IMG/VR virus record: IMGVR_UViG_3300036770_003758
Span: 1-64,000 of that record
Source: a virus
DNA length: 64,000 nt
Strand: one strand, 5' to 3'
The position numbers and the translations under genes were made by a program. The notes under the pieces were generated by a model. It ran no database searches, was not told the DNA's origin, and saw only the letters and a list, made by a program, of their open reading frames with translations. This document shows, piece by piece, positions 1 through 64,000 of the stretch; within the stretch, counting starts at the first letter, position 1, and each line of letters opens with the position of its first letter.

Positions 1-2
1 TG

Positions 3-575
3 GTCAAGGTAGGCGACTTGTTCTACCTTGTTGAGCGCACGACGCAGGCAAACGGCAGCTACGTGGAAAGCTCAACGCTACGCGGCGACCTCGAACAATT
101 CAGCGATTACACGGAGGGCGCCATTGTTCGCCGGGCGTCGGCGCTATCGCAGTCGGTGGCAGAGGTGCTGAAGGCGGATAGGCTTTGGACTACCATCATT
201 CAGCAGGATGCAGGCTTTCAACAAGCCTACGGAAAATCCCCGCTGACCGACGTACAACAGCAGTACGATTCTACCCTATTGATGGACACATGGCAATTAG
301 AACAGCCTGGTCAAAATGCAGTACCTATTACATTTAGTAGAAATGCACAAGGTAAATTAAGAACTACTTGGAATGGTTTAACTGCGAAAACTGTTTATCT
401 TGTTTCTAGCACAATGCGTGTAGTTAATTTTAACGCAGGTGGTGCTATGAACTTTTATCAGCTTACACCTAATTTGTGGACAGATTCTAATAGATCTATT
501 TTTATTAGGCGTACTGCAGTAAACTGGACACCTTGGAGGCCAACGCAAGATAACATCATGTTATTTGGCAATTAA
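3..575 (+). CDS. 5'-truncated hypothetical protein (possible tail/structural protein)
   Basis: Frame is open from base 3 to TAA at 575; no recognisable motif; GC drops sharply within the ORF. Confidence 0.7.
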   Translation, partial: VKVGDLFYLVERTTQANGSYVESSTLRGDLEQFSDYTEGAIVRRASALSQSVAEVLKADRLWTTIIQQDAGFQQAYGKSPLTDVQQQYDSTLLMDTWQLEQPGQNAVPITFSRNAQGKLRTTWNGLTAKTVYLVSSTMRVVNFNAGGAMNFYQLTPNLWTDSNRSIFIRRTAVNWTPWRPTQDNIMLFGN

Positions 576-582
576 GATTTAT

Positions 583-621
583 AACGTAATATATTGCTAT
601 TGTACAGTAATATATTACGTT
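583..621. repeat. 16-bp inverted repeat (operator or terminator hairpin)
   Basis: aacgtaatatattgct-attgtac-agtaatatattacgtt with one G-T mismatch; followed by gtatttttg. Confidence 0.8.
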
Positions 622-630
622 GTATTTTTG
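600..630 (+). promoter_or_regulatory. Bacteroidota sigma-A-type promoter
   Basis: TTG (600-602), 20-nt spacer, TATTTTTG (623-630) matches the -33 TTG / -7 TAnnTTTG consensus; 22 nt upstream of ATG 653. Confidence 0.55.
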
Positions 631-652
631 TAAAAATTAAAAACTATAAGAC

Positions 653-985
653 ATGAAGAATCCATTTCTCGACAAGCTTAAAAATCTGTTTCCTAAAGGA
701 ACTCAGGTAGTAACTATTGATGATAGTCTTAATGAAACTATCAAGTTGCTTAAAGCGTCTTTAAATCAGATGCGTGAACAACGCACTACACTACAGCAAG
801 AGATCCAACGTCAACAAGATGCTGCGTCTCACGCTAAGCAACGTATTGCAGATCTTAACAACGAAATTGTAGCGTATGGTATTACTGCTGAAAATGCACA
901 AACTAAAATTAAAGTTATGCACGAACAGCTTGTAAAACTTGATGAAGATGTACGTCGTGTTCACGAATATCTAAAAAAGATTTAA
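653..985 (+). CDS. coiled-coil hypothetical protein
   Basis: 110 aa, Q/E/K-rich heptad pattern. Confidence 0.75.
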   Translation: MKNPFLDKLKNLFPKGTQVVTIDDSLNETIKLLKASLNQMREQRTTLQQEIQRQQDAASHAKQRIADLNNEIVAYGITAENAQTKIKVMHEQLVKLDEDVRRVHEYLKKI

Positions 986-986
986 T

Positions 987-1427
987 ATGTCTATGGAATT
1001 AATTAAAACCGCACTTAAGTACTACGGTGTTAAGGAATTTCTTGGTGCTGATAAAAATAGTCCTACTATTGTAGGTTGGCTTAAAAGCATGTTACCTTGG
1101 GCAAATAACGATGAAATAGCATGGTGTTCTGCTTTTGTTAACGGTATCGCTAAAGAAGCTAAGTTTGAACATTTTCCTAGTACGCACAACAGTGCTTTAG
1201 CTAGAGAATGGTTAGCTAAAGGTACTGCTGTAACGGCACCACAGCTAGGTGATGTTGTAGTACTGTGGCGTGGTTCTAAAGATGCGGCTACAGGTCATGT
1301 AGGATTTTACATTCGCGAAAATACAGATAGTGTGTTTTTACTTGGCGGTAACCAATCAAATTCTGTAAACATTACAGCGTTTCCTAAGTCAAGGGTACTT
1401 GGTTATAGGAGGCTTAAAAAACTTTAA
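987..1427 (+). CDS. TIGR02594-family CHAP/NlpC-P60-like cell-wall peptidase (putative endolysin)
   Basis: AWCSAFVN (catalytic Cys), GDVVV, GHVGFY (His), LGGNQSNSV. Confidence 0.85.
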   Translation: MSMELIKTALKYYGVKEFLGADKNSPTIVGWLKSMLPWANNDEIAWCSAFVNGIAKEAKFEHFPSTHNSALAREWLAKGTAVTAPQLGDVVVLWRGSKDAATGHVGFYIRENTDSVFLLGGNQSNSVNITAFPKSRVLGYRRLKKL

Positions 1428-1429
1428 CT

Positions 1430-2965
1430 ATGCCAGGGTTAGTAGGTTGTACATATAACATTAAAAAAGATTTAGCACCCAGCTTTGCTGATGGTGGTAC
1501 ATGGAAATATATTGGGTACAATGTATCTTCTAATACAGGTCCTTGGACAGGTACACCTGCTAACCCTTTAGTTAATTACTCTGCTAACAGTATTATACCG
1601 TTAGGTGATGACTTTGTTATAGAAACTAAAAATAAAAGCTTAGGTTATTACAAGTTTACTTACACTTATCTGGGAAGTGTAGTAGAGTTAATAGTACGTG
1701 TTATTGACGATGTAGTTACTGCCGGGGTGTCTAAAACTATAAACTTAACTCCTTCTAGTGGTAACACTAATTTGTTAACTGAACTTGGTGCTACAGCAGG
1801 TGGTGTTTGGACAGATGTAGATAACGTAGGTGCTGCGTTTGTCAACAATGTTTTAGATCCTTCTGGGTTATCTGAGGGTGAGTATGAGTTTAAATACAAT
1901 CTTACTGGTAGCTATGAAGATAAAGGTTGTGAAACTTGCCCTCCATTAGAATCTGCAATTATTGTAAAGATATCTCAGTCTCTAACTGTTTTAATTGAAG
2001 CTACTGACAATACTTGTGCTTACACAATAGCAGCTCAACACCCAGATACAAACACTGTAAACTCAGCAAAAGTACAAGTTGTCACAGACGCATATGCACC
2101 TACGCTTACTGTAAACAAAGTTATATCTAATGATTGCGAAGGAGTTGTGTACACTGCTGCAGAAACATTCGGTAGTTTTGATTTTGTATATGTAGGTGTA
2201 AGTAGTTTATCTAGCGATGTGATTGAAGCTGGAGGTTATTTAGAAACTGTTCAATTAACAGATAGTGTTACACAAGCTGTTACTACAGTACCTGTAGCTC
2301 CTTTTGGTCCAAACATCGCTAACTTTTCTGGACTAGGTGGTTCCTTGACAGCAAATGATTTAATATACAACGGTGTAGATTTTAACACCTTTGCGTCTTC
2401 TATTGCAAAGGCAATACAAAATAACTTAGGTGTATCTGGCTTTATTCAAGGTGAGCATTACATATTACGTGTTGGTGGTAGTCCAGTAGGATTACGTATA
2501 CAGATGGCAGCTAAACACAACCCTACTACTAAATGGTTTGGTGTAACGTCGTTTACATTTAAAAAAGTAACTGGCGGTGTGAACATAACAACGGCTACTT
2601 CAAATAAGTCTATAACATATATTGGTGGCAGTTTAAATTACGCTACGTCACCTTGCCCTAAAAGTTTAAAGTTGAGTTTACAGATAGCTGCAAATCCAAT
2701 AAACATTGCTAACACCACATATACTAATATTGCGGTAGTTACTCCTATTGCACTTACAGTTAATGCTGCAGACTCTAAGCTTACAGAAGATTGCGATTCT
2801 AAAGCAATGCAAGCTATTGTACAAAACTGTATAGGTAATATAACTTATAGCTGGTCTTCAGGAGAAACAACGCAAGGTATTGAAAAGGTAACTCGTGGTA
2901 CTTACACTGTGACTGTGACATGTTCTAACCCTAGTGGTACAACATCGGCACAATATGTATATTAA
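1430..2965 (+). CDS. beta-rich virion/tail structural protein with Bacteroidota Ig-like repeats
   Basis: T/S/G/V-rich; GGVWTD...DPSGLSEGEYEFKY and YSWSSGETTQ...GTYTVTVT repeat-type motifs. Confidence 0.6.
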   Translation: MPGLVGCTYNIKKDLAPSFADGGTWKYIGYNVSSNTGPWTGTPANPLVNYSANSIIPLGDDFVIETKNKSLGYYKFTYTYLGSVVELIVRVIDDVVTAGVSKTINLTPSSGNTNLLTELGATAGGVWTDVDNVGAAFVNNVLDPSGLSEGEYEFKYNLTGSYEDKGCETCPPLESAIIVKISQSLTVLIEATDNTCAYTIAAQHPDTNTVNSAKVQVVTDAYAPTLTVNKVISNDCEGVVYTAAETFGSFDFVYVGVSSLSSDVIEAGGYLETVQLTDSVTQAVTTVPVAPFGPNIANFSGLGGSLTANDLIYNGVDFNTFASSIAKAIQNNLGVSGFIQGEHYILRVGGSPVGLRIQMAAKHNPTTKWFGVTSFTFKKVTGGVNITTATSNKSITYIGGSLNYATSPCPKSLKLSLQIAANPINIANTTYTNIAVVTPIALTVNAADSKLTEDCDSKAMQAIVQNCIGNITYSWSSGETTQGIEKVTRGTYTVTVTCSNPSGTTSAQYVY

Positions 2966-3665
2966 AGATTTTAGTTTTATTAAATTTGAAGAAGATAAGC
3001 ACAGATACTTTAACACAAACACAGGTCAGTATATACCTAGTGTAACCTCAGTGCTATCTAAATTAAGTACGTTTGACAAAGAATATTGGCTTAAGGTAAA
3101 AGCTAAGCAGAATAACACTACTGTTGAAGAATTAGAAAAACAGTGGGATCACAGCAGAGATACTGCTGCTAAAAAAGGTAAAGACTTCCACACGCACATG
3201 GAAGATTACATCTGCGGTAAAGCCAAGAAAGGCATCTATTCTAACGCAGATAAATACTTTGAAGACTATAGCAAAGACGTACATGTATCTACAGAAGTAG
3301 TTATAGGTAATCACCTAGTCGCTGGTACATTTGATTGCTTAGCGGTTAGAGACGGTAGTTACATACTTAAAGATTGGAAAACTAATGAAAAGTTTACAAC
3401 TTACAGTACGTACAAATTAGAACCACCGTTTCAGTATTTAGATAACAGTAAATATACGATATACGCATTCCAACTATCGCTGTATCGTTATTTATTAGAT
3501 ATACCTGTATACAAAATGGAAGTAGTGCATTTCGATGATAATTCATACACTGTACATGAAGTACCTTATCTTGAAAGAGAAGTACGCATGTTATTAAACA
3601 AGTTAGAAAATGACAATAGGTCAACACATAGCAGCATTACGGGGATTGATCCGTCAGTTTTCTGA
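2955..3665 (+). CDS. PD-(D/E)xK exonuclease
   Basis: HRY...SVTSVL, G-KDFH, VAGTFDCL...DWKT, YAFQLSLY; ATG 2955 preferred over GTG 2934. Confidence 0.85.
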   Translation: MYIKDFSFIKFEEDKHRYFNTNTGQYIPSVTSVLSKLSTFDKEYWLKVKAKQNNTTVEELEKQWDHSRDTAAKKGKDFHTHMEDYICGKAKKGIYSNADKYFEDYSKDVHVSTEVVIGNHLVAGTFDCLAVRDGSYILKDWKTNEKFTTYSTYKLEPPFQYLDNSKYTIYAFQLSLYRYLLDIPVYKMEVVHFDDNSYTVHEVPYLEREVRMLLNKLENDNRSTHSSITGIDPSVF

Positions 3666-4290
3666 TGCTGAAACACCGTTCACAGATGAGTTTTTATACC
3701 ATCTATTTAGGACTTCTGCTAATTTGCTTATGAGCAGAAAAATGGACAAGAACAATAACATGAGTACTTGGCTAAGTGATTTTTATTGCATGAAGCTGGT
3801 GCCAGGTAAAGTACATGATTGTGATTGTATTGATGCTGGTTGCGATGTACTTAAAACAGAACATCCGGTACCTAAACCTATGCGCGGTAAGTACAGAGAT
3901 CTTATTAAAGTACTTACTATTAACAACGACCCTATAGGTTATGTAGATGCTTCAACATGGACGAGTATTCAATATGATCCTGTTAGAAAGAACAAGTTGC
4001 ATTTTAGTATGGTAAATGGTCATATTATTATCTGGAATGCAGATGTAACTAGGGTTAGACCTAAAGCTATATTTGTCACTGGCTATTTTGAAGATCCTGT
4101 AGAATGGTCTAAAATATCTGCATGTGACATTAACGGTGAAGAAACTGGCAATTCGTGCTTTGATATTTACACTTCTGAGTATCCTATTGACAGTGACTTA
4201 GTAGACGCTGCTTACTCCTTAGTGTTAGATAAGTTACGTTTACCTTTACAAATACCTGAAGATAAAAGAAATCAGAGTAGTGCATTATGA
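3610..4290 (+). CDS. putative tail ring/tubular protein
   Basis: Position in the crAss-like tail module; GYFEDP and YPID motifs. Confidence 0.55.
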   Translation: MTIGQHIAALRGLIRQFSDAETPFTDEFLYHLFRTSANLLMSRKMDKNNNMSTWLSDFYCMKLVPGKVHDCDCIDAGCDVLKTEHPVPKPMRGKYRDLIKVLTINNDPIGYVDASTWTSIQYDPVRKNKLHFSMVNGHIIIWNADVTRVRPKAIFVTGYFEDPVEWSKISACDINGEETGNSCFDIYTSEYPIDSDLVDAAYSLVLDKLRLPLQIPEDKRNQSSAL

Positions 4291-4823
4291 AGACAATAAA
4301 AGAATCTACAGCACATGAAAGCGGTGGGTATATTACAGATAGGTACTTCTATCACGCATATTCTCACCCTACGTACAGAACTAGTGAGCCACGTATACCT
4401 AGGTCTATGGCGGTTAAACATCCGTATCAAGTAGATTATAACGTTTGGAAAAAGATTATTAAACGCTACTTTGAACTGTTGTTACAAAAGTTATTAGAAG
4501 GTGGTAAAATAGAATTACCTTCTGGTCTTGGTAGCATAGAGTTAGGTATGGTTAAACGCTTAGGACCATCGTTCTTAGCATTTAAAGCTGTACCTAGTAG
4601 AGATAACATGAGCTATGTACCAACATTGTTTTGGTATAAAAATAAAGGCAAAGACAATTGTTCTATAAAAAATAAACGCATATTGTCTATGCAGTTCTTT
4701 AAACCTACATTCATGAAGATATTAAACATGTCTAGAAAAGATCCTTACATGGCTTTTAGATATGTTAAAGATCCTGCTTCTGATAATGTATTTGTCAGTA
4801 GCATTAAAAAATTTAGACGATGA
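4287..4823 (+). CDS. IHF/HU-like basic protein of the crAss-like structural module
   Basis: LLEGGKIELPSGLGSI resembles the HU/IHF core; basic. Confidence 0.55.
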   Translation: MKTIKESTAHESGGYITDRYFYHAYSHPTYRTSEPRIPRSMAVKHPYQVDYNVWKKIIKRYFELLLQKLLEGGKIELPSGLGSIELGMVKRLGPSFLAFKAVPSRDNMSYVPTLFWYKNKGKDNCSIKNKRILSMQFFKPTFMKILNMSRKDPYMAFRYVKDPASDNVFVSSIKKFRR

Positions 4824-5563
4824 TTAAGTACGTACCGTTAGAAGCTATATTAAACTACATCCCTGATGCTATTCGTGAGCAGGTAGATGCCCAGCAGATA
4901 ATGTCGTGGGCATATCTACTTTACAGGACTATAGAAATGCCTATCTCTGAAGAACTCAAGATTGTAGATGTTGAAGTTAAAAACCACAGAGTTAAGTTAC
5001 CTGATGATGTTAAACGCATTATCAACGTGATTCACAACGAACCTGGTGTTGATGTACCTAAAGAGATTGTGCGTGATTATGGTGACGGTAGGTTGATTAT
5101 AGCACAGGAGATATTCTTTTCTTCGCAGTATTATCAACAAGCTCGTGGTTTAAAGTACTTAGGTCAGATGAAGAGTCCTTTAATTGATGAGCAATTGTAT
5201 TGTAGTAGATGCGATGTAGGATTTTCTATTGATAAAACACTAAGTTGTTTACACATAGATTATTCTGACGGTAATGCTACATTGATATATTATGCTCCTG
5301 TAGAAGAGAATGGTAAAAAGATGATACCGGATGATCCAGATCTCATGCTTGCAATATCGCACTTTGTACAAGCTAGATACTGGCAAGAAAAAACCTATTC
5401 ACATGAAGCTAATGCAATAGCTTTATCTAGTGATCATCACATACGCTCACGTGCGCATTTAAGCGCATTTGAAGGTAGGGCTAAGCTTAAAGCAGTGAAC
5501 GTTAATAAGCACAACGCATTTAGGTTGAGACGAAATAAAATGTATAACTGGAATCGCAACTGA
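4820..5563 (+). CDS. putative tail ring/gatekeeper protein
   Basis: Immediately upstream of the muzzle-like gene; VKLPDD and MIPDD motifs. Confidence 0.55.
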   Translation: MIKYVPLEAILNYIPDAIREQVDAQQIMSWAYLLYRTIEMPISEELKIVDVEVKNHRVKLPDDVKRIINVIHNEPGVDVPKEIVRDYGDGRLIIAQEIFFSSQYYQQARGLKYLGQMKSPLIDEQLYCSRCDVGFSIDKTLSCLHIDYSDGNATLIYYAPVEENGKKMIPDDPDLMLAISHFVQARYWQEKTYSHEANAIALSSDHHIRSRAHLSAFEGRAKLKAVNVNKHNAFRLRRNKMYNWNRN

Positions 5564-8500
5564 TGTTTAACGGAATGTGGAAAGATGGTGAACCTGAAGC
5601 GCAGCCACAGGGCACCTATAGAATGGCTATCAATGCTGTAAAAGAACCAGGTGAGCCTGCGTTAGCTACAGAACTTTCTAATGTAGAGGTGTCTGCGTTA
5701 GAAGGTATTATCTGTGGTGTAATATCGCTAGATGGCGAACATGCCGTTGTGTTTACTAAACCTGGTAACATATACTTATACAACCAGAATAGCAAAAGCT
5801 CTACACTACTTGTAGAACTACCTTGTTTAAACTTTAATGAAAACTATCGCATACAAGGTAAGTACAAAGTAGTTAATGGTTGTGAGCGTGTAATCTATTG
5901 GAACGATGGTTTAAATGAAGATAGATACTACAACTTAGATAAGCCTAACCTATTCCGTGAATGTGATGATTTTAGATTAACATTATCTGCACCTTACCCT
6001 GAAGTTAAAGTTGAAGTTATTTCTGGAGGCATACTTAAAAAAGGTACGTATCAGTTTGTTATTGAACTTTTAGACAGCTCTAGAAATGTATTGTTAAAAA
6101 CACTACCTTCAGATCCTGTGTATGTATACCAAGAAGGTCAAGGCATTCGCATTGACGTATCAGGTATTGACGCAGCATTTGTACGTATTAATGCAATTAC
6201 ACATACTGCAACTAACGGCATTACGATAGAAGCATTTGAGTATGAAGATATTATTCCTGTAACTGGAACTACGTTAGCGTGGAATTATAATGGAGCTAAT
6301 GTAATAGCTAAAGATTTTAGAGGTCTTTTGTCTGTGCCTGTAAACTTTGATACGTCTAGGTACATGGAGATTGTTCACGGTAGGTTACTTAGGGGTAATG
6401 TAAGTGAAAAGCAACAAGACTATACTGCATTTCAACATGCGGCTTCTAAGATATGCACTAAATATACAGTTAAAGAATCTGAATCTAATATCTTCACAGA
6501 ACTTGGCGATGAAGTAAAAGCGTACGGTATTGTATATCTACATAAGAACGGTGCACTAAGTCCTGTGTTTCATATTCCCGGTAGGAATAAAAAAGCATCT
6601 GACAGTGAACTTGTAGATGGCCCTCAGTTGACTAAAACTACAGATCAGAATGTTACTATTTTATTTAAAGGTACAATACTACCTTCAGGTGACTTTTGGA
6701 CTTTACAATACACTTTATCTTCAGACAGGGTAATTACTTCTTCTGCAGTCACGTTTTATAATGAACGAGATACTGTGTCTTCTGAGCAAACAACAGGTAC
6801 AATATCTATACCTAAATTTATACCTGGTGTAACAGACGATAATTATTTATTAGAAAATTCATTTATAAAAATATCTGTTGTTATTGGTGGAGAACGTTTT
6901 GAAAATATAATTGAAAGTAGATATGATATTGATGAAACAATATTTTTAAATACAGCCGTAACAACTACTACTTTAAAATCTGAACGTTGGGTGTTTAATA
7001 GTACTGCAGATAAAAATACTAAAGAGCTAGGCTACTACGAATCTAATGAAAAATATACAAATCCTGTAAATTACTGTGGTGAAGATTACTGGGGTGTAGA
7101 TTGTGATGGTAAACCACTTGTGCGCACTCCAGTTAGATATCACAAGATACCTTCTAGGTTCATAGAACCTCTTACAGATGGTACTAAGAAAAGGTATATT
7201 GGTGTAAAATTTACGAATGTAACATATCCATCTACAGATATCGTAGGTCATTTCTTTGTAACTAGCTCTGGTGAAACAATAGCATCTAGTGGTTATGCGC
7301 TACCATTTAATGATAAAGCAGATAGCACTGGAGATAAAGATGAAGGTAGATTTGTACATTACTTGCCTAATAGTTTTGATAACGAAAGGTTTAGTAACAG
7401 CTTAAATCAGAATATTATAACACCTACTAGTCTAGTAGATAAGACTAACGTTACATGTAATTACATTTATGTTAACGGTGAGTACGCGGAAGAATACGCT
7501 GATAATAGACCATTTTACGATAAGTTTTTTAGAGATAAAACAGATTTACAGTTATTTGGCAAACATCATTTTTACAATAAAGGATTTGCACCTAAAGAAG
7601 AACTGTTAACTGCAGTGTCTTCTGAGTATGTACTGTACTCTGCTAAACGCAAAGAGTATCTAAACAGGTCGTTAAATCATGGTATGAATGTTATTAAAGT
7701 TAAGGAGTTTCCTAGCTTTAATACTAGTAGTGCTAACATGCGTTATGTATATCTTAAGCGTGCAATACAACCTTTTCAAAGTGTATTTGCTATACGCTAC
7801 AGGTTTATGAACACTACGCCGTTAACTGGAACTACAGCAGAACTTTACGCTGGTGAACATAGGATTACTAGCCCTGAGATTATAAACGTTAGTGATCTAT
7901 TTCCTAAAGGTGGTGCTAAAATCAAATGGTACGAAGTTGTTAGTTTAGTTATAGTCCCTAAAGTTATTGGTAGCTTGTTAGAGTCAGATCAGATTAATGT
8001 GGAGTATGAGTGGCTATCTAAGTTGTACTTTGAATCTCCTTATGACTTTGAAAACATTGAAGATAAGTATTACTTTTCTGCAGGCGAAGATGGTAAAGAT
8101 AACATCGCTAGTTTTGTACAAGGACTGATATCTGACGGGTACTTTGAAGAAGGTAAGACTCAAACAACGTTAAAAGGTTCTGTAGAACTTATTAACTATA
8201 AAGTAAATAGAGATTACGGTGTAGTAAACACATTGAGGGTAATGTACCCATTACCAGTGTCTTTTGATTACTGTTTATCGTGCAGGTTTCATTATCCAGC
8301 TAGGATTGTATTTAGTGATGTAAATTCTCAAGAGCAACAGTCTGATTCTTGGAGATTATACCCGGCATTAAACTATACAGATTTACCTGCGCATAGAGGT
8401 AGTTTAACTGCATTTGATTACACTGGCGGTAGTATACTTGCTAGGATGCAACGTGGTCTATTCTTTTTACAACCAGATCCACAAACGATAGAAACAGATA

Positions 8501-9528
8501 CTTCTACGATATACTTAGGTACACCTAGATTTTTATCTATACCACCTCAAGAGATGGCTAAAGATAATAACGGTTACGGTGGTCAACAAAGTAGAATGGC
8601 TAGTGTAAGTACTCCTGCTGGTTTATTCTGGTACGATGAAGATGCTGGTAAAGTATTTGGTTATGATGGTAAGATCAATGAGATATCTAGAAAAGGTATG
8701 TACACCTTCTTTGATCGTAAATCACAAGCTGGTAAATACTTTAGAGATAACAACTTGACGTGGTATAGAGATAAAACAAGTATGTCTTATGATCCTAAGT
8801 ACGAACGCGTAATGCTACACTGCGATGATACTTACAACAACAAAGTATATTCATTTACGGTATCGTATACTATACCAGTACAAAGTTGGACTAGTTTTCA
8901 TTCGTATCAACCAGATGGTATGTTCTACTTAAATAGAACATTCTATACGTATCTAAATAATAAAGTGTACTCTCACAACGAAGAAGATTATACGTTCTGT
9001 AAATTCTATGGTGTACAACATCCATATCAAGTAGGCTTAGTATATGTAGCTGGTCAAACACAACAATGGCATAGTGTACATTACTACGCACCTGTATTTA
9101 AGTTTGAAAATGGTATTTGGAAAGACGTGCTAAATAAAACATTTGATAAAGCGTTTGCATTTACACGTAGACAAACTACAGGTATAGTAGATCTTCTTTT
9201 AACGAATGACCCGCAGGAAGTTATTACGTGGAACGAAAGAACTAAAACTGTAATACAAGCAGATAGGAATTATCGCATTGCTAGTCTTAGAGATATATCT
9301 GTAGGTGATGGTGTCACTAGTTCTAGGTTTGAAGATCTACAAGAGTTTTATATTGACGGTCAAGGGTATCAAGATATTATACCTGTTAACACAGACTTTG
9401 AAAAACCACAGTACGAACAACTTATGTTTAGGGATAAATTTATCCAAGTTCGTTTACTGTTTTATCCTAATGAACATAAAATGTTGACTTATATTATAGA
9501 CTTCACTAAATTAGCACAAATACGTTAA
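5563..9528 (+). CDS. tail muzzle/stabilisation protein (crAss-like)
   Basis: 1321 aa; N-terminal GMWKD..P..QPQGTYRMAINAV, IYWNDGLN; C-terminal WTSFHSYQP; beta-propeller-like character. Confidence 0.75.
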   Translation: MFNGMWKDGEPEAQPQGTYRMAINAVKEPGEPALATELSNVEVSALEGIICGVISLDGEHAVVFTKPGNIYLYNQNSKSSTLLVELPCLNFNENYRIQGKYKVVNGCERVIYWNDGLNEDRYYNLDKPNLFRECDDFRLTLSAPYPEVKVEVISGGILKKGTYQFVIELLDSSRNVLLKTLPSDPVYVYQEGQGIRIDVSGIDAAFVRINAITHTATNGITIEAFEYEDIIPVTGTTLAWNYNGANVIAKDFRGLLSVPVNFDTSRYMEIVHGRLLRGNVSEKQQDYTAFQHAASKICTKYTVKESESNIFTELGDEVKAYGIVYLHKNGALSPVFHIPGRNKKASDSELVDGPQLTKTTDQNVTILFKGTILPSGDFWTLQYTLSSDRVITSSAVTFYNERDTVSSEQTTGTISIPKFIPGVTDDNYLLENSFIKISVVIGGERFENIIESRYDIDETIFLNTAVTTTTLKSERWVFNSTADKNTKELGYYESNEKYTNPVNYCGEDYWGVDCDGKPLVRTPVRYHKIPSRFIEPLTDGTKKRYIGVKFTNVTYPSTDIVGHFFVTSSGETIASSGYALPFNDKADSTGDKDEGRFVHYLPNSFDNERFSNSLNQNIITPTSLVDKTNVTCNYIYVNGEYAEEYADNRPFYDKFFRDKTDLQLFGKHHFYNKGFAPKEELLTAVSSEYVLYSAKRKEYLNRSLNHGMNVIKVKEFPSFNTSSANMRYVYLKRAIQPFQSVFAIRYRFMNTTPLTGTTAELYAGEHRITSPEIINVSDLFPKGGAKIKWYEVVSLVIVPKVIGSLLESDQINVEYEWLSKLYFESPYDFENIEDKYYFSAGEDGKDNIASFVQGLISDGYFEEGKTQTTLKGSVELINYKVNRDYGVVNTLRVMYPLPVSFDYCLSCRFHYPARIVFSDVNSQEQQSDSWRLYPALNYTDLPAHRGSLTAFDYTGGSILARMQRGLFFLQPDPQTIETDTSTIYLGTPRFLSIPPQEMAKDNNGYGGQQSRMASVSTPAGLFWYDEDAGKVFGYDGKINEISRKGMYTFFDRKSQAGKYFRDNNLTWYRDKTSMSYDPKYERVMLHCDDTYNNKVYSFTVSYTIPVQSWTSFHSYQPDGMFYLNRTFYTYLNNKVYSHNEEDYTFCKFYGVQHPYQVGLVYVAGQTQQWHSVHYYAPVFKFENGIWKDVLNKTFDKAFAFTRRQTTGIVDLLLTNDPQEVITWNERTKTVIQADRNYRIASLRDISVGDGVTSSRFEDLQEFYIDGQGYQDIIPVNTDFEKPQYEQLMFRDKFIQVRLLFYPNEHKMLTYIIDFTKLAQIR

Positions 9529-9542
9529 CAAAACTGATTAAA

Positions 9543-10391
9543 ATGAAACCTGGTCCGAAACCTAAATCAAAGGCTAAGAATAAAGTAGAAGTAAAGCCAT
9601 ATAGCTTTCCAGAAGTTACTGTTACAGCTAAAAGGTCGAACCCTACTAAAAATACAGTAAGATCAATAAATGATAATCCTGCTGTACAAGTAGCTAAGAT
9701 ATTTGATCCAACTGGTTTTACATCTTGGCCTGATGTAGGCTTTGCTATATCTGATTATAAAAAAAATAAAGGTACGTTAGGTAATGTAGCTCTTAATTTA
9801 TTTGGAGCTTTACCTGTAATTGGTAAATTGAAAGCGCCTATTAGTTTATATAAAGTAGGAAAAGGTTTAACTAAATCTCAGCAGTTAGCAAGCACAGTTG
9901 TTAAAGGTGTTAATAAAGCAGGTGATGTAGCAGCAAAAGTTGAACGTGCGCCTTTAGAAGCTGCTAAAAAAATTACACAAGGTTCTAGTAAACCAGTAGC
10001 GCAGGCTATTAATAAAACATCAACTGCAATATTGAAAACATCAGATAAGATGGGAAATATCACAGCGGGTGCAATAAACACTGCGTTAAAACCTAAAGTG
10101 TATTCTAAACAATTTATGTCGTCTCAAGATGTTACGAATGCAGTAACATCTGGGTTAAATATAACTAATTTATCATCAGATTTTAAAAGTGCTACAGAAT
10201 CTATGAAAAACAATACATCGCAAAATCAATATAAAAAAGGTGGTTGGATTCAAGATGTCACTAAGAGTATTAAACGTAGAGGAACTGAAGGTGTATGTAC
10301 TGGTAAAAACTTTGGTGGCCCTAGTTGCCCAGAAGGTTCTAAGCGTTATAATCTTGCAAAGACATTTCGTAAAATGGCTAAAAACCGTTAA
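9543..10391 (+). CDS. basic virion cargo protein
   Basis: K-rich; FDPTG...GALPVIGK hydrophobic hairpin; small basic module after YKKGG. Confidence 0.6.
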   Translation: MKPGPKPKSKAKNKVEVKPYSFPEVTVTAKRSNPTKNTVRSINDNPAVQVAKIFDPTGFTSWPDVGFAISDYKKNKGTLGNVALNLFGALPVIGKLKAPISLYKVGKGLTKSQQLASTVVKGVNKAGDVAAKVERAPLEAAKKITQGSSKPVAQAINKTSTAILKTSDKMGNITAGAINTALKPKVYSKQFMSSQDVTNAVTSGLNITNLSSDFKSATESMKNNTSQNQYKKGGWIQDVTKSIKRRGTEGVCTGKNFGGPSCPEGSKRYNLAKTFRKMAKNR

Positions 10392-10393
10392 TT

Positions 10394-10711
10394 ATGGCTA
10401 TTCCAGATAGATATAAAAACATGGGGTTTAGTAGAGCAGGTCAAAAAAAGAAGTCTACTAGACCAGGTAAAAAGTGGATGGTACTTGCTAAGAAAGGTGA
10501 CAAGTATAAAGTAGTTCATGGTGGTGATAGTAAGATGAAAGACTTTAGTCAACATGGTAGTGAAAAACGTAGAAAGAACTTTTGGAATAGAATGGGTGGT
10601 AAAAACTCTAGTAAAGCTAAAGATAAGTTTTCTCCATTATATTGGCATAAGCGTTTAGGTAAATGGGAATACGGTGGTTCTCTACCTTTGTTAAATACTA
10701 AAATGTATTGA
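10394..10711 (+). CDS. small basic protein (probable DNA-binding virion protein)
   Basis: 105 aa, very K/R-rich; KKWMVL..VVHGGD..MKDF..H. Confidence 0.7.
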   Translation: MAIPDRYKNMGFSRAGQKKKSTRPGKKWMVLAKKGDKYKVVHGGDSKMKDFSQHGSEKRRKNFWNRMGGKNSSKAKDKFSPLYWHKRLGKWEYGGSLPLLNTKMY

Positions 10712-10713
10712 TA

Positions 10714-12537
10714 ATGAAATCTGCTTTAAAAATATCTGCTAGGAGACCACTTAAAAAATATGAAAAAGGTGGTGCTCTAACTCCGTTTGAAAAAGCATTT
10801 GCAGAAGCACGTGCTAAGAAAGAAGGTACCTTTAACTATAAAGGTAAGGTATATACCACCCAGTATAAAGAAGAAGTAGGTACTAAGTCTACACCTAGTG
10901 CTACATCTTTTGATAAAGTATTTGCAGCAGAACGTGAAAAACTAGGTCCTGGTAAAACATTTACTTACAACGGTAAACAGTACAGTACCAATTATGCTAC
11001 TGAAGTTTCTGGCACTACACAGAAAACTACCCAGACACCTAAGACAGAAACTAAGCCTGCGTCTAAAATTGTAGAAAAATCTAAAAAAAATAAAGTAGAA
11101 TCTAGCCCTCGTGCAAATAAAGTAAATTCTAAAAATAAAACAAGCGATAAAACAAAACGACCTGTACGCGTAAGTAAAGAAACTGATTTAGTTGATTTCC
11201 CTCAAGTTAATAAAAAACCAGTTCAAGCTGCAGCACCTAAAAAACGTATGAACACACGTGGTGGTGTAGATTTAATTGAGTTTCCTGCAGGGGGTAAAAA
11301 ACCTGCAGTGGTTACACAACGTACTGATAGAATAACTCCTAAAGATACTACAGATACCGCACAGTTACCTGTTGCAACTGTAACAGCTTCTAAATTATCT
11401 AAACCTACTACAGTTAAAAAAGATACTACGTTTACATCTACTGTCAATCCTGTTGATGTCACAGCTAAAAAAATTAATAGAGATAGGGTAAGTAAGATGT
11501 CAATGTTACCTGATTTTACAAAAATACAGCAGCCTAAAAAAGAAAGTGCTGTAAAAAGAAAATCTGACGTAGGTGAGCAGATATATGAATTAAGCGATAA
11601 ACCAAAAAAACAGTATAAACCTGGGGATAAAATAAAAATAAAAAACTACTTGTCTGAAAAAGGATATGATGAAGTTACTATACCCGATTATCCTAGTTTT
11701 TCAGAATACTTTGCAAAGGTTCCCAATAAAAATGTTCACGTATCAAGGATAAAAGATGACTGGCATCTTAACATGCCAGAAACGTACAGAAGGTTTGTGT
11801 GGACACCAAATGCAGAAAAAGTTCTTAAAGAATCAAAACAACTTTTTTTAAAAACAGGTTTTGATTTATCTATCGATAAGAATAAAAATAAAGACGTAGG
11901 GAAATTTCAAAAACAGATGGGTTTACCACTAACAACAACTCAAAAACATAAACAGAAGTTGATTAATGAACGTCGTAGATTAGGTCTTCAAAATGGTGGT
12001 ACATTAAATACACTTAGCGGTGTTGCTAGTGCAGCAGGTGGTGTAGCTAGCGCATTACCTGGTATTGGCCCTATTGTAGGTGCTGCACTTAATTCTGTAG
12101 TAGCACCTGTACTTGGTGCATTAGCTGCTAAACAACAAAAGCGTGATGATATAAACCAACTTTATTCTAACATATCTATTATGGAAAAAGGTGGTTTAAT
12201 TAAACGTAAAGATGGTAGTTATTCTAAACGTGGTCTTTGGGATAACTTGAGAAGTAAAGCTGCTGAAAATAAAAGAACTGGAGCTAAACCTAAAGCACCT
12301 ACTAAACAAATGCTAGAACAAGAACGCAAAATTAAAGCTAGTAAAGAGTTTGGTGGTACAATTACTGGTAATAATGATCTATCTTTTTACAAAGGTAAAT
12401 CACATCGTGATGGCGGTATTATGGTAAACAGTAAAGGTGTTCCATCTAGGAATGCATCTGCTGAAGTTGAAGGCGGTGAAACTAGGTTCATGTATAAAGA
12501 CAAAGCTTACATCTTCAGTGATAAACTTACAATATAA
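10714..12537 (+). CDS. modular virion cargo protein
   Basis: Two F..(A/V)FA..R..F.Y.GK.Y.T repeats, K/T-rich linker, Gly/Ala hydrophobic segment, C-terminal GKSHRDGGI..EVEGGE..YIFSDKL. Confidence 0.65.
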   Translation: MKSALKISARRPLKKYEKGGALTPFEKAFAEARAKKEGTFNYKGKVYTTQYKEEVGTKSTPSATSFDKVFAAEREKLGPGKTFTYNGKQYSTNYATEVSGTTQKTTQTPKTETKPASKIVEKSKKNKVESSPRANKVNSKNKTSDKTKRPVRVSKETDLVDFPQVNKKPVQAAAPKKRMNTRGGVDLIEFPAGGKKPAVVTQRTDRITPKDTTDTAQLPVATVTASKLSKPTTVKKDTTFTSTVNPVDVTAKKINRDRVSKMSMLPDFTKIQQPKKESAVKRKSDVGEQIYELSDKPKKQYKPGDKIKIKNYLSEKGYDEVTIPDYPSFSEYFAKVPNKNVHVSRIKDDWHLNMPETYRRFVWTPNAEKVLKESKQLFLKTGFDLSIDKNKNKDVGKFQKQMGLPLTTTQKHKQKLINERRRLGLQNGGTLNTLSGVASAAGGVASALPGIGPIVGAALNSVVAPVLGALAAKQQKRDDINQLYSNISIMEKGGLIKRKDGSYSKRGLWDNLRSKAAENKRTGAKPKAPTKQMLEQERKIKASKEFGGTITGNNDLSFYKGKSHRDGGIMVNSKGVPSRNASAEVEGGETRFMYKDKAYIFSDKLTI

Positions 12538-13706
12538 TGAAAACTAAAAACGTAACTGAGCGATATAAAGGTATGACCTTTGCACAGGCTTCTAAGAAGA
12601 TCTCTGATAAGTACAAAGACAGAGATACAAACCCTATGGCTAAGAGATCTTTTATGGCTGAGATGGAAGAACTTGTACGCTATCAAGAGGTAGTACGTGC
12701 TAGCGTAGCTGCTATAGAAACGTTACAAGAAAATAGAAAACCACTTAAACAATTTGGTGGTTTTGCTGCAGCTAGTTTACCTATGATGACTAGTATTACA
12801 GATGCATTACTTAAACCTTCAAGTACTATAACTCCACTACCTACTATAAATACTCCAGCACCAGGTCAAGCTTTTACTTTAGGTGCAGGTACTGGAATAG
12901 GTTCAAGTGGAAACTCAGGTTTAGTTTCTATGCAAGAACGTGGTTTAAAAGATGTGCAAGAATCTCGTGTTCCAATTACTGTACCTGAACCTGCTGCTAA
13001 AGGCGCTAACATATTATCTCCATTAATGCTAGGTAAAGGTTTAGAGCTAGCTGGTAAAACAGCAATGGCTTTAATGGGTAGAGATAGAATACGTCCAGAA
13101 CTTAACCCTTATGAATCTGAAGCACGTCAAGAGTTAAATAATCTACGTACAGACTTTGGTGCATTACGTCAACAGTATATGCAACAAGCTGCTGCATCTA
13201 GAGGTATGGTTAGTAACATAGGTAGTGAAGCTATGCGTCAAGCATTGAACCAGAACACACAATCTAATTTGTTACAAGGTTTAGCTAGTGCAGAACTTCA
13301 AGGTCAAGGTATGGAGAATCAATATCGTCAAGCACGTGCTTCTGGTTTACAAGCACTTGGTGCTGAAACTGTACGCGCTCGTCAATATGCTGAGCAATTA
13401 GATACTCAAGGTAAAGCTACTTCTCAGCTTGGTTTACAGTCTATATTTGAATCTGTAGGTAACGTGGGTCAGCGTGTAACAGACTTTAAAGCTGGTATTG
13501 CGCAACAGAAGTTGTTAGCTGATGTACTTAGGACTAAAGACTTTAAGATTAATACTGAAGCACTTATAGGTGCTTACAATGAAGGTAAAATAACTCAACA
13601 GGATGTTATAGAAATTGCTCAGCAATCTACAAGTGAAACTGAGTCACAAAGGTTATTAAACGAAAGAATAAAAGCAAGGGATAAAGCACTTGCTACTTCA
13701 AAATAA
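12537..13706 (+). CDS. virion cargo/ejection protein
   Basis: Q/A-rich helical protein; TAATG-coupled to the upstream gene. Confidence 0.6.
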   Translation: MKTKNVTERYKGMTFAQASKKISDKYKDRDTNPMAKRSFMAEMEELVRYQEVVRASVAAIETLQENRKPLKQFGGFAAASLPMMTSITDALLKPSSTITPLPTINTPAPGQAFTLGAGTGIGSSGNSGLVSMQERGLKDVQESRVPITVPEPAAKGANILSPLMLGKGLELAGKTAMALMGRDRIRPELNPYESEARQELNNLRTDFGALRQQYMQQAAASRGMVSNIGSEAMRQALNQNTQSNLLQGLASAELQGQGMENQYRQARASGLQALGAETVRARQYAEQLDTQGKATSQLGLQSIFESVGNVGQRVTDFKAGIAQQKLLADVLRTKDFKINTEALIGAYNEGKITQQDVIEIAQQSTSETESQRLLNERIKARDKALATSK

Positions 13707-13712
13707 TAAAAC

Positions 13713-16517
13713 ATGGGATTAGCACGTGGTGTAGCGATAAGACCAGTAGATTTTCAAATACCTGTACTACAGTTACCTTTTGAACAGATCTATTCTCAGA
13801 TGCAGCAAATGCAACAAGAGAAAGATACGTTTGAAGCTATGCAAGGTATGCTACCGCAGTATATCGGAGCAGATAGAGAAAAGGTAATTGCTGGCGCTCA
13901 GTTTGTAAAAGATGTATCTACTGATGTGGCTAAGAAGTTTGCTGCTGGTAATGTTAGAGATGCCATGGGAGCATTACGTGGAGCTAAGGAATCTGTAGCT
14001 AAGATGTGGTCACCTACTGGTGTATTTGGTGCTGTACAAGGTTTCTATGACGATTACCAGAAAGCTATTCAAGAAGTAGATGAGTTTACTAAGGGTAACA
14101 CAGATCCTTCGTATAATTACGTTTACAAAAGAATGGTACAGAAAGCTGCTGAACAAGGTTCACAGTTTGATCCTACTACAGGTAAACGTGCTACTGTAGC
14201 TGCTCCAGATATGCTCAAAGAAGTAGATGTACTTAAAGAGTTTATGGAGTTTGGTAAAGGTTGGGGTAATGAAGCTGATCAAACAGTAGGTATTGAAAAG
14301 TATGGTGATTACTATTACTATATAGGTACTGATAAAAAAGTACCGCCTGAAGAAGTTAGATCAGCGTGGAACTCATTTATTAGCTCACCTAAGATGCAAA
14401 ACCATCTTAGGATACAAGCATCTTATGAAACAGCTATGATGGGTGATAACGCAGAAGATTTTCGTGATCAACTCATAATGGATGCACAGACTACGTACAA
14501 CAATCAAAAGAAACAATTAGATATTGTAGAACAAATGCTTAACTCTAGTAATGTAAATACTAGGAAACAAGCACAACGTGAACTTGGTGTTGCTACTGAC
14601 GGTATTGTAGGTGAACAAACTAAAAAAGCTTTATCTAACTTGAGATCAGAGCTTGATGGTCAACTAGAAGAAGCTAAGACTTTATACCAAGAAGCTGACA
14701 TAGAGAACTTAGTTAAGAATAGACTTGAGCGTACTATGGGTAACGCTGCTGTACAAAGGTTAGCGTTTTCACAAGAAGATGGTAAACTAGTAGCACGTCA
14801 AGATATGTTAAATAAACAAAGACTTAGCTATCAAAGAAAACTACTTCAAGAACAATACGAACTAGATGTAAAAAACAATACACCTTTATTTGATGTAGCT
14901 GGAGCTTATGCAGCTAGTATACCTAATGTAGCTGTAGCTATGCAAGAAGGTGCTGATATTTATAAAGGTACTTATAACAAATTGTTTTCTGATAATCCAG
15001 AGCTAGCTAAAGCAATTAAGTCTATGACAGGTAATCGTAGATATGCGGAAGCTTTACCTAGTATTGTAGATGCTTTACGAGAAGCTCAAACTGGCGATGG
15101 TAAAATAGATCAAGCTAAGTTTACACAAGCTATGCGAAATCGTGGGTTTAAAGATGGTGAGGCTAATCCTAGTTATAAAGGTCCTGTTGTCACTTGGTCT
15201 AATCTCGTACAACAAGTTAATGACAATCTAGTAAGCGTTAATGATTTTGAAAATGCGTCTGAAACTTTACAAGGACCTTATGCTGCGTACATGGATAGTA
15301 AAGCTGTTGTAGAAAGTTTTACTGACCGTGTCGCAGCAGATAATATTGTAGATTGGAGTAAGATTAAAGTGTTTAAAAGTGTAACTCCTACACCTTTTGG
15401 TAAAAACACACCTTATCAAAAAGAATATCTTAGTGAATCTGAATTAAAAGAACAGTTTAAAAGAGGTAATCCTGCAGTGATAAAAGCTGTAAATGATTTA
15501 GTAGGTAACGAAAAACTTAAAGGTTACGCTACAATATCTACAGCTACTGCATTTACTGGTGGTGTTGCTGCTAACTATGACAAACTTATTGTAGAACATC
15601 TTAAGAGTACGCCTGGTGCATTCTTAAGCGCTATCAATCCAGAACAACTTGAAGGTGATAGTGAAATAGCTAACGCTATAGGTTTAAAGCGACAAGCTGG
15701 TGGTAAGTATACTATTGACCCCACACTTCAAGTTACTAACATTAAAATGTCTACTGCTTCTGATAACGGAAGAAATGTAAACATTGCTACAGTACAATAT
15801 ACAACTACTAACGCTGAAAGTAAAAAAGTACCAGGTACTATTGAATTACCTGATTATGCAATAAATCCTCAGTTCTTAGCAGATCGTTATGTAGGTATTG
15901 CTAGTTCATATTTAAACAGAGACGGTAGCATTAAAGATGAAAATGCATTTCTAAACGTGTCTGCAAACATGTTTGATTTAACAAATGGACCTACGCTAAT
16001 AACTAACGAAGCAGCTTATCGTAATAGAATACTAGCAAATAGAAACACTGTTGTAAGCCATAGAGTAAACTTACCTAGTGTTAGATTATCAGACGGTAGA
16101 ACAGGTGCAGTTATGGACGTTAGTGCTGCGACTATGATAGCGGGTACTGGTCAAATTATGCATGTATATGGTAGAGATGCAGCAGCTTCTTATATACAAC
16201 AAGCTGGTAATGATTTTGCTAAGTTGCAAACACTTTTAGAATCAGCACCTCAAGAAGTACGCGCTGCTATTGTAGCTAAACAAGTTGGTACTTATAGTCG
16301 TGATAGTGAAGGTCACATAAGTAGCAGATCTATTAAAGTAGATCAAGCTAGACTTAGTGATGCAATATACGATATGAAAGGTACTTTAAACTTTTTAGAT
16401 ACGCAGTACAAAGCTATTGACGCTATCGGTAAAAAAAGAGTTAAAACAGGACCTCAGTTTTTACAAAGCATAGACGTATCTTCAATGTTTGAAGGTGCTC
16501 AAGAAATAGACGAATAA
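13713..16517 (+). CDS. ejection protein with a peptidoglycan-binding motif
   Basis: QAQRELGVATDGIVGEQTKKAL matches the PG_binding_1 signature; 934 aa, no Cys. Confidence 0.65.
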   Translation: MGLARGVAIRPVDFQIPVLQLPFEQIYSQMQQMQQEKDTFEAMQGMLPQYIGADREKVIAGAQFVKDVSTDVAKKFAAGNVRDAMGALRGAKESVAKMWSPTGVFGAVQGFYDDYQKAIQEVDEFTKGNTDPSYNYVYKRMVQKAAEQGSQFDPTTGKRATVAAPDMLKEVDVLKEFMEFGKGWGNEADQTVGIEKYGDYYYYIGTDKKVPPEEVRSAWNSFISSPKMQNHLRIQASYETAMMGDNAEDFRDQLIMDAQTTYNNQKKQLDIVEQMLNSSNVNTRKQAQRELGVATDGIVGEQTKKALSNLRSELDGQLEEAKTLYQEADIENLVKNRLERTMGNAAVQRLAFSQEDGKLVARQDMLNKQRLSYQRKLLQEQYELDVKNNTPLFDVAGAYAASIPNVAVAMQEGADIYKGTYNKLFSDNPELAKAIKSMTGNRRYAEALPSIVDALREAQTGDGKIDQAKFTQAMRNRGFKDGEANPSYKGPVVTWSNLVQQVNDNLVSVNDFENASETLQGPYAAYMDSKAVVESFTDRVAADNIVDWSKIKVFKSVTPTPFGKNTPYQKEYLSESELKEQFKRGNPAVIKAVNDLVGNEKLKGYATISTATAFTGGVAANYDKLIVEHLKSTPGAFLSAINPEQLEGDSEIANAIGLKRQAGGKYTIDPTLQVTNIKMSTASDNGRNVNIATVQYTTTNAESKKVPGTIELPDYAINPQFLADRYVGIASSYLNRDGSIKDENAFLNVSANMFDLTNGPTLITNEAAYRNRILANRNTVVSHRVNLPSVRLSDGRTGAVMDVSAATMIAGTGQIMHVYGRDAAASYIQQAGNDFAKLQTLLESAPQEVRAAIVAKQVGTYSRDSEGHISSRSIKVDQARLSDAIYDMKGTLNFLDTQYKAIDAIGKKRVKTGPQFLQSIDVSSMFEGAQEIDE

Positions 16518-16518
16518 C

Positions 16519-19500
16519 ATGGCTAAAATACTTTCTCCTCAAGATCTAAGTACTGTAGATCGTGGTATACCTAAAATACCTTTAGGTGCATTTTCATTAC
16601 GGGATATCGCAGGGCGTACTTCATATGGTACACCTTCTGCGTTAAAGATTGATGATCTATCAGAATACGAAGGTGTAGATATAGATCTTGCTGTACGTGG
16701 TGGTGAGCGCGCATTACAAGAAGGTAGAGCATTACGTCAAACTGGTGCAGAGCTATTAGCTAAAGGTATAGGTAATATTGCTGAGAACGTAATCTTTGAA
16801 ACACTTAAGTTTCCTGGTACTATAGCTAGTGGTATAGGTATTGTAACTGGTAACGAGGGTATGATCAATAACTTGTGGTTACAAGGATTTGATGCTTTAC
16901 AGAAACCACTAACAGAACTCACTGAAGTATATGTACCACCTAGTGTTCAAGAGAAAGGTTTATGGGGTCAATTATCTAGTCCTTATTTCTGGGCTGGAGA
17001 AGGTGCTGATGCAATAGGTACTATGTTGTCTATGATGATACCTGGACGCTGGTTAGCTACATTTGGTTTAGGTGCTAAAGCCGCTAAAGGATTAGCTAAA
17101 GCTGGTAAGCTAGGTGAAATTGCTGTAGATGGTTCTAGGATACTAGAGACTACTGGGGATGCTAACAAGATAGGTAAGTTCTTAGTTAAAACACTAGGAT
17201 CTACAGGTAGGGGTATTGACTTTGGTAAACTAGCTAGGAACATAGATTCTGGTGTAGCAGTAGCTACTAACACACTATTAGAATCTTCTGCTGAAGCTTT
17301 AGATACTTACGAGAGCTTATTAGCACAAGGTAAAACACCTGAAGAAGCTGGTGAAGCTGCTACTAAGGTAATGATGTTGAACATGGGATTACTTACTGTG
17401 TCTAATACATTACTTGAAAAGTATGTGTTCAATGGTTTTAACCGTTTACCATCTGTAGGTAAACAACTTACTACAGCACTTAAAGGTGGTACTCCAGTAT
17501 ACAAACCTTTTCAACAAGCTGGTATAAAGTTTGCTGCAGGTGTGTTAGCAGAAGGCGTTATTGAAGAAGGTCTTCAAACTTCGTTTCAACAAGAAGAAGG
17601 TGATCCTATACGTTCCTTAGAAAGATATTTTGAAAACTTCCAAAGTTTATTTAGCGCAGACCCAGATATAGAATTTGGTAAAGCTGTAATACTGGGTAGT
17701 TTACTAGGTGGTGCAGTAGGCGGTATTAGTGGATTTGCTGATGTTAGAGATCAAAAAGCATTGCTACAAGGTAGACCAGAGCGTGTACTAGCTAAAGGTA
17801 GGTTAGGTACTCTACAAGGTATGCTTGGGTATAAAGCTAAGCAAGCTGAGAAAGGTCTTATTGATATATTCAGACCTAGCTTTGAAAGTCTTAAGACAGG
17901 TAAGGATATCCTAAAGAACTCTGTAAATGAAAAAGGAGAGTTTAACGTAGAAGCTTTAAACGAAGAGTCTACTATGTTTGCATTATCAAACATGGTAGAT
18001 GATATATTGCTGCAGAATAATGGTGATGTACAAGCATCTAAGACACAAGTAGCTGCTAGCCTTAGAGAACTAGGTATGTCAAGCGCATCTATAAAGAACT
18101 TGATAAACGGACTTATACCCAGCGATATAAATAACTTATCTGGAGAGCAAGTACTTAAGCTTATTACGCTTAAAAAAGATAACACATACTTTTCCAGGTT
18201 TGCTGCTAACCCTGCTGGTTTTGAGATGCTAGATGCACATATTGATGATATGGTAGATGCACTTGAGGAAAGGTATGAAATGAACACTGGTGCTAAGCTA
18301 TCTGATGAAAAAAAGAAAAGCATTAGTACTGATCTTAAATCTAAAGCTAAGCGGTACAAGAATATGTACGAAGCTGCTACTACGTTTAATAACAATGTAC
18401 GTTATGGTATTGAAGTAGCACGAGAAGATGCAGAAGATTTTAATGAGTTCATACGTATGACACAAGGTCAAACGTTAGGTTCTATGACCTATATAGAAGA
18501 ACTCCGTACAATTGCTGATGAAATTGAAAAAGAAACTAGCGCTGAACAACAGAAAATTAATACAGCTAGAAATACACTTAAGAATGCTAAAAAGAACGGT
18601 GGTGACCCTGATTTTATTAAAACCTTAGAACAAGATCTAGCTAAAGCAATCAGTGATGCTAATGCAGCAATACCTAATTTTGATAAAAAAAGAACAGATT
18701 TAGCTAGGATTCGTGAGAACGTAACTGCTCGTGAAAAGAATATTATTGAGTTTGGTACTGAGCCTAAAGTTAAAGAGAAATGGGAAGCATTCTTAGAAGT
18801 TAAGCGTGAAAAGAAAAAAGCTACTCAACAGTACTTTGACGGCATAGAAGTTGATACTAAGATAATGCCTGCAATGTACAAGATTATCTTTGATCAACTT
18901 GTTAATAAAGGATATGCACCGCAGTTAATAACAGATGTACCTTTTGTTAAGATAGCTGTATTCCATGCAACGTATGAAGATGATCTATACACCTTTACTC
19001 AGACTAAAGATGGATTTAATGTTCGTAACCATAGCGAAGAAACTGATGAAGTAGTTGCTAATTGGAAAGCGTTAATAGAGAAATTTCCTAAGTTATCTAT
19101 ACTTACTGTGGATCAGTATAACTTAGAAAAGAAACGTGTCGATAAAGAGATCGCTGATCGCAGAGCAGAACTAGAACAGCAAGCTGCTATTCAAGCACTT
19201 ACTGAATTATCTGATGAGATTAATCAACAGTTTGCTAAGATAGAAGCTGAATTACAAAGTAATTACAATACGTTGCAAGGCATTAGAGATAGCTTAGAAA
19301 CAAATAAGAAAACCCTTATAAGTAATCAAGGTAAACTTAAACGGACTAATAAAAAAGGTATGCCTGTAGAAGATCTTCAGGGTACTGTGACTAAACTTAA
19401 AAAGCTAGTCAAGGAACTTAAAACTCAACAAAAGAATATAACTAAAACTATAGCAAGTTTAGAAGCAGCTAAGATCAGGTTACAGTTTGAATCAAATGGT

Positions 19501-22500
19501 ATTAATAACTTAATTGAAAGAATGCAAGCTGGAACTTCTGTTAAATTTAATCAAGAAGCTTTACAAGATTTTGCAACAACAGAGTACGGTCAAGCTACTG
19601 GTGAGTTTTTACAAGAAGCTTTAGATTTTTCAAAGTTAAGTTCAAGTCAAAGAACTAAATCAGCGTTTTTAGAAAAGTTTGCCGAATATCAAATTAGAGC
19701 ACAGCAGCAGATATTAAATGTTGTTAATGAAGTCACACTAGCTAAACAGTTATCTGATGAGGTACAAGGTCTTATTAATTTAATTACTACACATATATCT
19801 GAAATTGGAGCAACTATCCCTGTAAAATCTTTATCTGATATTCCAGATAATGTTAAAGCTGAGCTGGAGAATAAGTTCCCTGGCGTACTTGAAGCTATGG
19901 ATAAAGCTTTAAAAAGTAATAATCCAGATGTTGTATTAAAGTTCTTAGCTGACTTAGTAAATAAAGTTAAAGATCAACATAGCGATACTTATGTAGAGGT
20001 GCTTAAGGATTTTGCTAACTTGTTACAACCTTACGTAGACTTATCCGCTGAAATAAGTTCTGATGTACTTAGCAATAGAGCAGAAGAGTTAGTAAAAAAT
20101 ATTGAAAAAAACGAAATGTACTACGTTGGCCTTAAAGCATTACGTAGGTTTGCTATATTGATTAAGTATCAAAAACAACTAACCAAACTTAAAAATCAAA
20201 TAATTAAAGGTTACTCGCCTAAAGAAGATCCTCAGTTAATACCTGATGTTGAAACACAAGATGTTACAGGTGACCCTACTCTATTTAGTAGCGAAGAACA
20301 AAATAGAAAAGTACTGTCATTATTTAATACTTCTGGGTTAAATATTGAGTACGATAATGACGGTAGTGATGTGCGTGCAGATATTCTCAACTTAGGTTAT
20401 ACATTACCTGTACCTTCACAATCTGATATTACAAGAAACTTCTTTCAATGGTTAGATAGCAACGATACTGGTAACTTTAAGGTAATACCTTACGCACCAG
20501 AGTTTAACGACACAGACTTTGATGATATTACAGATCCTGAAACAGCTAAGGTGCTTAGAGATTATATTGCAGGTACTCCTCCTGATGCTCGTGCAGAAGC
20601 TTTGTACGGTGTTGTTATAGAAGAAGTCGATGGTGTACGTATGCTTAAGATGTATAACGGCAAACCTTTGATTAATTCTATGATGCGTCCGCAAACTAAG
20701 TTTCCTAGAGATAAGAATCCTAGGATGGCTAGACGTGCGTATATAGGTTTATTCTTAAAAGATGTATTAGGTTTTGCATCTATACCTACAGATAAAGATT
20801 TAGTAAGTACAAATAGTCTTAATTTAACTAAATCTAGTATTGACAAATTAGAAAAGTATGGTATTTCTATACCGGATCCTAAGTCATTGACATCTCGTAG
20901 TTTCTACAATATGATAGAATCTTTTGCGTTAGTATATGCGCAAATGAAGTATCAGCAAGGATTTAATGAGCTGTTGTCTAAGACTAGAGAGCTAAAAGGT
21001 AATGATTTATCTTCGCGTAAATTGTTAGAAACTACTGGTATTAGTAAAGGATTTCAAGTAGTAGCTAAAACTATCAATGGTGAACCTGTACAATTTAACT
21101 CTGAGAACATGGAGTTAGAATATACTCAAGGAGGTAACCCTAAAAACTTTGATATACTTAAAGCTAATTTTGATGGTATAGCTACATTAAACGGTGTTAA
21201 GTACGATGCTTTACAACCTGGTCGTTTGTACATTAAAAAACATGATAGCAATACGTTGATACCTGTAGAAATGGGTATGTTGTCTAATAACGAAATAGAT
21301 GCTATCTTGTACATGCTTAGTATGTACGCAGATAACAAACGTTCATTAAGACAGATGATACCACAGCTAGATGGTAGTGTTAGGATTAAAAATACATATA
21401 TTAAATTATCTAATATGTCTATATTACCAGCTACTAAAGACAGAGTTAGTTTAATATCTATGATAATGAACTGGGGCTTTAAGGTTAAAGGAGATCCTTC
21501 ACCGTTTGATATTTATTTAAGTAAAGGTTCAGTAATATTTAACGATTCTTCAATATCATTAAATGCTCTTAAAAAAGCATACTTAGAAAACGATGCAGCT
21601 ACTTTACAACCACTAATAGCTTTTCTAAGGACAAAGCGTGTTAACGCTAATTATAACTTACTTGGTGTAGCTAATAACTTTTTTGAGTTTACTGTAGAGA
21701 GAGATAAAAAAACTAATAAACCATTTGACATTAAAGCTGTACAAAAACAAGGATCATACGCTAAACACATATTAGATCGTGCTTCGTTTTATGGTGCACC
21801 TAAAGATGTGTTAGATGCAGCAGGATTACCTAGTTCTGCACAGAAATATATTATGTTTAAAGACTTTGATACTAAAGTAGATGTAAATGAGTTTAGGGCT
21901 AAGACACCTAGTGCTAAACCTAAACCAGCATTTAAATCTAAACCTAGTGGAGTTAGTCCTGTTATAAATGCTTTAAAAGAAAGTAGCTCTATAACAGATT
22001 TTAGAACTAGAGCAGCTTCTTATCTTACAGATCCTGAAAGTGCAGGATTGTTTAGTAGGATATTAAAAAAGTTAAAAAATGAAAGTGGTCCTTTGTTTGA
22101 AGCAGAGAAGCTTTTAGTACTTAATGATAAAAGTATTGTTAGTAGTAAAACAACTGCAGACGTTACACCTGAAGAAAGTTCTGTTACAGTAAAAGATATC
22201 TTAAGTAGCTTGGAACAAGAAGAAACTCAGCAAGGTGAAGAGAGTGGTACTAACATTACAATGGAAGAAGCTTTAAGTACGCTGTGGGAACAAGTAGGTG
22301 GTAAACCTGAAACTCAAGAACAACCTGAAGCTGGTGCTATTGAAGAAGCTAGAAAAGCTGATATAGAAAAAAGTAAAAAGTTAACTAAAGAGTATGGAGA
22401 AGTAGCAATATCTGATGGGAAAAATGTAGAACAGAAATTAGCTCAAATAGGTAAGTTTTTTAAAGATAACTTTGGATGGAATATTACATACATAAAGGCC

Positions 22501-23769
22501 AGTAAAGAAAATGATAGGGTAGAATTTACTATTGACGGTAAGCAAGTAAATCTTCCTGCTGGAGCTAATATTAGATTAATGGCTGGAGGTGCTTATGCAG
22601 CTTTTACAATGGAAGATGTTATTGACGCTAAATACAATGCAGAATATCTATCTAATAGTGATTTAGGAAAAAGTATTTTAAAAAAGTTAAATTATAAGAC
22701 TATTAATAGATTACCTAACGGTAATGTTAAAGGTGGTCAAGATGGTTGGAAGATTAGATTTAATATTAAAAACCCAAAAACAGGTGAATCTTACTATGAC
22801 GATAAAGATGGTGGCAATCGTTTAGTTGATAATGAATATAACAAAAGAGCAGAAACTTTAATTAACTTTCTTCTTAATTATTTTGGAAGTAATAAAAAGG
22901 CAGATCCTGCTAAATTAGAAAACCATTATTTTATAACAGATCCAGATGGTACATCAAGAGAACCTTTTAAGCATTTAGCCGGAGGTGAAATTGGTGAATC
23001 TGATTTTACTATTTATATTGGTAGTGCGGACGATGTTTTAAAATTTATATCTGACATTAGAACTAAGCATCCTGAAATATTAAAACTTTTACACCAAGGT
23101 AATAAATCTCAAGATGTTTTGATAGATGATATATTTAAAGGTAGAATAGAAGGTCGTGACATTGGGTTTACCGGATATCACATTCCTCTTAACTTAGATA
23201 GTGTTATAAAAGACAAGCATTTTATATTTGAACATAACAATGAAAATGTTATTTTAAGTTACGAAGACTCACCTTATATAATCATAACAAAATCTGATGG
23301 TACAGTTAAAGGATATGGACCTGCTTTTGATAAAAATTTAAAGAAAGATTATCCTGATTTATATGAAAATATTAGGAACCTAGTAGGATTTGAATTATAT
23401 GGAACTTATCTTACAGGTTCTAATAATGAATTTGTAGAATTAATCAACAAGCAACCTAGTACTGAACCTACACCTACTGGTAACGTTGATGTAGCTACTA
23501 TAGATTTAACTAAATACACTCCTGAGATAGATGATGTTATTACTATTGAAGGTGTAGATTACACAGTTGTTAGTGAAGTTGGAAACACAGTTGTGTTGAA
23601 ATCTAACGTAGATACTAAATCTCTTAGTATTAGTAGAATAAGAAGTAATCTAGTTGATGGTTATTATAAATTTAAGAGTAGGATAGTTAAATCTGTAGCT
23701 GATTACAATAAGATATTAAGTGATGCTATACAGCGTGGTATTATTGACGAAATAAACTGTAATAGATAA
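16519..23769 (+). CDS. giant ejection protein (first of the crAss-like large-protein cluster)
   Basis: 2416 aa; N-terminal Gly-rich hydrophobic helices, long coiled coils, variable C-terminal modules. Confidence 0.75.
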   Translation: MAKILSPQDLSTVDRGIPKIPLGAFSLRDIAGRTSYGTPSALKIDDLSEYEGVDIDLAVRGGERALQEGRALRQTGAELLAKGIGNIAENVIFETLKFPGTIASGIGIVTGNEGMINNLWLQGFDALQKPLTELTEVYVPPSVQEKGLWGQLSSPYFWAGEGADAIGTMLSMMIPGRWLATFGLGAKAAKGLAKAGKLGEIAVDGSRILETTGDANKIGKFLVKTLGSTGRGIDFGKLARNIDSGVAVATNTLLESSAEALDTYESLLAQGKTPEEAGEAATKVMMLNMGLLTVSNTLLEKYVFNGFNRLPSVGKQLTTALKGGTPVYKPFQQAGIKFAAGVLAEGVIEEGLQTSFQQEEGDPIRSLERYFENFQSLFSADPDIEFGKAVILGSLLGGAVGGISGFADVRDQKALLQGRPERVLAKGRLGTLQGMLGYKAKQAEKGLIDIFRPSFESLKTGKDILKNSVNEKGEFNVEALNEESTMFALSNMVDDILLQNNGDVQASKTQVAASLRELGMSSASIKNLINGLIPSDINNLSGEQVLKLITLKKDNTYFSRFAANPAGFEMLDAHIDDMVDALEERYEMNTGAKLSDEKKKSISTDLKSKAKRYKNMYEAATTFNNNVRYGIEVAREDAEDFNEFIRMTQGQTLGSMTYIEELRTIADEIEKETSAEQQKINTARNTLKNAKKNGGDPDFIKTLEQDLAKAISDANAAIPNFDKKRTDLARIRENVTAREKNIIEFGTEPKVKEKWEAFLEVKREKKKATQQYFDGIEVDTKIMPAMYKIIFDQLVNKGYAPQLITDVPFVKIAVFHATYEDDLYTFTQTKDGFNVRNHSEETDEVVANWKALIEKFPKLSILTVDQYNLEKKRVDKEIADRRAELEQQAAIQALTELSDEINQQFAKIEAELQSNYNTLQGIRDSLETNKKTLISNQGKLKRTNKKGMPVEDLQGTVTKLKKLVKELKTQQKNITKTIASLEAAKIRLQFESNGINNLIERMQAGTSVKFNQEALQDFATTEYGQATGEFLQEALDFSKLSSSQRTKSAFLEKFAEYQIRAQQQILNVVNEVTLAKQLSDEVQGLINLITTHISEIGATIPVKSLSDIPDNVKAELENKFPGVLEAMDKALKSNNPDVVLKFLADLVNKVKDQHSDTYVEVLKDFANLLQPYVDLSAEISSDVLSNRAEELVKNIEKNEMYYVGLKALRRFAILIKYQKQLTKLKNQIIKGYSPKEDPQLIPDVETQDVTGDPTLFSSEEQNRKVLSLFNTSGLNIEYDNDGSDVRADILNLGYTLPVPSQSDITRNFFQWLDSNDTGNFKVIPYAPEFNDTDFDDITDPETAKVLRDYIAGTPPDARAEALYGVVIEEVDGVRMLKMYNGKPLINSMMRPQTKFPRDKNPRMARRAYIGLFLKDVLGFASIPTDKDLVSTNSLNLTKSSIDKLEKYGISIPDPKSLTSRSFYNMIESFALVYAQMKYQQGFNELLSKTRELKGNDLSSRKLLETTGISKGFQVVAKTINGEPVQFNSENMELEYTQGGNPKNFDILKANFDGIATLNGVKYDALQPGRLYIKKHDSNTLIPVEMGMLSNNEIDAILYMLSMYADNKRSLRQMIPQLDGSVRIKNTYIKLSNMSILPATKDRVSLISMIMNWGFKVKGDPSPFDIYLSKGSVIFNDSSISLNALKKAYLENDAATLQPLIAFLRTKRVNANYNLLGVANNFFEFTVERDKKTNKPFDIKAVQKQGSYAKHILDRASFYGAPKDVLDAAGLPSSAQKYIMFKDFDTKVDVNEFRAKTPSAKPKPAFKSKPSGVSPVINALKESSSITDFRTRAASYLTDPESAGLFSRILKKLKNESGPLFEAEKLLVLNDKSIVSSKTTADVTPEESSVTVKDILSSLEQEETQQGEESGTNITMEEALSTLWEQVGGKPETQEQPEAGAIEEARKADIEKSKKLTKEYGEVAISDGKNVEQKLAQIGKFFKDNFGWNITYIKASKENDRVEFTIDGKQVNLPAGANIRLMAGGAYAAFTMEDVIDAKYNAEYLSNSDLGKSILKKLNYKTINRLPNGNVKGGQDGWKIRFNIKNPKTGESYYDDKDGGNRLVDNEYNKRAETLINFLLNYFGSNKKADPAKLENHYFITDPDGTSREPFKHLAGGEIGESDFTIYIGSADDVLKFISDIRTKHPEILKLLHQGNKSQDVLIDDIFKGRIEGRDIGFTGYHIPLNLDSVIKDKHFIFEHNNENVILSYEDSPYIIITKSDGTVKGYGPAFDKNLKKDYPDLYENIRNLVGFELYGTYLTGSNNEFVELINKQPSTEPTPTGNVDVATIDLTKYTPEIDDVITIEGVDYTVVSEVGNTVVLKSNVDTKSLSISRIRSNLVDGYYKFKSRIVKSVADYNKILSDAIQRGIIDEINCNR

Positions 23770-26700
23770 TGGCTTGTCAATACGTATTTCAAGGTAAGAC
23801 ATATAATAAAAGATCTATTCTTAATGCAATTAAGGATGGTGATGTTGTACTTGGTGATATCCAAACAGCACGTGAGAACATACGTAAGATTCTGAACATG
23901 AACGATTCTGAGATAGAACTTGTTCGTGGTCTTATTGATAACGATGCTGTTGGTGCATTTACACAAGATGGTAGGATACTATTATCTGATCGCTTTGTAC
24001 AAGGTGAAGAATATCACGAAGCATTCCATCGTGTGTTTAGAACTGTATTTAGTGATGCGCAACGTAAAGCATTGTTTAAAGAGTATCGTAATCGTGAAGG
24101 GTTTCAAGAATCTTTAGATCAAAAACGTAAACTCTATCCTAATCAGAGTACAGAAGAACTTATCGAAGAAGTACTTGCGGATGAGTTCATGATGTATCAG
24201 TTAGCTAACGGTAACTACGTAGTGCCTAAGCCTATACAGAATGCATTTCAGCGTATCCTAAACTTTATTAGAAAGTTACTTGGACTCAAGGATATCGCTG
24301 GTGTATACGAATCTATACGTGCTGGTAATTACAAAAGTGTAAAACCTAAGTTTTATAAAAGTACTAGGTTAGCTAAATCTAAAGTAAAAGTTGGTAATCT
24401 TGAGTTAGATGTATTTCAGAAAAATGAAATACTAGATGCAGTTATTGCTAAGTTTAGTACTTCGTTTATAGAAGAAGTTAGCGATAAAGATTCTTTTGAA
24501 GATGTAGATATTAACAGGCATTTAATCGATGGTATAGAAAATGTAATAGATCTTTTACGAGAAGATTTTTCAAGCAGTAAAAAGCAACAGTTAGCTAATA
24601 GTATTGAAGACGATGCTTTAGTGTATATACCTGTACAAGATATTGAAGGTAATTTTTACACGCAAAAAAATATAAATGCTAACTCACCTATTGTAGAAGA
24701 ACTAACGTTACGCTTAGATCAGCTTAGGATTAAAACTAAAGAAGAAACGCCAGAGCCTGAAGAACTTAATGATGAAGAAGCAGTTACTAATGATTATGCA
24801 TTTCTAAAAGCTAGCTGGGAAACAAATCCAGAGGATAACATTACGCTAGCTATGAAGATCTTCGCTACTTCAATAGAGAGTTCACAGCTTAGTGATTACT
24901 ACGCATTACCTAAACCAGAACCTTATGGTAAGGTAATTATGACGCTGTTTAAAGTACTTAAGAATGCTACACATAACTGGGATGTAGTAAAGAACTTACT
25001 TGAAAATAACGTAGATATCAACCCTTGGATACAAACTATTCTAGATCGTTTGCAAAACAACTTAAAGTTACGCACACAGTTTGTACGATCATTTGTAAAA
25101 GCACACTACGATATGTACAGCGGTATCTGGGTTAAAGAAGAACTACAGGTACAACCGTTAGAAGATGAAACTAGATTTATATCTTTAATACGCGAGATTA
25201 AAGATTACATTAACATACTTGGAGATAGAGAACTTATAGTTAGTCCTAGTTTATCAGATCCTAATTTATCTACTAAAGAGAAGTTTCGTATACTTACAGG
25301 TATAGAACTATCTGATGAAATATTAAAAGGTACAATAAACACCAGTAAAGGTCTTACAACAGGTGAAGAGATTGCCGATAATATAATTGCTGTTACTCGT
25401 ACAAACATAAATGAAGGTGTTCAGTACAAGGATCTATTTAATAACAAAGTATATAGACCTACTGATAAATCAGAAAGACCTGAAGATTATTCTGTACTAG
25501 GTAACTTACGTCGTCTTCTTAATGAGTATAACAAATATAGACCTAATGAACAAGGTGTGGTACTTAATCACAATCGTGATAGAGTATGGCCTTGGACTAC
25601 GCACACGTATCAAAAGCAAGTAGAGTCTGCACTTAACTTAGTTGCTAATTTAACACCTAGTGAACTAGCAACTATTGATTCTGGTATAACTGAAGGTGGA
25701 TTACTCCCCGAAGAAGTTAATATGCAAAAGCGTATTGCTAAACTTAGAGAGTTGCTACCTTGGTTTGTAGATTACAAGTTTAACTTTTACGTAGATGAAA
25801 ATGGATTAACTAAAACTAACTCGTTAATACTTAAGCGTATACTAGAGCAAGGAGATACTTACTCTATATCTATATTTAGTGGTATGCGTTTAGATGATGG
25901 TACTGACGCTAAGGATTTACTTACACCAGATATGATACCTATGTACATTAGGTCTATGAGTGGATTAGAACCTAAGTACATTAGCGTTAAGCATGGTGAT
26001 CGTGGTGCTATATTTGCTGGTGGTTTTGAAAGTAAAGTAAAATATACAGATGATATAACTGCACAAGACTACTTAGCTTCACTACTACTAGACGAGATTA
26101 ACTTAATTCGCGATAGTAAAACGTACAGTGTCTTTAAAAAAATGGGTGACGGTAACCTTAAGATATTTGAGTTTCTAGACATTGATGCAAATGAACTGCA
26201 AACGTTAGTCAATGACATGACGTTGACTTCAAACAAGTTACACAAGAAGTATAAAGAAAGTTTTGATAAGTATGTAGAAGGGATTGAAGCAGACTTTAAA
26301 AACTTATTGAAAGAAGTCTATGCTAACTTTGAAGGTAGAAGATTTGATGATGTATTTACTAAACCTGGAGAAACAAAAGTACCTTTTTATACTACAGCAG
26401 AGGTGTTTAGTATGTACAAAAACGATGAAGAAATTCTTATCAAAGAAGTAGTTAAGAATTATTTGATACACTTCCACGAAGACATGCGTGTATTTGTAGG
26501 ATACGCAGGTGAGTATCCTAACATGGTAAACTTGTTTAAACGTATTCAAAGTTTATCTTCTTCTGGTACTCCACTAGTTAATGACGGTGAGCTTAATAGC
26601 TACATTGATAATAAAAATCAACAAGATGCGTACGCAATTATTACAAATGGTGAAGTTGAAATGCGCACGTATGGTGATCGTAACTTAAAGCAAAAAGGTA

Positions 26701-29700
26701 AGATTAAAGAGAAAGTACTTACTGGACCTAGGGTTAGTTATACACAAGCTGAAAAAGAAAATCTAGCTGCTATCCATAAAGCTAACTTGATTAAAGAAGG
26801 GTTTCCAGAAAAGATTGCAGAAAAGCGTGCTGAAGAATGGGTATCTGTATTTAATAAATACGAAGAAGCAGATGGTGTAACGTTTACAAACATGTTCTTT
26901 TATCGTGAATATAAGGATAGGTTAGGAGAATGGAATCAGAACATGGAGAATGCTTTTCAGATTGAGTTAGCTATCCTTAATCAGAATGACTTAAACCCAG
27001 AAGTATTTTTTGCAGAAGGTGATCGTGTATTTGCTAATAGACCTGCAAATTTACCAGTAATACGCATTAAAGCATTTGATTTAAGTAATGAAAATGCAGC
27101 TAGGGTATTTAACAAGTTAGAACCTTTTACTATGCTTAAGCCAGTGTACACTGGTCCAGTAGAACATCAAGGAGCTACAGTAAATGGTATACGTAAAACA
27201 GCTCTTCATGTTATACTACCTAGTATGGTATTTGGTACTGATAAGATGCAGAGTATACACGACTACATGCTACGTAATAACGTAGATATGATAGCGTTAG
27301 ATAGTGCTACTAAGAAAGCAGTACCTAGTAATGTAGAAGATATTAATTTGAAAATATACTCTACTAATGAAGACACGTTTACAATCTTAGATACGATGTA
27401 TCTTAAAGAACAAGTAAAGATGTCTAACGATGAAAAGGGTAGGATTAAAAACGCTACACAGTCTACTACAATAGTATTTACTAATATCTTTGAAGAAGAT
27501 CCTAGAGGATTTTCTAAGCCTAAAGATTACACAGGTGAGAGACCTTGGAATGAGCTTACTGATGAAGAGAAGTTAGCTCAGAGTAAAGTATTTACTAAAT
27601 ACACAAAGTACAAAGAAGCACTTGATGCTGTTGTAACAATGCACATGGATCGTGTTAAAGAAGATCTAGGTGTAGTCAACGATAATATCACAGACATTGA
27701 ACTTGTTACGGAAATACTTAGAACTAACATTAACGTACCTTCAGTTAGGGATGCTTTAAATTATGTAACAGAAGCTAAGAGCTTAGACTTATTACCTAGC
27801 TTTAATAGGATTGAACCAGCATTACTTAGTATTGTAAGTAATGAAGCTGTTAGGATTAAACGTCCTGGTGAGATGCTAGCGCAGTACTCTGTCTATGGTA
27901 TGGATGAAGTTACAATATCTGGTGTTAAATCTAAGCGTCTTCAGAACTATAGAATTGAAGGTAATGTAATTAGACCAGCAGAGATTATTGTACCACTACC
28001 TAAGAGTATGGCTGCTCAGTTAATGAAAAGGTTTAAAACTAATAACTTAGTAGAAGCTATACAGAGATATAACAAGAATAAGAAAAAGATTATTGTAAAA
28101 GGTTTGCGTATTCCTAATCAACAGTTATCGTTTAACGGTATCTATGAGATTAAAGAGTTTGCATTACCTACGATGCAGAACTATATTGTATTACCTAGTG
28201 AGATTGTGCCAGTAAGTTCTTCTGACTTTGACATTGATAAGCAGCAAGTATATTGGCCTATACTTGACGATAGAGGTAACATGGTTCAAACAGATGAAGC
28301 TCGTGTATATAATAGGTTACTCCAAGCTGAGATAGATCTGTTGTTAGATCCATCTAATTTTCATACGTTGATGGCACCTGTAAATGAAGCTTGGTTTAGT
28401 AAAGATTTATTTAAAGATATATTAATAAAACGCGGTGAGTATACTGCAGAACAACTAAATAGTGACGAGAAATTAGAAAATGCTGTAATCAAGTTTACGT
28501 TTAAAGAGATTGGTAACATCGCTAGTCAAATACGTACTGCTATTAACATGACACAATCTAAGCTTAACGTAGGTCTTATGGCTACTAACGCTAAGATGTA
28601 TCCTGTAGGTCAAGCAGATTCTTGGAAAGCTAGCAGTGTAGTAGCTAATGAAGATGATGTTCTTATAGCTAACTTGATACCTTTTGAAGGTGATAAGCAA
28701 CACTTCTTTGCACTGTATGATTCTGACTATAGACATATTACAGAAATTATTAGTACGTTAATGACATCGCAGTTAGATGGTGTTAAGAACCCATATGCTG
28801 TAGCATTGAATATTGTTAAGAATAGTATTGGACCTATGATGTTTATGGTTAGACGTGGTATGCCTATTAACTTAATAGCTAGGATTATTGCATCACCTGT
28901 AGTGATGAGGTATAACACAGTTACTAACTTGTTTAAATCTAACTCAGCTAAAGCTAGGCGTATATACCCTAAAACTAGTGGGCAGAATAATGTACTACAC
29001 TTTATGTACTCGTTTAAAGGTAAAAGTGCAATAGAAAATTACTTAAACGAGTTTAAAAATAGAGATAGGATAGTAAGCTCTGCTACTGTTCTTAAAGCAT
29101 TATCAGATAAAACATTAAAGACTGAAGATAGTCTTCAAGTACTTGCTGGTTATATGTACGTTGAAGAACTAGCTAAAGCTATGTTAGAGATATCTACTGC
29201 GATGACACCAGATACTAAGCCGTTAGGTAACATGTCTATGGTAGATGTAATGTTTAAAAAGTATCAAGATTTTGCCGATAGCTTTCGTCGTAAAGCAGGT
29301 ATGATAAATCAAGATTTTAGAACTGGATTTTTAAAACCTTTCTACAATGCTCAGAAGTTATATCAACTGTTTGGTAACTTATACTTTACTAGAAAAGATA
29401 AGTTAGCTAATTACTTAACGGTAGAGTTAGGTACACAAGTTAGCGCTGGTGCTATATCTGTAGATGATAGAGCTAGAGTTAAGAACACATTTGTTAATGA
29501 CTTTAAAGCGTACATGTTCTTTAAAAAACTTAATGAAAGTGAAGAATATAAAGGTAAGTACACATTTGATGCTATCATGACTAATAGTAATCTTGTAGAT
29601 GAAATTGCAAGCATACGACAAGATGAAACGCACCCTATAAGTACTAACTACCTAATACAGAATTTAATTCCTATTACAGGTATAGCTACAGATCCAGATG

Positions 29701-30662
29701 GTACTACACCTTTGTATTTACTTAAGCTAAGAAGTAGGGGTGATAACGCATTACATCTATATGATCTGTATCAAAACTTTGAAGATCTTGTAGATTCTGT
29801 TGTAGGTACAGAGTATGAAGCAAGTATGCACGAACTTGTACGTAAACTTATTGCGTACAACGTATACACTACTGGATTTGGATTCTCACCATTTACATTA
29901 GATGATGCAGTATCTCCTAGGTTAGTCAACAAGTTGTACAAAGAAATAGATTTTTACAACACTAAGGTTACAGAAGAAGATGTTACACAGTTTGCTAACT
30001 TGTTTGTAGCTATGAACCCTAATGTATTTAGGTTTAAAATTAAACCTAAGAAGAATGAAACAAACTTTTTTAGAAATGTGAGATATAAGTGGGATGGTAC
30101 TTTTACAGCTAATGAAACAAACGTAACTATTTTAGGTAACTCGTACGCTAAACGTTATGATAGTAAAGTACCTGAATACTTAACTATTTCTGTTCCACGT
30201 GGAACTCAAGCTCAAGTACAACCTACACCTGCAACTGAACAGGAAATATATAAATGGGCTAGGTATTCACAAAATTCGTACGAAGTATCTTCACAAGGAG
30301 ATAAAAGATTTAGTGCTTTATACGCTACGTTAAAAGACGGTAGAACTATTGAAGAAGCATATCAACTCGATGTTAAAGGTTACAGGAGTAAAGGTAATGA
30401 TTGGAGATTAGGTAAAGGTAAGGCACCTTTAAGAAATATTAGTAGAGAGCAATCTTGGGAAGAATACAAACAGTTGTGGAGAACTTACTTAAACGAAAAT
30501 CCTGAGTTGTTAAAAGAATTACAAGATAAAGCTAGAGGTAAAGTTCTCACAGATAAATTTGCATCTACAGATATTTCACAAGCAAGAGCTTTAGCTGAAA
30601 TATTAAATGAAAAATCTATTGAACAACAGATTCCTGATGAACTAACAAATCAATGTAAATAA
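23769..30662 (+). CDS. virion-packaged double-psi-barrel RNA polymerase with N-terminal zincin-like domain
   Basis: RIPNQ...SSDFDIDK (DFDID at 28224-28238, the catalytic motif of crAss-like RNAPs such as phi14:2 gp66); HEAFH at 24015-24029 followed by EEVLADEF. Confidence 0.92.
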   Translation: MACQYVFQGKTYNKRSILNAIKDGDVVLGDIQTARENIRKILNMNDSEIELVRGLIDNDAVGAFTQDGRILLSDRFVQGEEYHEAFHRVFRTVFSDAQRKALFKEYRNREGFQESLDQKRKLYPNQSTEELIEEVLADEFMMYQLANGNYVVPKPIQNAFQRILNFIRKLLGLKDIAGVYESIRAGNYKSVKPKFYKSTRLAKSKVKVGNLELDVFQKNEILDAVIAKFSTSFIEEVSDKDSFEDVDINRHLIDGIENVIDLLREDFSSSKKQQLANSIEDDALVYIPVQDIEGNFYTQKNINANSPIVEELTLRLDQLRIKTKEETPEPEELNDEEAVTNDYAFLKASWETNPEDNITLAMKIFATSIESSQLSDYYALPKPEPYGKVIMTLFKVLKNATHNWDVVKNLLENNVDINPWIQTILDRLQNNLKLRTQFVRSFVKAHYDMYSGIWVKEELQVQPLEDETRFISLIREIKDYINILGDRELIVSPSLSDPNLSTKEKFRILTGIELSDEILKGTINTSKGLTTGEEIADNIIAVTRTNINEGVQYKDLFNNKVYRPTDKSERPEDYSVLGNLRRLLNEYNKYRPNEQGVVLNHNRDRVWPWTTHTYQKQVESALNLVANLTPSELATIDSGITEGGLLPEEVNMQKRIAKLRELLPWFVDYKFNFYVDENGLTKTNSLILKRILEQGDTYSISIFSGMRLDDGTDAKDLLTPDMIPMYIRSMSGLEPKYISVKHGDRGAIFAGGFESKVKYTDDITAQDYLASLLLDEINLIRDSKTYSVFKKMGDGNLKIFEFLDIDANELQTLVNDMTLTSNKLHKKYKESFDKYVEGIEADFKNLLKEVYANFEGRRFDDVFTKPGETKVPFYTTAEVFSMYKNDEEILIKEVVKNYLIHFHEDMRVFVGYAGEYPNMVNLFKRIQSLSSSGTPLVNDGELNSYIDNKNQQDAYAIITNGEVEMRTYGDRNLKQKGKIKEKVLTGPRVSYTQAEKENLAAIHKANLIKEGFPEKIAEKRAEEWVSVFNKYEEADGVTFTNMFFYREYKDRLGEWNQNMENAFQIELAILNQNDLNPEVFFAEGDRVFANRPANLPVIRIKAFDLSNENAARVFNKLEPFTMLKPVYTGPVEHQGATVNGIRKTALHVILPSMVFGTDKMQSIHDYMLRNNVDMIALDSATKKAVPSNVEDINLKIYSTNEDTFTILDTMYLKEQVKMSNDEKGRIKNATQSTTIVFTNIFEEDPRGFSKPKDYTGERPWNELTDEEKLAQSKVFTKYTKYKEALDAVVTMHMDRVKEDLGVVNDNITDIELVTEILRTNINVPSVRDALNYVTEAKSLDLLPSFNRIEPALLSIVSNEAVRIKRPGEMLAQYSVYGMDEVTISGVKSKRLQNYRIEGNVIRPAEIIVPLPKSMAAQLMKRFKTNNLVEAIQRYNKNKKKIIVKGLRIPNQQLSFNGIYEIKEFALPTMQNYIVLPSEIVPVSSSDFDIDKQQVYWPILDDRGNMVQTDEARVYNRLLQAEIDLLLDPSNFHTLMAPVNEAWFSKDLFKDILIKRGEYTAEQLNSDEKLENAVIKFTFKEIGNIASQIRTAINMTQSKLNVGLMATNAKMYPVGQADSWKASSVVANEDDVLIANLIPFEGDKQHFFALYDSDYRHITEIISTLMTSQLDGVKNPYAVALNIVKNSIGPMMFMVRRGMPINLIARIIASPVVMRYNTVTNLFKSNSAKARRIYPKTSGQNNVLHFMYSFKGKSAIENYLNEFKNRDRIVSSATVLKALSDKTLKTEDSLQVLAGYMYVEELAKAMLEISTAMTPDTKPLGNMSMVDVMFKKYQDFADSFRRKAGMINQDFRTGFLKPFYNAQKLYQLFGNLYFTRKDKLANYLTVELGTQVSAGAISVDDRARVKNTFVNDFKAYMFFKKLNESEEYKGKYTFDAIMTNSNLVDEIASIRQDETHPISTNYLIQNLIPITGIATDPDGTTPLYLLKLRSRGDNALHLYDLYQNFEDLVDSVVGTEYEASMHELVRKLIAYNVYTTGFGFSPFTLDDAVSPRLVNKLYKEIDFYNTKVTEEDVTQFANLFVAMNPNVFRFKIKPKKNETNFFRNVRYKWDGTFTANETNVTILGNSYAKRYDSKVPEYLTISVPRGTQAQVQPTPATEQEIYKWARYSQNSYEVSSQGDKRFSALYATLKDGRTIEEAYQLDVKGYRSKGNDWRLGKGKAPLRNISREQSWEEYKQLWRTYLNENPELLKELQDKARGKVLTDKFASTDISQARALAEILNEKSIEQQIPDELTNQCK

Positions 30663-30663
30663 C

Positions 30664-32184
30664 ATGGCTTGTCAAATTAAAAGAAAAGATAACGGTACTA
30701 TAGATACTGTACTAGCACCTAATGGTAAACCTAGTGTGTTATACAACTCACTTGTAAATGCTATTGCTAGCTCAGAAGTAACTAGAAACGTTATACAATC
30801 TGATCCTTATGTAAGTTCTGTAATGGATAGTGTATATGTAATGGATAACACTGCTGAAGAACTTGCACTAGCTGCTTGGAGTAAGGCGTATACCATAGAC
30901 TTTATAGATAGCTTTGGTAACTGGAAAGAAGATAAATTACCTGATACAGATAGTAACGGTGAGCCTACTGTAAACATGTTATTTCCAGAGATTACAGATA
31001 CTGGTGTTAAACCTGGTGTATCTGAGTTGTTTGATTCTAATCCTGAGTTAGCTAATCAAGTATATGAAGCTTTAGGGTATAAAACAGAAGCTGCAAAAAG
31101 AGTTGAAAAAGCTAATGAAGATATTAAAGAAATACAAAAAATTGGAGTTGATACAGAATATGAGGATGTAGTTAAAAGTTCAGATAAGAATAGGTTTCAT
31201 TTTTTAGATACTAATATATTTACAGATAAAAATCAAAAATCAGTAAATATTGAACATGTAAGAGTACCTGAAAAATACAGAAATAAAGGCTACGGTTTAA
31301 GCATGTATATAGTAAGAGGAGAAGAACTTTTAAAAGAAGGTAAATTTCTTATAAGCTATGACCAACATTCTCCAGAAGCAGAAACAGTTTGGCAAAGGTT
31401 ATTACAATTAGGGTTAGCTACACAAGAAGGAGAATATGGCACATATCAATATGTAGGTTTAAAAAACCAAGAAATAACCCCAGAACAAAAACAACAAGCT
31501 CTACAACTATACTCTCAATACTTAGATACTATATTCCCTAATAGTAAAGTAAAGGATATTGTTTATCATGGTAGTCTTTCAAAGTTTGATAGTTTTTTAA
31601 AAGGAGTTACTAAAAGAACAACTTCTTCTGACGGTATATGGTTTACAGATTCAAAAGAACTAGCAAAAGAATATTCTATATCTGAAAAAATAGTTCATGT
31701 AGGAATTGAATATGATGTTTTAAAAAAATTAAAATCTGAAAATTCAGCTAAAAGTTATAAAATATCATCAGGGCTTGATGCAGATAATTACCAAGATTTT
31801 GTTAAAAAGTATGGAGAAAATAAAATAAACCAAGGTGTTATAATAGAAACAGAAAATTTAAACATAGTATATCCTTCAATAGTTAATATTAAAAATTTAA
31901 AAATCATTGACGGTGAAGGATTTAATCAATTTGCAAGAGATAAGGAAGTTAAAAAAGCAAAAAATGAAAATAAAGATGGTCTTATCATAAAAAATACATT
32001 AGATACAATAAGTAATAATTATGATTTAAGAGCTAATACAATAACTGTATTTGAACCAGAACAAATACACATACTCGGTACTCCACAAGATATAGAAGGA
32101 TTTAAAAAGTTTGTATCTAAACCTACACAACCAGTAAGTAACGAGTGGACTAACGTAAAAAATAACTGTCCTAAACTAATTTAA
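30664..32184 (+). CDS. polyvalent protein with GNAT-like and ART-PolyVal-like ADP-ribosyltransferase domains
   Basis: APNGKPSVLY; FGNW..DSNGEP; VPEKYRNKGYG (GNAT motif A); VYHGS..F..F..GIWFT..A.EY...DGLII..VFEPEQI. Confidence 0.7.
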   Translation: MACQIKRKDNGTIDTVLAPNGKPSVLYNSLVNAIASSEVTRNVIQSDPYVSSVMDSVYVMDNTAEELALAAWSKAYTIDFIDSFGNWKEDKLPDTDSNGEPTVNMLFPEITDTGVKPGVSELFDSNPELANQVYEALGYKTEAAKRVEKANEDIKEIQKIGVDTEYEDVVKSSDKNRFHFLDTNIFTDKNQKSVNIEHVRVPEKYRNKGYGLSMYIVRGEELLKEGKFLISYDQHSPEAETVWQRLLQLGLATQEGEYGTYQYVGLKNQEITPEQKQQALQLYSQYLDTIFPNSKVKDIVYHGSLSKFDSFLKGVTKRTTSSDGIWFTDSKELAKEYSISEKIVHVGIEYDVLKKLKSENSAKSYKISSGLDADNYQDFVKKYGENKINQGVIIETENLNIVYPSIVNIKNLKIIDGEGFNQFARDKEVKKAKNENKDGLIIKNTLDTISNNYDLRANTITVFEPEQIHILGTPQDIEGFKKFVSKPTQPVSNEWTNVKNNCPKLI

Positions 32185-32196
32185 AACTATACAACT

Positions 32197-32688
32197 ATGA
32201 TGTTAGATAAAGAACTATTAGAACTGTTTAACTACAGGATCAACCAAGAAGAAGCTAGTGCCAGGTTATATCTTAAAATGTCTATACACCTAAATGACGT
32301 AGGATATTTTAATGCCGCTAAACTGTGGAAAAAGTTCTCAGAAGAAGAACGTGAGCACGCAGATATCGCACGTAAGTATCTACTAGCACTAGATATTGAA
32401 CCAGAGACTAGAGATATTATTGTACCTAGCAAAGAGTTTAATGGCCTAGATGGTGTTATTAACGCTACGCTAGAACATGAGTATGAAGTTACACAGCAGT
32501 GTGAAGACTTAGCTAAAGCTTGTCTTAAACAACTGTGTTTTAAATCATTCTCTATTGCACAGGAATATATTAAAATACAAATACACGAGCTTGAGGAATA
32601 CCACGATATGAAAAATAGATTAGATCTATTTGGTACTGATCCTATTAGCTTACGTTTGTATGATAACGAACTCAAAGATATGTTATGA
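32197..32688 (+). CDS. non-heme ferritin-like protein
   Basis: INQEE..LYL.MS, EEEREHA, LEHEYEVT, QIHE ferroxidase-type pattern; 163 aa. Confidence 0.85.
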   Translation: MMLDKELLELFNYRINQEEASARLYLKMSIHLNDVGYFNAAKLWKKFSEEEREHADIARKYLLALDIEPETRDIIVPSKEFNGLDGVINATLEHEYEVTQQCEDLAKACLKQLCFKSFSIAQEYIKIQIHELEEYHDMKNRLDLFGTDPISLRLYDNELKDML

Positions 32689-33080
32689 GCTGCGCACCCT
32701 TTAGTGATCCACTGATGAACGCGTTGTCATATCTATACACAAATAAAGCTATAGATAAGGATATGCGCATCAGAACTAAACGCATAGACTTCTACTTGAA
32801 CATCCTTGATAAGCAAGCTGGTGTCAAGCTATTTGATATCATGGAAGATACACTAGTACCTATCCAAGAGAACTTTAATACTATGCGTGGTCTTGAGCAA
32901 GCTGATGAAGTAGCACCAATACCATCTTATACAGATCGTATTGCAGAAGGTAGATCAGAAGCTAAGGAAGTGTGGAATAACTCTGATAAAAAACTACCGT
33001 CTGGTTTTGACGAAGATCAGCGTATGTACTTAGAAGAATTATTTAATGAAGGTATATTAGAACTCAACTGTACGTTATGA
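32685..33080 (+). CDS. small ejection-cluster protein with N- and C-terminal Cys
   Basis: MSCAPF...GILELNCTL; ATGA-coupled on both sides. Confidence 0.7.
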   Translation: MSCAPFSDPLMNALSYLYTNKAIDKDMRIRTKRIDFYLNILDKQAGVKLFDIMEDTLVPIQENFNTMRGLEQADEVAPIPSYTDRIAEGRSEAKEVWNNSDKKLPSGFDEDQRMYLEELFNEGILELNCTL

Positions 33081-36000
33081 GCTGTAAAACACCAACGTTT
33101 GAAGAACTAATGCAAGCTGTTAAAAACAGAACGTTTTTAAAAATAGCTAAAGAAAAAACTCAAGACGGTATTGTAGAAGCACTTAAGTTTACAAGTGATG
33201 TTCTTCAATTACGCCAGCAGAATGTAAATCCTAAGAACGTAGGTGATGATACTTCTCGCTATACGTTAATAGATCCTAGTGCTGGAGATACTTCTGTGTT
33301 CTTATCTAATCGTGTAACAGATAGAGTAGCTAGGTACTATCGTAAGATATCTGAGAAACCTGCTAACGCTAATTTTACACAGATGAACTACGGTACTTCT
33401 GTGCACAAATCTATGCAGAACTTACTACTAGCACACTACGAACAGATGATGAACAATGTTCCAGTAGATGTTAATGCTATCTACGCAGTTCAAGCTGGTG
33501 ATCAGTATGCACTTAGTTTAGAAATGGTTAAAGAACTTAGTAAGTATGCAGCTAAGCTTTTAAAGGATATCGACGCAATGCAAAAAGCTATTGACCCTAA
33601 AGGTACTTTTAGAATAGCTGTTGAAAACGTAGTCGTAGATCCCGTTAAAGATTTAGCTGGTACTGTAGACTTAGTAGTAGTATTTTCAGATGGTACTGCA
33701 GGAGTCTATGACTTTAAAACAATGTCACCGAAGTCCAATGTCATAGAAAGAAATATGTTTGGTATGATTACCAATGTTACTGGTAGAGACTTTGTAGCTG
33801 CTACTACTAGAACAGGTTGGAGTATGCAGATGAACTCTTATCGTGATACATTACTAGAATATTACGGTGCTAAAGACGTTAGGTTTACTAGGGTTATTCC
33901 TATGTTTATGAACTATACGTTAGATGAGAATAAACAAATCACTGGTCTTAGAGAAATTATAACTGAAGCTAACTTTGAACAGCTATCACCTAGATCTGTA
34001 GGTGTAGAAAAGTTTACTAACGCAGCTATCAACGAGTTTCTAAAAACTAGGTACGAGTATATAGAGCAGTTAAATCAACAGATACAATCTGCTTCTAGAT
34101 TAGAGCGTCCTAAATTGTATCAGCAGTTAAACCAAGTATATGACTCTATAGACATGTTTGTTAACAACATGGATATTACCATGCTAGTTAACGATGCCCG
34201 TATTGTATCTGAAGGTACTTACGAAACATTATCTGAGCTTAGAGATGCGTACACGTTTGTAAAAGCTATTGTAGATCTGCAACGTAACTTAACAGATACA
34301 GTTGATGATTTTGATATTACCTTTGACGAAGGTGTAATAGATACGTTAGCTAAACGTGCAGCAGTACTACATGAAAAGTATATCAAGTTAATTCTTGATG
34401 GTGTTGAAGGTAAATACGGTAAGCTTAACGTAGAAGGTGGTGAGATACTACTTAGTGAAGATGACCTACTTACACAGATTTTTAGTACTACTACAGAATC
34501 TCAGAACCCTATTGTAAGATATGCACAAGATTTATTTCAAGGTAGTTACAACGATCAACGTAGAGACCTTAAAGATTTTGATGAAGCATTAGCTAAGGTA
34601 GAAAAACCTTTACTTGAATGGGCTAAGTCTAGAGGTGAAACATTAGCTGATGTGTATAAGTATTTACTCGATGTTGAAAATGGTAAGTTCTACGGTAGAG
34701 TAGATCTAGCATTTATCGCACGTGCTAATCAAGAACGTGATGCTGAGAACGTAGAGTTCTTTACTAAGAACTACGAGATAAAAGATAAGAACGCTAAAGG
34801 GGAAACGTATAAAGAATGGTACAATCGCAATATAAAAGAACTAACGCAAGTACTTGAAGCTAGGTTTAAAAACTTAGATGAAAATCAACGTGTAACTGCT
34901 ATACAACGTGCACTTGATAACTGGCAGAGCAATAATGATCTAAAGTTAGTAAACGGTATACCTCAGTTTCCTAATGCTTGGTTGAATAAACACAACAGTT
35001 GGCTTAAGATTAAACCAGGGGTACTTGCCGCTAATCAATCTGAGCAGTATACGTTTATGAAAGCTAATAAGCCACTGCTAGATTATTACGAGTTCTTACG
35101 CGATAGTGTAGCTAAGTGGAGAGGAGAAACTAGTTATAAGCTCATAGATAGTTATTTGTTCTACCCTATGGTTAGAGCTAGTACTATTGAAAAACTAGGT
35201 AGGACTAATGCTTACGGTACTTTACTCAAAGATATTAAAGAAGTACTTGAGATCAAACAAGATGATCAACTCTTTGGTGTATCTGAAGTTAATGACGATG
35301 GTACTGTAGTAGAAGCTAAGCAGATACCGCTGTACTTTACACAACCATTTAGGAATGCTGCAGGTGGTATAGATACATCGCAGATGAGTACAGATATCAG
35401 TGCTAGCTTTAGGTTAATGGCTAAGTCTGTGTACAACTACAAGTACATGAATCAGATTGAAGCTGATATCCTAGCGCTGCAAGATGTACTTAAAATGGTC
35501 AACTACGAAGAAGGTGGTTGGGGTAAAAAAGTAGTTGACTTCATGAACAGTGTAGCTAAGAAAGATAAAACAGAATCTGGTTCTATGACCGATACTGTAT
35601 TTAAAGCACTTAGAGACTATCACTTGTATGGTATTAGGTTGCAGCCAGGGTTTAACCCTAAGTTTGTAAAAGCTGTAGATAGTGCTATGCAGTGGTTTAC
35701 ACTTAGGTCATTAGGTTTAGGTATCATACCAGCTACTACTTCTTATGTTGCTGGTCAAGTAAGTGCTAGGTTAGAAGCTGTTAAAGGTCAAATATGGGAT
35801 ACTGAAAAATGGAACTTAGCTACCAAGCTGATGGCTAAAGAATCTAAGAAGTATCACGGTATAGGTTTCTTCTTTGGTGTACACAACGAAGATATGTTAC
35901 AAGATATCTTACGCCAACGTGTAGGTGGTGTATCTTCAGTACTAGGTAATACGCTGTACAACAACAACCTTAACAAGTACGTAGATCAGCGTTTGTTAAT

Positions 36001-37090
36001 GGCACCGTGGTCTTATGGTCAAGAACGTTTAGATAATCACATTGCTGTAGCAATGGCACATAGCTATGGTTTTGATAGCAACGGTAATGTAAGATTATTA
36101 ACTAACCTACCACAAGAGAATCAAAAGAGTGTCTATGAGCGTATGATCTTTGACGAAGCTAAAGGTAGCTTTACTATTGAAGGTCTTAATGAAGAGCAAA
36201 CTTCCAGGGCTATATTACAGTTTCAACAAGCTGTTAGAGCTGGTCAAAAGCGTGTTACCGGTACGCTATCACAAGAAGATATTGCATACTGGCAAACCAC
36301 GTTAACAGGTAGGTTATTCATGCAGTTTAAATCTTGGATGCCTTCTATTCTTAAAGAAAGATTTGGTGCTACTAGGTTTAACGACATATTAGATGTAGTA
36401 GAACAAGGTAGGTATCGTGCTGTGTGGGAGAATAACGAAATAGAAGATAATACAAATACGTTTGTATATCTGCTGCATACCACTAAGAATACAGCAGCGT
36501 TTATAGTTAAGAATCTACTCATGACAAATAGTATTGCACGTAGATTTGGTGCTAAGGTTAAGCTAGATGATATTAAACTTAGAAAACAGTACGCTGCATT
36601 TTTAAAAAAGTACGAGAAGTACCCTGGTATGCTAGAGAAGATACCTACGTTTGAATCTTTTGTGCAAATGAAAGAAGGTCAAATACGTGCTGCTATTGGA
36701 GAACTAGAAGTCTTAATACTACTTTCAGCAGCTATATTCTTATTAGGTTCTGATTTTGATGATGACGGTGAACCACTGTGGTCTGAGACTTGGGTAGCAC
36801 ACCAGATCTTTAAAGTACTTAACCGTACTAAAACAGAACTTAGCTTTACGTACAATGCTATGGAATACGCTAAGCTAGTAGCTAACCCCATACCTATTAC
36901 GGGGTTATTGATGCATGTAATTAAGCTACTTGGAAATACATTAGACGAGACTAGGGATACAATGTTTGGAGAAAACAACCAACGTGATAAAGCAAACAAG
37001 CTACATTACTCTACAGGTTTAGTCCAAGGGGTGTATCAGCTTAGGAAATTTTTTGATATCCTTAGCGTAGATGAAGCAGCTACTCGTTAA
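33077..37090 (+). CDS. large ejection protein with a PD-(D/E)xK nuclease-like domain
   Basis: GTSVH...VENVV..LAGTVDLVV..GVYDFKT..QMNSY; C-terminal GRLFMQFKSWMP...GRYR region typical of crAss-like large proteins. Confidence 0.75.
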   Translation: MSCKTPTFEELMQAVKNRTFLKIAKEKTQDGIVEALKFTSDVLQLRQQNVNPKNVGDDTSRYTLIDPSAGDTSVFLSNRVTDRVARYYRKISEKPANANFTQMNYGTSVHKSMQNLLLAHYEQMMNNVPVDVNAIYAVQAGDQYALSLEMVKELSKYAAKLLKDIDAMQKAIDPKGTFRIAVENVVVDPVKDLAGTVDLVVVFSDGTAGVYDFKTMSPKSNVIERNMFGMITNVTGRDFVAATTRTGWSMQMNSYRDTLLEYYGAKDVRFTRVIPMFMNYTLDENKQITGLREIITEANFEQLSPRSVGVEKFTNAAINEFLKTRYEYIEQLNQQIQSASRLERPKLYQQLNQVYDSIDMFVNNMDITMLVNDARIVSEGTYETLSELRDAYTFVKAIVDLQRNLTDTVDDFDITFDEGVIDTLAKRAAVLHEKYIKLILDGVEGKYGKLNVEGGEILLSEDDLLTQIFSTTTESQNPIVRYAQDLFQGSYNDQRRDLKDFDEALAKVEKPLLEWAKSRGETLADVYKYLLDVENGKFYGRVDLAFIARANQERDAENVEFFTKNYEIKDKNAKGETYKEWYNRNIKELTQVLEARFKNLDENQRVTAIQRALDNWQSNNDLKLVNGIPQFPNAWLNKHNSWLKIKPGVLAANQSEQYTFMKANKPLLDYYEFLRDSVAKWRGETSYKLIDSYLFYPMVRASTIEKLGRTNAYGTLLKDIKEVLEIKQDDQLFGVSEVNDDGTVVEAKQIPLYFTQPFRNAAGGIDTSQMSTDISASFRLMAKSVYNYKYMNQIEADILALQDVLKMVNYEEGGWGKKVVDFMNSVAKKDKTESGSMTDTVFKALRDYHLYGIRLQPGFNPKFVKAVDSAMQWFTLRSLGLGIIPATTSYVAGQVSARLEAVKGQIWDTEKWNLATKLMAKESKKYHGIGFFFGVHNEDMLQDILRQRVGGVSSVLGNTLYNNNLNKYVDQRLLMAPWSYGQERLDNHIAVAMAHSYGFDSNGNVRLLTNLPQENQKSVYERMIFDEAKGSFTIEGLNEEQTSRAILQFQQAVRAGQKRVTGTLSQEDIAYWQTTLTGRLFMQFKSWMPSILKERFGATRFNDILDVVEQGRYRAVWENNEIEDNTNTFVYLLHTTKNTAAFIVKNLLMTNSIARRFGAKVKLDDIKLRKQYAAFLKKYEKYPGMLEKIPTFESFVQMKEGQIRAAIGELEVLILLSAAIFLLGSDFDDDGEPLWSETWVAHQIFKVLNRTKTELSFTYNAMEYAKLVANPIPITGLLMHVIKLLGNTLDETRDTMFGENNQRDKANKLHYSTGLVQGVYQLRKFFDILSVDEAATR

Positions 37091-37109
37091 AGTACGTGAG
37101 CGGTGCGGT

Positions 37110-37143
37110 AAAAAAAAGGACTACACCGCGTAGGTGTAGTCCT
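37110..37143 (-). terminator. rho-independent terminator at the convergence of the two arms
   Basis: aggactacacc-gcgta-ggtgtagtcct, 11-bp stem; A-run at 37110-37116 gives a U-tract on the - strand. Confidence 0.85.
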
Positions 37144-37166
37144 GCAAAAAGAGTCCCATGAAAACA

Positions 37167-37439
37167 TTACAAATTTATACAATAAAGTGGCTTTCCTACA
37201 ATAACTCTTTTGTTATTTTTTTCAACATCGATAGGTACAGCCGCACCTTTACAAATTACAACAGCAGGTTCAGCTATGTGTTTACCAAGTTCTAATGTCT
37301 TAGTTACAATAGCCCTGTCGATGCTTTCCAATTCTGCTTTATAAGCATGGTGTCTTTCTCGTAACAAAACTATCTCTTGAACAATAGTCGAAATTTCCTC
37401 TTCGGAAAGATTACTGTCTGAATGAAATACTTGTTCCAT
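37167..37439 (-). CDS. hypothetical protein
   Basis: 90 aa ORF in a tightly packed operon. Confidence 0.7.
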   Translation of the reverse strand: MEQVFHSDSNLSEEEISTIVQEIVLLRERHHAYKAELESIDRAIVTKTLELGKHIAEPAVVICKGAAVPIDVEKNNKRVIVGKPLYCINL

Positions 37440-37441
37440 GT

Positions 37442-37810
37442 TTAAAGTTTTATGTTGTCTAACAATAAATTTAACTTTGCGTAAAACTCAGCTTCGGTCA
37501 TTATCCTATTTTCATCAAAGAGTGTTTCTATTATGTCTGGAGTATCAAAGCCTAAACCTTCTATGAACTCACAAGATACGTTGTAAGCATCTTGTGCTTC
37601 GATAAATAAATCTGGGACTACATCCATGTGTGTAATTTCACGTACAAACTCTTCTTCTTTCATACCGTGCATTTTCATGTATGCAGTCCTTGGATTTGTA
37701 CCAGGTCTAAGCAATAAATAGTGAGGATATGTTTCTCTGTATTTATAAAATATATAACGTACTTTCCAAACATCATTCTTTAAGAAATACTCATTGTGTA
37801 TAGGACTCAT
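37442..37810 (-). CDS. hypothetical protein
   Basis: Packed ORF; ATG 37810 preferred. Confidence 0.7.
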   Translation of the reverse strand: MSPIHNEYFLKNDVWKVRYIFYKYRETYPHYLLLRPGTNPRTAYMKMHGMKEEEFVREITHMDVVPDLFIEAQDAYNVSCEFIEGLGFDTPDIIETLFDENRIMTEAEFYAKLNLLLDNIKL

Positions 37811-38123
37811 AGTCGTATTCAATTAACCTTTCTATGTGTTCTCTGGTAGCTTTTTCATCAGCGATTTTCATACGCTTTAAATCACTCGACAATGAGCTAG
37901 CAGCTTCATCTCTAGCACGTAAACATCTTTCAACACAGCGTTCAAGTATTTGCTTCCTATTCTTGTTTCCAGATAACCAAGCGTTGATTTTTATTTCACG
38001 TTGTACTTTTTCTATGTCTGGAAACAAATGTGTAATGCAATAGTTTAACGTGTCTTGAAAATCAGGTATACGTGGTTCTATTTCTTCGTTTTCTATTTCC
38101 CCGACGGAAAGAGTTTCTTCCAT
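37791..38123 (-). CDS. hypothetical protein
   Basis: 110 aa charged helical ORF. Confidence 0.65.
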   Translation of the reverse strand: MEETLSVGEIENEEIEPRIPDFQDTLNYCITHLFPDIEKVQREIKINAWLSGNKNRKQILERCVERCLRARDEAASSLSSDLKRMKIADEKATREHIERLIEYDYESYTQ

Positions 38124-38833
38124 CGGGGGGCCTTCTTTTTTTTATCATCTTCCTCCTCAAGATCGTCGTCTATGTTAATAGGTTCTGTCTTAGACTCTGA
38201 CTTAGGTTTGTTCTCTACTCTAGGCGCTGGTCTATCTAACATATTAGTTACACCATCGTTAACTTGAGCAAATAAACCTAAGTAAAACGGTAAGCTGACG
38301 TGAGCTATAAGGATGAATATAGACATAAACGTAGTACCATCTTGAATAGTAAGTAACGCTTTACCTATATTTCCTGATAAAAGAAAGTTTAAAAACGTGT
38401 AAGCTTCTACTTGAGTGCCTCTGCCAAGTACAATAAACCAAGTGTTAGCAAACGCTGGTAACACAGTCCATAGCCCAGACATAAGCACGTCAAGTAATTC
38501 TTTAGCGACAACCCAAATGTTTTGCTTTAACTTAATAGAAGCATATAATTCTTGGAATTGTCTATACAGTGTACTGCCAAAGACTACAGATATCGCTGCA
38601 ATAGCCATGTGCGAAGCTAATCTTACCCAATAATTCATATTGTGCAAGAATGCTACATCAGCAGCTATGAGACCTTCAAGTACAGCTAAGAATACTAATA
38701 GTGCTTCTTGCAATACTACTTTACGATCGCGTATAGCATCGATGATATCTGTACCCTTAGACTTAGATTTGAAAATTGCATAGAGCATTGCTACACCAAG
38801 TGCAGCTACTATTGCAGGTACATACTGTGTCAT
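38093..38833 (-). CDS. multi-pass membrane protein
   Basis: About five hydrophobic segments and a charged C-terminal tail. Confidence 0.8.
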   Translation of the reverse strand: MTQYVPAIVAALGVAMLYAIFKSKSKGTDIIDAIRDRKVVLQEALLVFLAVLEGLIAADVAFLHNMNYWVRLASHMAIAAISVVFGSTLYRQFQELYASIKLKQNIWVVAKELLDVLMSGLWTVLPAFANTWFIVLGRGTQVEAYTFLNFLLSGNIGKALLTIQDGTTFMSIFILIAHVSLPFYLGLFAQVNDGVTNMLDRPAPRVENKPKSESKTEPINIDDDLEEEDDKKKKAPRWKKLFPSGK

Positions 38834-38913
38834 TTCTTATCAAACATTTTTTTGTACATGTAATAAATAATTAAAATCCAGATTAACCACATAATAAAGT
38901 GTAATATCATCAT
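38830..38913 (-). CDS. 27-aa single-TM peptide (not in ORF track)
   Basis: MMILHFIMWLIWILIIYYMYKKMFDKK; ATGA overlaps at both ends. Confidence 0.7.
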   Translation of the reverse strand: MMILHFIMWLIWILIIYYMYKKMFDKK

Positions 38914-39290
38914 TTGCCGTACATTAAGTTTCGTATAAAAGAGTTCATTCTTGTGCTAGCTTGATTTATAGTCAACACTTTTACCCTGACTAAACTATCA
39001 AGCTCTTGTTCTTTTTTGTCGACAATGAAATTTACTTCTTTTAAAACAGCTTTGCGTACAAACTGAGGATTTGTAGATAAAGTATCTACCATGTGCTCAC
39101 GTTCTCTTGTCAAAACTTTAAACGCATTAGAGTTTACAGTTTCTATGTTTGTAGAATCGCTAGCAACAGTTACACTTACCTGAGACGTGGTTTCATCTCG
39201 TGAGCAAGCGTACTTGTTAAACAGTATAAACACTACAATCAGCGCAACGATTTGCGCAATGTTACTCATCCAACTTGATTTTTGGCTCAT
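38910..39290 (-). CDS. membrane-anchored protein, possibly a lipoprotein
   Basis: IAQIVALIVVFILF followed by YACS. Confidence 0.7.
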   Translation of the reverse strand: MSQKSSWMSNIAQIVALIVVFILFNKYACSRDETTSQVSVTVASDSTNIETVNSNAFKVLTREREHMVDTLSTNPQFVRKAVLKEVNFIVDKKEQELDSLVRVKVLTINQASTRMNSFIRNLMYGK

Positions 39291-39687
39291 GATAAAAAGG
39301 TCCTTTTTGAATTTTACCGATGTTATTTAATAATACAAAATACCCTTCAATTTCTTCAACTGTGTATCCAGCAAGCATGTTTTCTTTTATGTAGTTTTCA
39401 AGTGCTTCTTTAGAGCTACTGCGCTTACTCATGTTGCTGTAAAAAACTTGTGCAAAAGCTTTGTTGATTTCTTCAAAAGAATAACCTAGTGCAATTACCC
39501 TTGCTGAAGCTACCCAAAGTAAATCAATAGCTTCTTTAAGCTCTGCTTCAGATTTACCTCCAGAAAACTCAGCGTCAAGTTCTCTTAGTTCTTCTTGCAC
39601 TAGTTTAGAGTAAAGCTTACACGTTTTAAAATCCCTCTCTGTAGGTATTTTAAAACTTTCCATCCACTGTTTAATTAATGAAATCAT
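39262..39687 (-). CDS. MazG-like/PRA-PH family NTP pyrophosphohydrolase
   Basis: LVQEELREL..ELKEAIDLLWV..VFYSNMSK..GKIQKGP. Confidence 0.8.
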   Translation of the reverse strand: MISLIKQWMESFKIPTERDFKTCKLYSKLVQEELRELDAEFSGGKSEAELKEAIDLLWVASARVIALGYSFEEINKAFAQVFYSNMSKRSSSKEALENYIKENMLAGYTVEEIEGYFVLLNNIGKIQKGPFYHEPKIKLDE

Positions 39688-40549
39688 TTAATAAAGTTTT
39701 GTATTGGTTAATAGATTCGTGTATCAGCTTTACATTTTTTACTGCAGGTTTTACTGGAAGGGACATATCTTCTGGTTTATACAATATGTTTTTTTCTTTC
39801 CACCAATCTGCAGTAGTAACTAACTGCGCTTGACACAACGCAGCTTCGTGGTATGCGCTCAAAGATTTACAAACATTTTCTGGAGTAAACATGATAGGGT
39901 GAAATATAAAATGCGGACTAATGTTACACAGCCGCATAAAATACACCATAGGTTCTGTCCAAGATATTTTTTCTGAAAACCTTGGTGAAAAACTTTCTGG
40001 TTTGATACCCATAAAGAACCACTTGGGATGCAACCTTTCTTCTATCTCGTTAAAGATGTCTATGAAATGTTCGTAATCTGCTTTTCTAGCTGTAGATCCA
40101 CGCACAACTATAGAAGTCCTTAAGCTTTTTGTTTTAGCCGAAAGGTTTAGGTCTAAGAAGTTTTTTATAATTATTGTCTTATCACCTAGTTTTTTACTCC
40201 AATAGTTGTACAGTTCTTCTGTGGCGCATATTACTTTATCAGCTATCTCTAAACAATCTTCATGCTCACGGTGATAGTTTGGAAAGTTAGTGTATGTCAT
40301 TAAATCGTCTATGTCACACACTACAGGTATACCAATACTCTTTGCCATAGTTATAGCAAACAAGTGGTCTCTGGTATGCGGCATACTAACAAACAATAAC
40401 GATGCACCAAATAATTCACGTGGATAACTTTCGTCGTAAACATTTATCGTTTTTGAAATTACACTCTTTGCTGCCCAGTGCAACATGTTATCAATCCTGT
40501 AGAAATTAGTACCTCTACTTTCTGAGCGTATTATTGCAATAAAACTCAT
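39671..40549 (-). CDS. GT-B glycosyltransferase-like protein
   Basis: FYR..P..GIPVVCDIDD, ADKVICATEEL, IIKNFLD, N.CKS...HE pattern. Confidence 0.6.
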   Translation of the reverse strand: MSFIAIIRSESRGTNFYRIDNMLHWAAKSVISKTINVYDESYPRELFGASLLFVSMPHTRDHLFAITMAKSIGIPVVCDIDDLMTYTNFPNYHREHEDCLEIADKVICATEELYNYWSKKLGDKTIIIKNFLDLNLSAKTKSLRTSIVVRGSTARKADYEHFIDIFNEIEERLHPKWFFMGIKPESFSPRFSEKISWTEPMVYFMRLCNISPHFIFHPIMFTPENVCKSLSAYHEAALCQAQLVTTADWWKEKNILYKPEDMSLPVKPAVKNVKLIHESINQYKTLLNDFIN

Positions 40550-40573
40550 TGTAATAGTTTTAAAAGTTAATTT

Positions 40574-40600
40574 AATGTGGAGGTACTAGACCTCCACATT
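40574..40600. terminator. intergenic hairpin
   Basis: aatgtggaggt-actag-acctccacatt, perfect 11-bp stem, weak U-tract. Confidence 0.6.
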
Positions 40601-40604
40601 TATG

Positions 40605-40811
40605 TTATTTATGACGTGTTTGTTTGGTTTCTCTTTCTTCTTCAACAATAACACTGTCTATGTCGTAAGAAAGTTCGTTGTGTCTACTGTACACTGTAAT
40701 CTCAATGTTTTCAATCTCAGAAGCTAGCTGATCGCATAAACCTTTCACAAGTTCCGGATCTCCGTCAAAGTTTCCTTTGACTGTAATAATAAGAGTTTTA
40801 CGAAAGCGCAT
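40605..40811 (-). CDS. hypothetical protein
   Basis: 68 aa packed ORF. Confidence 0.65.
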   Translation of the reverse strand: MRFRKTLIITVKGNFDGDPELVKGLCDQLASEIENIEITVYSRHNELSYDIDSVIVEEERETKQTRHK

Positions 40812-40817
40812 GTGGAA

Positions 40818-41105
40818 TTAGTTTAAAGGTATAGTATCGGTATCTACTTTACTAGCTAGTTTTTGTTCTACTAGTTTTTCAACAAACGTTACAGGTAATG
40901 CGATACAACCGTCAACCTTGTTTACACACTTGCAGAAACCGTCAAGGCTTGGTTCAACATCAAGCTTAAGGCACAGTGCCAAGTAAATATTGAACATAGG
41001 TTCAAGCTTTGTTTCATCATCTAAACACGTAGCTATCTTCCACTCGTAAGGTGTACCTTTGTATTCAAAAGAAATTGTACTAGAATTAAGACATGCCATC
41101 TGCAT
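40818..41105 (-). CDS. hypothetical protein
   Basis: 95 aa packed ORF. Confidence 0.65.
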   Translation of the reverse strand: MQMACLNSSTISFEYKGTPYEWKIATCLDDETKLEPMFNIYLALCLKLDVEPSLDGFCKCVNKVDGCIALPVTFVEKLVEQKLASKVDTDTIPLN

Positions 41106-41125
41106 AATAAATAAGTTTAAAATGG

Positions 41126-41761
41126 CTAAGTGCCACCTGTGTAATCAGGTGGCAACTTAGGACCATGGTGATCAACATTAAAAGCTTCGTATGTCGGCGG
41201 TACATAAAAAGAATCTAATTCAGATCCTTGTAGTTCTTCTTCAGATACATTGACTTCGTAGTGCTCTTGCAATTTACTCTTGAAGATAGTTACAAACTGT
41301 TCTTTCTTAGTAAGTACTGCATACAACGGATTGATGACTTTGTTTTCATACTCCGTAATACCCATTTTCTTAAGCTGTTCTACTGTGAACATTTCAGAAA
41401 ACTTACCTTCGATAAAGCTGTTGTAGCTACGGTGTAACTCTTTAGGTATCCTAAATACAATAAAGACATGTGTGTTATCCTTTAGCTTCATTGGATAATC
41501 GTCTTCATAATATTCATGTTGCCTAAGATAAGTTAGCGCTTGACGTTGTAACCTAGTCTTGTTTTCTACAAGTGCAAATAACCTATAACCAGGTTGACCA
41601 TAGTTCTTAGCTTGAAGATACTTAAGGTCATACGTACCCCACATAATAGGTCTGGTCATTTGCAACTTTGTAAGACTTTCTTTATCGAAATAAGAAAGCA
41701 TTGCACGAGCTAGATAAATCCTAGTACGGTTTACGTAGATTTTATTTAGCTGTATCTTCAT
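41126..41761 (-). CDS. hypothetical protein
   Basis: 211 aa; YEDDY..VFRIP..FIEGKFSEM. Confidence 0.75.
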   Translation of the reverse strand: MKIQLNKIYVNRTRIYLARAMLSYFDKESLTKLQMTRPIMWGTYDLKYLQAKNYGQPGYRLFALVENKTRLQRQALTYLRQHEYYEDDYPMKLKDNTHVFIVFRIPKELHRSYNSFIEGKFSEMFTVEQLKKMGITEYENKVINPLYAVLTKKEQFVTIFKSKLQEHYEVNVSEEELQGSELDSFYVPPTYEAFNVDHHGPKLPPDYTGGT

Positions 41762-42537
41762 ACAGTAAAGAATTTGTACGCCTCAAGTACTTTATCTGGC
41801 CTTGCAATAGACACTTCACGATCTTTACCTATCGTATAGGTCATTGCTTGGTACAGATCATACCTGGTGTATACACCATCTGGCTTGTGATACTTACCGT
41901 TAGGCTTAAACGATAAGTCCATCATCTGAGAAAAGTGTGTCTTCATCGCAATAGCTTTGTGAGCTTTGAGTGCCACCTGGCCAATGACACGTTCAAGTTG
42001 CTCACCTTGTAATTGTTCGCCAGTAAGTAATGCGTGTGCTTGTACAAGTTCTTGCCTACGTGTATCGATACGCTGTAGGTAGCTATCAATCGCCTCGTAA
42101 ATCGCGCCAAAATCTGTAGATGCAAAGTCACGCTGTGCAATATCTACCGCATTGAACACAGATAGGTTCAAACATGCTTGGTTCTCAAAACCTAAGTACA
42201 CCTTCATGATAGGTTTACTTACGTCATGGGCGTAGAGAAAACCAACAACTGTTTTGTACTTGTCGCTACCAAAGACTTGATCTTCAGTGTTGAGCACAGC
42301 TTCTACAAGTACGCGATCTGCGAACATGTACTTCTCGGCAATTTCACCGCCCTCAGTAGTATCTACTGCTTTGCGGTTAGGTTCTTGCACGTAGCAGTTG
42401 TAGCTACTAACATGTGACGATAGCTTTGCGAACGCAGGTGTAAGCACTGCTTCCGGCGAAGGTAGTGTTAGAAACTGATTACCTTCTTGTTGTGACGCTT
42501 TGTAGCGCAACAAGTCACTTAATTGAACTTGCTTCAT
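41758..42537 (-). CDS. DUF932-like protein
   Basis: ACLNLSVF and T.YDLYQAMT patterns; ATG 42537 preferred. Confidence 0.5.
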   Translation of the reverse strand: MKQVQLSDLLRYKASQQEGNQFLTLPSPEAVLTPAFAKLSSHVSSYNCYVQEPNRKAVDTTEGGEIAEKYMFADRVLVEAVLNTEDQVFGSDKYKTVVGFLYAHDVSKPIMKVYLGFENQACLNLSVFNAVDIAQRDFASTDFGAIYEAIDSYLQRIDTRRQELVQAHALLTGEQLQGEQLERVIGQVALKAHKAIAMKTHFSQMMDLSFKPNGKYHKPDGVYTRYDLYQAMTYTIGKDREVSIARPDKVLEAYKFFTV

Positions 42538-42557
42538 GGTAAAGTATTTATTGATTA

Positions 42558-43502
42558 TTAATTCCAAATAGATGGGATATCTAACGCATCTTGTTCTCTA
42601 GGCTCAAAGTATTCAACCCAGCCTTTAATGCGCATACGGTGTTTTACGATGCTGTCGTTAATGTAAATATCACCAAGGTCTTTAACAGCACCGTATTTAG
42701 CAATCTGTAAATCTAAATCTGAAATATCTATAGTCACACAGGTATTATCTACTTTAGAATACACAGCAATATGACATGTTACTGGCTTATCGTAAATAAG
42801 CTGTAACGCTTCACGATAAAATGATAGCTGCATATCAGTTCTACGCCTACGTATTTCAGTGTTGTAATCTTCAATAGGTAACTCTGTGTACTTGATGTCG
42901 TAGAGTTCAATGCTATCTTCATTAAACACAACTAGGTCTATAAGACCTTTACATTCTTTACCGTTGTACTTAAAGTACACAGGCTTTTGAGCTTCATGCT
43001 CTGACGCTAGCTGATCTTTGAGGTGATATCTGAGTAGTTCACTGGGCGCATACAGGTTAATGCGTAAATCAGCAGGTACTAATTTTCTATCACCTTGTAG
43101 ATGTAGATGTTCTAAATACTTTTGACCGTTTTTATTTACAACTACTGTGTTGATTCGAGTAGGTGTTTTATAACGCATGTTGTATTCTAGTTCATCCATG
43201 ATTTGAACTAGACCTTCTGTATTGCGATGTAGTTCTTTTTCTTCAGGAAATCTTTTGTAATAGGTATCTACAATCTGTTTTACTTTACCTGTAGGCATTG
43301 CTGAAGATTGAGTCCACTCACAAAATAACTTTGTGTACAGTGATGGTGTGAGGACTAAGCAGTCAAAGATAGAACCTTTGAGTAACGCAGGGTTATCATC
43401 ATTCTTTTCTTTTCTTGCTATTCCCAGCTCTACTTTTATTTGACTTTGGCTTATTGCTGGGTGATTGTAGTACTCCTTGATTTGTTGCACCTTCGTATCC
43501 AT
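42558..43502 (-). CDS. PD-(D/E)xK exonuclease (RecE/ExoVIII-like)
   Basis: YYNHPAISQSQIK, GSIFD, CKGLIDLV..YDIK, QLSFY. Confidence 0.8.
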   Translation of the reverse strand: MDTKVQQIKEYYNHPAISQSQIKVELGIARKEKNDDNPALLKGSIFDCLVLTPSLYTKLFCEWTQSSAMPTGKVKQIVDTYYKRFPEEKELHRNTEGLVQIMDELEYNMRYKTPTRINTVVVNKNGQKYLEHLHLQGDRKLVPADLRINLYAPSELLRYHLKDQLASEHEAQKPVYFKYNGKECKGLIDLVVFNEDSIELYDIKYTELPIEDYNTEIRRRRTDMQLSFYREALQLIYDKPVTCHIAVYSKVDNTCVTIDISDLDLQIAKYGAVKDLGDIYINDSIVKHRMRIKGWVEYFEPREQDALDIPSIWN

Positions 43503-43845
43503 GTTCTTTAAGGTATGAAGTTATTAATTTGATGAATGTTTCTTCAGTCATTGTCACGTAAGTACCGTGCCTTGGTTTTTTATGAAACAAGACATTAAGT
43601 AAGTTCTTAGGCATTGCGTCTAAGACTTCTATGTAATTAGGTCTGTTGATGTAATATTTACATTGTACACCAAAGTCACCAGTGTTTACAAGGTCAATGC
43701 CTTTATCATCTGCGTGCTTAGACATTAAACGAGAAGTAGCTACATTATCAAAACCTAATAGTTTAAACAATGCAGCTACTTTGCGTTCATACGCATGGCC
43801 ACTAGTCCTGTTTCTCTTACCAATACTCGCTTTGTCTTTTTTCAT
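43399..43845 (-). CDS. Holliday-junction resolvase-like PD-(D/E)xK nuclease
   Basis: GHAYERKVA...GIDLV...VQCK. Confidence 0.7.
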   Translation of the reverse strand: MKKDKASIGKRNRTSGHAYERKVAALFKLLGFDNVATSRLMSKHADDKGIDLVNTGDFGVQCKYYINRPNYIEVLDAMPKNLLNVLFHKKPRHGTYVTMTEETFIKLITSYLKEHGYEGATNQGVLQSPSNKPKSNKSRAGNSKKRKE

Positions 43846-43847
43846 AA

Positions 43848-44534
43848 TTAAAACGGTAATGTAAATTCAAACTGTACGTTGTATATAGATTTGTACAGAT
43901 CAGCAAACTGTTGAAACTTATCTTTGAAGTCTCTGTCTTCATACGAAGCCCTAGCTGGATGTTCAGACGCTATTACATAGTTACGTAATGGAAATACTAA
44001 CGTAGATAGTTTAATAGCTTCTTGACCCATAAAGTAAAAGATAATGTCTTGCTTATTATCGTTGAGCCATCCAATAAGTACTTTACTAAACGCAGACCAC
44101 AGTTCTACATGTGCAGTGGGATTACTCGGTATTGCTGTTAACGCAGTGTTTAACAATAGTACACCTTGTTGTCTCCACATACTAAGATCTGATTGTAGAT
44201 ACTCACTAATAGGATCTTGTTTAGTTATCCTACGTATAGAATCTGCAATCTTTTGTAAGCTTTTAGGCCATTCGTGATAACTACGACCTGTTTCTTCAAT
44301 AGCAAACGCATATCCACATGCGTGATCTGTACCGTCAATAAACTTACCTGGATATGGACTCAAGCCTACAATAACAGCTTTAACATCATCTACAGGCATT
44401 TCAAAAGCCCTAAATATATTAGGACCTGGTTGTGGCTTGTATGTTCCTGGCGTGAGCTGTGCCATAATATCTGGCACAAGCTCAAACGCAGGACACTTTA
44501 TCCAACTTTCATGCGCTAACTTTGGTTTTGTCAC
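43848..44534 (-). CDS. ung: uracil-DNA glycosylase family 1-like protein with altered catalytic motif
   Basis: IFRAF, VKAVIVGLSPYP (canonical GQDPY), WRQQGVLLLNTALT, SEHPA. Confidence 0.8.
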   Translation of the reverse strand: MTKPKLAHESWIKCPAFELVPDIMAQLTPGTYKPQPGPNIFRAFEMPVDDVKAVIVGLSPYPGKFIDGTDHACGYAFAIEETGRSYHEWPKSLQKIADSIRRITKQDPISEYLQSDLSMWRQQGVLLLNTALTAIPSNPTAHVELWSAFSKVLIGWLNDNKQDIIFYFMGQEAIKLSTLVFPLRNYVIASEHPARASYEDRDFKDKFQQFADLYKSIYNVQFEFTLPF

Positions 44535-44767
44535 AGTCTTGGTTCTTTAAGATATTTAATTTTTACACGACTTGGATCTACTACACGAGTAAAAGTATCT
44601 CCAAAGTGTTTTGCTTCTTCAAAATTATCAAACTCGAATTGCATTTCGTACATCGTGTTTAATGTTAAAAAATCTTTCAAGGTCTCAGAACTCATTATTT
44701 TCTCTTTAAACTTAAGTAAATCCTGAGAGCTTTTAAATTCCATAAACACTGGATAGCTAAAATTCAT
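44531..44767 (-). CDS. hypothetical protein
   Basis: 78 aa, 4-nt overlaps with neighbours. Confidence 0.7.
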   Translation of the reverse strand: MNFSYPVFMEFKSSQDLLKFKEKIMSSETLKDFLTLNTMYEMQFEFDNFEEAKHFGDTFTRVVDPSRVKIKYLKEPRL

Positions 44768-45024
44768 TTTTTAGGTATTAATACACTGTACAAAGCATTT
44801 TCAACTTCACTTGGATGGTAAATAACTTCTCCAGCAGGTAACACAATAACTTCAGTCTTAATTAAATAAGCGCCGAAATCACTAGGGTTTATTTCAGGAA
44901 AGCTATCTAAAAGCAACCTGATTTCATGCGCAGTATAACCTTCTTTGTTAGCTCTTTTAAACTCAGAAGTTACCGCGCTAACTTTTTCTACTGCTTCAAA
45001 TACTTTTTGTTTTAATGCGTCCAT
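44764..45024 (-). CDS. hypothetical protein
   Basis: MDALKQK..., ATG 45024 preferred. Confidence 0.7.
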   Translation of the reverse strand: MDALKQKVFEAVEKVSAVTSEFKRANKEGYTAHEIRLLLDSFPEINPSDFGAYLIKTEVIVLPAGEVIYHPSEVENALYSVLIPKK

Positions 45025-45128
45025 AGTTCTATAATTGTAGTTATTAAAATACCTATGCACATACCTAATAGCATAGCGACTATAGTTATCACTACACCTA
45101 ATACTAAATACAGTCAGCGTTTACTCAT
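45012..45128 (-). pseudogene. single-TM micro-ORF interrupted by an in-frame TGA at codon 5
   Basis: MSKR*LYLVLGVVITIVAMLLGMCIGILITTIIELWTH; fills the gap between thyX and the next gene. Confidence 0.45.
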
Positions 45129-45783
45129 AGCCCATTGCCTCAGATACTACAGGGAACCTGTGTTTAAATAGTGAAAGAATTTCATAAGCTACCTGACGAT
45201 GTTCTAGCTGCGTGTGTTCATCACAACGTACAGAAAGATAATGTATCCAAGAACGTACAGAACCTTTCATGTACATCGTAGTACTGGTAGCTAACGGTAA
45301 TATACTTCTTGCAGTTTCTCTAGATACATCAGCGTTTAACAACGCTTCATACGCATCAAAAGTAAGATCTGTGACCATACTTACAAGTTCATCAGCTTGG
45401 TACTGTTGATCGTGCAATGTTACAATAGGATTAAATTCTTCTTCAGAAGATTGTCTATTGTTCTTAGCTTGTTTACGTAAAGAGATAGGTTCTATGCCTT
45501 GTGCATTTGCATATCTCTGTGAACGTTCTTGAAAAGAAAAAGAACGATGTCTAAGAATCTGTGCTGCTATAAATCTACTGGTTACAATCTCAACAGTATA
45601 ATCTACCATTTCAAAAGGAGACCAGTGTTTTTTGTTGATCAGGTAGCGTAAAAGCTTAGGTGCTGTATTTAAGTTAAGTTGATTCTCTGGATTACTAACC
45701 CTAGCTTCATACACAATTAGATCTTCTGCTTTATCAATACCTTTTACTAAAGGCATTGTGATAGATACTTCAGATACTTTCAT
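45121..45783 (-). CDS. thyX: flavin-dependent thymidylate synthase
   Basis: HWSPFE, RHRSFSFQERSQRY (RHRx7S), ETARSILP, HTQLEHR. Confidence 0.95.
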   Translation of the reverse strand: MKVSEVSITMPLVKGIDKAEDLIVYEARVSNPENQLNLNTAPKLLRYLINKKHWSPFEMVDYTVEIVTSRFIAAQILRHRSFSFQERSQRYANAQGIEPISLRKQAKNNRQSSEEEFNPIVTLHDQQYQADELVSMVTDLTFDAYEALLNADVSRETARSILPLATSTTMYMKGSVRSWIHYLSVRCDEHTQLEHRQVAYEILSLFKHRFPVVSEAMGYE

Positions 45784-45788
45784 AGTGT

Positions 45789-46028
45789 TTACATTAACGA
45801 TAGGATAAATTCATAAGCTTGTGCTAATTTTTCGACATGAGTTTGCTTACTAGAATTTTCCATAATGTGATTAAATATAAGACTTAAACTCTTTACTTGT
45901 AAGGAGTCGTCTATGTTTAGATTAGGTATTTCGTGTTCGCTGTAATGGGTTAGATACAGAGACATTATCCTTAACTTCTGTATCTTCGGTAGCCTTTGAA
46001 AACTTTCTGATAAATCTGCGATGTTCAT
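45789..46028 (-). CDS. hypothetical protein
   Basis: MNIADLSES..., ATG 46028. Confidence 0.6.
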   Translation of the reverse strand: MNIADLSESFQRLPKIQKLRIMSLYLTHYSEHEIPNLNIDDSLQVKSLSLIFNHIMENSSKQTHVEKLAQAYEFILSLM

Positions 46029-46119
46029 TTTTTGGATTTTTAGAACAATAATACAAATCATTTACGGTTTTACAACCATTTTCTTGACCACAAACTACAC
46101 ATTTCTCAACTTGCTTCAT
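45922..46119 (-). CDS. small Cys-rich (Zn-ribbon-like) protein
   Basis: CVVC..C..YYC; fills the gap after the DUF3310 gene but overlaps the next gene by about 100 nt. Confidence 0.4.
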   Translation of the reverse strand: MKQVEKCVVCGQENGCKTVNDLYYCSKNPKNEHRRFIRKFSKATEDTEVKDNVSVSNPLQRTRNT

Positions 46120-46321
46120 CTTCTAAGTTTTTTATATGCCTGTTTAAATACCACTGTGCTTTTTTAAGATCTTCAATAGTCTTGTTTTCATCTTTGCGAC
46201 CTGCACGTAGTATGTACTTAAGCACGTTACCTAAATGAAACCCTAAGTTTTTAGCTTCAATGATTTTAATAGGCTCGTAAATATCATCTTTACCGCCATA
46301 ATGTTCTGGATGATCTATCAT
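46106..46321 (-). CDS. DUF3310 family protein
   Basis: IDHPEHY, FHLGNVLKYILRAGRK, EDLKKAQWYL. Confidence 0.9.
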   Translation of the reverse strand: MIDHPEHYGGKDDIYEPIKIIEAKNLGFHLGNVLKYILRAGRKDENKTIEDLKKAQWYLNRHIKNLEDEAS

Positions 46322-47292
46322 TGTAGTGCAGTTATTAACATGTTTCTAGCAATATTGCTAAAACCAGCAACAACTAAATCATCAGTGTCTTTACCTAGTT
46401 GTTGTGGGTAAAACAACTTTTTACTGTCAGTGATCATAGAACTTAACCTTTTAGCACCTTCTACACCAGCTTGATCATTGTCGTATACAATAACTTTTTT
46501 AGAGTACTTATTTAAAAAGCTAAGGTCAGAAGGTATAGTACCTTCACTTTGAAAAGCGTATGTATCGCATCCTGTAAGCTTGTTAATAAGCAATCCGTCT
46601 TTGTAAGATTTTGTAACGATACAACTAGGTGTACCTGTTTCCCATTTCCACACGTCGTTTTTAACAGCAGTAGATAATGGAAATCTTTTATCTTTTTCGT
46701 TGTACGGACAATACATTTTAAACCTTAGTGTATCTTGAAATGTAAGTGCATAGCATGGATATGTCTTAGGATAATATGCTCTACCATCCACCCAATATCT
46801 ATACACAGAATAACAAGGTTGCTTAGATTGTAATAACTCAGGATAAGATACATCTCTCTTAGCCCAGTAATCTACATCAGATAAAGTGTATGTGACTTCA
46901 CCGTTGTCCATGTAAGCTTCGTAATACACATCTTTTTTAGTATCTGTTTGCGTGACAACAAACTGTGTTACTTTAAACATAGGCCTGTTAACACTTATTG
47001 GTACTTTGTGGTATACAAAATTAGCTAACAGTTGTTCAGCTTCGTTAAATTGTATACCTTTGAGGTGCGCAAGTGCGTGTATTACAGTATATTTATTATA
47101 CTCTTGAAAAGCCCAATCAGTAAATAACATGATACCGTTGTACGTACGCAGATAACAATTAGCTCTAGTATCTGCTCTAAATGGACTAGTGATTAATTGA
47201 TTAGGTTCTACATCTTGACCTAATACCATAGACCATAACACACGCTGATCTACATTGCGCAAGTTAAATTTGGTGTTTGTAATTCCATACAT
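46318..47292 (-). CDS. DNA primase (Toprim)
   Basis: SPFR.D, IVTKSYKD, QSE, VYDNDQAG, KDTDD. Confidence 0.85.
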   Translation of the reverse strand: MYGITNTKFNLRNVDQRVLWSMVLGQDVEPNQLITSPFRADTRANCYLRTYNGIMLFTDWAFQEYNKYTVIHALAHLKGIQFNEAEQLLANFVYHKVPISVNRPMFKVTQFVVTQTDTKKDVYYEAYMDNGEVTYTLSDVDYWAKRDVSYPELLQSKQPCYSVYRYWVDGRAYYPKTYPCYALTFQDTLRFKMYCPYNEKDKRFPLSTAVKNDVWKWETGTPSCIVTKSYKDGLLINKLTGCDTYAFQSEGTIPSDLSFLNKYSKKVIVYDNDQAGVEGAKRLSSMITDSKKLFYPQQLGKDTDDLVVAGFSNIARNMLITALQ

Positions 47293-47305
47293 GACGGTTT
47301 TGTTT

Positions 47306-47343
47306 AAAAAGAGAAGGAGGTACCTGCAAAGTACCTCCCTTCT
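47306..47343 (-). terminator. rho-independent terminator
   Basis: agaaggaggtac-ctgcaaa-gtacctcccttct stem followed by a U-run on the - strand. Confidence 0.7.
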
Positions 47344-47355
47344 AAAAATGGAAAA

Positions 47356-48009
47356 TCAAAAGTCGGTTTCACCTTTAATTACAGGCGCTGGTGCATTAGG
47401 GTTATCCTTAGTCCAGCGTACTGATTTCATGTACTTGGTGTCTGGGTCTCCAATCTTCTTAGGGTTGAGAACCGTACAGAAGAAATCTCCAACTACGTAC
47501 ATCTCATCAGGTACTTCCATGTACTGTGAGTTAGCTTTGAACCCTGCTGCAATAGTACCTTCTACGGTGTTGTACGAAGCAGGTAACATGGACTTAGCCA
47601 TGATTACAAATTGATCAAAGCTAGGCTCGTGGACACCAGGTACAAAGTTATTGGCTTGCACCCATTGGTTTATCTTTTCCACCCATACATCTTCGGTAAC
47701 AAACCCTGTGACGATATGCTTGATGTAAGAGCTGAGGTCTTTCATCTTTGAGCCTGCAATATCATCAACAGTGCGCACGGTACCGTCTTTTTTCTTGAAC
47801 CTTTCCGGGTATTTGTCAAGGTCAGAAGCAATTTTGCCCTTGTCGATGGGAAACTTGCGAACGCTTAGATCTAAGCCATTTTCAAGCTTAAATACAATGT
47901 CCAGCACAGGGCCTTTGTACTTATCTGTTGTCACCATGGACAACTCGAACTTCTCCAGCGTGCACTTCTGTACACCAGCTTTTGTTGATGGAGTGGTTTC
48001 TCCGTACAT
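47356..48009 (-). CDS. putative ssDNA-binding protein
   Basis: Downstream of the Sak4-like ATPase; acidic-aromatic C-terminus (GETDF). Confidence 0.5.
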   Translation of the reverse strand: MYGETTPSTKAGVQKCTLEKFELSMVTTDKYKGPVLDIVFKLENGLDLSVRKFPIDKGKIASDLDKYPERFKKKDGTVRTVDDIAGSKMKDLSSYIKHIVTGFVTEDVWVEKINQWVQANNFVPGVHEPSFDQFVIMAKSMLPASYNTVEGTIAAGFKANSQYMEVPDEMYVVGDFFCTVLNPKKIGDPDTKYMKSVRWTKDNPNAPAPVIKGETDF

Positions 48010-48023
48010 AACGATAATATTTA

Positions 48024-48788
48024 TTAGTTAAGAAAATCCGTTTCTAACCCAAAATACTCAGATATCACCTTTAACGCTTCACCTGCGTCGTTGATCAAAG
48101 TACCATCGCCTTTGAACATACCGTAAGGTGCTCGTGCTGGAGTATCACCGAGTGGCTTAGTCCTGAACACATACTTAGGTTGTTGTGTCATAGGATCTGT
48201 TTGCACATCGGTGACTAAGATAATGTCCCAGAGCGAAGCTAAAGGTACATTCTTTTTCAACATTTGACCAGCACAAGATATTTCATGTTTGGTTCGCATA
48301 ATGTAACCATCCATGATTTCTGTTGCTGTCAAGTGAAAGTTAAAAATAATAAATAAATCTTCTCGGTTCAACTTAGGGTTAGCAGTAATTTTATCTAAGG
48401 CATCAAACATTTTGTAAGTGTTGACACCTAGATCAGCCCAATCTTGGCGTTCAAGCTTAGACTTTTGCATTACTGTTTTACCCATCGTAAAGTTAGCGTC
48501 GTCAACTACAATAACTTTAATGTCAGGTCTTTTTTCTGCTACGTAAATAAGTACGTCAGCAATCTTTTCTGGATCTATGGTGGCTAAATACCTACCACCT
48601 TCCATGATTTTTTTGTCAGCGTTGAATACATTGCGCCAGTTAGGTACTGGAATAAGCTTACCAGGACCAGCACAGGTAATGTACAACGTCTTGTCAACAG
48701 GTAAACCTTTAATCCCTAGCTCTTCGTTAGGAAATAACGATGTAGTTTTACCTGACGCTGGATAACCAGCAATTACAAATGATACCAT
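48024..48788 (-). CDS. AAA_24/Sak4-like P-loop ATPase
   Basis: GYPASGKTTS Walker A; VIVVDD Walker B; FNFH; ARAPYGMF. Confidence 0.8.
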   Translation of the reverse strand: MVSFVIAGYPASGKTTSLFPNEELGIKGLPVDKTLYITCAGPGKLIPVPNWRNVFNADKKIMEGGRYLATIDPEKIADVLIYVAEKRPDIKVIVVDDANFTMGKTVMQKSKLERQDWADLGVNTYKMFDALDKITANPKLNREDLFIIFNFHLTATEIMDGYIMRTKHEISCAGQMLKKNVPLASLWDIILVTDVQTDPMTQQPKYVFRTKPLGDTPARAPYGMFKGDGTLINDAGEALKVISEYFGLETDFLN

Positions 48789-48800
48789 AATTAATCAGTT

Positions 48801-49862
48801 TTAAATTTCATAAAAGTGTGAACCACCAACAAAACCTAATCGCATATCCGCGTTATCGCCGTAACGATTCTCTACAATGTGCGCAGATCTGTACTTCGCA
48901 GCACCAGCTTGGTTAAACGCTACGAAATCATAGCCCATGTGTTTAGTTAACCTGTAGCTAGGATCTGATGGGTCCATCATGGTAATCATTACGGAACAAT
49001 CTTCGGAGATATTACCAGTATCTTTAATCGAATCTGATGTAGGTTTTATCTTATCACCGTAAAACTTTAACGTATCTACATTTACCCACCTGTTCAAGTG
49101 AATCACACCAATGTTTACATGACCAAATATCCTAGCAGATTCTACAAGGTAACTAGACATTGCGTCTACGTTATCTTTCATACCATAACCACGTTCACGA
49201 TGCAATTGCCGCATGTGGTCTATGATATTAATTACAATCTTGTTAGGGTTATTTGGTTTGTAACCAACAATACGTTCTACTATTTTAGTACCAGTATCTT
49301 CTTGAATGTTATACTGTTGCGTAATCAACGTACCATTTTCACTAGCATGTTGTCTGAAGTACTTGCTTAAACCAGTAGGGTTATCTTTACCTAACCAGTT
49401 TATTTTACCTTTATGTAACAACACACCATCTTCTGAGTACTCGCCAGATATAGGTACTACGTAGTCTTTGTAAATGCGTTCAATAATACGATAATGATCA
49501 TCGCTAACACGAATCCTAGAACCATCTGGGTTTAACTTCCTACCCATAATGTAGTCAGTGCCTAGTATAATCCTATGCTCTAAGTAAATCTTTCTTGAAA
49601 TCATCTTAGCTTCAATATCTTGTCTTGGCATCTCTGTTGATACAAAGTTATACTCGATATCTAAGTCTGGATTAAGTTCAATTAAAGAATTGACAAAGAA
49701 CTCTGTAACAAATGTAGACTTACCTACTTTTTGTTCTGAAGCAATGGCTATGTACATTCCTGGATGTATACCATTCATGTTCATATTCATGGTTTTAGAT
49801 GCTGTTTTAGCACCGTTGATCTCACCACGCATTGCTTTTTGAATGTGAAATAGTAAGCTCAT
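48801..49862 (-). CDS. DnaB-like replicative helicase
   Basis: ASEQKVGKSTF, STEM, IIDH, HLNR, IKDTGNISEDC, ENRYG. Confidence 0.85.
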   Translation of the reverse strand: MSLLFHIQKAMRGEINGAKTASKTMNMNMNGIHPGMYIAIASEQKVGKSTFVTEFFVNSLIELNPDLDIEYNFVSTEMPRQDIEAKMISRKIYLEHRIILGTDYIMGRKLNPDGSRIRVSDDHYRIIERIYKDYVVPISGEYSEDGVLLHKGKINWLGKDNPTGLSKYFRQHASENGTLITQQYNIQEDTGTKIVERIVGYKPNNPNKIVINIIDHMRQLHRERGYGMKDNVDAMSSYLVESARIFGHVNIGVIHLNRWVNVDTLKFYGDKIKPTSDSIKDTGNISEDCSVMITMMDPSDPSYRLTKHMGYDFVAFNQAGAAKYRSAHIVENRYGDNADMRLGFVGGSHFYEI

Positions 49863-50371
49863 TAGGCAATCTTGTAGGCTATGCTAGCGTCATTTCTTAG
49901 AAATGATTTCAATGACTTAGCTTTACCTGTTTGTTGATAATAGTTTGCTGTAGCTTGTATTAGTTTTTCTAGGTTAAAGTCATCCGTAGACATTTTAAAT
50001 CTAGCGAACAACAATCTGGTTTCTTCATCGCTGGTAAGTACAGTGTAATCTTGTAAATTGTAGCTAAAGCCTTGTAGTTGCATACCAGCGTCAATAAGAC
50101 CTTGTAAAAAGCCATCAAAGTCTTTGTCGTTAGGTACATCAACGTACAATGGATAACGTAATGTTACATTGCCATCTTCATCTACAGTGCACAAGTTAAT
50201 CCTGAACAAATGTTCGTTCTCAGTAGTTAGCAAATCTTTGTCGATAAGCTCTTCAAGTAGTCCATGTGTAGGGTGTGCTATCGAGAAACAAAAGAATAGG
50301 GCACTAGCCCTATCTATTGTTATTTCATCGATAGCGTCAAGCAATTTCTGGTTAATCGGTAAAATGTCCAT
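49862..50371 (-). CDS. hypothetical replication-module protein
   Basis: Packed between two helicase genes. Confidence 0.7.
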   Translation of the reverse strand: MDILPINQKLLDAIDEITIDRASALFFCFSIAHPTHGLLEELIDKDLLTTENEHLFRINLCTVDEDGNVTLRYPLYVDVPNDKDFDGFLQGLIDAGMQLQGFSYNLQDYTVLTSDEETRLLFARFKMSTDDFNLEKLIQATANYYQQTGKAKSLKSFLRNDASIAYKIA

Positions 50372-51572
50372 ATTCAAAGTTGTTTAATTCCGCAATGTGC
50401 AAAACCTTTGTCTTTTCTTCATAACCAGCGATAAACTTTTGAAAGTTTACATGGTCTTTGGTTACAGGTACGTACAGAACATAGACTACTGGGTTAACAC
50501 CTCTAGTAGACCTACCTCTTCTCTGAATGTTTTGAATATCCACGCCACTTAACGATAGTATTACTACAGCGTCAATATCAGATAAGTTAATACCTTCGTT
50601 AAGCATACGTACAGTATTCAATACTTTGATCTGTTTCGTGTTGAACTTGAAAATAGCTCTTTCAACTTCTTCTTTGGGCATCTTAGAGTGGATACAAGTA
50701 CCTTCAAGACCTTGTATTTGTTCAATAGTCTCTGCGAATACAACATATCGCTTACCTTTAAGATGTTGCTGTATGTATTGCATGTACTTAGCTTTGTGGT
50801 CAGCTAGTATTCTTTTGCGAAGCGCACCTAACGGTAGCCATCGAGTGTCTTTTACCCACTGTTGTTTACAGTGATAGTAATAGTTTTTCCAATAATCCAT
50901 CTCTGATGATACTACATTAAGGTACTCTTCAAAAGTACAACCTTGCACAAAGAAATCTGTGTTTATAAAACGCTTGCGACGTTCGTAGTCTCTGTATGGA
51001 ATCTCATCACTACCACGGTTCATCCTCTTAACAGGTACGCTGTAAAGGGCTGTATCTAAGTCTACGGGTACTTCTAAGCCAACAATCTTCATTGGTGGTA
51101 TAATACCATTTTTCATACCTTCTGTGAGCGTAATACGCCATGATTTTACGTAGCCAGTAACTTCTTTAAGTAAAGCTCTGCGCTCTGTTGTGATAGAAGC
51201 AGACAAGCAAATACAGTACTCAAACTTGATCTTACGTAAATCTTTAGCTGACTCTGGTGTTAACCTATGACATTCGTCTAAGACGATACCTTTAAACGTA
51301 TGGTTCTCGTACTTATATAAAGAACGGTAATTAACAAACACAAAAGAAGGCTTTAAGTTAAACTTTTTACATTCTTCTATGATGTTTTTTTCTTGAACGT
51401 TCTGTGACATTACCCAAAGCCAAGTGCCACCAATTTCTTTAGGTGCTTTAAGCGCAGGTAATGTTTTACCAACACCAGTTTCCCAGTTTAAAAAGATACG
51501 TTTGTATTCTTTAATAAGCTCTACAGCTTTGTCTTGTATCTGAGTTAGATACTCAAAGTTTTTAGTAAACAT
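50352..51572 (-). CDS. superfamily 2 helicase
   Basis: TGVGKT, DECH, LSAS, LNEGIN, IQRRGR. Confidence 0.9.
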   Translation of the reverse strand: MFTKNFEYLTQIQDKAVELIKEYKRIFLNWETGVGKTLPALKAPKEIGGTWLWVMSQNVQEKNIIEECKKFNLKPSFVFVNYRSLYKYENHTFKGIVLDECHRLTPESAKDLRKIKFEYCICLSASITTERRALLKEVTGYVKSWRITLTEGMKNGIIPPMKIVGLEVPVDLDTALYSVPVKRMNRGSDEIPYRDYERRKRFINTDFFVQGCTFEEYLNVVSSEMDYWKNYYYHCKQQWVKDTRWLPLGALRKRILADHKAKYMQYIQQHLKGKRYVVFAETIEQIQGLEGTCIHSKMPKEEVERAIFKFNTKQIKVLNTVRMLNEGINLSDIDAVVILSLSGVDIQNIQRRGRSTRGVNPVVYVLYVPVTKDHVNFQKFIAGYEEKTKVLHIAELNNFEYGHFTD

Positions 51573-51889
51573 TAGTTGTCATGATTTTCTTTGTAAAAAA
51601 CATACATTTGTCCGTCATCGTCTTCGTACATAGAGCAAAACAACATATCTGAATACAAGAGGTCTTCAACCCTAGACACAGGTTCTCCAGTATAAAAACC
51701 TTCTTGTGCAGATATGTAAAAAGCTATTTTACATTCAGCTATAAGTCTTTCCACACCGTCTTCGTCGTCTAAATCTTCGACAACATCCAGTGCTTCAGCA
51801 AAATAATCTGGATCTAATACCCAGACAAGTAATATATTCTCAGGGTATGTGTCAGCTATAGCTTTAAGCTCCATGTACATTAAGTTCAT
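51572..51889 (-). CDS. small acidic protein
   Basis: 105 aa, D/E-rich. Confidence 0.7.
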   Translation of the reverse strand: MNLMYMELKAIADTYPENILLVWVLDPDYFAEALDVVEDLDDEDGVERLIAECKIAFYISAQEGFYTGEPVSRVEDLLYSDMLFCSMYEDDDGQMYVFYKENHDN

Positions 51890-53760
51890 ATAAATAGCGT
51901 TAGTTGGTTTTGTATTAAACCAAGGTCTGTAAGTATTTCTTCTGCTTTACGTTTGTAAAAATTGTAGTCTATGTTGTAAGGACCTTTAACATACTTATTA
52001 AATATCGTAACCTTAGTAGATTTGATATTACCTAACGCATGTTTCTTACCTTGACGCTCTTTAAACAAAAAGTTTCCATCTTTAGAAACATAATACACAT
52101 TTAGACGCTGTGGTAATTGCTCATCACCCAGGTACATCGTGTAAGACTTATCTATCTTTTGCGCACCACAGAAATCGTAGATACAACACCTATCAAAAGT
52201 ATCTTGTAAAGGTGTGGTATTGACTAAATAATTTTGTACTGCTTTAGGTACTGCTAAAAAGTCCACCTTATTACCTAAGTCTGGGTCAGTAACAAACCAA
52301 CCTTTTTCTTTGATAGAACCATCTTCAAATACGCCTAAATAGCTGTTCACATTAAGCATATAAAGCGTATTGTATTTAAAATGTTCTAATTCAAAGCCAG
52401 TGTACTCTTCCCATTCTTTGCATTTAGCCATGAACTCGTCAAACTTATGTTCAGGTACATAAAGCTCAAAACCGTCAGTGTTAGCCATAATAGGTTCACA
52501 ACCTAAGCTGATAGCTTCTTCCAGTAACATCAACAAAAACAGTTGACCGTTAATAGTAATCCTAAAGAAACTGTATGGGTCATACACTGGTGAGTTTTCT
52601 TGGTTAAAGTTACCGATAGTACCATTAGCTGCTAACTTAAGCAAGTTAGCTTCTGGTGATTTACCTTGACCAGAATGTTTAAGTTTAAGTCTTTCTTTAC
52701 GGATGTAACCTAATTGCTCGTATAACTTACACTGTAACGTTTCAGCTAGTGCAGGGTAATAACCAGCGACATCTAAAGAATGAAAAATATACCCTGGTTT
52801 ATTACGATATGTAGCTGGTTTATTTTTACTATGCAAGCCACCTTGCTTAAGTTCAAACTGCACACCAGCTAATGTCACGTTAAGATGCAAAGGTTTTTTA
52901 CGGTGATGCTTGTTGACTTGAGTAAGTAGTACTTTAAGTTCGTGTGATTTGAATTTGATGCGATTGTCTACGACTTCATAGAAGAAATTAAAGTCCCTAG
53001 GTTCAGATATAGGCGCGTCGGTAAGTTTAAGTGCTACGTTAAGACCTAGTTTAACAGCATCTGCACTAAGTATAGATTTGTTAAACCCATACTTTTGTAT
53101 TGCTGCTTTACGTAGATCTATCATTTCAGGAAACGTAGTAGATTTACCTTGCCAGTTAAACTTTTTAGTAAGCAGATACCTTAAAATACCTAAGTCGTGA
53201 ACTGCGTTATATTCCAATAGCTTCATTCGCATATCATCCTGTACAGGTTGATCTGGTTTAATAGGTAACTCTTGAATAACAGGATAACGTAACTGCACAG
53301 CTAAGCCTTTTAAGCTTATTTTTTTGGTGATACGCAGCATTCTAGACCAGTACGTAAATAAGTCAATGTCGTGCCACTTGTGATGCCACTTATACTTCTT
53401 GTAATCTTCGTTCATAAACCAAGTGTCATCTGTAATCACTAAGTCTGAAAACATCTTAATGTCTTCGTTATTAGCTTCTGGGTTAAGACGCACGTAGTTT
53501 AGCACAGGACAATCGTAGTGTACACCGTTAAACGTAACTACTTCAGTTCTTTTCTGATCTAATAAGTTTAGGTAATGTATAAGTAACTGCCTATCGTCTT
53601 GGTACTTATCGTAAATAAAAACGTGGGTGCTACCGTTAAAATCAGTAACACCCACGCAAAAGAAATTTACAAAGCACTCAACGTCTAACCCAACTCTAGT
53701 AGCATTACAGAGTTGCGTATAAACGTATGGCATGTTTTGAATCATAGAAGGTGTGGTCAT
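51886..53760 (-). CDS. family B DNA polymerase
   Basis: Exo motifs DVE, FNGVHYD, YNAVHD; Pol motifs DVAGYYP, KLAANGTIG, NTDG. Confidence 0.92.
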   Translation of the reverse strand: MTTPSMIQNMPYVYTQLCNATRVGLDVECFVNFFCVGVTDFNGSTHVFIYDKYQDDRQLLIHYLNLLDQKRTEVVTFNGVHYDCPVLNYVRLNPEANNEDIKMFSDLVITDDTWFMNEDYKKYKWHHKWHDIDLFTYWSRMLRITKKISLKGLAVQLRYPVIQELPIKPDQPVQDDMRMKLLEYNAVHDLGILRYLLTKKFNWQGKSTTFPEMIDLRKAAIQKYGFNKSILSADAVKLGLNVALKLTDAPISEPRDFNFFYEVVDNRIKFKSHELKVLLTQVNKHHRKKPLHLNVTLAGVQFELKQGGLHSKNKPATYRNKPGYIFHSLDVAGYYPALAETLQCKLYEQLGYIRKERLKLKHSGQGKSPEANLLKLAANGTIGNFNQENSPVYDPYSFFRITINGQLFLLMLLEEAISLGCEPIMANTDGFELYVPEHKFDEFMAKCKEWEEYTGFELEHFKYNTLYMLNVNSYLGVFEDGSIKEKGWFVTDPDLGNKVDFLAVPKAVQNYLVNTTPLQDTFDRCCIYDFCGAQKIDKSYTMYLGDEQLPQRLNVYYVSKDGNFLFKERQGKKHALGNIKSTKVTIFNKYVKGPYNIDYNFYKRKAEEILTDLGLIQNQLTLFI

Positions 53761-54208
53761 GATACGTAACTACTTTTTCATTTTTAATAGTCCTTAACCA
53801 TTTCTTGTCAGTTGCAATTTTTTCGTTTGCAAAATACAATACTGTTTCTGGTAGAACTTTCTCTTCCATGACCAGTACTCTAAACGCAGCGTCATAAGAT
53901 TCTTGATTAGGTTTTTGATGAAAGTATTTAGTGCTTACACCGTCAAATTGTCCTTTAGACAATATTACGGAACGAATACTAGTTTTCACACCTAATTTTG
54001 AAAAATATTTCTGCCTGTTTACAACAACTTGTGCTACTGCTAGTTTACCGACCATAGGTTGATTACCAGCTTCGCAGTAAACAAGTCTTGCAAGTAGTTG
54101 TAAATCGTCACAAGACTTTGCTGATACTGTAATTGTGTCACCGTATGCTACATAAATAGGTTCTGGAGACACGAACATTAACGTAAACCATAAACATAAT
54201 TTCATCAT
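53705..54208 (-). CDS. SleB/Hydrolase_2 cell-wall hydrolase with signal peptide
   Basis: LARLVYCEAGNQ, AVAQVVVNR, GQF, HTFY. Confidence 0.9.
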   Translation of the reverse strand: MMKLCLWFTLMFVSPEPIYVAYGDTITVSAKSCDDLQLLARLVYCEAGNQPMVGKLAVAQVVVNRQKYFSKLGVKTSIRSVILSKGQFDGVSTKYFHQKPNQESYDAAFRVLVMEEKVLPETVLYFANEKIATDKKWLRTIKNEKVVTYHDHTFYDSKHAIRLYATL

Positions 54209-54256
54209 TATGTATTTGGTGAAACAATAACAAGGTACTTACACCTTGCCTTAGAC

Positions 54257-54298
54257 AAAAAAACTGTTTGAGTTAGGTGTTACCCTAACCCAAACAGT
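54257..54298 (-). terminator. rho-independent terminator downstream of the AAA+ gene
   Basis: - strand actgtttgggttagg-gtaaca-cctaactcaaacagt (one G-U pair) followed by a U-run. Confidence 0.8.
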
Positions 54299-54370
54299 AT
54301 TGATACCTAGTCGATTATAGGTAGGTACCCACTAACATATACGTAAAGTTAGTGAATTACCTCCAATAAA

Positions 54371-55804
54371 TCAACCCTTGTAATCCTCAGATGAATACTC
54401 AGCAATGATACCAGGCGCAGCCTTCTGAAGAACAGTGTGCATAACCTTACCTGCGTAGTACTCAAGGCCAGCAGGTTTCTCCTGATCTTTGTGAATAAAC
54501 GCATTGTGCTGCGTGATCTGAGAAATGTTTGCTTCGATGAAATCTTCGGTAAGTTCAATGTTGAGTTCTTCAGCAGCCAAGATCAGACGCTTGCACAACT
54601 GAGTAACTTCTGAGCCAGCGATGTTTTCTGGCAAACGATTTGCAAGCTTCTCGGTGTCGATGTTCTCAAAGCCAGCGATGTGATCCAAGTTGAGGTCCAT
54701 GATGGTTTTAGACATCTCTTTGGTGCAATACGGAAACTCCACGATGAAGTCAATCCTGCCACTGCGACGGAAGCTCTGATGAATACGATCGATGTTGTTT
54801 GTAGTAAACACAAAGATAACATCGGTATTCTTCAAGCTTTGGCCATCGATAGTATTAAGGATATCGTTCATATCCGAGTTACGCTCGCCACCGAGAACAT
54901 CGTCAATGTCTTCTGCAAACACTGTAGAGTAACCATAGTTCTCCAAGTATGGAAGAAGAGTTTCGAGTTGGTTAGAGTTGTGCAGATAAAAGAATGTTCT
55001 ACCAGCATCAATAGATTCTTTACCAAGACGAATGGCAGTTTCTGTTTTACCCGTACCGTAAGGGCCATAGAACAACATCTTCTGAGACTTCTTGTTGTGA
55101 AGTTTCACATACGGAAGAATCAGGTTCGTAATCGTGACGTTGGTATCACGGCTAAGCACGATGTTCTTAGCTACCTTGAGGTTGATAGGGTGCATAAGCA
55201 AACCAGAACGCAATTGTTCAATAGTAACAGCTTTACCTTGCATCACCTTGTTGGTAGCAACTTCTTTGCCGATGTTGCTCAGGAATGCTTCTGCTGTTTT
55301 CTTGTACCTGTTCTTACACCGGATACCAATAGCACTTGGTGTCAACGTAAGGATAGCATCATCCCACACCTTGATAACCATAGAGCCGATGAACGCAGAT
55401 TCTTCGATCTTGTTACCCTGGTCATCAAAACCAATAGGAATTTGCATGTACGTAGATTGCGTACGATCACCAGTGTAATCACGTGGCGATTCGATGAACT
55501 TACCAATAGTTTTGGTAAGCACGCGGTTTACGGTAAGCAAGAAATCGTTCAAGAAAAAGTTGGAGTAACTTTGTGCTACGGTAGTAATGCTTTCTTCGTG
55601 CTCATACTGCGCAATCAGTGTTTCTGATGCTTGTAAGTAGTCCATACCTCTTGGTAACAAGATGTGTGGATGGTCGTGATACAGAGGTTCTTTTGAGTTC
55701 TGATCAACTCTTGACTTGTAGCCGCTAGGCTTCACTGCGTTGAAGAGATCTTTGATAAACTCAAGACCTGCTGCAACTTGAACTTCTTTGACTTTTTTAG
55801 TCAT
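54371..55804 (-). CDS. classic-clade AAA+ ATPase with long N-terminal domain
   Basis: GPYGTGKT, VFAEDID, ILNTIDG, FTTN, FRRSGRID (SRH Arg fingers). Confidence 0.92.
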   Translation of the reverse strand: MTKKVKEVQVAAGLEFIKDLFNAVKPSGYKSRVDQNSKEPLYHDHPHILLPRGMDYLQASETLIAQYEHEESITTVAQSYSNFFLNDFLLTVNRVLTKTIGKFIESPRDYTGDRTQSTYMQIPIGFDDQGNKIEESAFIGSMVIKVWDDAILTLTPSAIGIRCKNRYKKTAEAFLSNIGKEVATNKVMQGKAVTIEQLRSGLLMHPINLKVAKNIVLSRDTNVTITNLILPYVKLHNKKSQKMLFYGPYGTGKTETAIRLGKESIDAGRTFFYLHNSNQLETLLPYLENYGYSTVFAEDIDDVLGGERNSDMNDILNTIDGQSLKNTDVIFVFTTNNIDRIHQSFRRSGRIDFIVEFPYCTKEMSKTIMDLNLDHIAGFENIDTEKLANRLPENIAGSEVTQLCKRLILAAEELNIELTEDFIEANISQITQHNAFIHKDQEKPAGLEYYAGKVMHTVLQKAAPGIIAEYSSEDYKG

Positions 55805-55838
55805 GATAAAGTGTTTATGAGTAAATAAATAAATAGCC

Positions 55839-55940
55839 TTATTTGCGTGCGATAAGTACCGTTAACCCACCGGGTTGTTCGTACAAATCGCAGTTTTCAT
55901 CTTTAGGGGTAATTAGCCAATGTAAATAGTACACTTGCAT
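55839..55940 (-). CDS. micro-ORF 58
   Basis: MQVYYLHWLITPKDENCDLYEQPGGLTVLIARK. Confidence 0.6.
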   Translation of the reverse strand: MQVYYLHWLITPKDENCDLYEQPGGLTVLIARK

Positions 55941-56031
55941 ATCTTAGTATTAAAAAGTAAGAACTGTTTGTTAAATTGTTTTCTATTCTAAGGTGCACGT
56001 GCATGTGGTAATAAAACGTTATAAGTTTCAT
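55903..56031 (-). CDS. micro-ORF 57
   Basis: MKLITFYYHMHVHLRIENNLTNSSYFLILRYASVLFTLANYP. Confidence 0.65.
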   Translation of the reverse strand: MKLITFYYHMHVHLRIENNLTNSSYFLILRYASVLFTLANYP

Positions 56032-56150
56032 GTTTTAAACTTTAACGTTGCCGTCATAGCACTGTGGTCAGACTTAGCGTAATTAAAAGAATCTCTTATC
56101 ACGTGGTTTAAATCTAAACCAAGTATAAACTTAAGTTTGTTTAATTCCAT
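56028..56150 (-). CDS. micro-ORF 56
   Basis: MELNKLKFILGLDLNHVIRDSFNYAKSDHSAMTATLKFKT. Confidence 0.7.
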   Translation of the reverse strand: MELNKLKFILGLDLNHVIRDSFNYAKSDHSAMTATLKFKT

Positions 56151-56260
56151 TGCTGTAGTTTTTGAATGTAGAAAATAGAAGTCTTTACCAGCAAGAATAC
56201 AGTTCGTCGTTTCATAGACCACCAGTATTTCTTATTCATGTGAATGCTGTATATATTCAT
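56141..56260 (-). CDS. micro-ORF 55
   Basis: MNIYSIHMNKKYWWSMKRRTVFLLVKTSIFYIQKLQQWN. Confidence 0.65.
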   Translation of the reverse strand: MNIYSIHMNKKYWWSMKRRTVFLLVKTSIFYIQKLQQWN

Positions 56261-56359
56261 CTATTGTAATTTTTGAACTAAACCGCAATAGTTATATTCG
56301 TATACTAAACTACAGTGAAAAGTAGGATGTACCCACTGCATACTTTTAAATATCAACAT
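56261..56359 (-). CDS. micro-ORF 54
   Basis: MLIFKSMQWVHPTFHCSLVYEYNYCGLVQKLQ. Confidence 0.65.
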   Translation of the reverse strand: MLIFKSMQWVHPTFHCSLVYEYNYCGLVQKLQ

Positions 56360-56463
56360 ATTAACTTATTTATTAATATAAATATTTTTGAAGCAGCGTC
56401 TATTTTAACTGCACTAGTGTAATATTGATACGGAAACATTGTTGAAATTCCTCTTATCAGCAT
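56353..56463 (-). CDS. micro-ORF 53
   Basis: MLIRGISTMFPYQYYTSAVKIDAASKIFILINKLIC. Confidence 0.65.
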   Translation of the reverse strand: MLIRGISTMFPYQYYTSAVKIDAASKIFILINKLIC

Positions 56464-56573
56464 ACCGTGTGCTTAAGTGTTAACAAATACTTAGTTCTAA
56501 CAGTATTTACTTTAGCGATATGAAAGTTAAAGTGAAAATTCTGGCATTTGACAACTATATTAATTACTTGCAT
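56457..56573 (-). CDS. micro-ORF 52
   Basis: MQVINIVVKCQNFHFNFHIAKVNTVRTKYLLTLKHTVC. Confidence 0.7.
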   Translation of the reverse strand: MQVINIVVKCQNFHFNFHIAKVNTVRTKYLLTLKHTVC

Positions 56574-56674
56574 ACCATGTATTTCAACAAGGCTTTTACA
56601 TCGACTCTATTTTCATTAGCGTTTCTGAAGCAAAAGTCTTGTGCCCTTGTTAATCTTAAATCAGATAGCTCCAT
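56564..56674 (-). CDS. micro-ORF 51
   Basis: MELSDLRLTRAQDFCFRNANENRVDVKALLKYMVCK. Confidence 0.7.
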   Translation of the reverse strand: MELSDLRLTRAQDFCFRNANENRVDVKALLKYMVCK

Positions 56675-56802
56675 TACATGTATTTTAATAAAGTTATGTA
56701 ATTCTTTCTTTTGTAATGTTCAGCATACGTGGTTATCATCTCGTAGCTGTTACCAATTGCGTAGTCTAATATAATGTCGTATAAACGATCGTTTATTTCC
56801 AT
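56674..56802 (-). CDS. micro-ORF 50
   Basis: MEINDRLYDIILDYAIGNSYEMITTYAEHYKRKNYITLLKYM. Confidence 0.7.
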   Translation of the reverse strand: MEINDRLYDIILDYAIGNSYEMITTYAEHYKRKNYITLLKYM

Positions 56803-56918
56803 AACATGTATTTTGCGATTAACCTAATGTCAACGTCAAGTTTTTCTGCAGTATCTTCAAATCGTATAAGTTTCTTTGAACCAAAAAAACTTACATTATA
56901 CAATGTAGTACACCTCAT
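56793..56918 (-). CDS. micro-ORF 49
   Basis: MRCTTLYNVSFFGSKKLIRFEDTAEKLDVDIRLIAKYMLWK. Confidence 0.7.
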   Translation of the reverse strand: MRCTTLYNVSFFGSKKLIRFEDTAEKLDVDIRLIAKYMLWK

Positions 56919-57028
56919 ACAATAAATTTTAGACAGCAATCGTGAAAAACAAATGGCCAAGTAGAAGCTTTGTATAGTTCTTTACAACCAGCAGAGTAGT
57001 TTGTGAACCTAAACATTAACGTGGTCAT
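56915..57028 (-). CDS. micro-ORF 48
   Basis: MTTLMFRFTNYSAGCKELYKASTWPFVFHDCCLKFIV. Confidence 0.7.
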   Translation of the reverse strand: MTTLMFRFTNYSAGCKELYKASTWPFVFHDCCLKFIV

Positions 57029-57153
57029 TTGTATTTGTTTTTAGACTTACGTTGATCTTTTTTGTATTCTACGTAGGCCATCGTGTAAGCAAACACTAGA
57101 ATAAAGCTTACGATAAACAAAAACCCTAAAATTATTTTTGCGAAATTATCCAT
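57025..57153 (-). CDS. micro-ORF 47 (single TM helix)
   Basis: MDNFAKIILGFLFIVSFILVFAYTMAYVEYKKDQRKSKNKYK. Confidence 0.8.
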   Translation of the reverse strand: MDNFAKIILGFLFIVSFILVFAYTMAYVEYKKDQRKSKNKYK

Positions 57154-57155
57154 GG

Positions 57156-57260
57156 TTATATGTATTTAATTGTTAACAAATATTTAGTATTAAACATTTC
57201 TCCTGATATAAAAGTGTGTACAGGTTGTATGTGGTATCTGTTTAATCTTTCTGTTGGCAT
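57156..57260 (-). CDS. micro-ORF 46
   Basis: MPTERLNRYHIQPVHTFISGEMFNTKYLLTIKYI. Confidence 0.7.
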   Translation of the reverse strand: MPTERLNRYHIQPVHTFISGEMFNTKYLLTIKYI

Positions 57261-57355
57261 TGGTGAAATTTTACAATTAGTTGATAAGTATTTCTAACAG
57301 TAGGTGTGTAAAACATCATGGTGTATACGTGATATTTTATCTTTACTACAGGCAT
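57242..57355 (-). CDS. micro-ORF 45 (paralog of 44)
   Basis: MPVVKIKYHVYTMMFYTPTVRNTYQLIVKFHQCQQKD. Confidence 0.7.
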   Translation of the reverse strand: MPVVKIKYHVYTMMFYTPTVRNTYQLIVKFHQCQQKD

Positions 57356-57444
57356 TTTACAATTAGTTGTTGATAAGCATTTATAATAGTAGGTACATGA
57401 TAGGGCATGTTGTGCGCATGATACCATATTTTTATCACATGCAT
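57346..57444 (-). CDS. micro-ORF 44
   Basis: MHVIKIWYHAHNMPYHVPTIINAYQQLIVKCL. Confidence 0.7.
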   Translation of the reverse strand: MHVIKIWYHAHNMPYHVPTIINAYQQLIVKCL

Positions 57445-57539
57445 TTTACAATTATTTTTAAGTAGTGATCATAATAAGGTTTCCACATAAGCTTTCTACT
57501 TATACGAGCACGTGTGTAATCTATTTCTTCACTCCACAT
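57435..57539 (-). CDS. micro-ORF 43
   Basis: MWSEEIDYTRARISRKLMWKPYYDHYLKIIVKCM. Confidence 0.65.
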   Translation of the reverse strand: MWSEEIDYTRARISRKLMWKPYYDHYLKIIVKCM

Positions 57540-57642
57540 ATTTTGTAGTTATTAAAGTGTACGCGGCTGTATACGTAAATGTTCTATACAGTATATAAAC
57601 ATTATTCTTGTCAAATAAATAAAAAGATTTAGCTATATTCAT
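57529..57642 (-). CDS. micro-ORF 42
   Basis: MNIAKSFYLFDKNNVYILYRTFTYTAAYTLITTKYVE. Confidence 0.65.
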   Translation of the reverse strand: MNIAKSFYLFDKNNVYILYRTFTYTAAYTLITTKYVE

Positions 57643-57761
57643 TTTTGTTTAAATACGATTAAATAAATAGTATTTACATTGTCAAAATCTGCATCACAGT
57701 ACTTTTCTTTTTTAGAGCAGTAGTAATACTGATAATAAAAATCGTCAACTTCAAATTCCAT
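57639..57761 (-). CDS. micro-ORF 41
   Basis: MEFEVDDFYYQYYYCSKKEKYCDADFDNVNTIYLIVFKQK. Confidence 0.7.
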   Translation of the reverse strand: MEFEVDDFYYQYYYCSKKEKYCDADFDNVNTIYLIVFKQK

Positions 57762-57764
57762 AGT

Positions 57765-57863
57765 TTACAGTTTATACGTTTGTGATACAATAAAGTGCAA
57801 CTTAGTTCCACCAAACTTGATTTTGTGAACAAAAACTTCTTGCATAATAAAGAATATGTTCAT
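57765..57863 (-). CDS. micro-ORF 40
   Basis: MNIFFIMQEVFVHKIKFGGTKLHFIVSQTYKL. Confidence 0.65.
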   Translation of the reverse strand: MNIFFIMQEVFVHKIKFGGTKLHFIVSQTYKL

Positions 57864-57955
57864 AGCTGTTTAATTAGCACAAGATTTGAACCTAAATTGT
57901 AGTTAAATGGTACAAAAAGTTGACCAGGTACGTGAAATTTAAACTCCATTATCAT
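57860..57955 (-). CDS. micro-ORF 39
   Basis: MIMEFKFHVPGQLFVPFNYNLGSNLVLIKQL. Confidence 0.7.
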   Translation of the reverse strand: MIMEFKFHVPGQLFVPFNYNLGSNLVLIKQL

Positions 57956-57956
57956 G

Positions 57957-58079
57957 TCAGTAGTATTTAAGCATTGTGATAAACGCGTGTAGATGATACT
58001 CTATCGTTATAGCTGGATAGCATTTAGGCACGTAGAACGTATAGCTTTGTTCCATAGTAGATATTTTACTTATCTGCAT
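57957..58079 (-). CDS. micro-ORF 38
   Basis: MQISKISTMEQSYTFYVPKCYPAITIEYHLHAFITMLKYY. Confidence 0.7.
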   Translation of the reverse strand: MQISKISTMEQSYTFYVPKCYPAITIEYHLHAFITMLKYY

Positions 58080-58192
58080 CGTATATGTTTTACTACAATT
58101 CTAAATCCAATGTCTAGTGTAAGGTCTAATATATTTCTATTAGGAAACCTGAGTTCGTAATTAGCTTGTACAAGCGTGTTATAATACATCAT
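58070..58192 (-). CDS. micro-ORF 37
   Basis: MMYYNTLVQANYELRFPNRNILDLTLDIGFRIVVKHIRCR. Confidence 0.75.
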   Translation of the reverse strand: MMYYNTLVQANYELRFPNRNILDLTLDIGFRIVVKHIRCR

Positions 58193-58314
58193 TGCCGTAG
58201 AAATTTTAACATTAAAATAAACCTATCTCTTTCTGTCATATTGTTGTGTATGTATTGAATAACACTTTTACCCATACCTCTAAAATCTGGATATATAGCT
58301 GTTAAATACATCAT
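58189..58314 (-). CDS. micro-ORF 36 (paralog of 35)
   Basis: MMYLTAIYPDFRGMGKSVIQYIHNNMTERDRFILMLKFLRQ. Confidence 0.85.
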   Translation of the reverse strand: MMYLTAIYPDFRGMGKSVIQYIHNNMTERDRFILMLKFLRQ

Positions 58315-58433
58315 GGTATAAACTTTAGTGTAAAAATAAATCTGTCTATTTCAGATATATTCTCAGGTAAATATTGAATAATGTTCTTACCCATGTTTCT
58401 AAACTCTGGGTACATAGCAAGTAAAGACATCAT
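58311..58433 (-). CDS. micro-ORF 35
   Basis: MMSLLAMYPEFRNMGKNIIQYLPENISEIDRFIFTLKFIP. Confidence 0.85.
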   Translation of the reverse strand: MMSLLAMYPEFRNMGKNIIQYLPENISEIDRFIFTLKFIP

Positions 58434-58552
58434 AGTATTTGTTTTAATGTTATACTAAACCCATGACATACTGGTTCACGTAAACCATGTAGATAAGTGT
58501 ATTTTATTTTTGTGCGACTGTGATTAAATAAAATCGCAATTAAATTTCTCAT
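58430..58552 (-). CDS. micro-ORF 34
   Basis: MRNLIAILFNHSRTKIKYTYLHGLREPVCHGFSITLKQIL. Confidence 0.8.
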   Translation of the reverse strand: MRNLIAILFNHSRTKIKYTYLHGLREPVCHGFSITLKQIL

Positions 58553-58680
58553 GGTACGTGTTTTAAGATAAGTTGAAATCTATCATAAGATGTGATTCTT
58601 TCTTGTGTTTTAAGCGTTTTTTTCAAAGGTGTAAATTTTCTGCGATAAGTTTTAAGAAGCCAGAAGTGTATTGATTTCAT
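58549..58680 (-). CDS. micro-ORF 33
   Basis: MKSIHFWLLKTYRRKFTPLKKTLKTQERITSYDRFQLILKHVP. Confidence 0.8.
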   Translation of the reverse strand: MKSIHFWLLKTYRRKFTPLKKTLKTQERITSYDRFQLILKHVP

Positions 58681-58796
58681 TACATATGTTTTAAAATAAG
58701 TTGAAACCTATCCTCGTACACAATATCAGCTACAAGATTTGCTTCTACCCTACTCTTGTAAGCTGCAGGATTGCGTACAAATATTACTGCTAACAT
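58680..58796 (-). CDS. micro-ORF 32
   Basis: MLAVIFVRNPAAYKSRVEANLVADIVYEDRFQLILKHM. Confidence 0.8.
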   Translation of the reverse strand: MLAVIFVRNPAAYKSRVEANLVADIVYEDRFQLILKHM

Positions 58797-58903
58797 GGTA
58801 TTTGTTTTAATGTAGCATACAATCTGCGTACAGTATTTCCTGGGTTACATAAGTTTATGCGCAAGTATCTGTAAAAATCAATTTGTATTTCAATATTCTT
58901 CAT
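58790..58903 (-). CDS. micro-ORF 31
   Basis: MKNIEIQIDFYRYLRINLCNPGNTVRRLYATLKQIPC. Confidence 0.8.
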   Translation of the reverse strand: MKNIEIQIDFYRYLRINLCNPGNTVRRLYATLKQIPC

Positions 58904-59013
58904 GATGTTTGTTTTAATATTACAGTAATTTTTATACGTTTTATATCTATCTCAATATTTCTTACAAAATCATCACAACGTGTACTTGAACAATCGATAA
59001 TTACAACTGTCAT
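58900..59013 (-). CDS. micro-ORF 30
   Basis: MTVVIIDCSSTRCDDFVRNIEIDIKRIKITVILKQTS. Confidence 0.8.
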   Translation of the reverse strand: MTVVIIDCSSTRCDDFVRNIEIDIKRIKITVILKQTS

Positions 59014-59114
59014 TGTATATGTTTTAAAATAATAGAAAAGCCCTCGCGACCGCTGTATCCTAGTATCATTACAGTCAAATAAGCGGCTGTATATCCATAT
59101 GAGTAAGTTTTCAT
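59010..59114 (-). CDS. micro-ORF 29 (paralog of 28)
   Basis: MKTYSYGYTAAYLTVMILGYSGREGFSIILKHIQ. Confidence 0.8.
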   Translation of the reverse strand: MKTYSYGYTAAYLTVMILGYSGREGFSIILKHIQ

Positions 59115-59215
59115 GGTATCAACTTTAAAGTAATCGAAAAGGATTCATCTCCACTATGTCCTAGTTCGTGCACAGAAATACAACTGTATGTGTGTTCATA
59201 TGCCCATGTGTTCAT
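59111..59215 (-). CDS. micro-ORF 28
   Basis: MNTWAYEHTYSCISVHELGHSGDESFSITLKLIP. Confidence 0.8.
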   Translation of the reverse strand: MNTWAYEHTYSCISVHELGHSGDESFSITLKLIP

Positions 59216-59316
59216 AACATTAGTTTTAATATTATTGATAAATCATCTTGAATAAAATCGTACACTTCAGGTGCATTTATAATATGTGTTCCAAGAACTA
59301 AGTGTATCGTGTTCAT
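59212..59316 (-). CDS. micro-ORF 27
   Basis: MNTIHLVLGTHIINAPEVYDFIQDDLSIILKLML. Confidence 0.8.
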   Translation of the reverse strand: MNTIHLVLGTHIINAPEVYDFIQDDLSIILKLML

Positions 59317-59423
59317 AGTATAAACTTTATCATAACTAGAAAATCATCGTCAAAAAATGGTATTAAACCACGATCTTTGTCTACTAGTTTGCAAGAATAT
59401 ATTACGTATGTTGTTACGTCCAT
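59313..59423 (-). CDS. micro-ORF 26
   Basis: MDVTTYVIYSCKLVDKDRGLIPFFDDDFLVMIKFIL. Confidence 0.75.
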   Translation of the reverse strand: MDVTTYVIYSCKLVDKDRGLIPFFDDDFLVMIKFIL

Positions 59424-59500
59424 AATATTTTCATTGTAATTAAAATACTATCTTCTCCATAGAATATGTGATCTACAAGTGTTATGTATTTTGTGTCCAC
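59414..59500 (-). CDS. micro-ORF 25 (GTG start)
   Basis: MDTKYITLVDHIFYGEDSILITMKILWT. Confidence 0.7.
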   Translation of the reverse strand: MDTKYITLVDHIFYGEDSILITMKILWT

Positions 59501-59607
59501 AATATTAGTTTTAACGTGATTATAAAATCATCGTTTAGGTTAGTAGAATATTTTAACACGCTCAATAAACACGAGTGCGCAGTAACTAATGTTTTTGTAC
59601 ATTCCAT
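59482..59607 (-). CDS. micro-ORF 24
   Basis: MECTKTLVTAHSCLLSVLKYSTNLNDDFIITLKLILWTQNT. Confidence 0.7.
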   Translation of the reverse strand: MECTKTLVTAHSCLLSVLKYSTNLNDDFIITLKLILWTQNT

Positions 59608-59732
59608 CTCAATACAATTAAGAAATCTTTATCTTCAAGTTTTGTTTTTTCTAGTCTATCCAGTAAATGCTTGTTATCGTGTGTACCAATAGGCATACAT
59701 AGATCTAACATTGTAAAATGTGCTATTTCCAT
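59586..59732 (-). CDS. micro-ORF 23
   Basis: MEIAHFTMLDLCMPIGTHDNKHLLDRLEKTKLEDKDFLIVLRWNVQKH. Confidence 0.7.
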   Translation of the reverse strand: MEIAHFTMLDLCMPIGTHDNKHLLDRLEKTKLEDKDFLIVLRWNVQKH

Positions 59733-59857
59733 CACATGTATTTAACCATAAAAATAAAATCATTCTTGACGTAGCTACAATTACTAAATGCTAAGTAATC
59801 TAAATACAGTTTACAATCTATACTGTGTACCCACATTGTTAAGTCTGTAAATTTCAT
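59732..59857 (-). CDS. micro-ORF 22
   Basis: MKFTDLTMWVHSIDCKLYLDYLAFSNCSYVKNDFIFMVKYM. Confidence 0.75.
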   Translation of the reverse strand: MKFTDLTMWVHSIDCKLYLDYLAFSNCSYVKNDFIFMVKYM

Positions 59858-59976
59858 AACATGTACTTATTTGCTAACTGTAAAATAACCTTAAGATGTG
59901 CACAGTTGATATAAGATGGAGTAAACACATCATTATCTAGTAAGATGTATTCCCAATCCCTATGTTCTACTTGCAT
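59854..59976 (-). CDS. micro-ORF 21 (paralog of 20)
   Basis: MQVEHRDWEYILLDNDVFTPSYINCAHLKVILQLANKYML. Confidence 0.75.
   Translation of the reverse strand: MQVEHRDWEYILLDNDVFTPSYINCAHLKVILQLANKYML

Positions 59977-64000: not shown

Follow-up and report, generated by a model that had tools for sequence, protein, structure and literature searches.

Facing terminal cysteines in the cargo proteins of a crassvirus suggest an end-to-end link between proteins probably injected with the virion RNA polymerase

The window, meaning the whole 64,000-nucleotide stretch of viral DNA that was analyzed, carries five neighboring genes whose products, an RNA polymerase among them, are probably packed and injected as cargo (Table 1). 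Pfam matches to CrAss_Ring_1 and CrAss_Ring_2 (2e-18) lie directly upstream of the gene for the muzzle protein (crAss_MUZ, 1.9e-24), and this muzzle context, together with a crAss_CARG1 match, identifies the block on sequence grounds as a crassvirus virion module. The arrangement is that of a Crassvirales virion RNA-polymerase cargo module, with ring, muzzle and cargo 1 neighbors and with g067/gp47 and g065/gp49 homologues flanking a giant protein that bears a DFDxD motif. The three upstream cargo-type proteins, 1,930 aa in all, contain no cysteine.

Table 1. Cargo-block genes and neighboring features in the window, with the cysteines of each product and their codon positions.
Feature	Length (aa)	Position	Strand	Cysteines (codon)	Domains and termini
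Muzzle protein	1321	5563..9528	+	12	crAss_MUZ
Three upstream cargo-type proteins	607, 389, 934	10714..16517	+		crAss_CARG1 domain in the 389-aa protein
Proposed chain member 1: gp47/g067-like giant cargo protein	2416	16519..23769	+	C2414 only (23758-23760)	C-terminal tag ...RGIIDEINCNR
Proposed chain member 2: catalytic virion RNA polymerase	2297	23769..30662	+	C3 (23775-23777), C2296 (30654-30656)	C-terminal tag ...IPDELTNQCK
Proposed chain member 3: polyvalent payload with ART-PolyVal domain	506	30664..32184	+	C3 (30670-30672), C502 (32167-32169)	N-terminal connector MACQIKR...; C-terminal tag ...WTNVKNNCPKLI
Interposed ferritin-like gene	163	32197..32688	+		Pfam Ferritin, E 1.9e-19
Proposed chain member 4: two-ended adaptor	131	32685..33080	+	C3 (32691-32693), C129 (33069-33071)	Conserved N-terminus MSCAPFxxPLxNALSYLYTNKxID; C-terminal tag ...EGILELNCTL
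Proposed chain member 5 (last): gp49/g065-like polymerase-associated protein	1337	33077..37090	+	C3 only (33083-33085)	

In their ORF translations, the five cargo proteins (2416 + 2297 + 506 + 131 + 1337, or 6,687 aa) contain eight cysteines, all of them at most five residues from a terminus. Cysteine makes up 1.14% of residues in the genome's own gene proxies outside the cargo block, so about 76 would be expected in a set of this size, and the probability that all eight fall within five residues of an end is ~1e-17; this entirely terminal placement counts in favor of reading the cysteines as connectors. Among 79 other ORFs taken as a control, cysteine occurs at positions 2-6 in three, within the last 11 residues in five, and at both ends in none. 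The pattern also has a parity: the first protein lacks an N-terminal cysteine, the last lacks a C-terminal one, and the middle three have both. The first-pass annotation had claimed this census, and its ORFs and cysteine positions were reproduced; its ORF list was right for the five cargo proteins and missed the ferritin-like ORF. The product of the latter, encoded between the 506-aa and 131-aa genes and kept at the same place in relatives, has internal cysteines (102, 109 and 114) and none at its termini, so by the terminal-cysteine rule it would not belong to the chain.

The annotation had described all five proteins as ejection proteins, which homology supports for the three members of the 2416-, 2297- and 1337-aa types; the 506-aa and 131-aa proteins are candidates by their position and cysteine pattern. 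The first member matches phi14:2 g067 (28% identity over residues 66-406; BLASTP, E 2e-29) and the last matches crAss001 gp49 (BLASTP, E 1e-10). The virion RNA polymerase, rightly placed among the five, can now be assigned to the 2297-aa protein by its DFDID motif at residue 1486, which falls within BLASTP alignments to phi14:2 g066 (DFDID 1361) and crAss001 gp50 (DFDVD 1483). This protein also has a zincin-like HEAFH domain at its N-terminus and a phrog_9995 domain (2161-2282) ahead of its C-terminal cysteine tag. Searched by sequence against the PDB, the three giant proteins gave no match, and PHROGs held little information on the cargo proteins. Residues 299-468 of the 506-aa payload match PF18760 (ART-PolyVal) at 36.4 bits against a Pfam cut-off of 31.2.

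Both cysteines of the 131-aa adaptor are invariant among homologues down to 38% identity. Its AF2 model is mostly helical, with pLDDT below 50 at residues 1-3 and 129-131, and a Foldseek search of the model against the PDB returned no significant match. An intein or split intein, considered on account of the N-Cys...Asn-Cys ends of this protein, was rejected: no Pfam family was matched, there is no HINT signature (fold blocks with His-Asn ahead of the +1 Cys), the model is mostly helical, and the residue preceding the C-terminal cysteine varies (N, D, E, R or Q).

The terminal-cysteine rule extends over several Crassvirales families and holds among relatives that are 22-60% identical, with examples in crAss001 gp47/gp50/gp49, phi14:2 g067/g066/g065, p-crAssphage (analyzed as BK010471) and Flavobacterium phage Fpv1. 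The first/middle/last parity recurs in crAss001 (Cys2339 in gp47, Cys5 and Cys2404 in gp50, Cys5 in gp49), phi14:2 and the relatives G001 and G003. The check proposed in the first-pass annotation, a survey of cysteine positions across Crassvirales, found junction pairs conserved in gene order down to 22% identity. In 32 distinct IMG/VR loci, all gp49-like proteins with a true start in view carry cysteine at positions 3-6, and the protein upstream has one in its last 1-7 residues. Both cysteines are present at 36 of 51 adjacent junctions, and the remaining 15 are mostly next to an intervening ORF that lacks terminal cysteines, a split gene or an overlapping ORF judged spurious. Internal cysteines number three in 72,819 aa of four protein families. 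The sequence around the terminal cysteine is highly variable between lineages, its position shifts from 3 to 6 and its codon contexts differ, while the cysteine itself is retained. The likeness that had been noted between GIIDEINC and GILELNC is real and forms part of a wider C-terminal tag, G-x-h-x-h-x-C, found in relatives. Searches for close relatives with single proteins yielded only one near-identical contig.

Departures from the rule also occur. Suoliviridae and p-crAssphage proteins tolerate 3-8 internal cysteines, and p-crAssphage gp47 has a single C-terminal cysteine with no obvious partner; both points count against the connector reading. In G001, G002 and P0171, the polymerase cysteine tag is internal, followed by 68-573 aa (370-573 in two close relatives), so the connection may lie away from the very end, and the proteins would not have to form a linear thread.

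Where neighboring cargo proteins are fused, the cysteine pair is missing. Fused Suoliviridae proteins (4460-4946 aa) have no cysteine within ~250 aa of the equivalent of the window's 2416/2297 break, and the fusions P0190 (3691 aa) and Fpv1 gp33 (4401 aa) each have one cysteine, at 3688 and 4400, respectively. In p-crAssphage, the gp47-like protein is gp45, and the polymerase is joined to a gp49-like protein in the fusion gp44, which has Cys3 and no C-terminal cysteine. A gap made by a group I intron (locus L063, Rfam match) likewise has no cysteine pair; the gap at locus L029 had no Rfam match. Furthermore, the C-terminal domain of crAss001 gp47 (2116-2207) has its match in residues 46-147 of the 2297-aa protein in the window, indicating that the protein break has moved, and despite this move the cysteines are found at each lineage's own break. 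In crAss001, 11 kb separates the genes for gp47 and gp50, which are on opposite strands, so the cysteine pattern cannot be put down to a signal in the DNA where genes meet. What the analysis shows is the pattern itself, how widely it is kept, and that it depends on there being a break between proteins.

The closest known parallel is the Anabaena phage A-4L (A4), an unrelated cyanopodophage in which cryo-EM revealed Cys1715 of gp27 disulfide-bonded to Cys5 of gp26, with a docked C-terminal helix beside the bond (PMC12002296). The genes for these ejection proteins are adjacent, and Cys1715 and Cys5 are the only cysteines of gp27 (1717 aa) and gp26 (1114 aa); gp29 has none. As in the window, a lone C-terminal cysteine faces the lone N-terminal cysteine of the next protein and the remainder is cysteine-free. 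However, A4 has one such junction rather than four, no polymerase, and an ordered pentameric pre-ejectosome, and the report of its structure states no general rule (PMC12002296). BLASTP (E <= 0.01) of the window proteins against A4 gp26-gp29 gave no match, and the likeness, as judged by these comparisons, lies in the rule rather than in detectable descent.

The homologous proteins of crAss001 (PMC10172136) and phi14:2 (bioRxiv 10.1101/2020.03.07.982082) have the same terminal-cysteine parity in chains of three members, to which the five-member chain of the window would add the two-ended ART-PolyVal payload and the two-ended adaptor, along with the ferritin-like gene. These are the only two phages for which the cargo proteins have been detected in virions by mass spectrometry, and the text of neither study mentions cargo cysteines; we found no paper describing a terminal-cysteine rule. 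T7 gp15 and gp16 and N4 gp50 (the vRNAP), gp51 and gp52 contain no cysteine. Ejected proteins of T7 and N4 thus resemble those of the window in lacking internal cysteines but differ in having no facing terminal pairs (T7 gp14 has only Cys2, and the N4 polymerase is one 3500-aa chain). Since these proteins are cysteine-free, purging of cysteine is a general feature of ejected proteins that cannot by itself argue for a chain.

The best reading of these patterns, and one we consider fairly probable, is that heterotypic head-to-tail disulfides form in the virion; the bond, its timing and its function are what we infer. Each C-terminal cysteine, 1-5 residues from the end, would pair with Cys3 of the next cargo protein, skipping the ferritin-like gene, to give the order gp47-like protein, RNA polymerase, ART-PolyVal payload, adaptor and gp49-like protein. 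An intermolecular disulfide would be the likeliest link, potentially forming once the particle has left the reducing cytoplasm and being reduced again after injection, and all other cysteines may have been purged to keep densely packed, partly unfolded cargo from mis-cross-linking. Such a chain could hold the injected proteins together, fixing their order and stoichiometry, and, being linked end to end, could traverse a narrow channel as a single strand, although a thread pulled through the tail is less certain than the disulfides themselves. The tail-to-head joining in gene order put forward in the first-pass annotation is partly supported, by the behavior of the junction pairs, their loss on fusion and the A4 analogue; the internal polymerase tags count against its single thread being strictly linear. 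Gut phages inhabit an environment of low redox potential, which counts against disulfides. As a precedent in favor, inter-subunit disulfides were seen in virions of anaerobically grown crAss001, in whose maps the cargo is unresolved (PMC10172136).

Alternatively, as the first-pass annotation had allowed, facing terminal thiolates could bind one metal ion between them (Zn, Fe or Cu), giving a reversible, non-covalent junction without a disulfide. Position 2 is mostly alanine or serine, after which methionine aminopeptidase removes the initiator methionine, and an amino-terminal X-Cys chelating motif would result; acidic residues are frequent just before the C-terminal cysteine, and a ferritin-like gene lies within the block. 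Yet each terminus offers one cysteine with no conserved histidine or second cysteine near it, the only solved analogue, A4, is a disulfide, and strict purging of thiols better fits a guard against oxidative mis-pairing, making metal sharing unlikely. Disulfides formed outside gene order, whether as homotypic dimers or polymers (C-C, N-N) or as bonds to the portal or an inner capsid protein, are likewise improbable. Volume estimates permit several copies per crAss001 particle, for example six of each polymerase-associated protein (PMC10172136), and the unpartnered cysteine of p-crAssphage gp47 would suit such bonding. However, homotypic bonds explain neither the missing N-terminal cysteine of the first member and C-terminal cysteine of the last nor the joint disappearance of both junction cysteines on fusion, and the C1 and C2 homologues adjoining the portal have no cysteine.

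A somewhat slimmer chance attaches to the termini being packaging or docking signals, or modification sites (e.g., for acylation), whose cysteines serve no redox link. Conservation does extend beyond the cysteine, covering ~25 residues at the start of the 131-aa protein and an N-terminal module of ~110 aa in the 506-aa family, and a C-terminal helix in a cleft belongs to the A4 junction (PMC12002296), but such signals give no reason for purging all other cysteines or for keeping this one while its surroundings vary so widely between lineages. Closure of each two-ended protein on itself by an intramolecular disulfide is very improbable: it would suit the exactly one cysteine per end of the three middle proteins but would leave orphan thiols on the first and last members in every lineage, a fusion removes one cysteine from each of two proteins rather than two from one, and a circular protein would be harder to pass through a narrow channel. 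Finally, the tightly coupled junctions (TAATG and ATGA overlaps) and the ATGGCTTGTCAA common to two starts might suggest chance, composition or a nucleotide signal such as translational coupling, a reading refuted for practical purposes by the ~1e-17 probability, the differing cysteine positions (3-6) and codon contexts in the comparative data, and the non-adjacent partner genes of crAss001.

The crAss001 structure paper itself raises the question of how crassviruses order and deliver a cargo of ~5 MDa, with a split virion RNA polymerase among its components (PMC10172136). A link conserved from end to end would answer it in concrete and testable terms. A connector chain would also account for the near absence of cysteine from cargo proteins, and the cysteine rule would serve as a sequence predictor of injected phage proteins, by which a small adaptor and an ADP-ribosyltransferase payload become putative injected cargo in the window's lineage. 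These two, the ART-PolyVal payload and the 131-aa adaptor, are by their sequences lineage-specific extra members with both connectors. More tentatively, the system may be modular, so that any payload with an N-terminal M-x-Cys module and a C-terminal cysteine tag is joined by disulfides to a train of proteins injected in order behind the polymerase. Exchange of effectors, the ADP-ribosyltransferase for one, would then be possible, and the sequence of delivery would follow from the connector types. In phages and conjugative elements, polyvalent proteins, with which the 506-aa protein shares its ART-PolyVal domain (PF18760), are normally portrayed as giant fusions in a single polypeptide, whereas the window's payload is separate and has conserved cysteine-bearing ends. 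Within its family, both cysteines are present in 16 of 18 representatives, whose lengths range from 141 to 1935 aa and which exchange internal domains freely. In other lineages, whichever protein comes next after the polymerase carries at its N-terminus a stretch shared with the 506-aa protein, namely the first 33-65 residues of the latter.

Six tightly coupled ORFs, all in the same direction, make up the cargo block of the window (see table). The first-pass annotation had counted five proteins here; their lengths and cysteines stand, but a sixth ORF, encoding a 163-aa ferritin-like protein, had been missed. The eight cysteines of the five proteins were indeed all terminal, each within five residues of an end (P ~1e-17 for all eight). 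Since gene proxies from the rest of this 102-kb virus record have a cysteine content of 1.14%, about 76 would be expected in these proteins. None of the 79 other ORFs has a cysteine at both ends, and three cargo-type proteins upstream, one with a crAss_CARG1 domain, contain no cysteine.

Ring proteins 1 and 2, a muzzle protein and cargo protein 1 place the window among crAss-like phages. The 2416-aa protein is a homolog of phi14:2 g067, the 1337-aa protein is a homolog of crAss001 gp49, and the 506-aa protein carries an ART-PolyVal ADP-ribosyltransferase domain. The earlier reading of a virion RNA polymerase among them holds for the 2297-aa protein, a catalytic polymerase whose DFDID (residue 1486) falls within its alignments with phi14:2 gp66 and crAss001 gp50. 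The 131-aa adaptor matched no known family in Pfam or in a Foldseek search of its model against the PDB; both its cysteines lie in low-confidence tails of the AF2 model, which are presumably flexible. The polymerase also has a C-terminal accessory domain (phrog_9995, with a weak DUF488-N3i match). In phiKZ-like jumbo Pseudomonas phages, small proteins whose genes adjoin the phages' DNA polymerase gene are 47-57% identical to it.

Features of the cargo block and of compared loci, with their cysteines
Source	Feature	Position	Strand	Cysteines
Window	muzzle protein	5563-9528
Window	three upstream cargo-type proteins	10714-16517		none
Window	gp47-like protein, 2416 aa	16519-23769	+	C2414 alone
Window	virion RNA polymerase, 2297 aa	23769-30662	+	C3, C2296
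Window	polymerase HExxH domain	23769-24209
Window	polymerase accessory domain, residues 2161-2282	30249-30614
Window	ART-PolyVal protein, 506 aa	30664-32184	+	C3, C502
Window	ferritin-like protein, 163 aa	32197-32688	+	C102, C109, C114
Window	adaptor, 131 aa	32685-33080	+	C3, C129
Window	gp49-like protein, 1337 aa	33077-37090	+	C3 alone
Window	inverted repeat	37091-37135
G003	first protein, 2542 aa			ends ...TNCK
G003	second protein, 2391 aa			C3, final residue
G003	third protein, 1110 aa			C3, C1107
G003	fourth gene, ferritin-like
G003	fifth protein, 128 aa			C3, C126
G003	sixth protein, 1337 aa			C3
crAss001	gp47, 2341 aa			C2339 alone
crAss001	gp50			C5, C1334, C2404
crAss001	gp49			C5 alone
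phi14:2	g067, 1797 aa			last residue alone
phi14:2	g066			C3, C2179 only
phi14:2	g065			C3 only
Six Suoliviridae	gp47-like/polymerase fusion, 4460-4946 aa			2-11 residues from C-terminus
p-crAssphage (L074)	gp47, 857 aa	5588-8161		C856 alone
L001	polymerase past tag	5811-6923
L004	polymerase past tag	3885-5606
L063	polymerase-gene intron	5781-6077
L024	ferritin-like gene	8532-9020
L025	ferritin-like gene	9130-9618
L030	ferritin-like gene	7418-7894
L060	ferritin-like gene	13947-14426

Facing terminal cysteines were kept in crAss001, phi14:2, Suoliviridae and 32 distinct IMG/VR loci, which extends the pattern first noticed in the window across Crassvirales. The complete relative G003 (40-47% identity) repeats the entire pattern, and in homologs of the 131-aa protein C3 and the C-terminal cysteine are invariant down to 38% identity. 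Members of the 506-aa family share an N-terminal module of ~110 aa (M[AS]CQIKR...) ahead of payloads of 141-1935 aa; 16 of 18 cluster representatives have an N-terminal cysteine at 3 (at 9 in one, its called start lying six codons upstream) and another 0-4 residues from the C-terminus, and just one representative has cysteine anywhere else. All gp49-like proteins whose true start was seen have a cysteine at 3-6 (the 32 loci; 22-60% identity), and the protein upstream has one within its last 1-7 residues. Two-ended small adaptors (124-296 aa) recur in these loci, and the pattern skips intervening ORFs that lack terminal cysteines. Stand-alone polymerase homologs carry a cysteine at 3-6 (20/20); the full-length ones have exactly two (13/13). 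In 12 of these the second lies no more than 11 residues from the C-terminus, whereas in P0171 it lies 68 residues away. Internal cysteines number three in 72,819 residues over four protein families.

Comparison of these sequences indicates that the cysteines follow protein breaks, and neither domains nor DNA. The Suoliviridae fusions are free of cysteine for ~250 residues to either side of the place that corresponds to the window's 2416/2297 break, and the following protein has one at 3 or 6 (five of six records, those including the next gene). Two further fusions have a single cysteine, at 3688 in P0190 (3691 aa) and at 4400 in Flavobacterium phage Fpv1 gp33 (4401 aa), after which the next protein begins MAC. 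In p-crAssphage, gp45 ends ...SCM, and gp44, a polymerase/gp49-like fusion, begins MSC and lacks a C-terminal cysteine. The gap that follows ...AKAGSD in the L063 polymerase gene is an intron of group I (RF00028, 73.6 bits), and no cysteine pair is found there. Residues 46-147 of the window polymerase (with HEAFH) and the C-terminal domain of gp47 in crAss001 (2116-2207) are homologous; despite the moved break, each lineage has cysteines at its own. A junction DNA signal was rejected as the source of the pattern, since the crAss001 partner genes are non-adjacent and on opposite strands.

The zincin-like HExxH domain is N-terminal in the window polymerase and C-terminal in crAss001 gp47 (L015) and p-crAssphage gp45, so the gene break crossed a domain. 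The annotation of cr108_1 has two CDS separated at the intron site, and this is also where several ~1500-aa database "proteins" terminate. The cargo-type p-crAssphage gp47 ends ...KQSCR without an obvious partner, the next protein, gp46, having no cysteine.

Long gp49-like forms that come directly after the polymerase in other lineages carry at their N-terminus the opening 33-65 residues of the 506-aa protein; the connector travels with chain position. Ahead of short gp49-like proteins the tag is G-x-h-x-h-x-C, carried by either the polymerase or a small adaptor; it tracks the downstream partner.

The most probable reading, though by no means a sure one, is that in the released particle the facing thiols bond head to tail as heterotypic disulfides. 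These would tie the gp47-like protein, polymerase, ART payload, adaptor and gp49-like protein into one chain, which the host cytoplasm would reduce. A metal bridge between facing cysteines, or homotypic or other bonding partners, would account less well than heterotypic disulfides for the parity of the chain (no N-terminal cysteine in the first member, no C-terminal one in the last, both in the middle members) and for loss of the pair on fusion. The same two observations are also less well explained by a docking or packaging signal or by self-closure of the two-ended proteins.

A clasp fixing stoichiometry and arrangement, as in the cyanopodophage A4 (Anabaena phage A-4L), is as consistent with our data as a thread through the tail. 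Caution on the thread function comes from relatives with internal polymerase tags (...IPDELKC..., then 68-573 residues, in G001, G002 and P0171) and from the few internal cysteines tolerated in some families. In the two close relatives G001 and G002 the polymerase runs on 370-573 aa past the tag (L001, L004), with a weak match to the peptidoglycan-binding family PG_binding_1; in the window polymerase the accessory domain instead precedes the tag.

In A4, Cys1715 of gp27 is bonded to Cys5 of gp26, a disulfide that cryo-EM resolved next to a docked C-terminal helix (PMC12002296). The bonded cysteine is the only one that the A-4L genome encodes in gp27 (1717 aa) or in gp26 (1114 aa), and gp29 has none; BLASTP at E <= 0.01 gave no match between the window's proteins and those of A4. 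Lone facing terminal cysteines are common to both. Anaerobically grown crAss001 virions have disulfides between subunits, both in the tail and at the portal vertex, the cargo being unresolved in the maps, and ejection order was considered probably set by packing and mutual interactions (PMC10172136). Cargo cysteines are mentioned neither there nor in the phi14:2 polymerase preprint, where DTT and TCEP were present during purification and crystallisation of the protein (bioRxiv 10.1101/2020.03.07.982082), and full-text searches found no description of a terminal-cysteine rule. T7 gp15 and gp16 (L072) and N4 vRNAP (3500 aa), gp51 and gp52 (L073) have no cysteine, and T7 gp14 has Cys2 alone. Cysteine avoidance therefore looks general for ejected podovirus proteins, and what stands out is that facing pairs have been retained.

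New in the window are a chain with five members, two lineage-specific two-ended members with evidence for exchangeable payloads between fixed connectors, and a ferritin-like gene interposed in the chain; relatives with an internal tag are also new here. The 163-aa ORF matches Pfam Ferritin (E 1.9e-19), and could serve in iron or oxidant handling or be packed itself. Several lineages have a ferritin-like (di-iron) gene within the cargo block or next to it, with internal but no terminal cysteines. Directly after the block's last gene, at the point where gene blocks of the two strands converge, GCGGTG and CACCGC flank an A-run; this inverted repeat may be a terminator.
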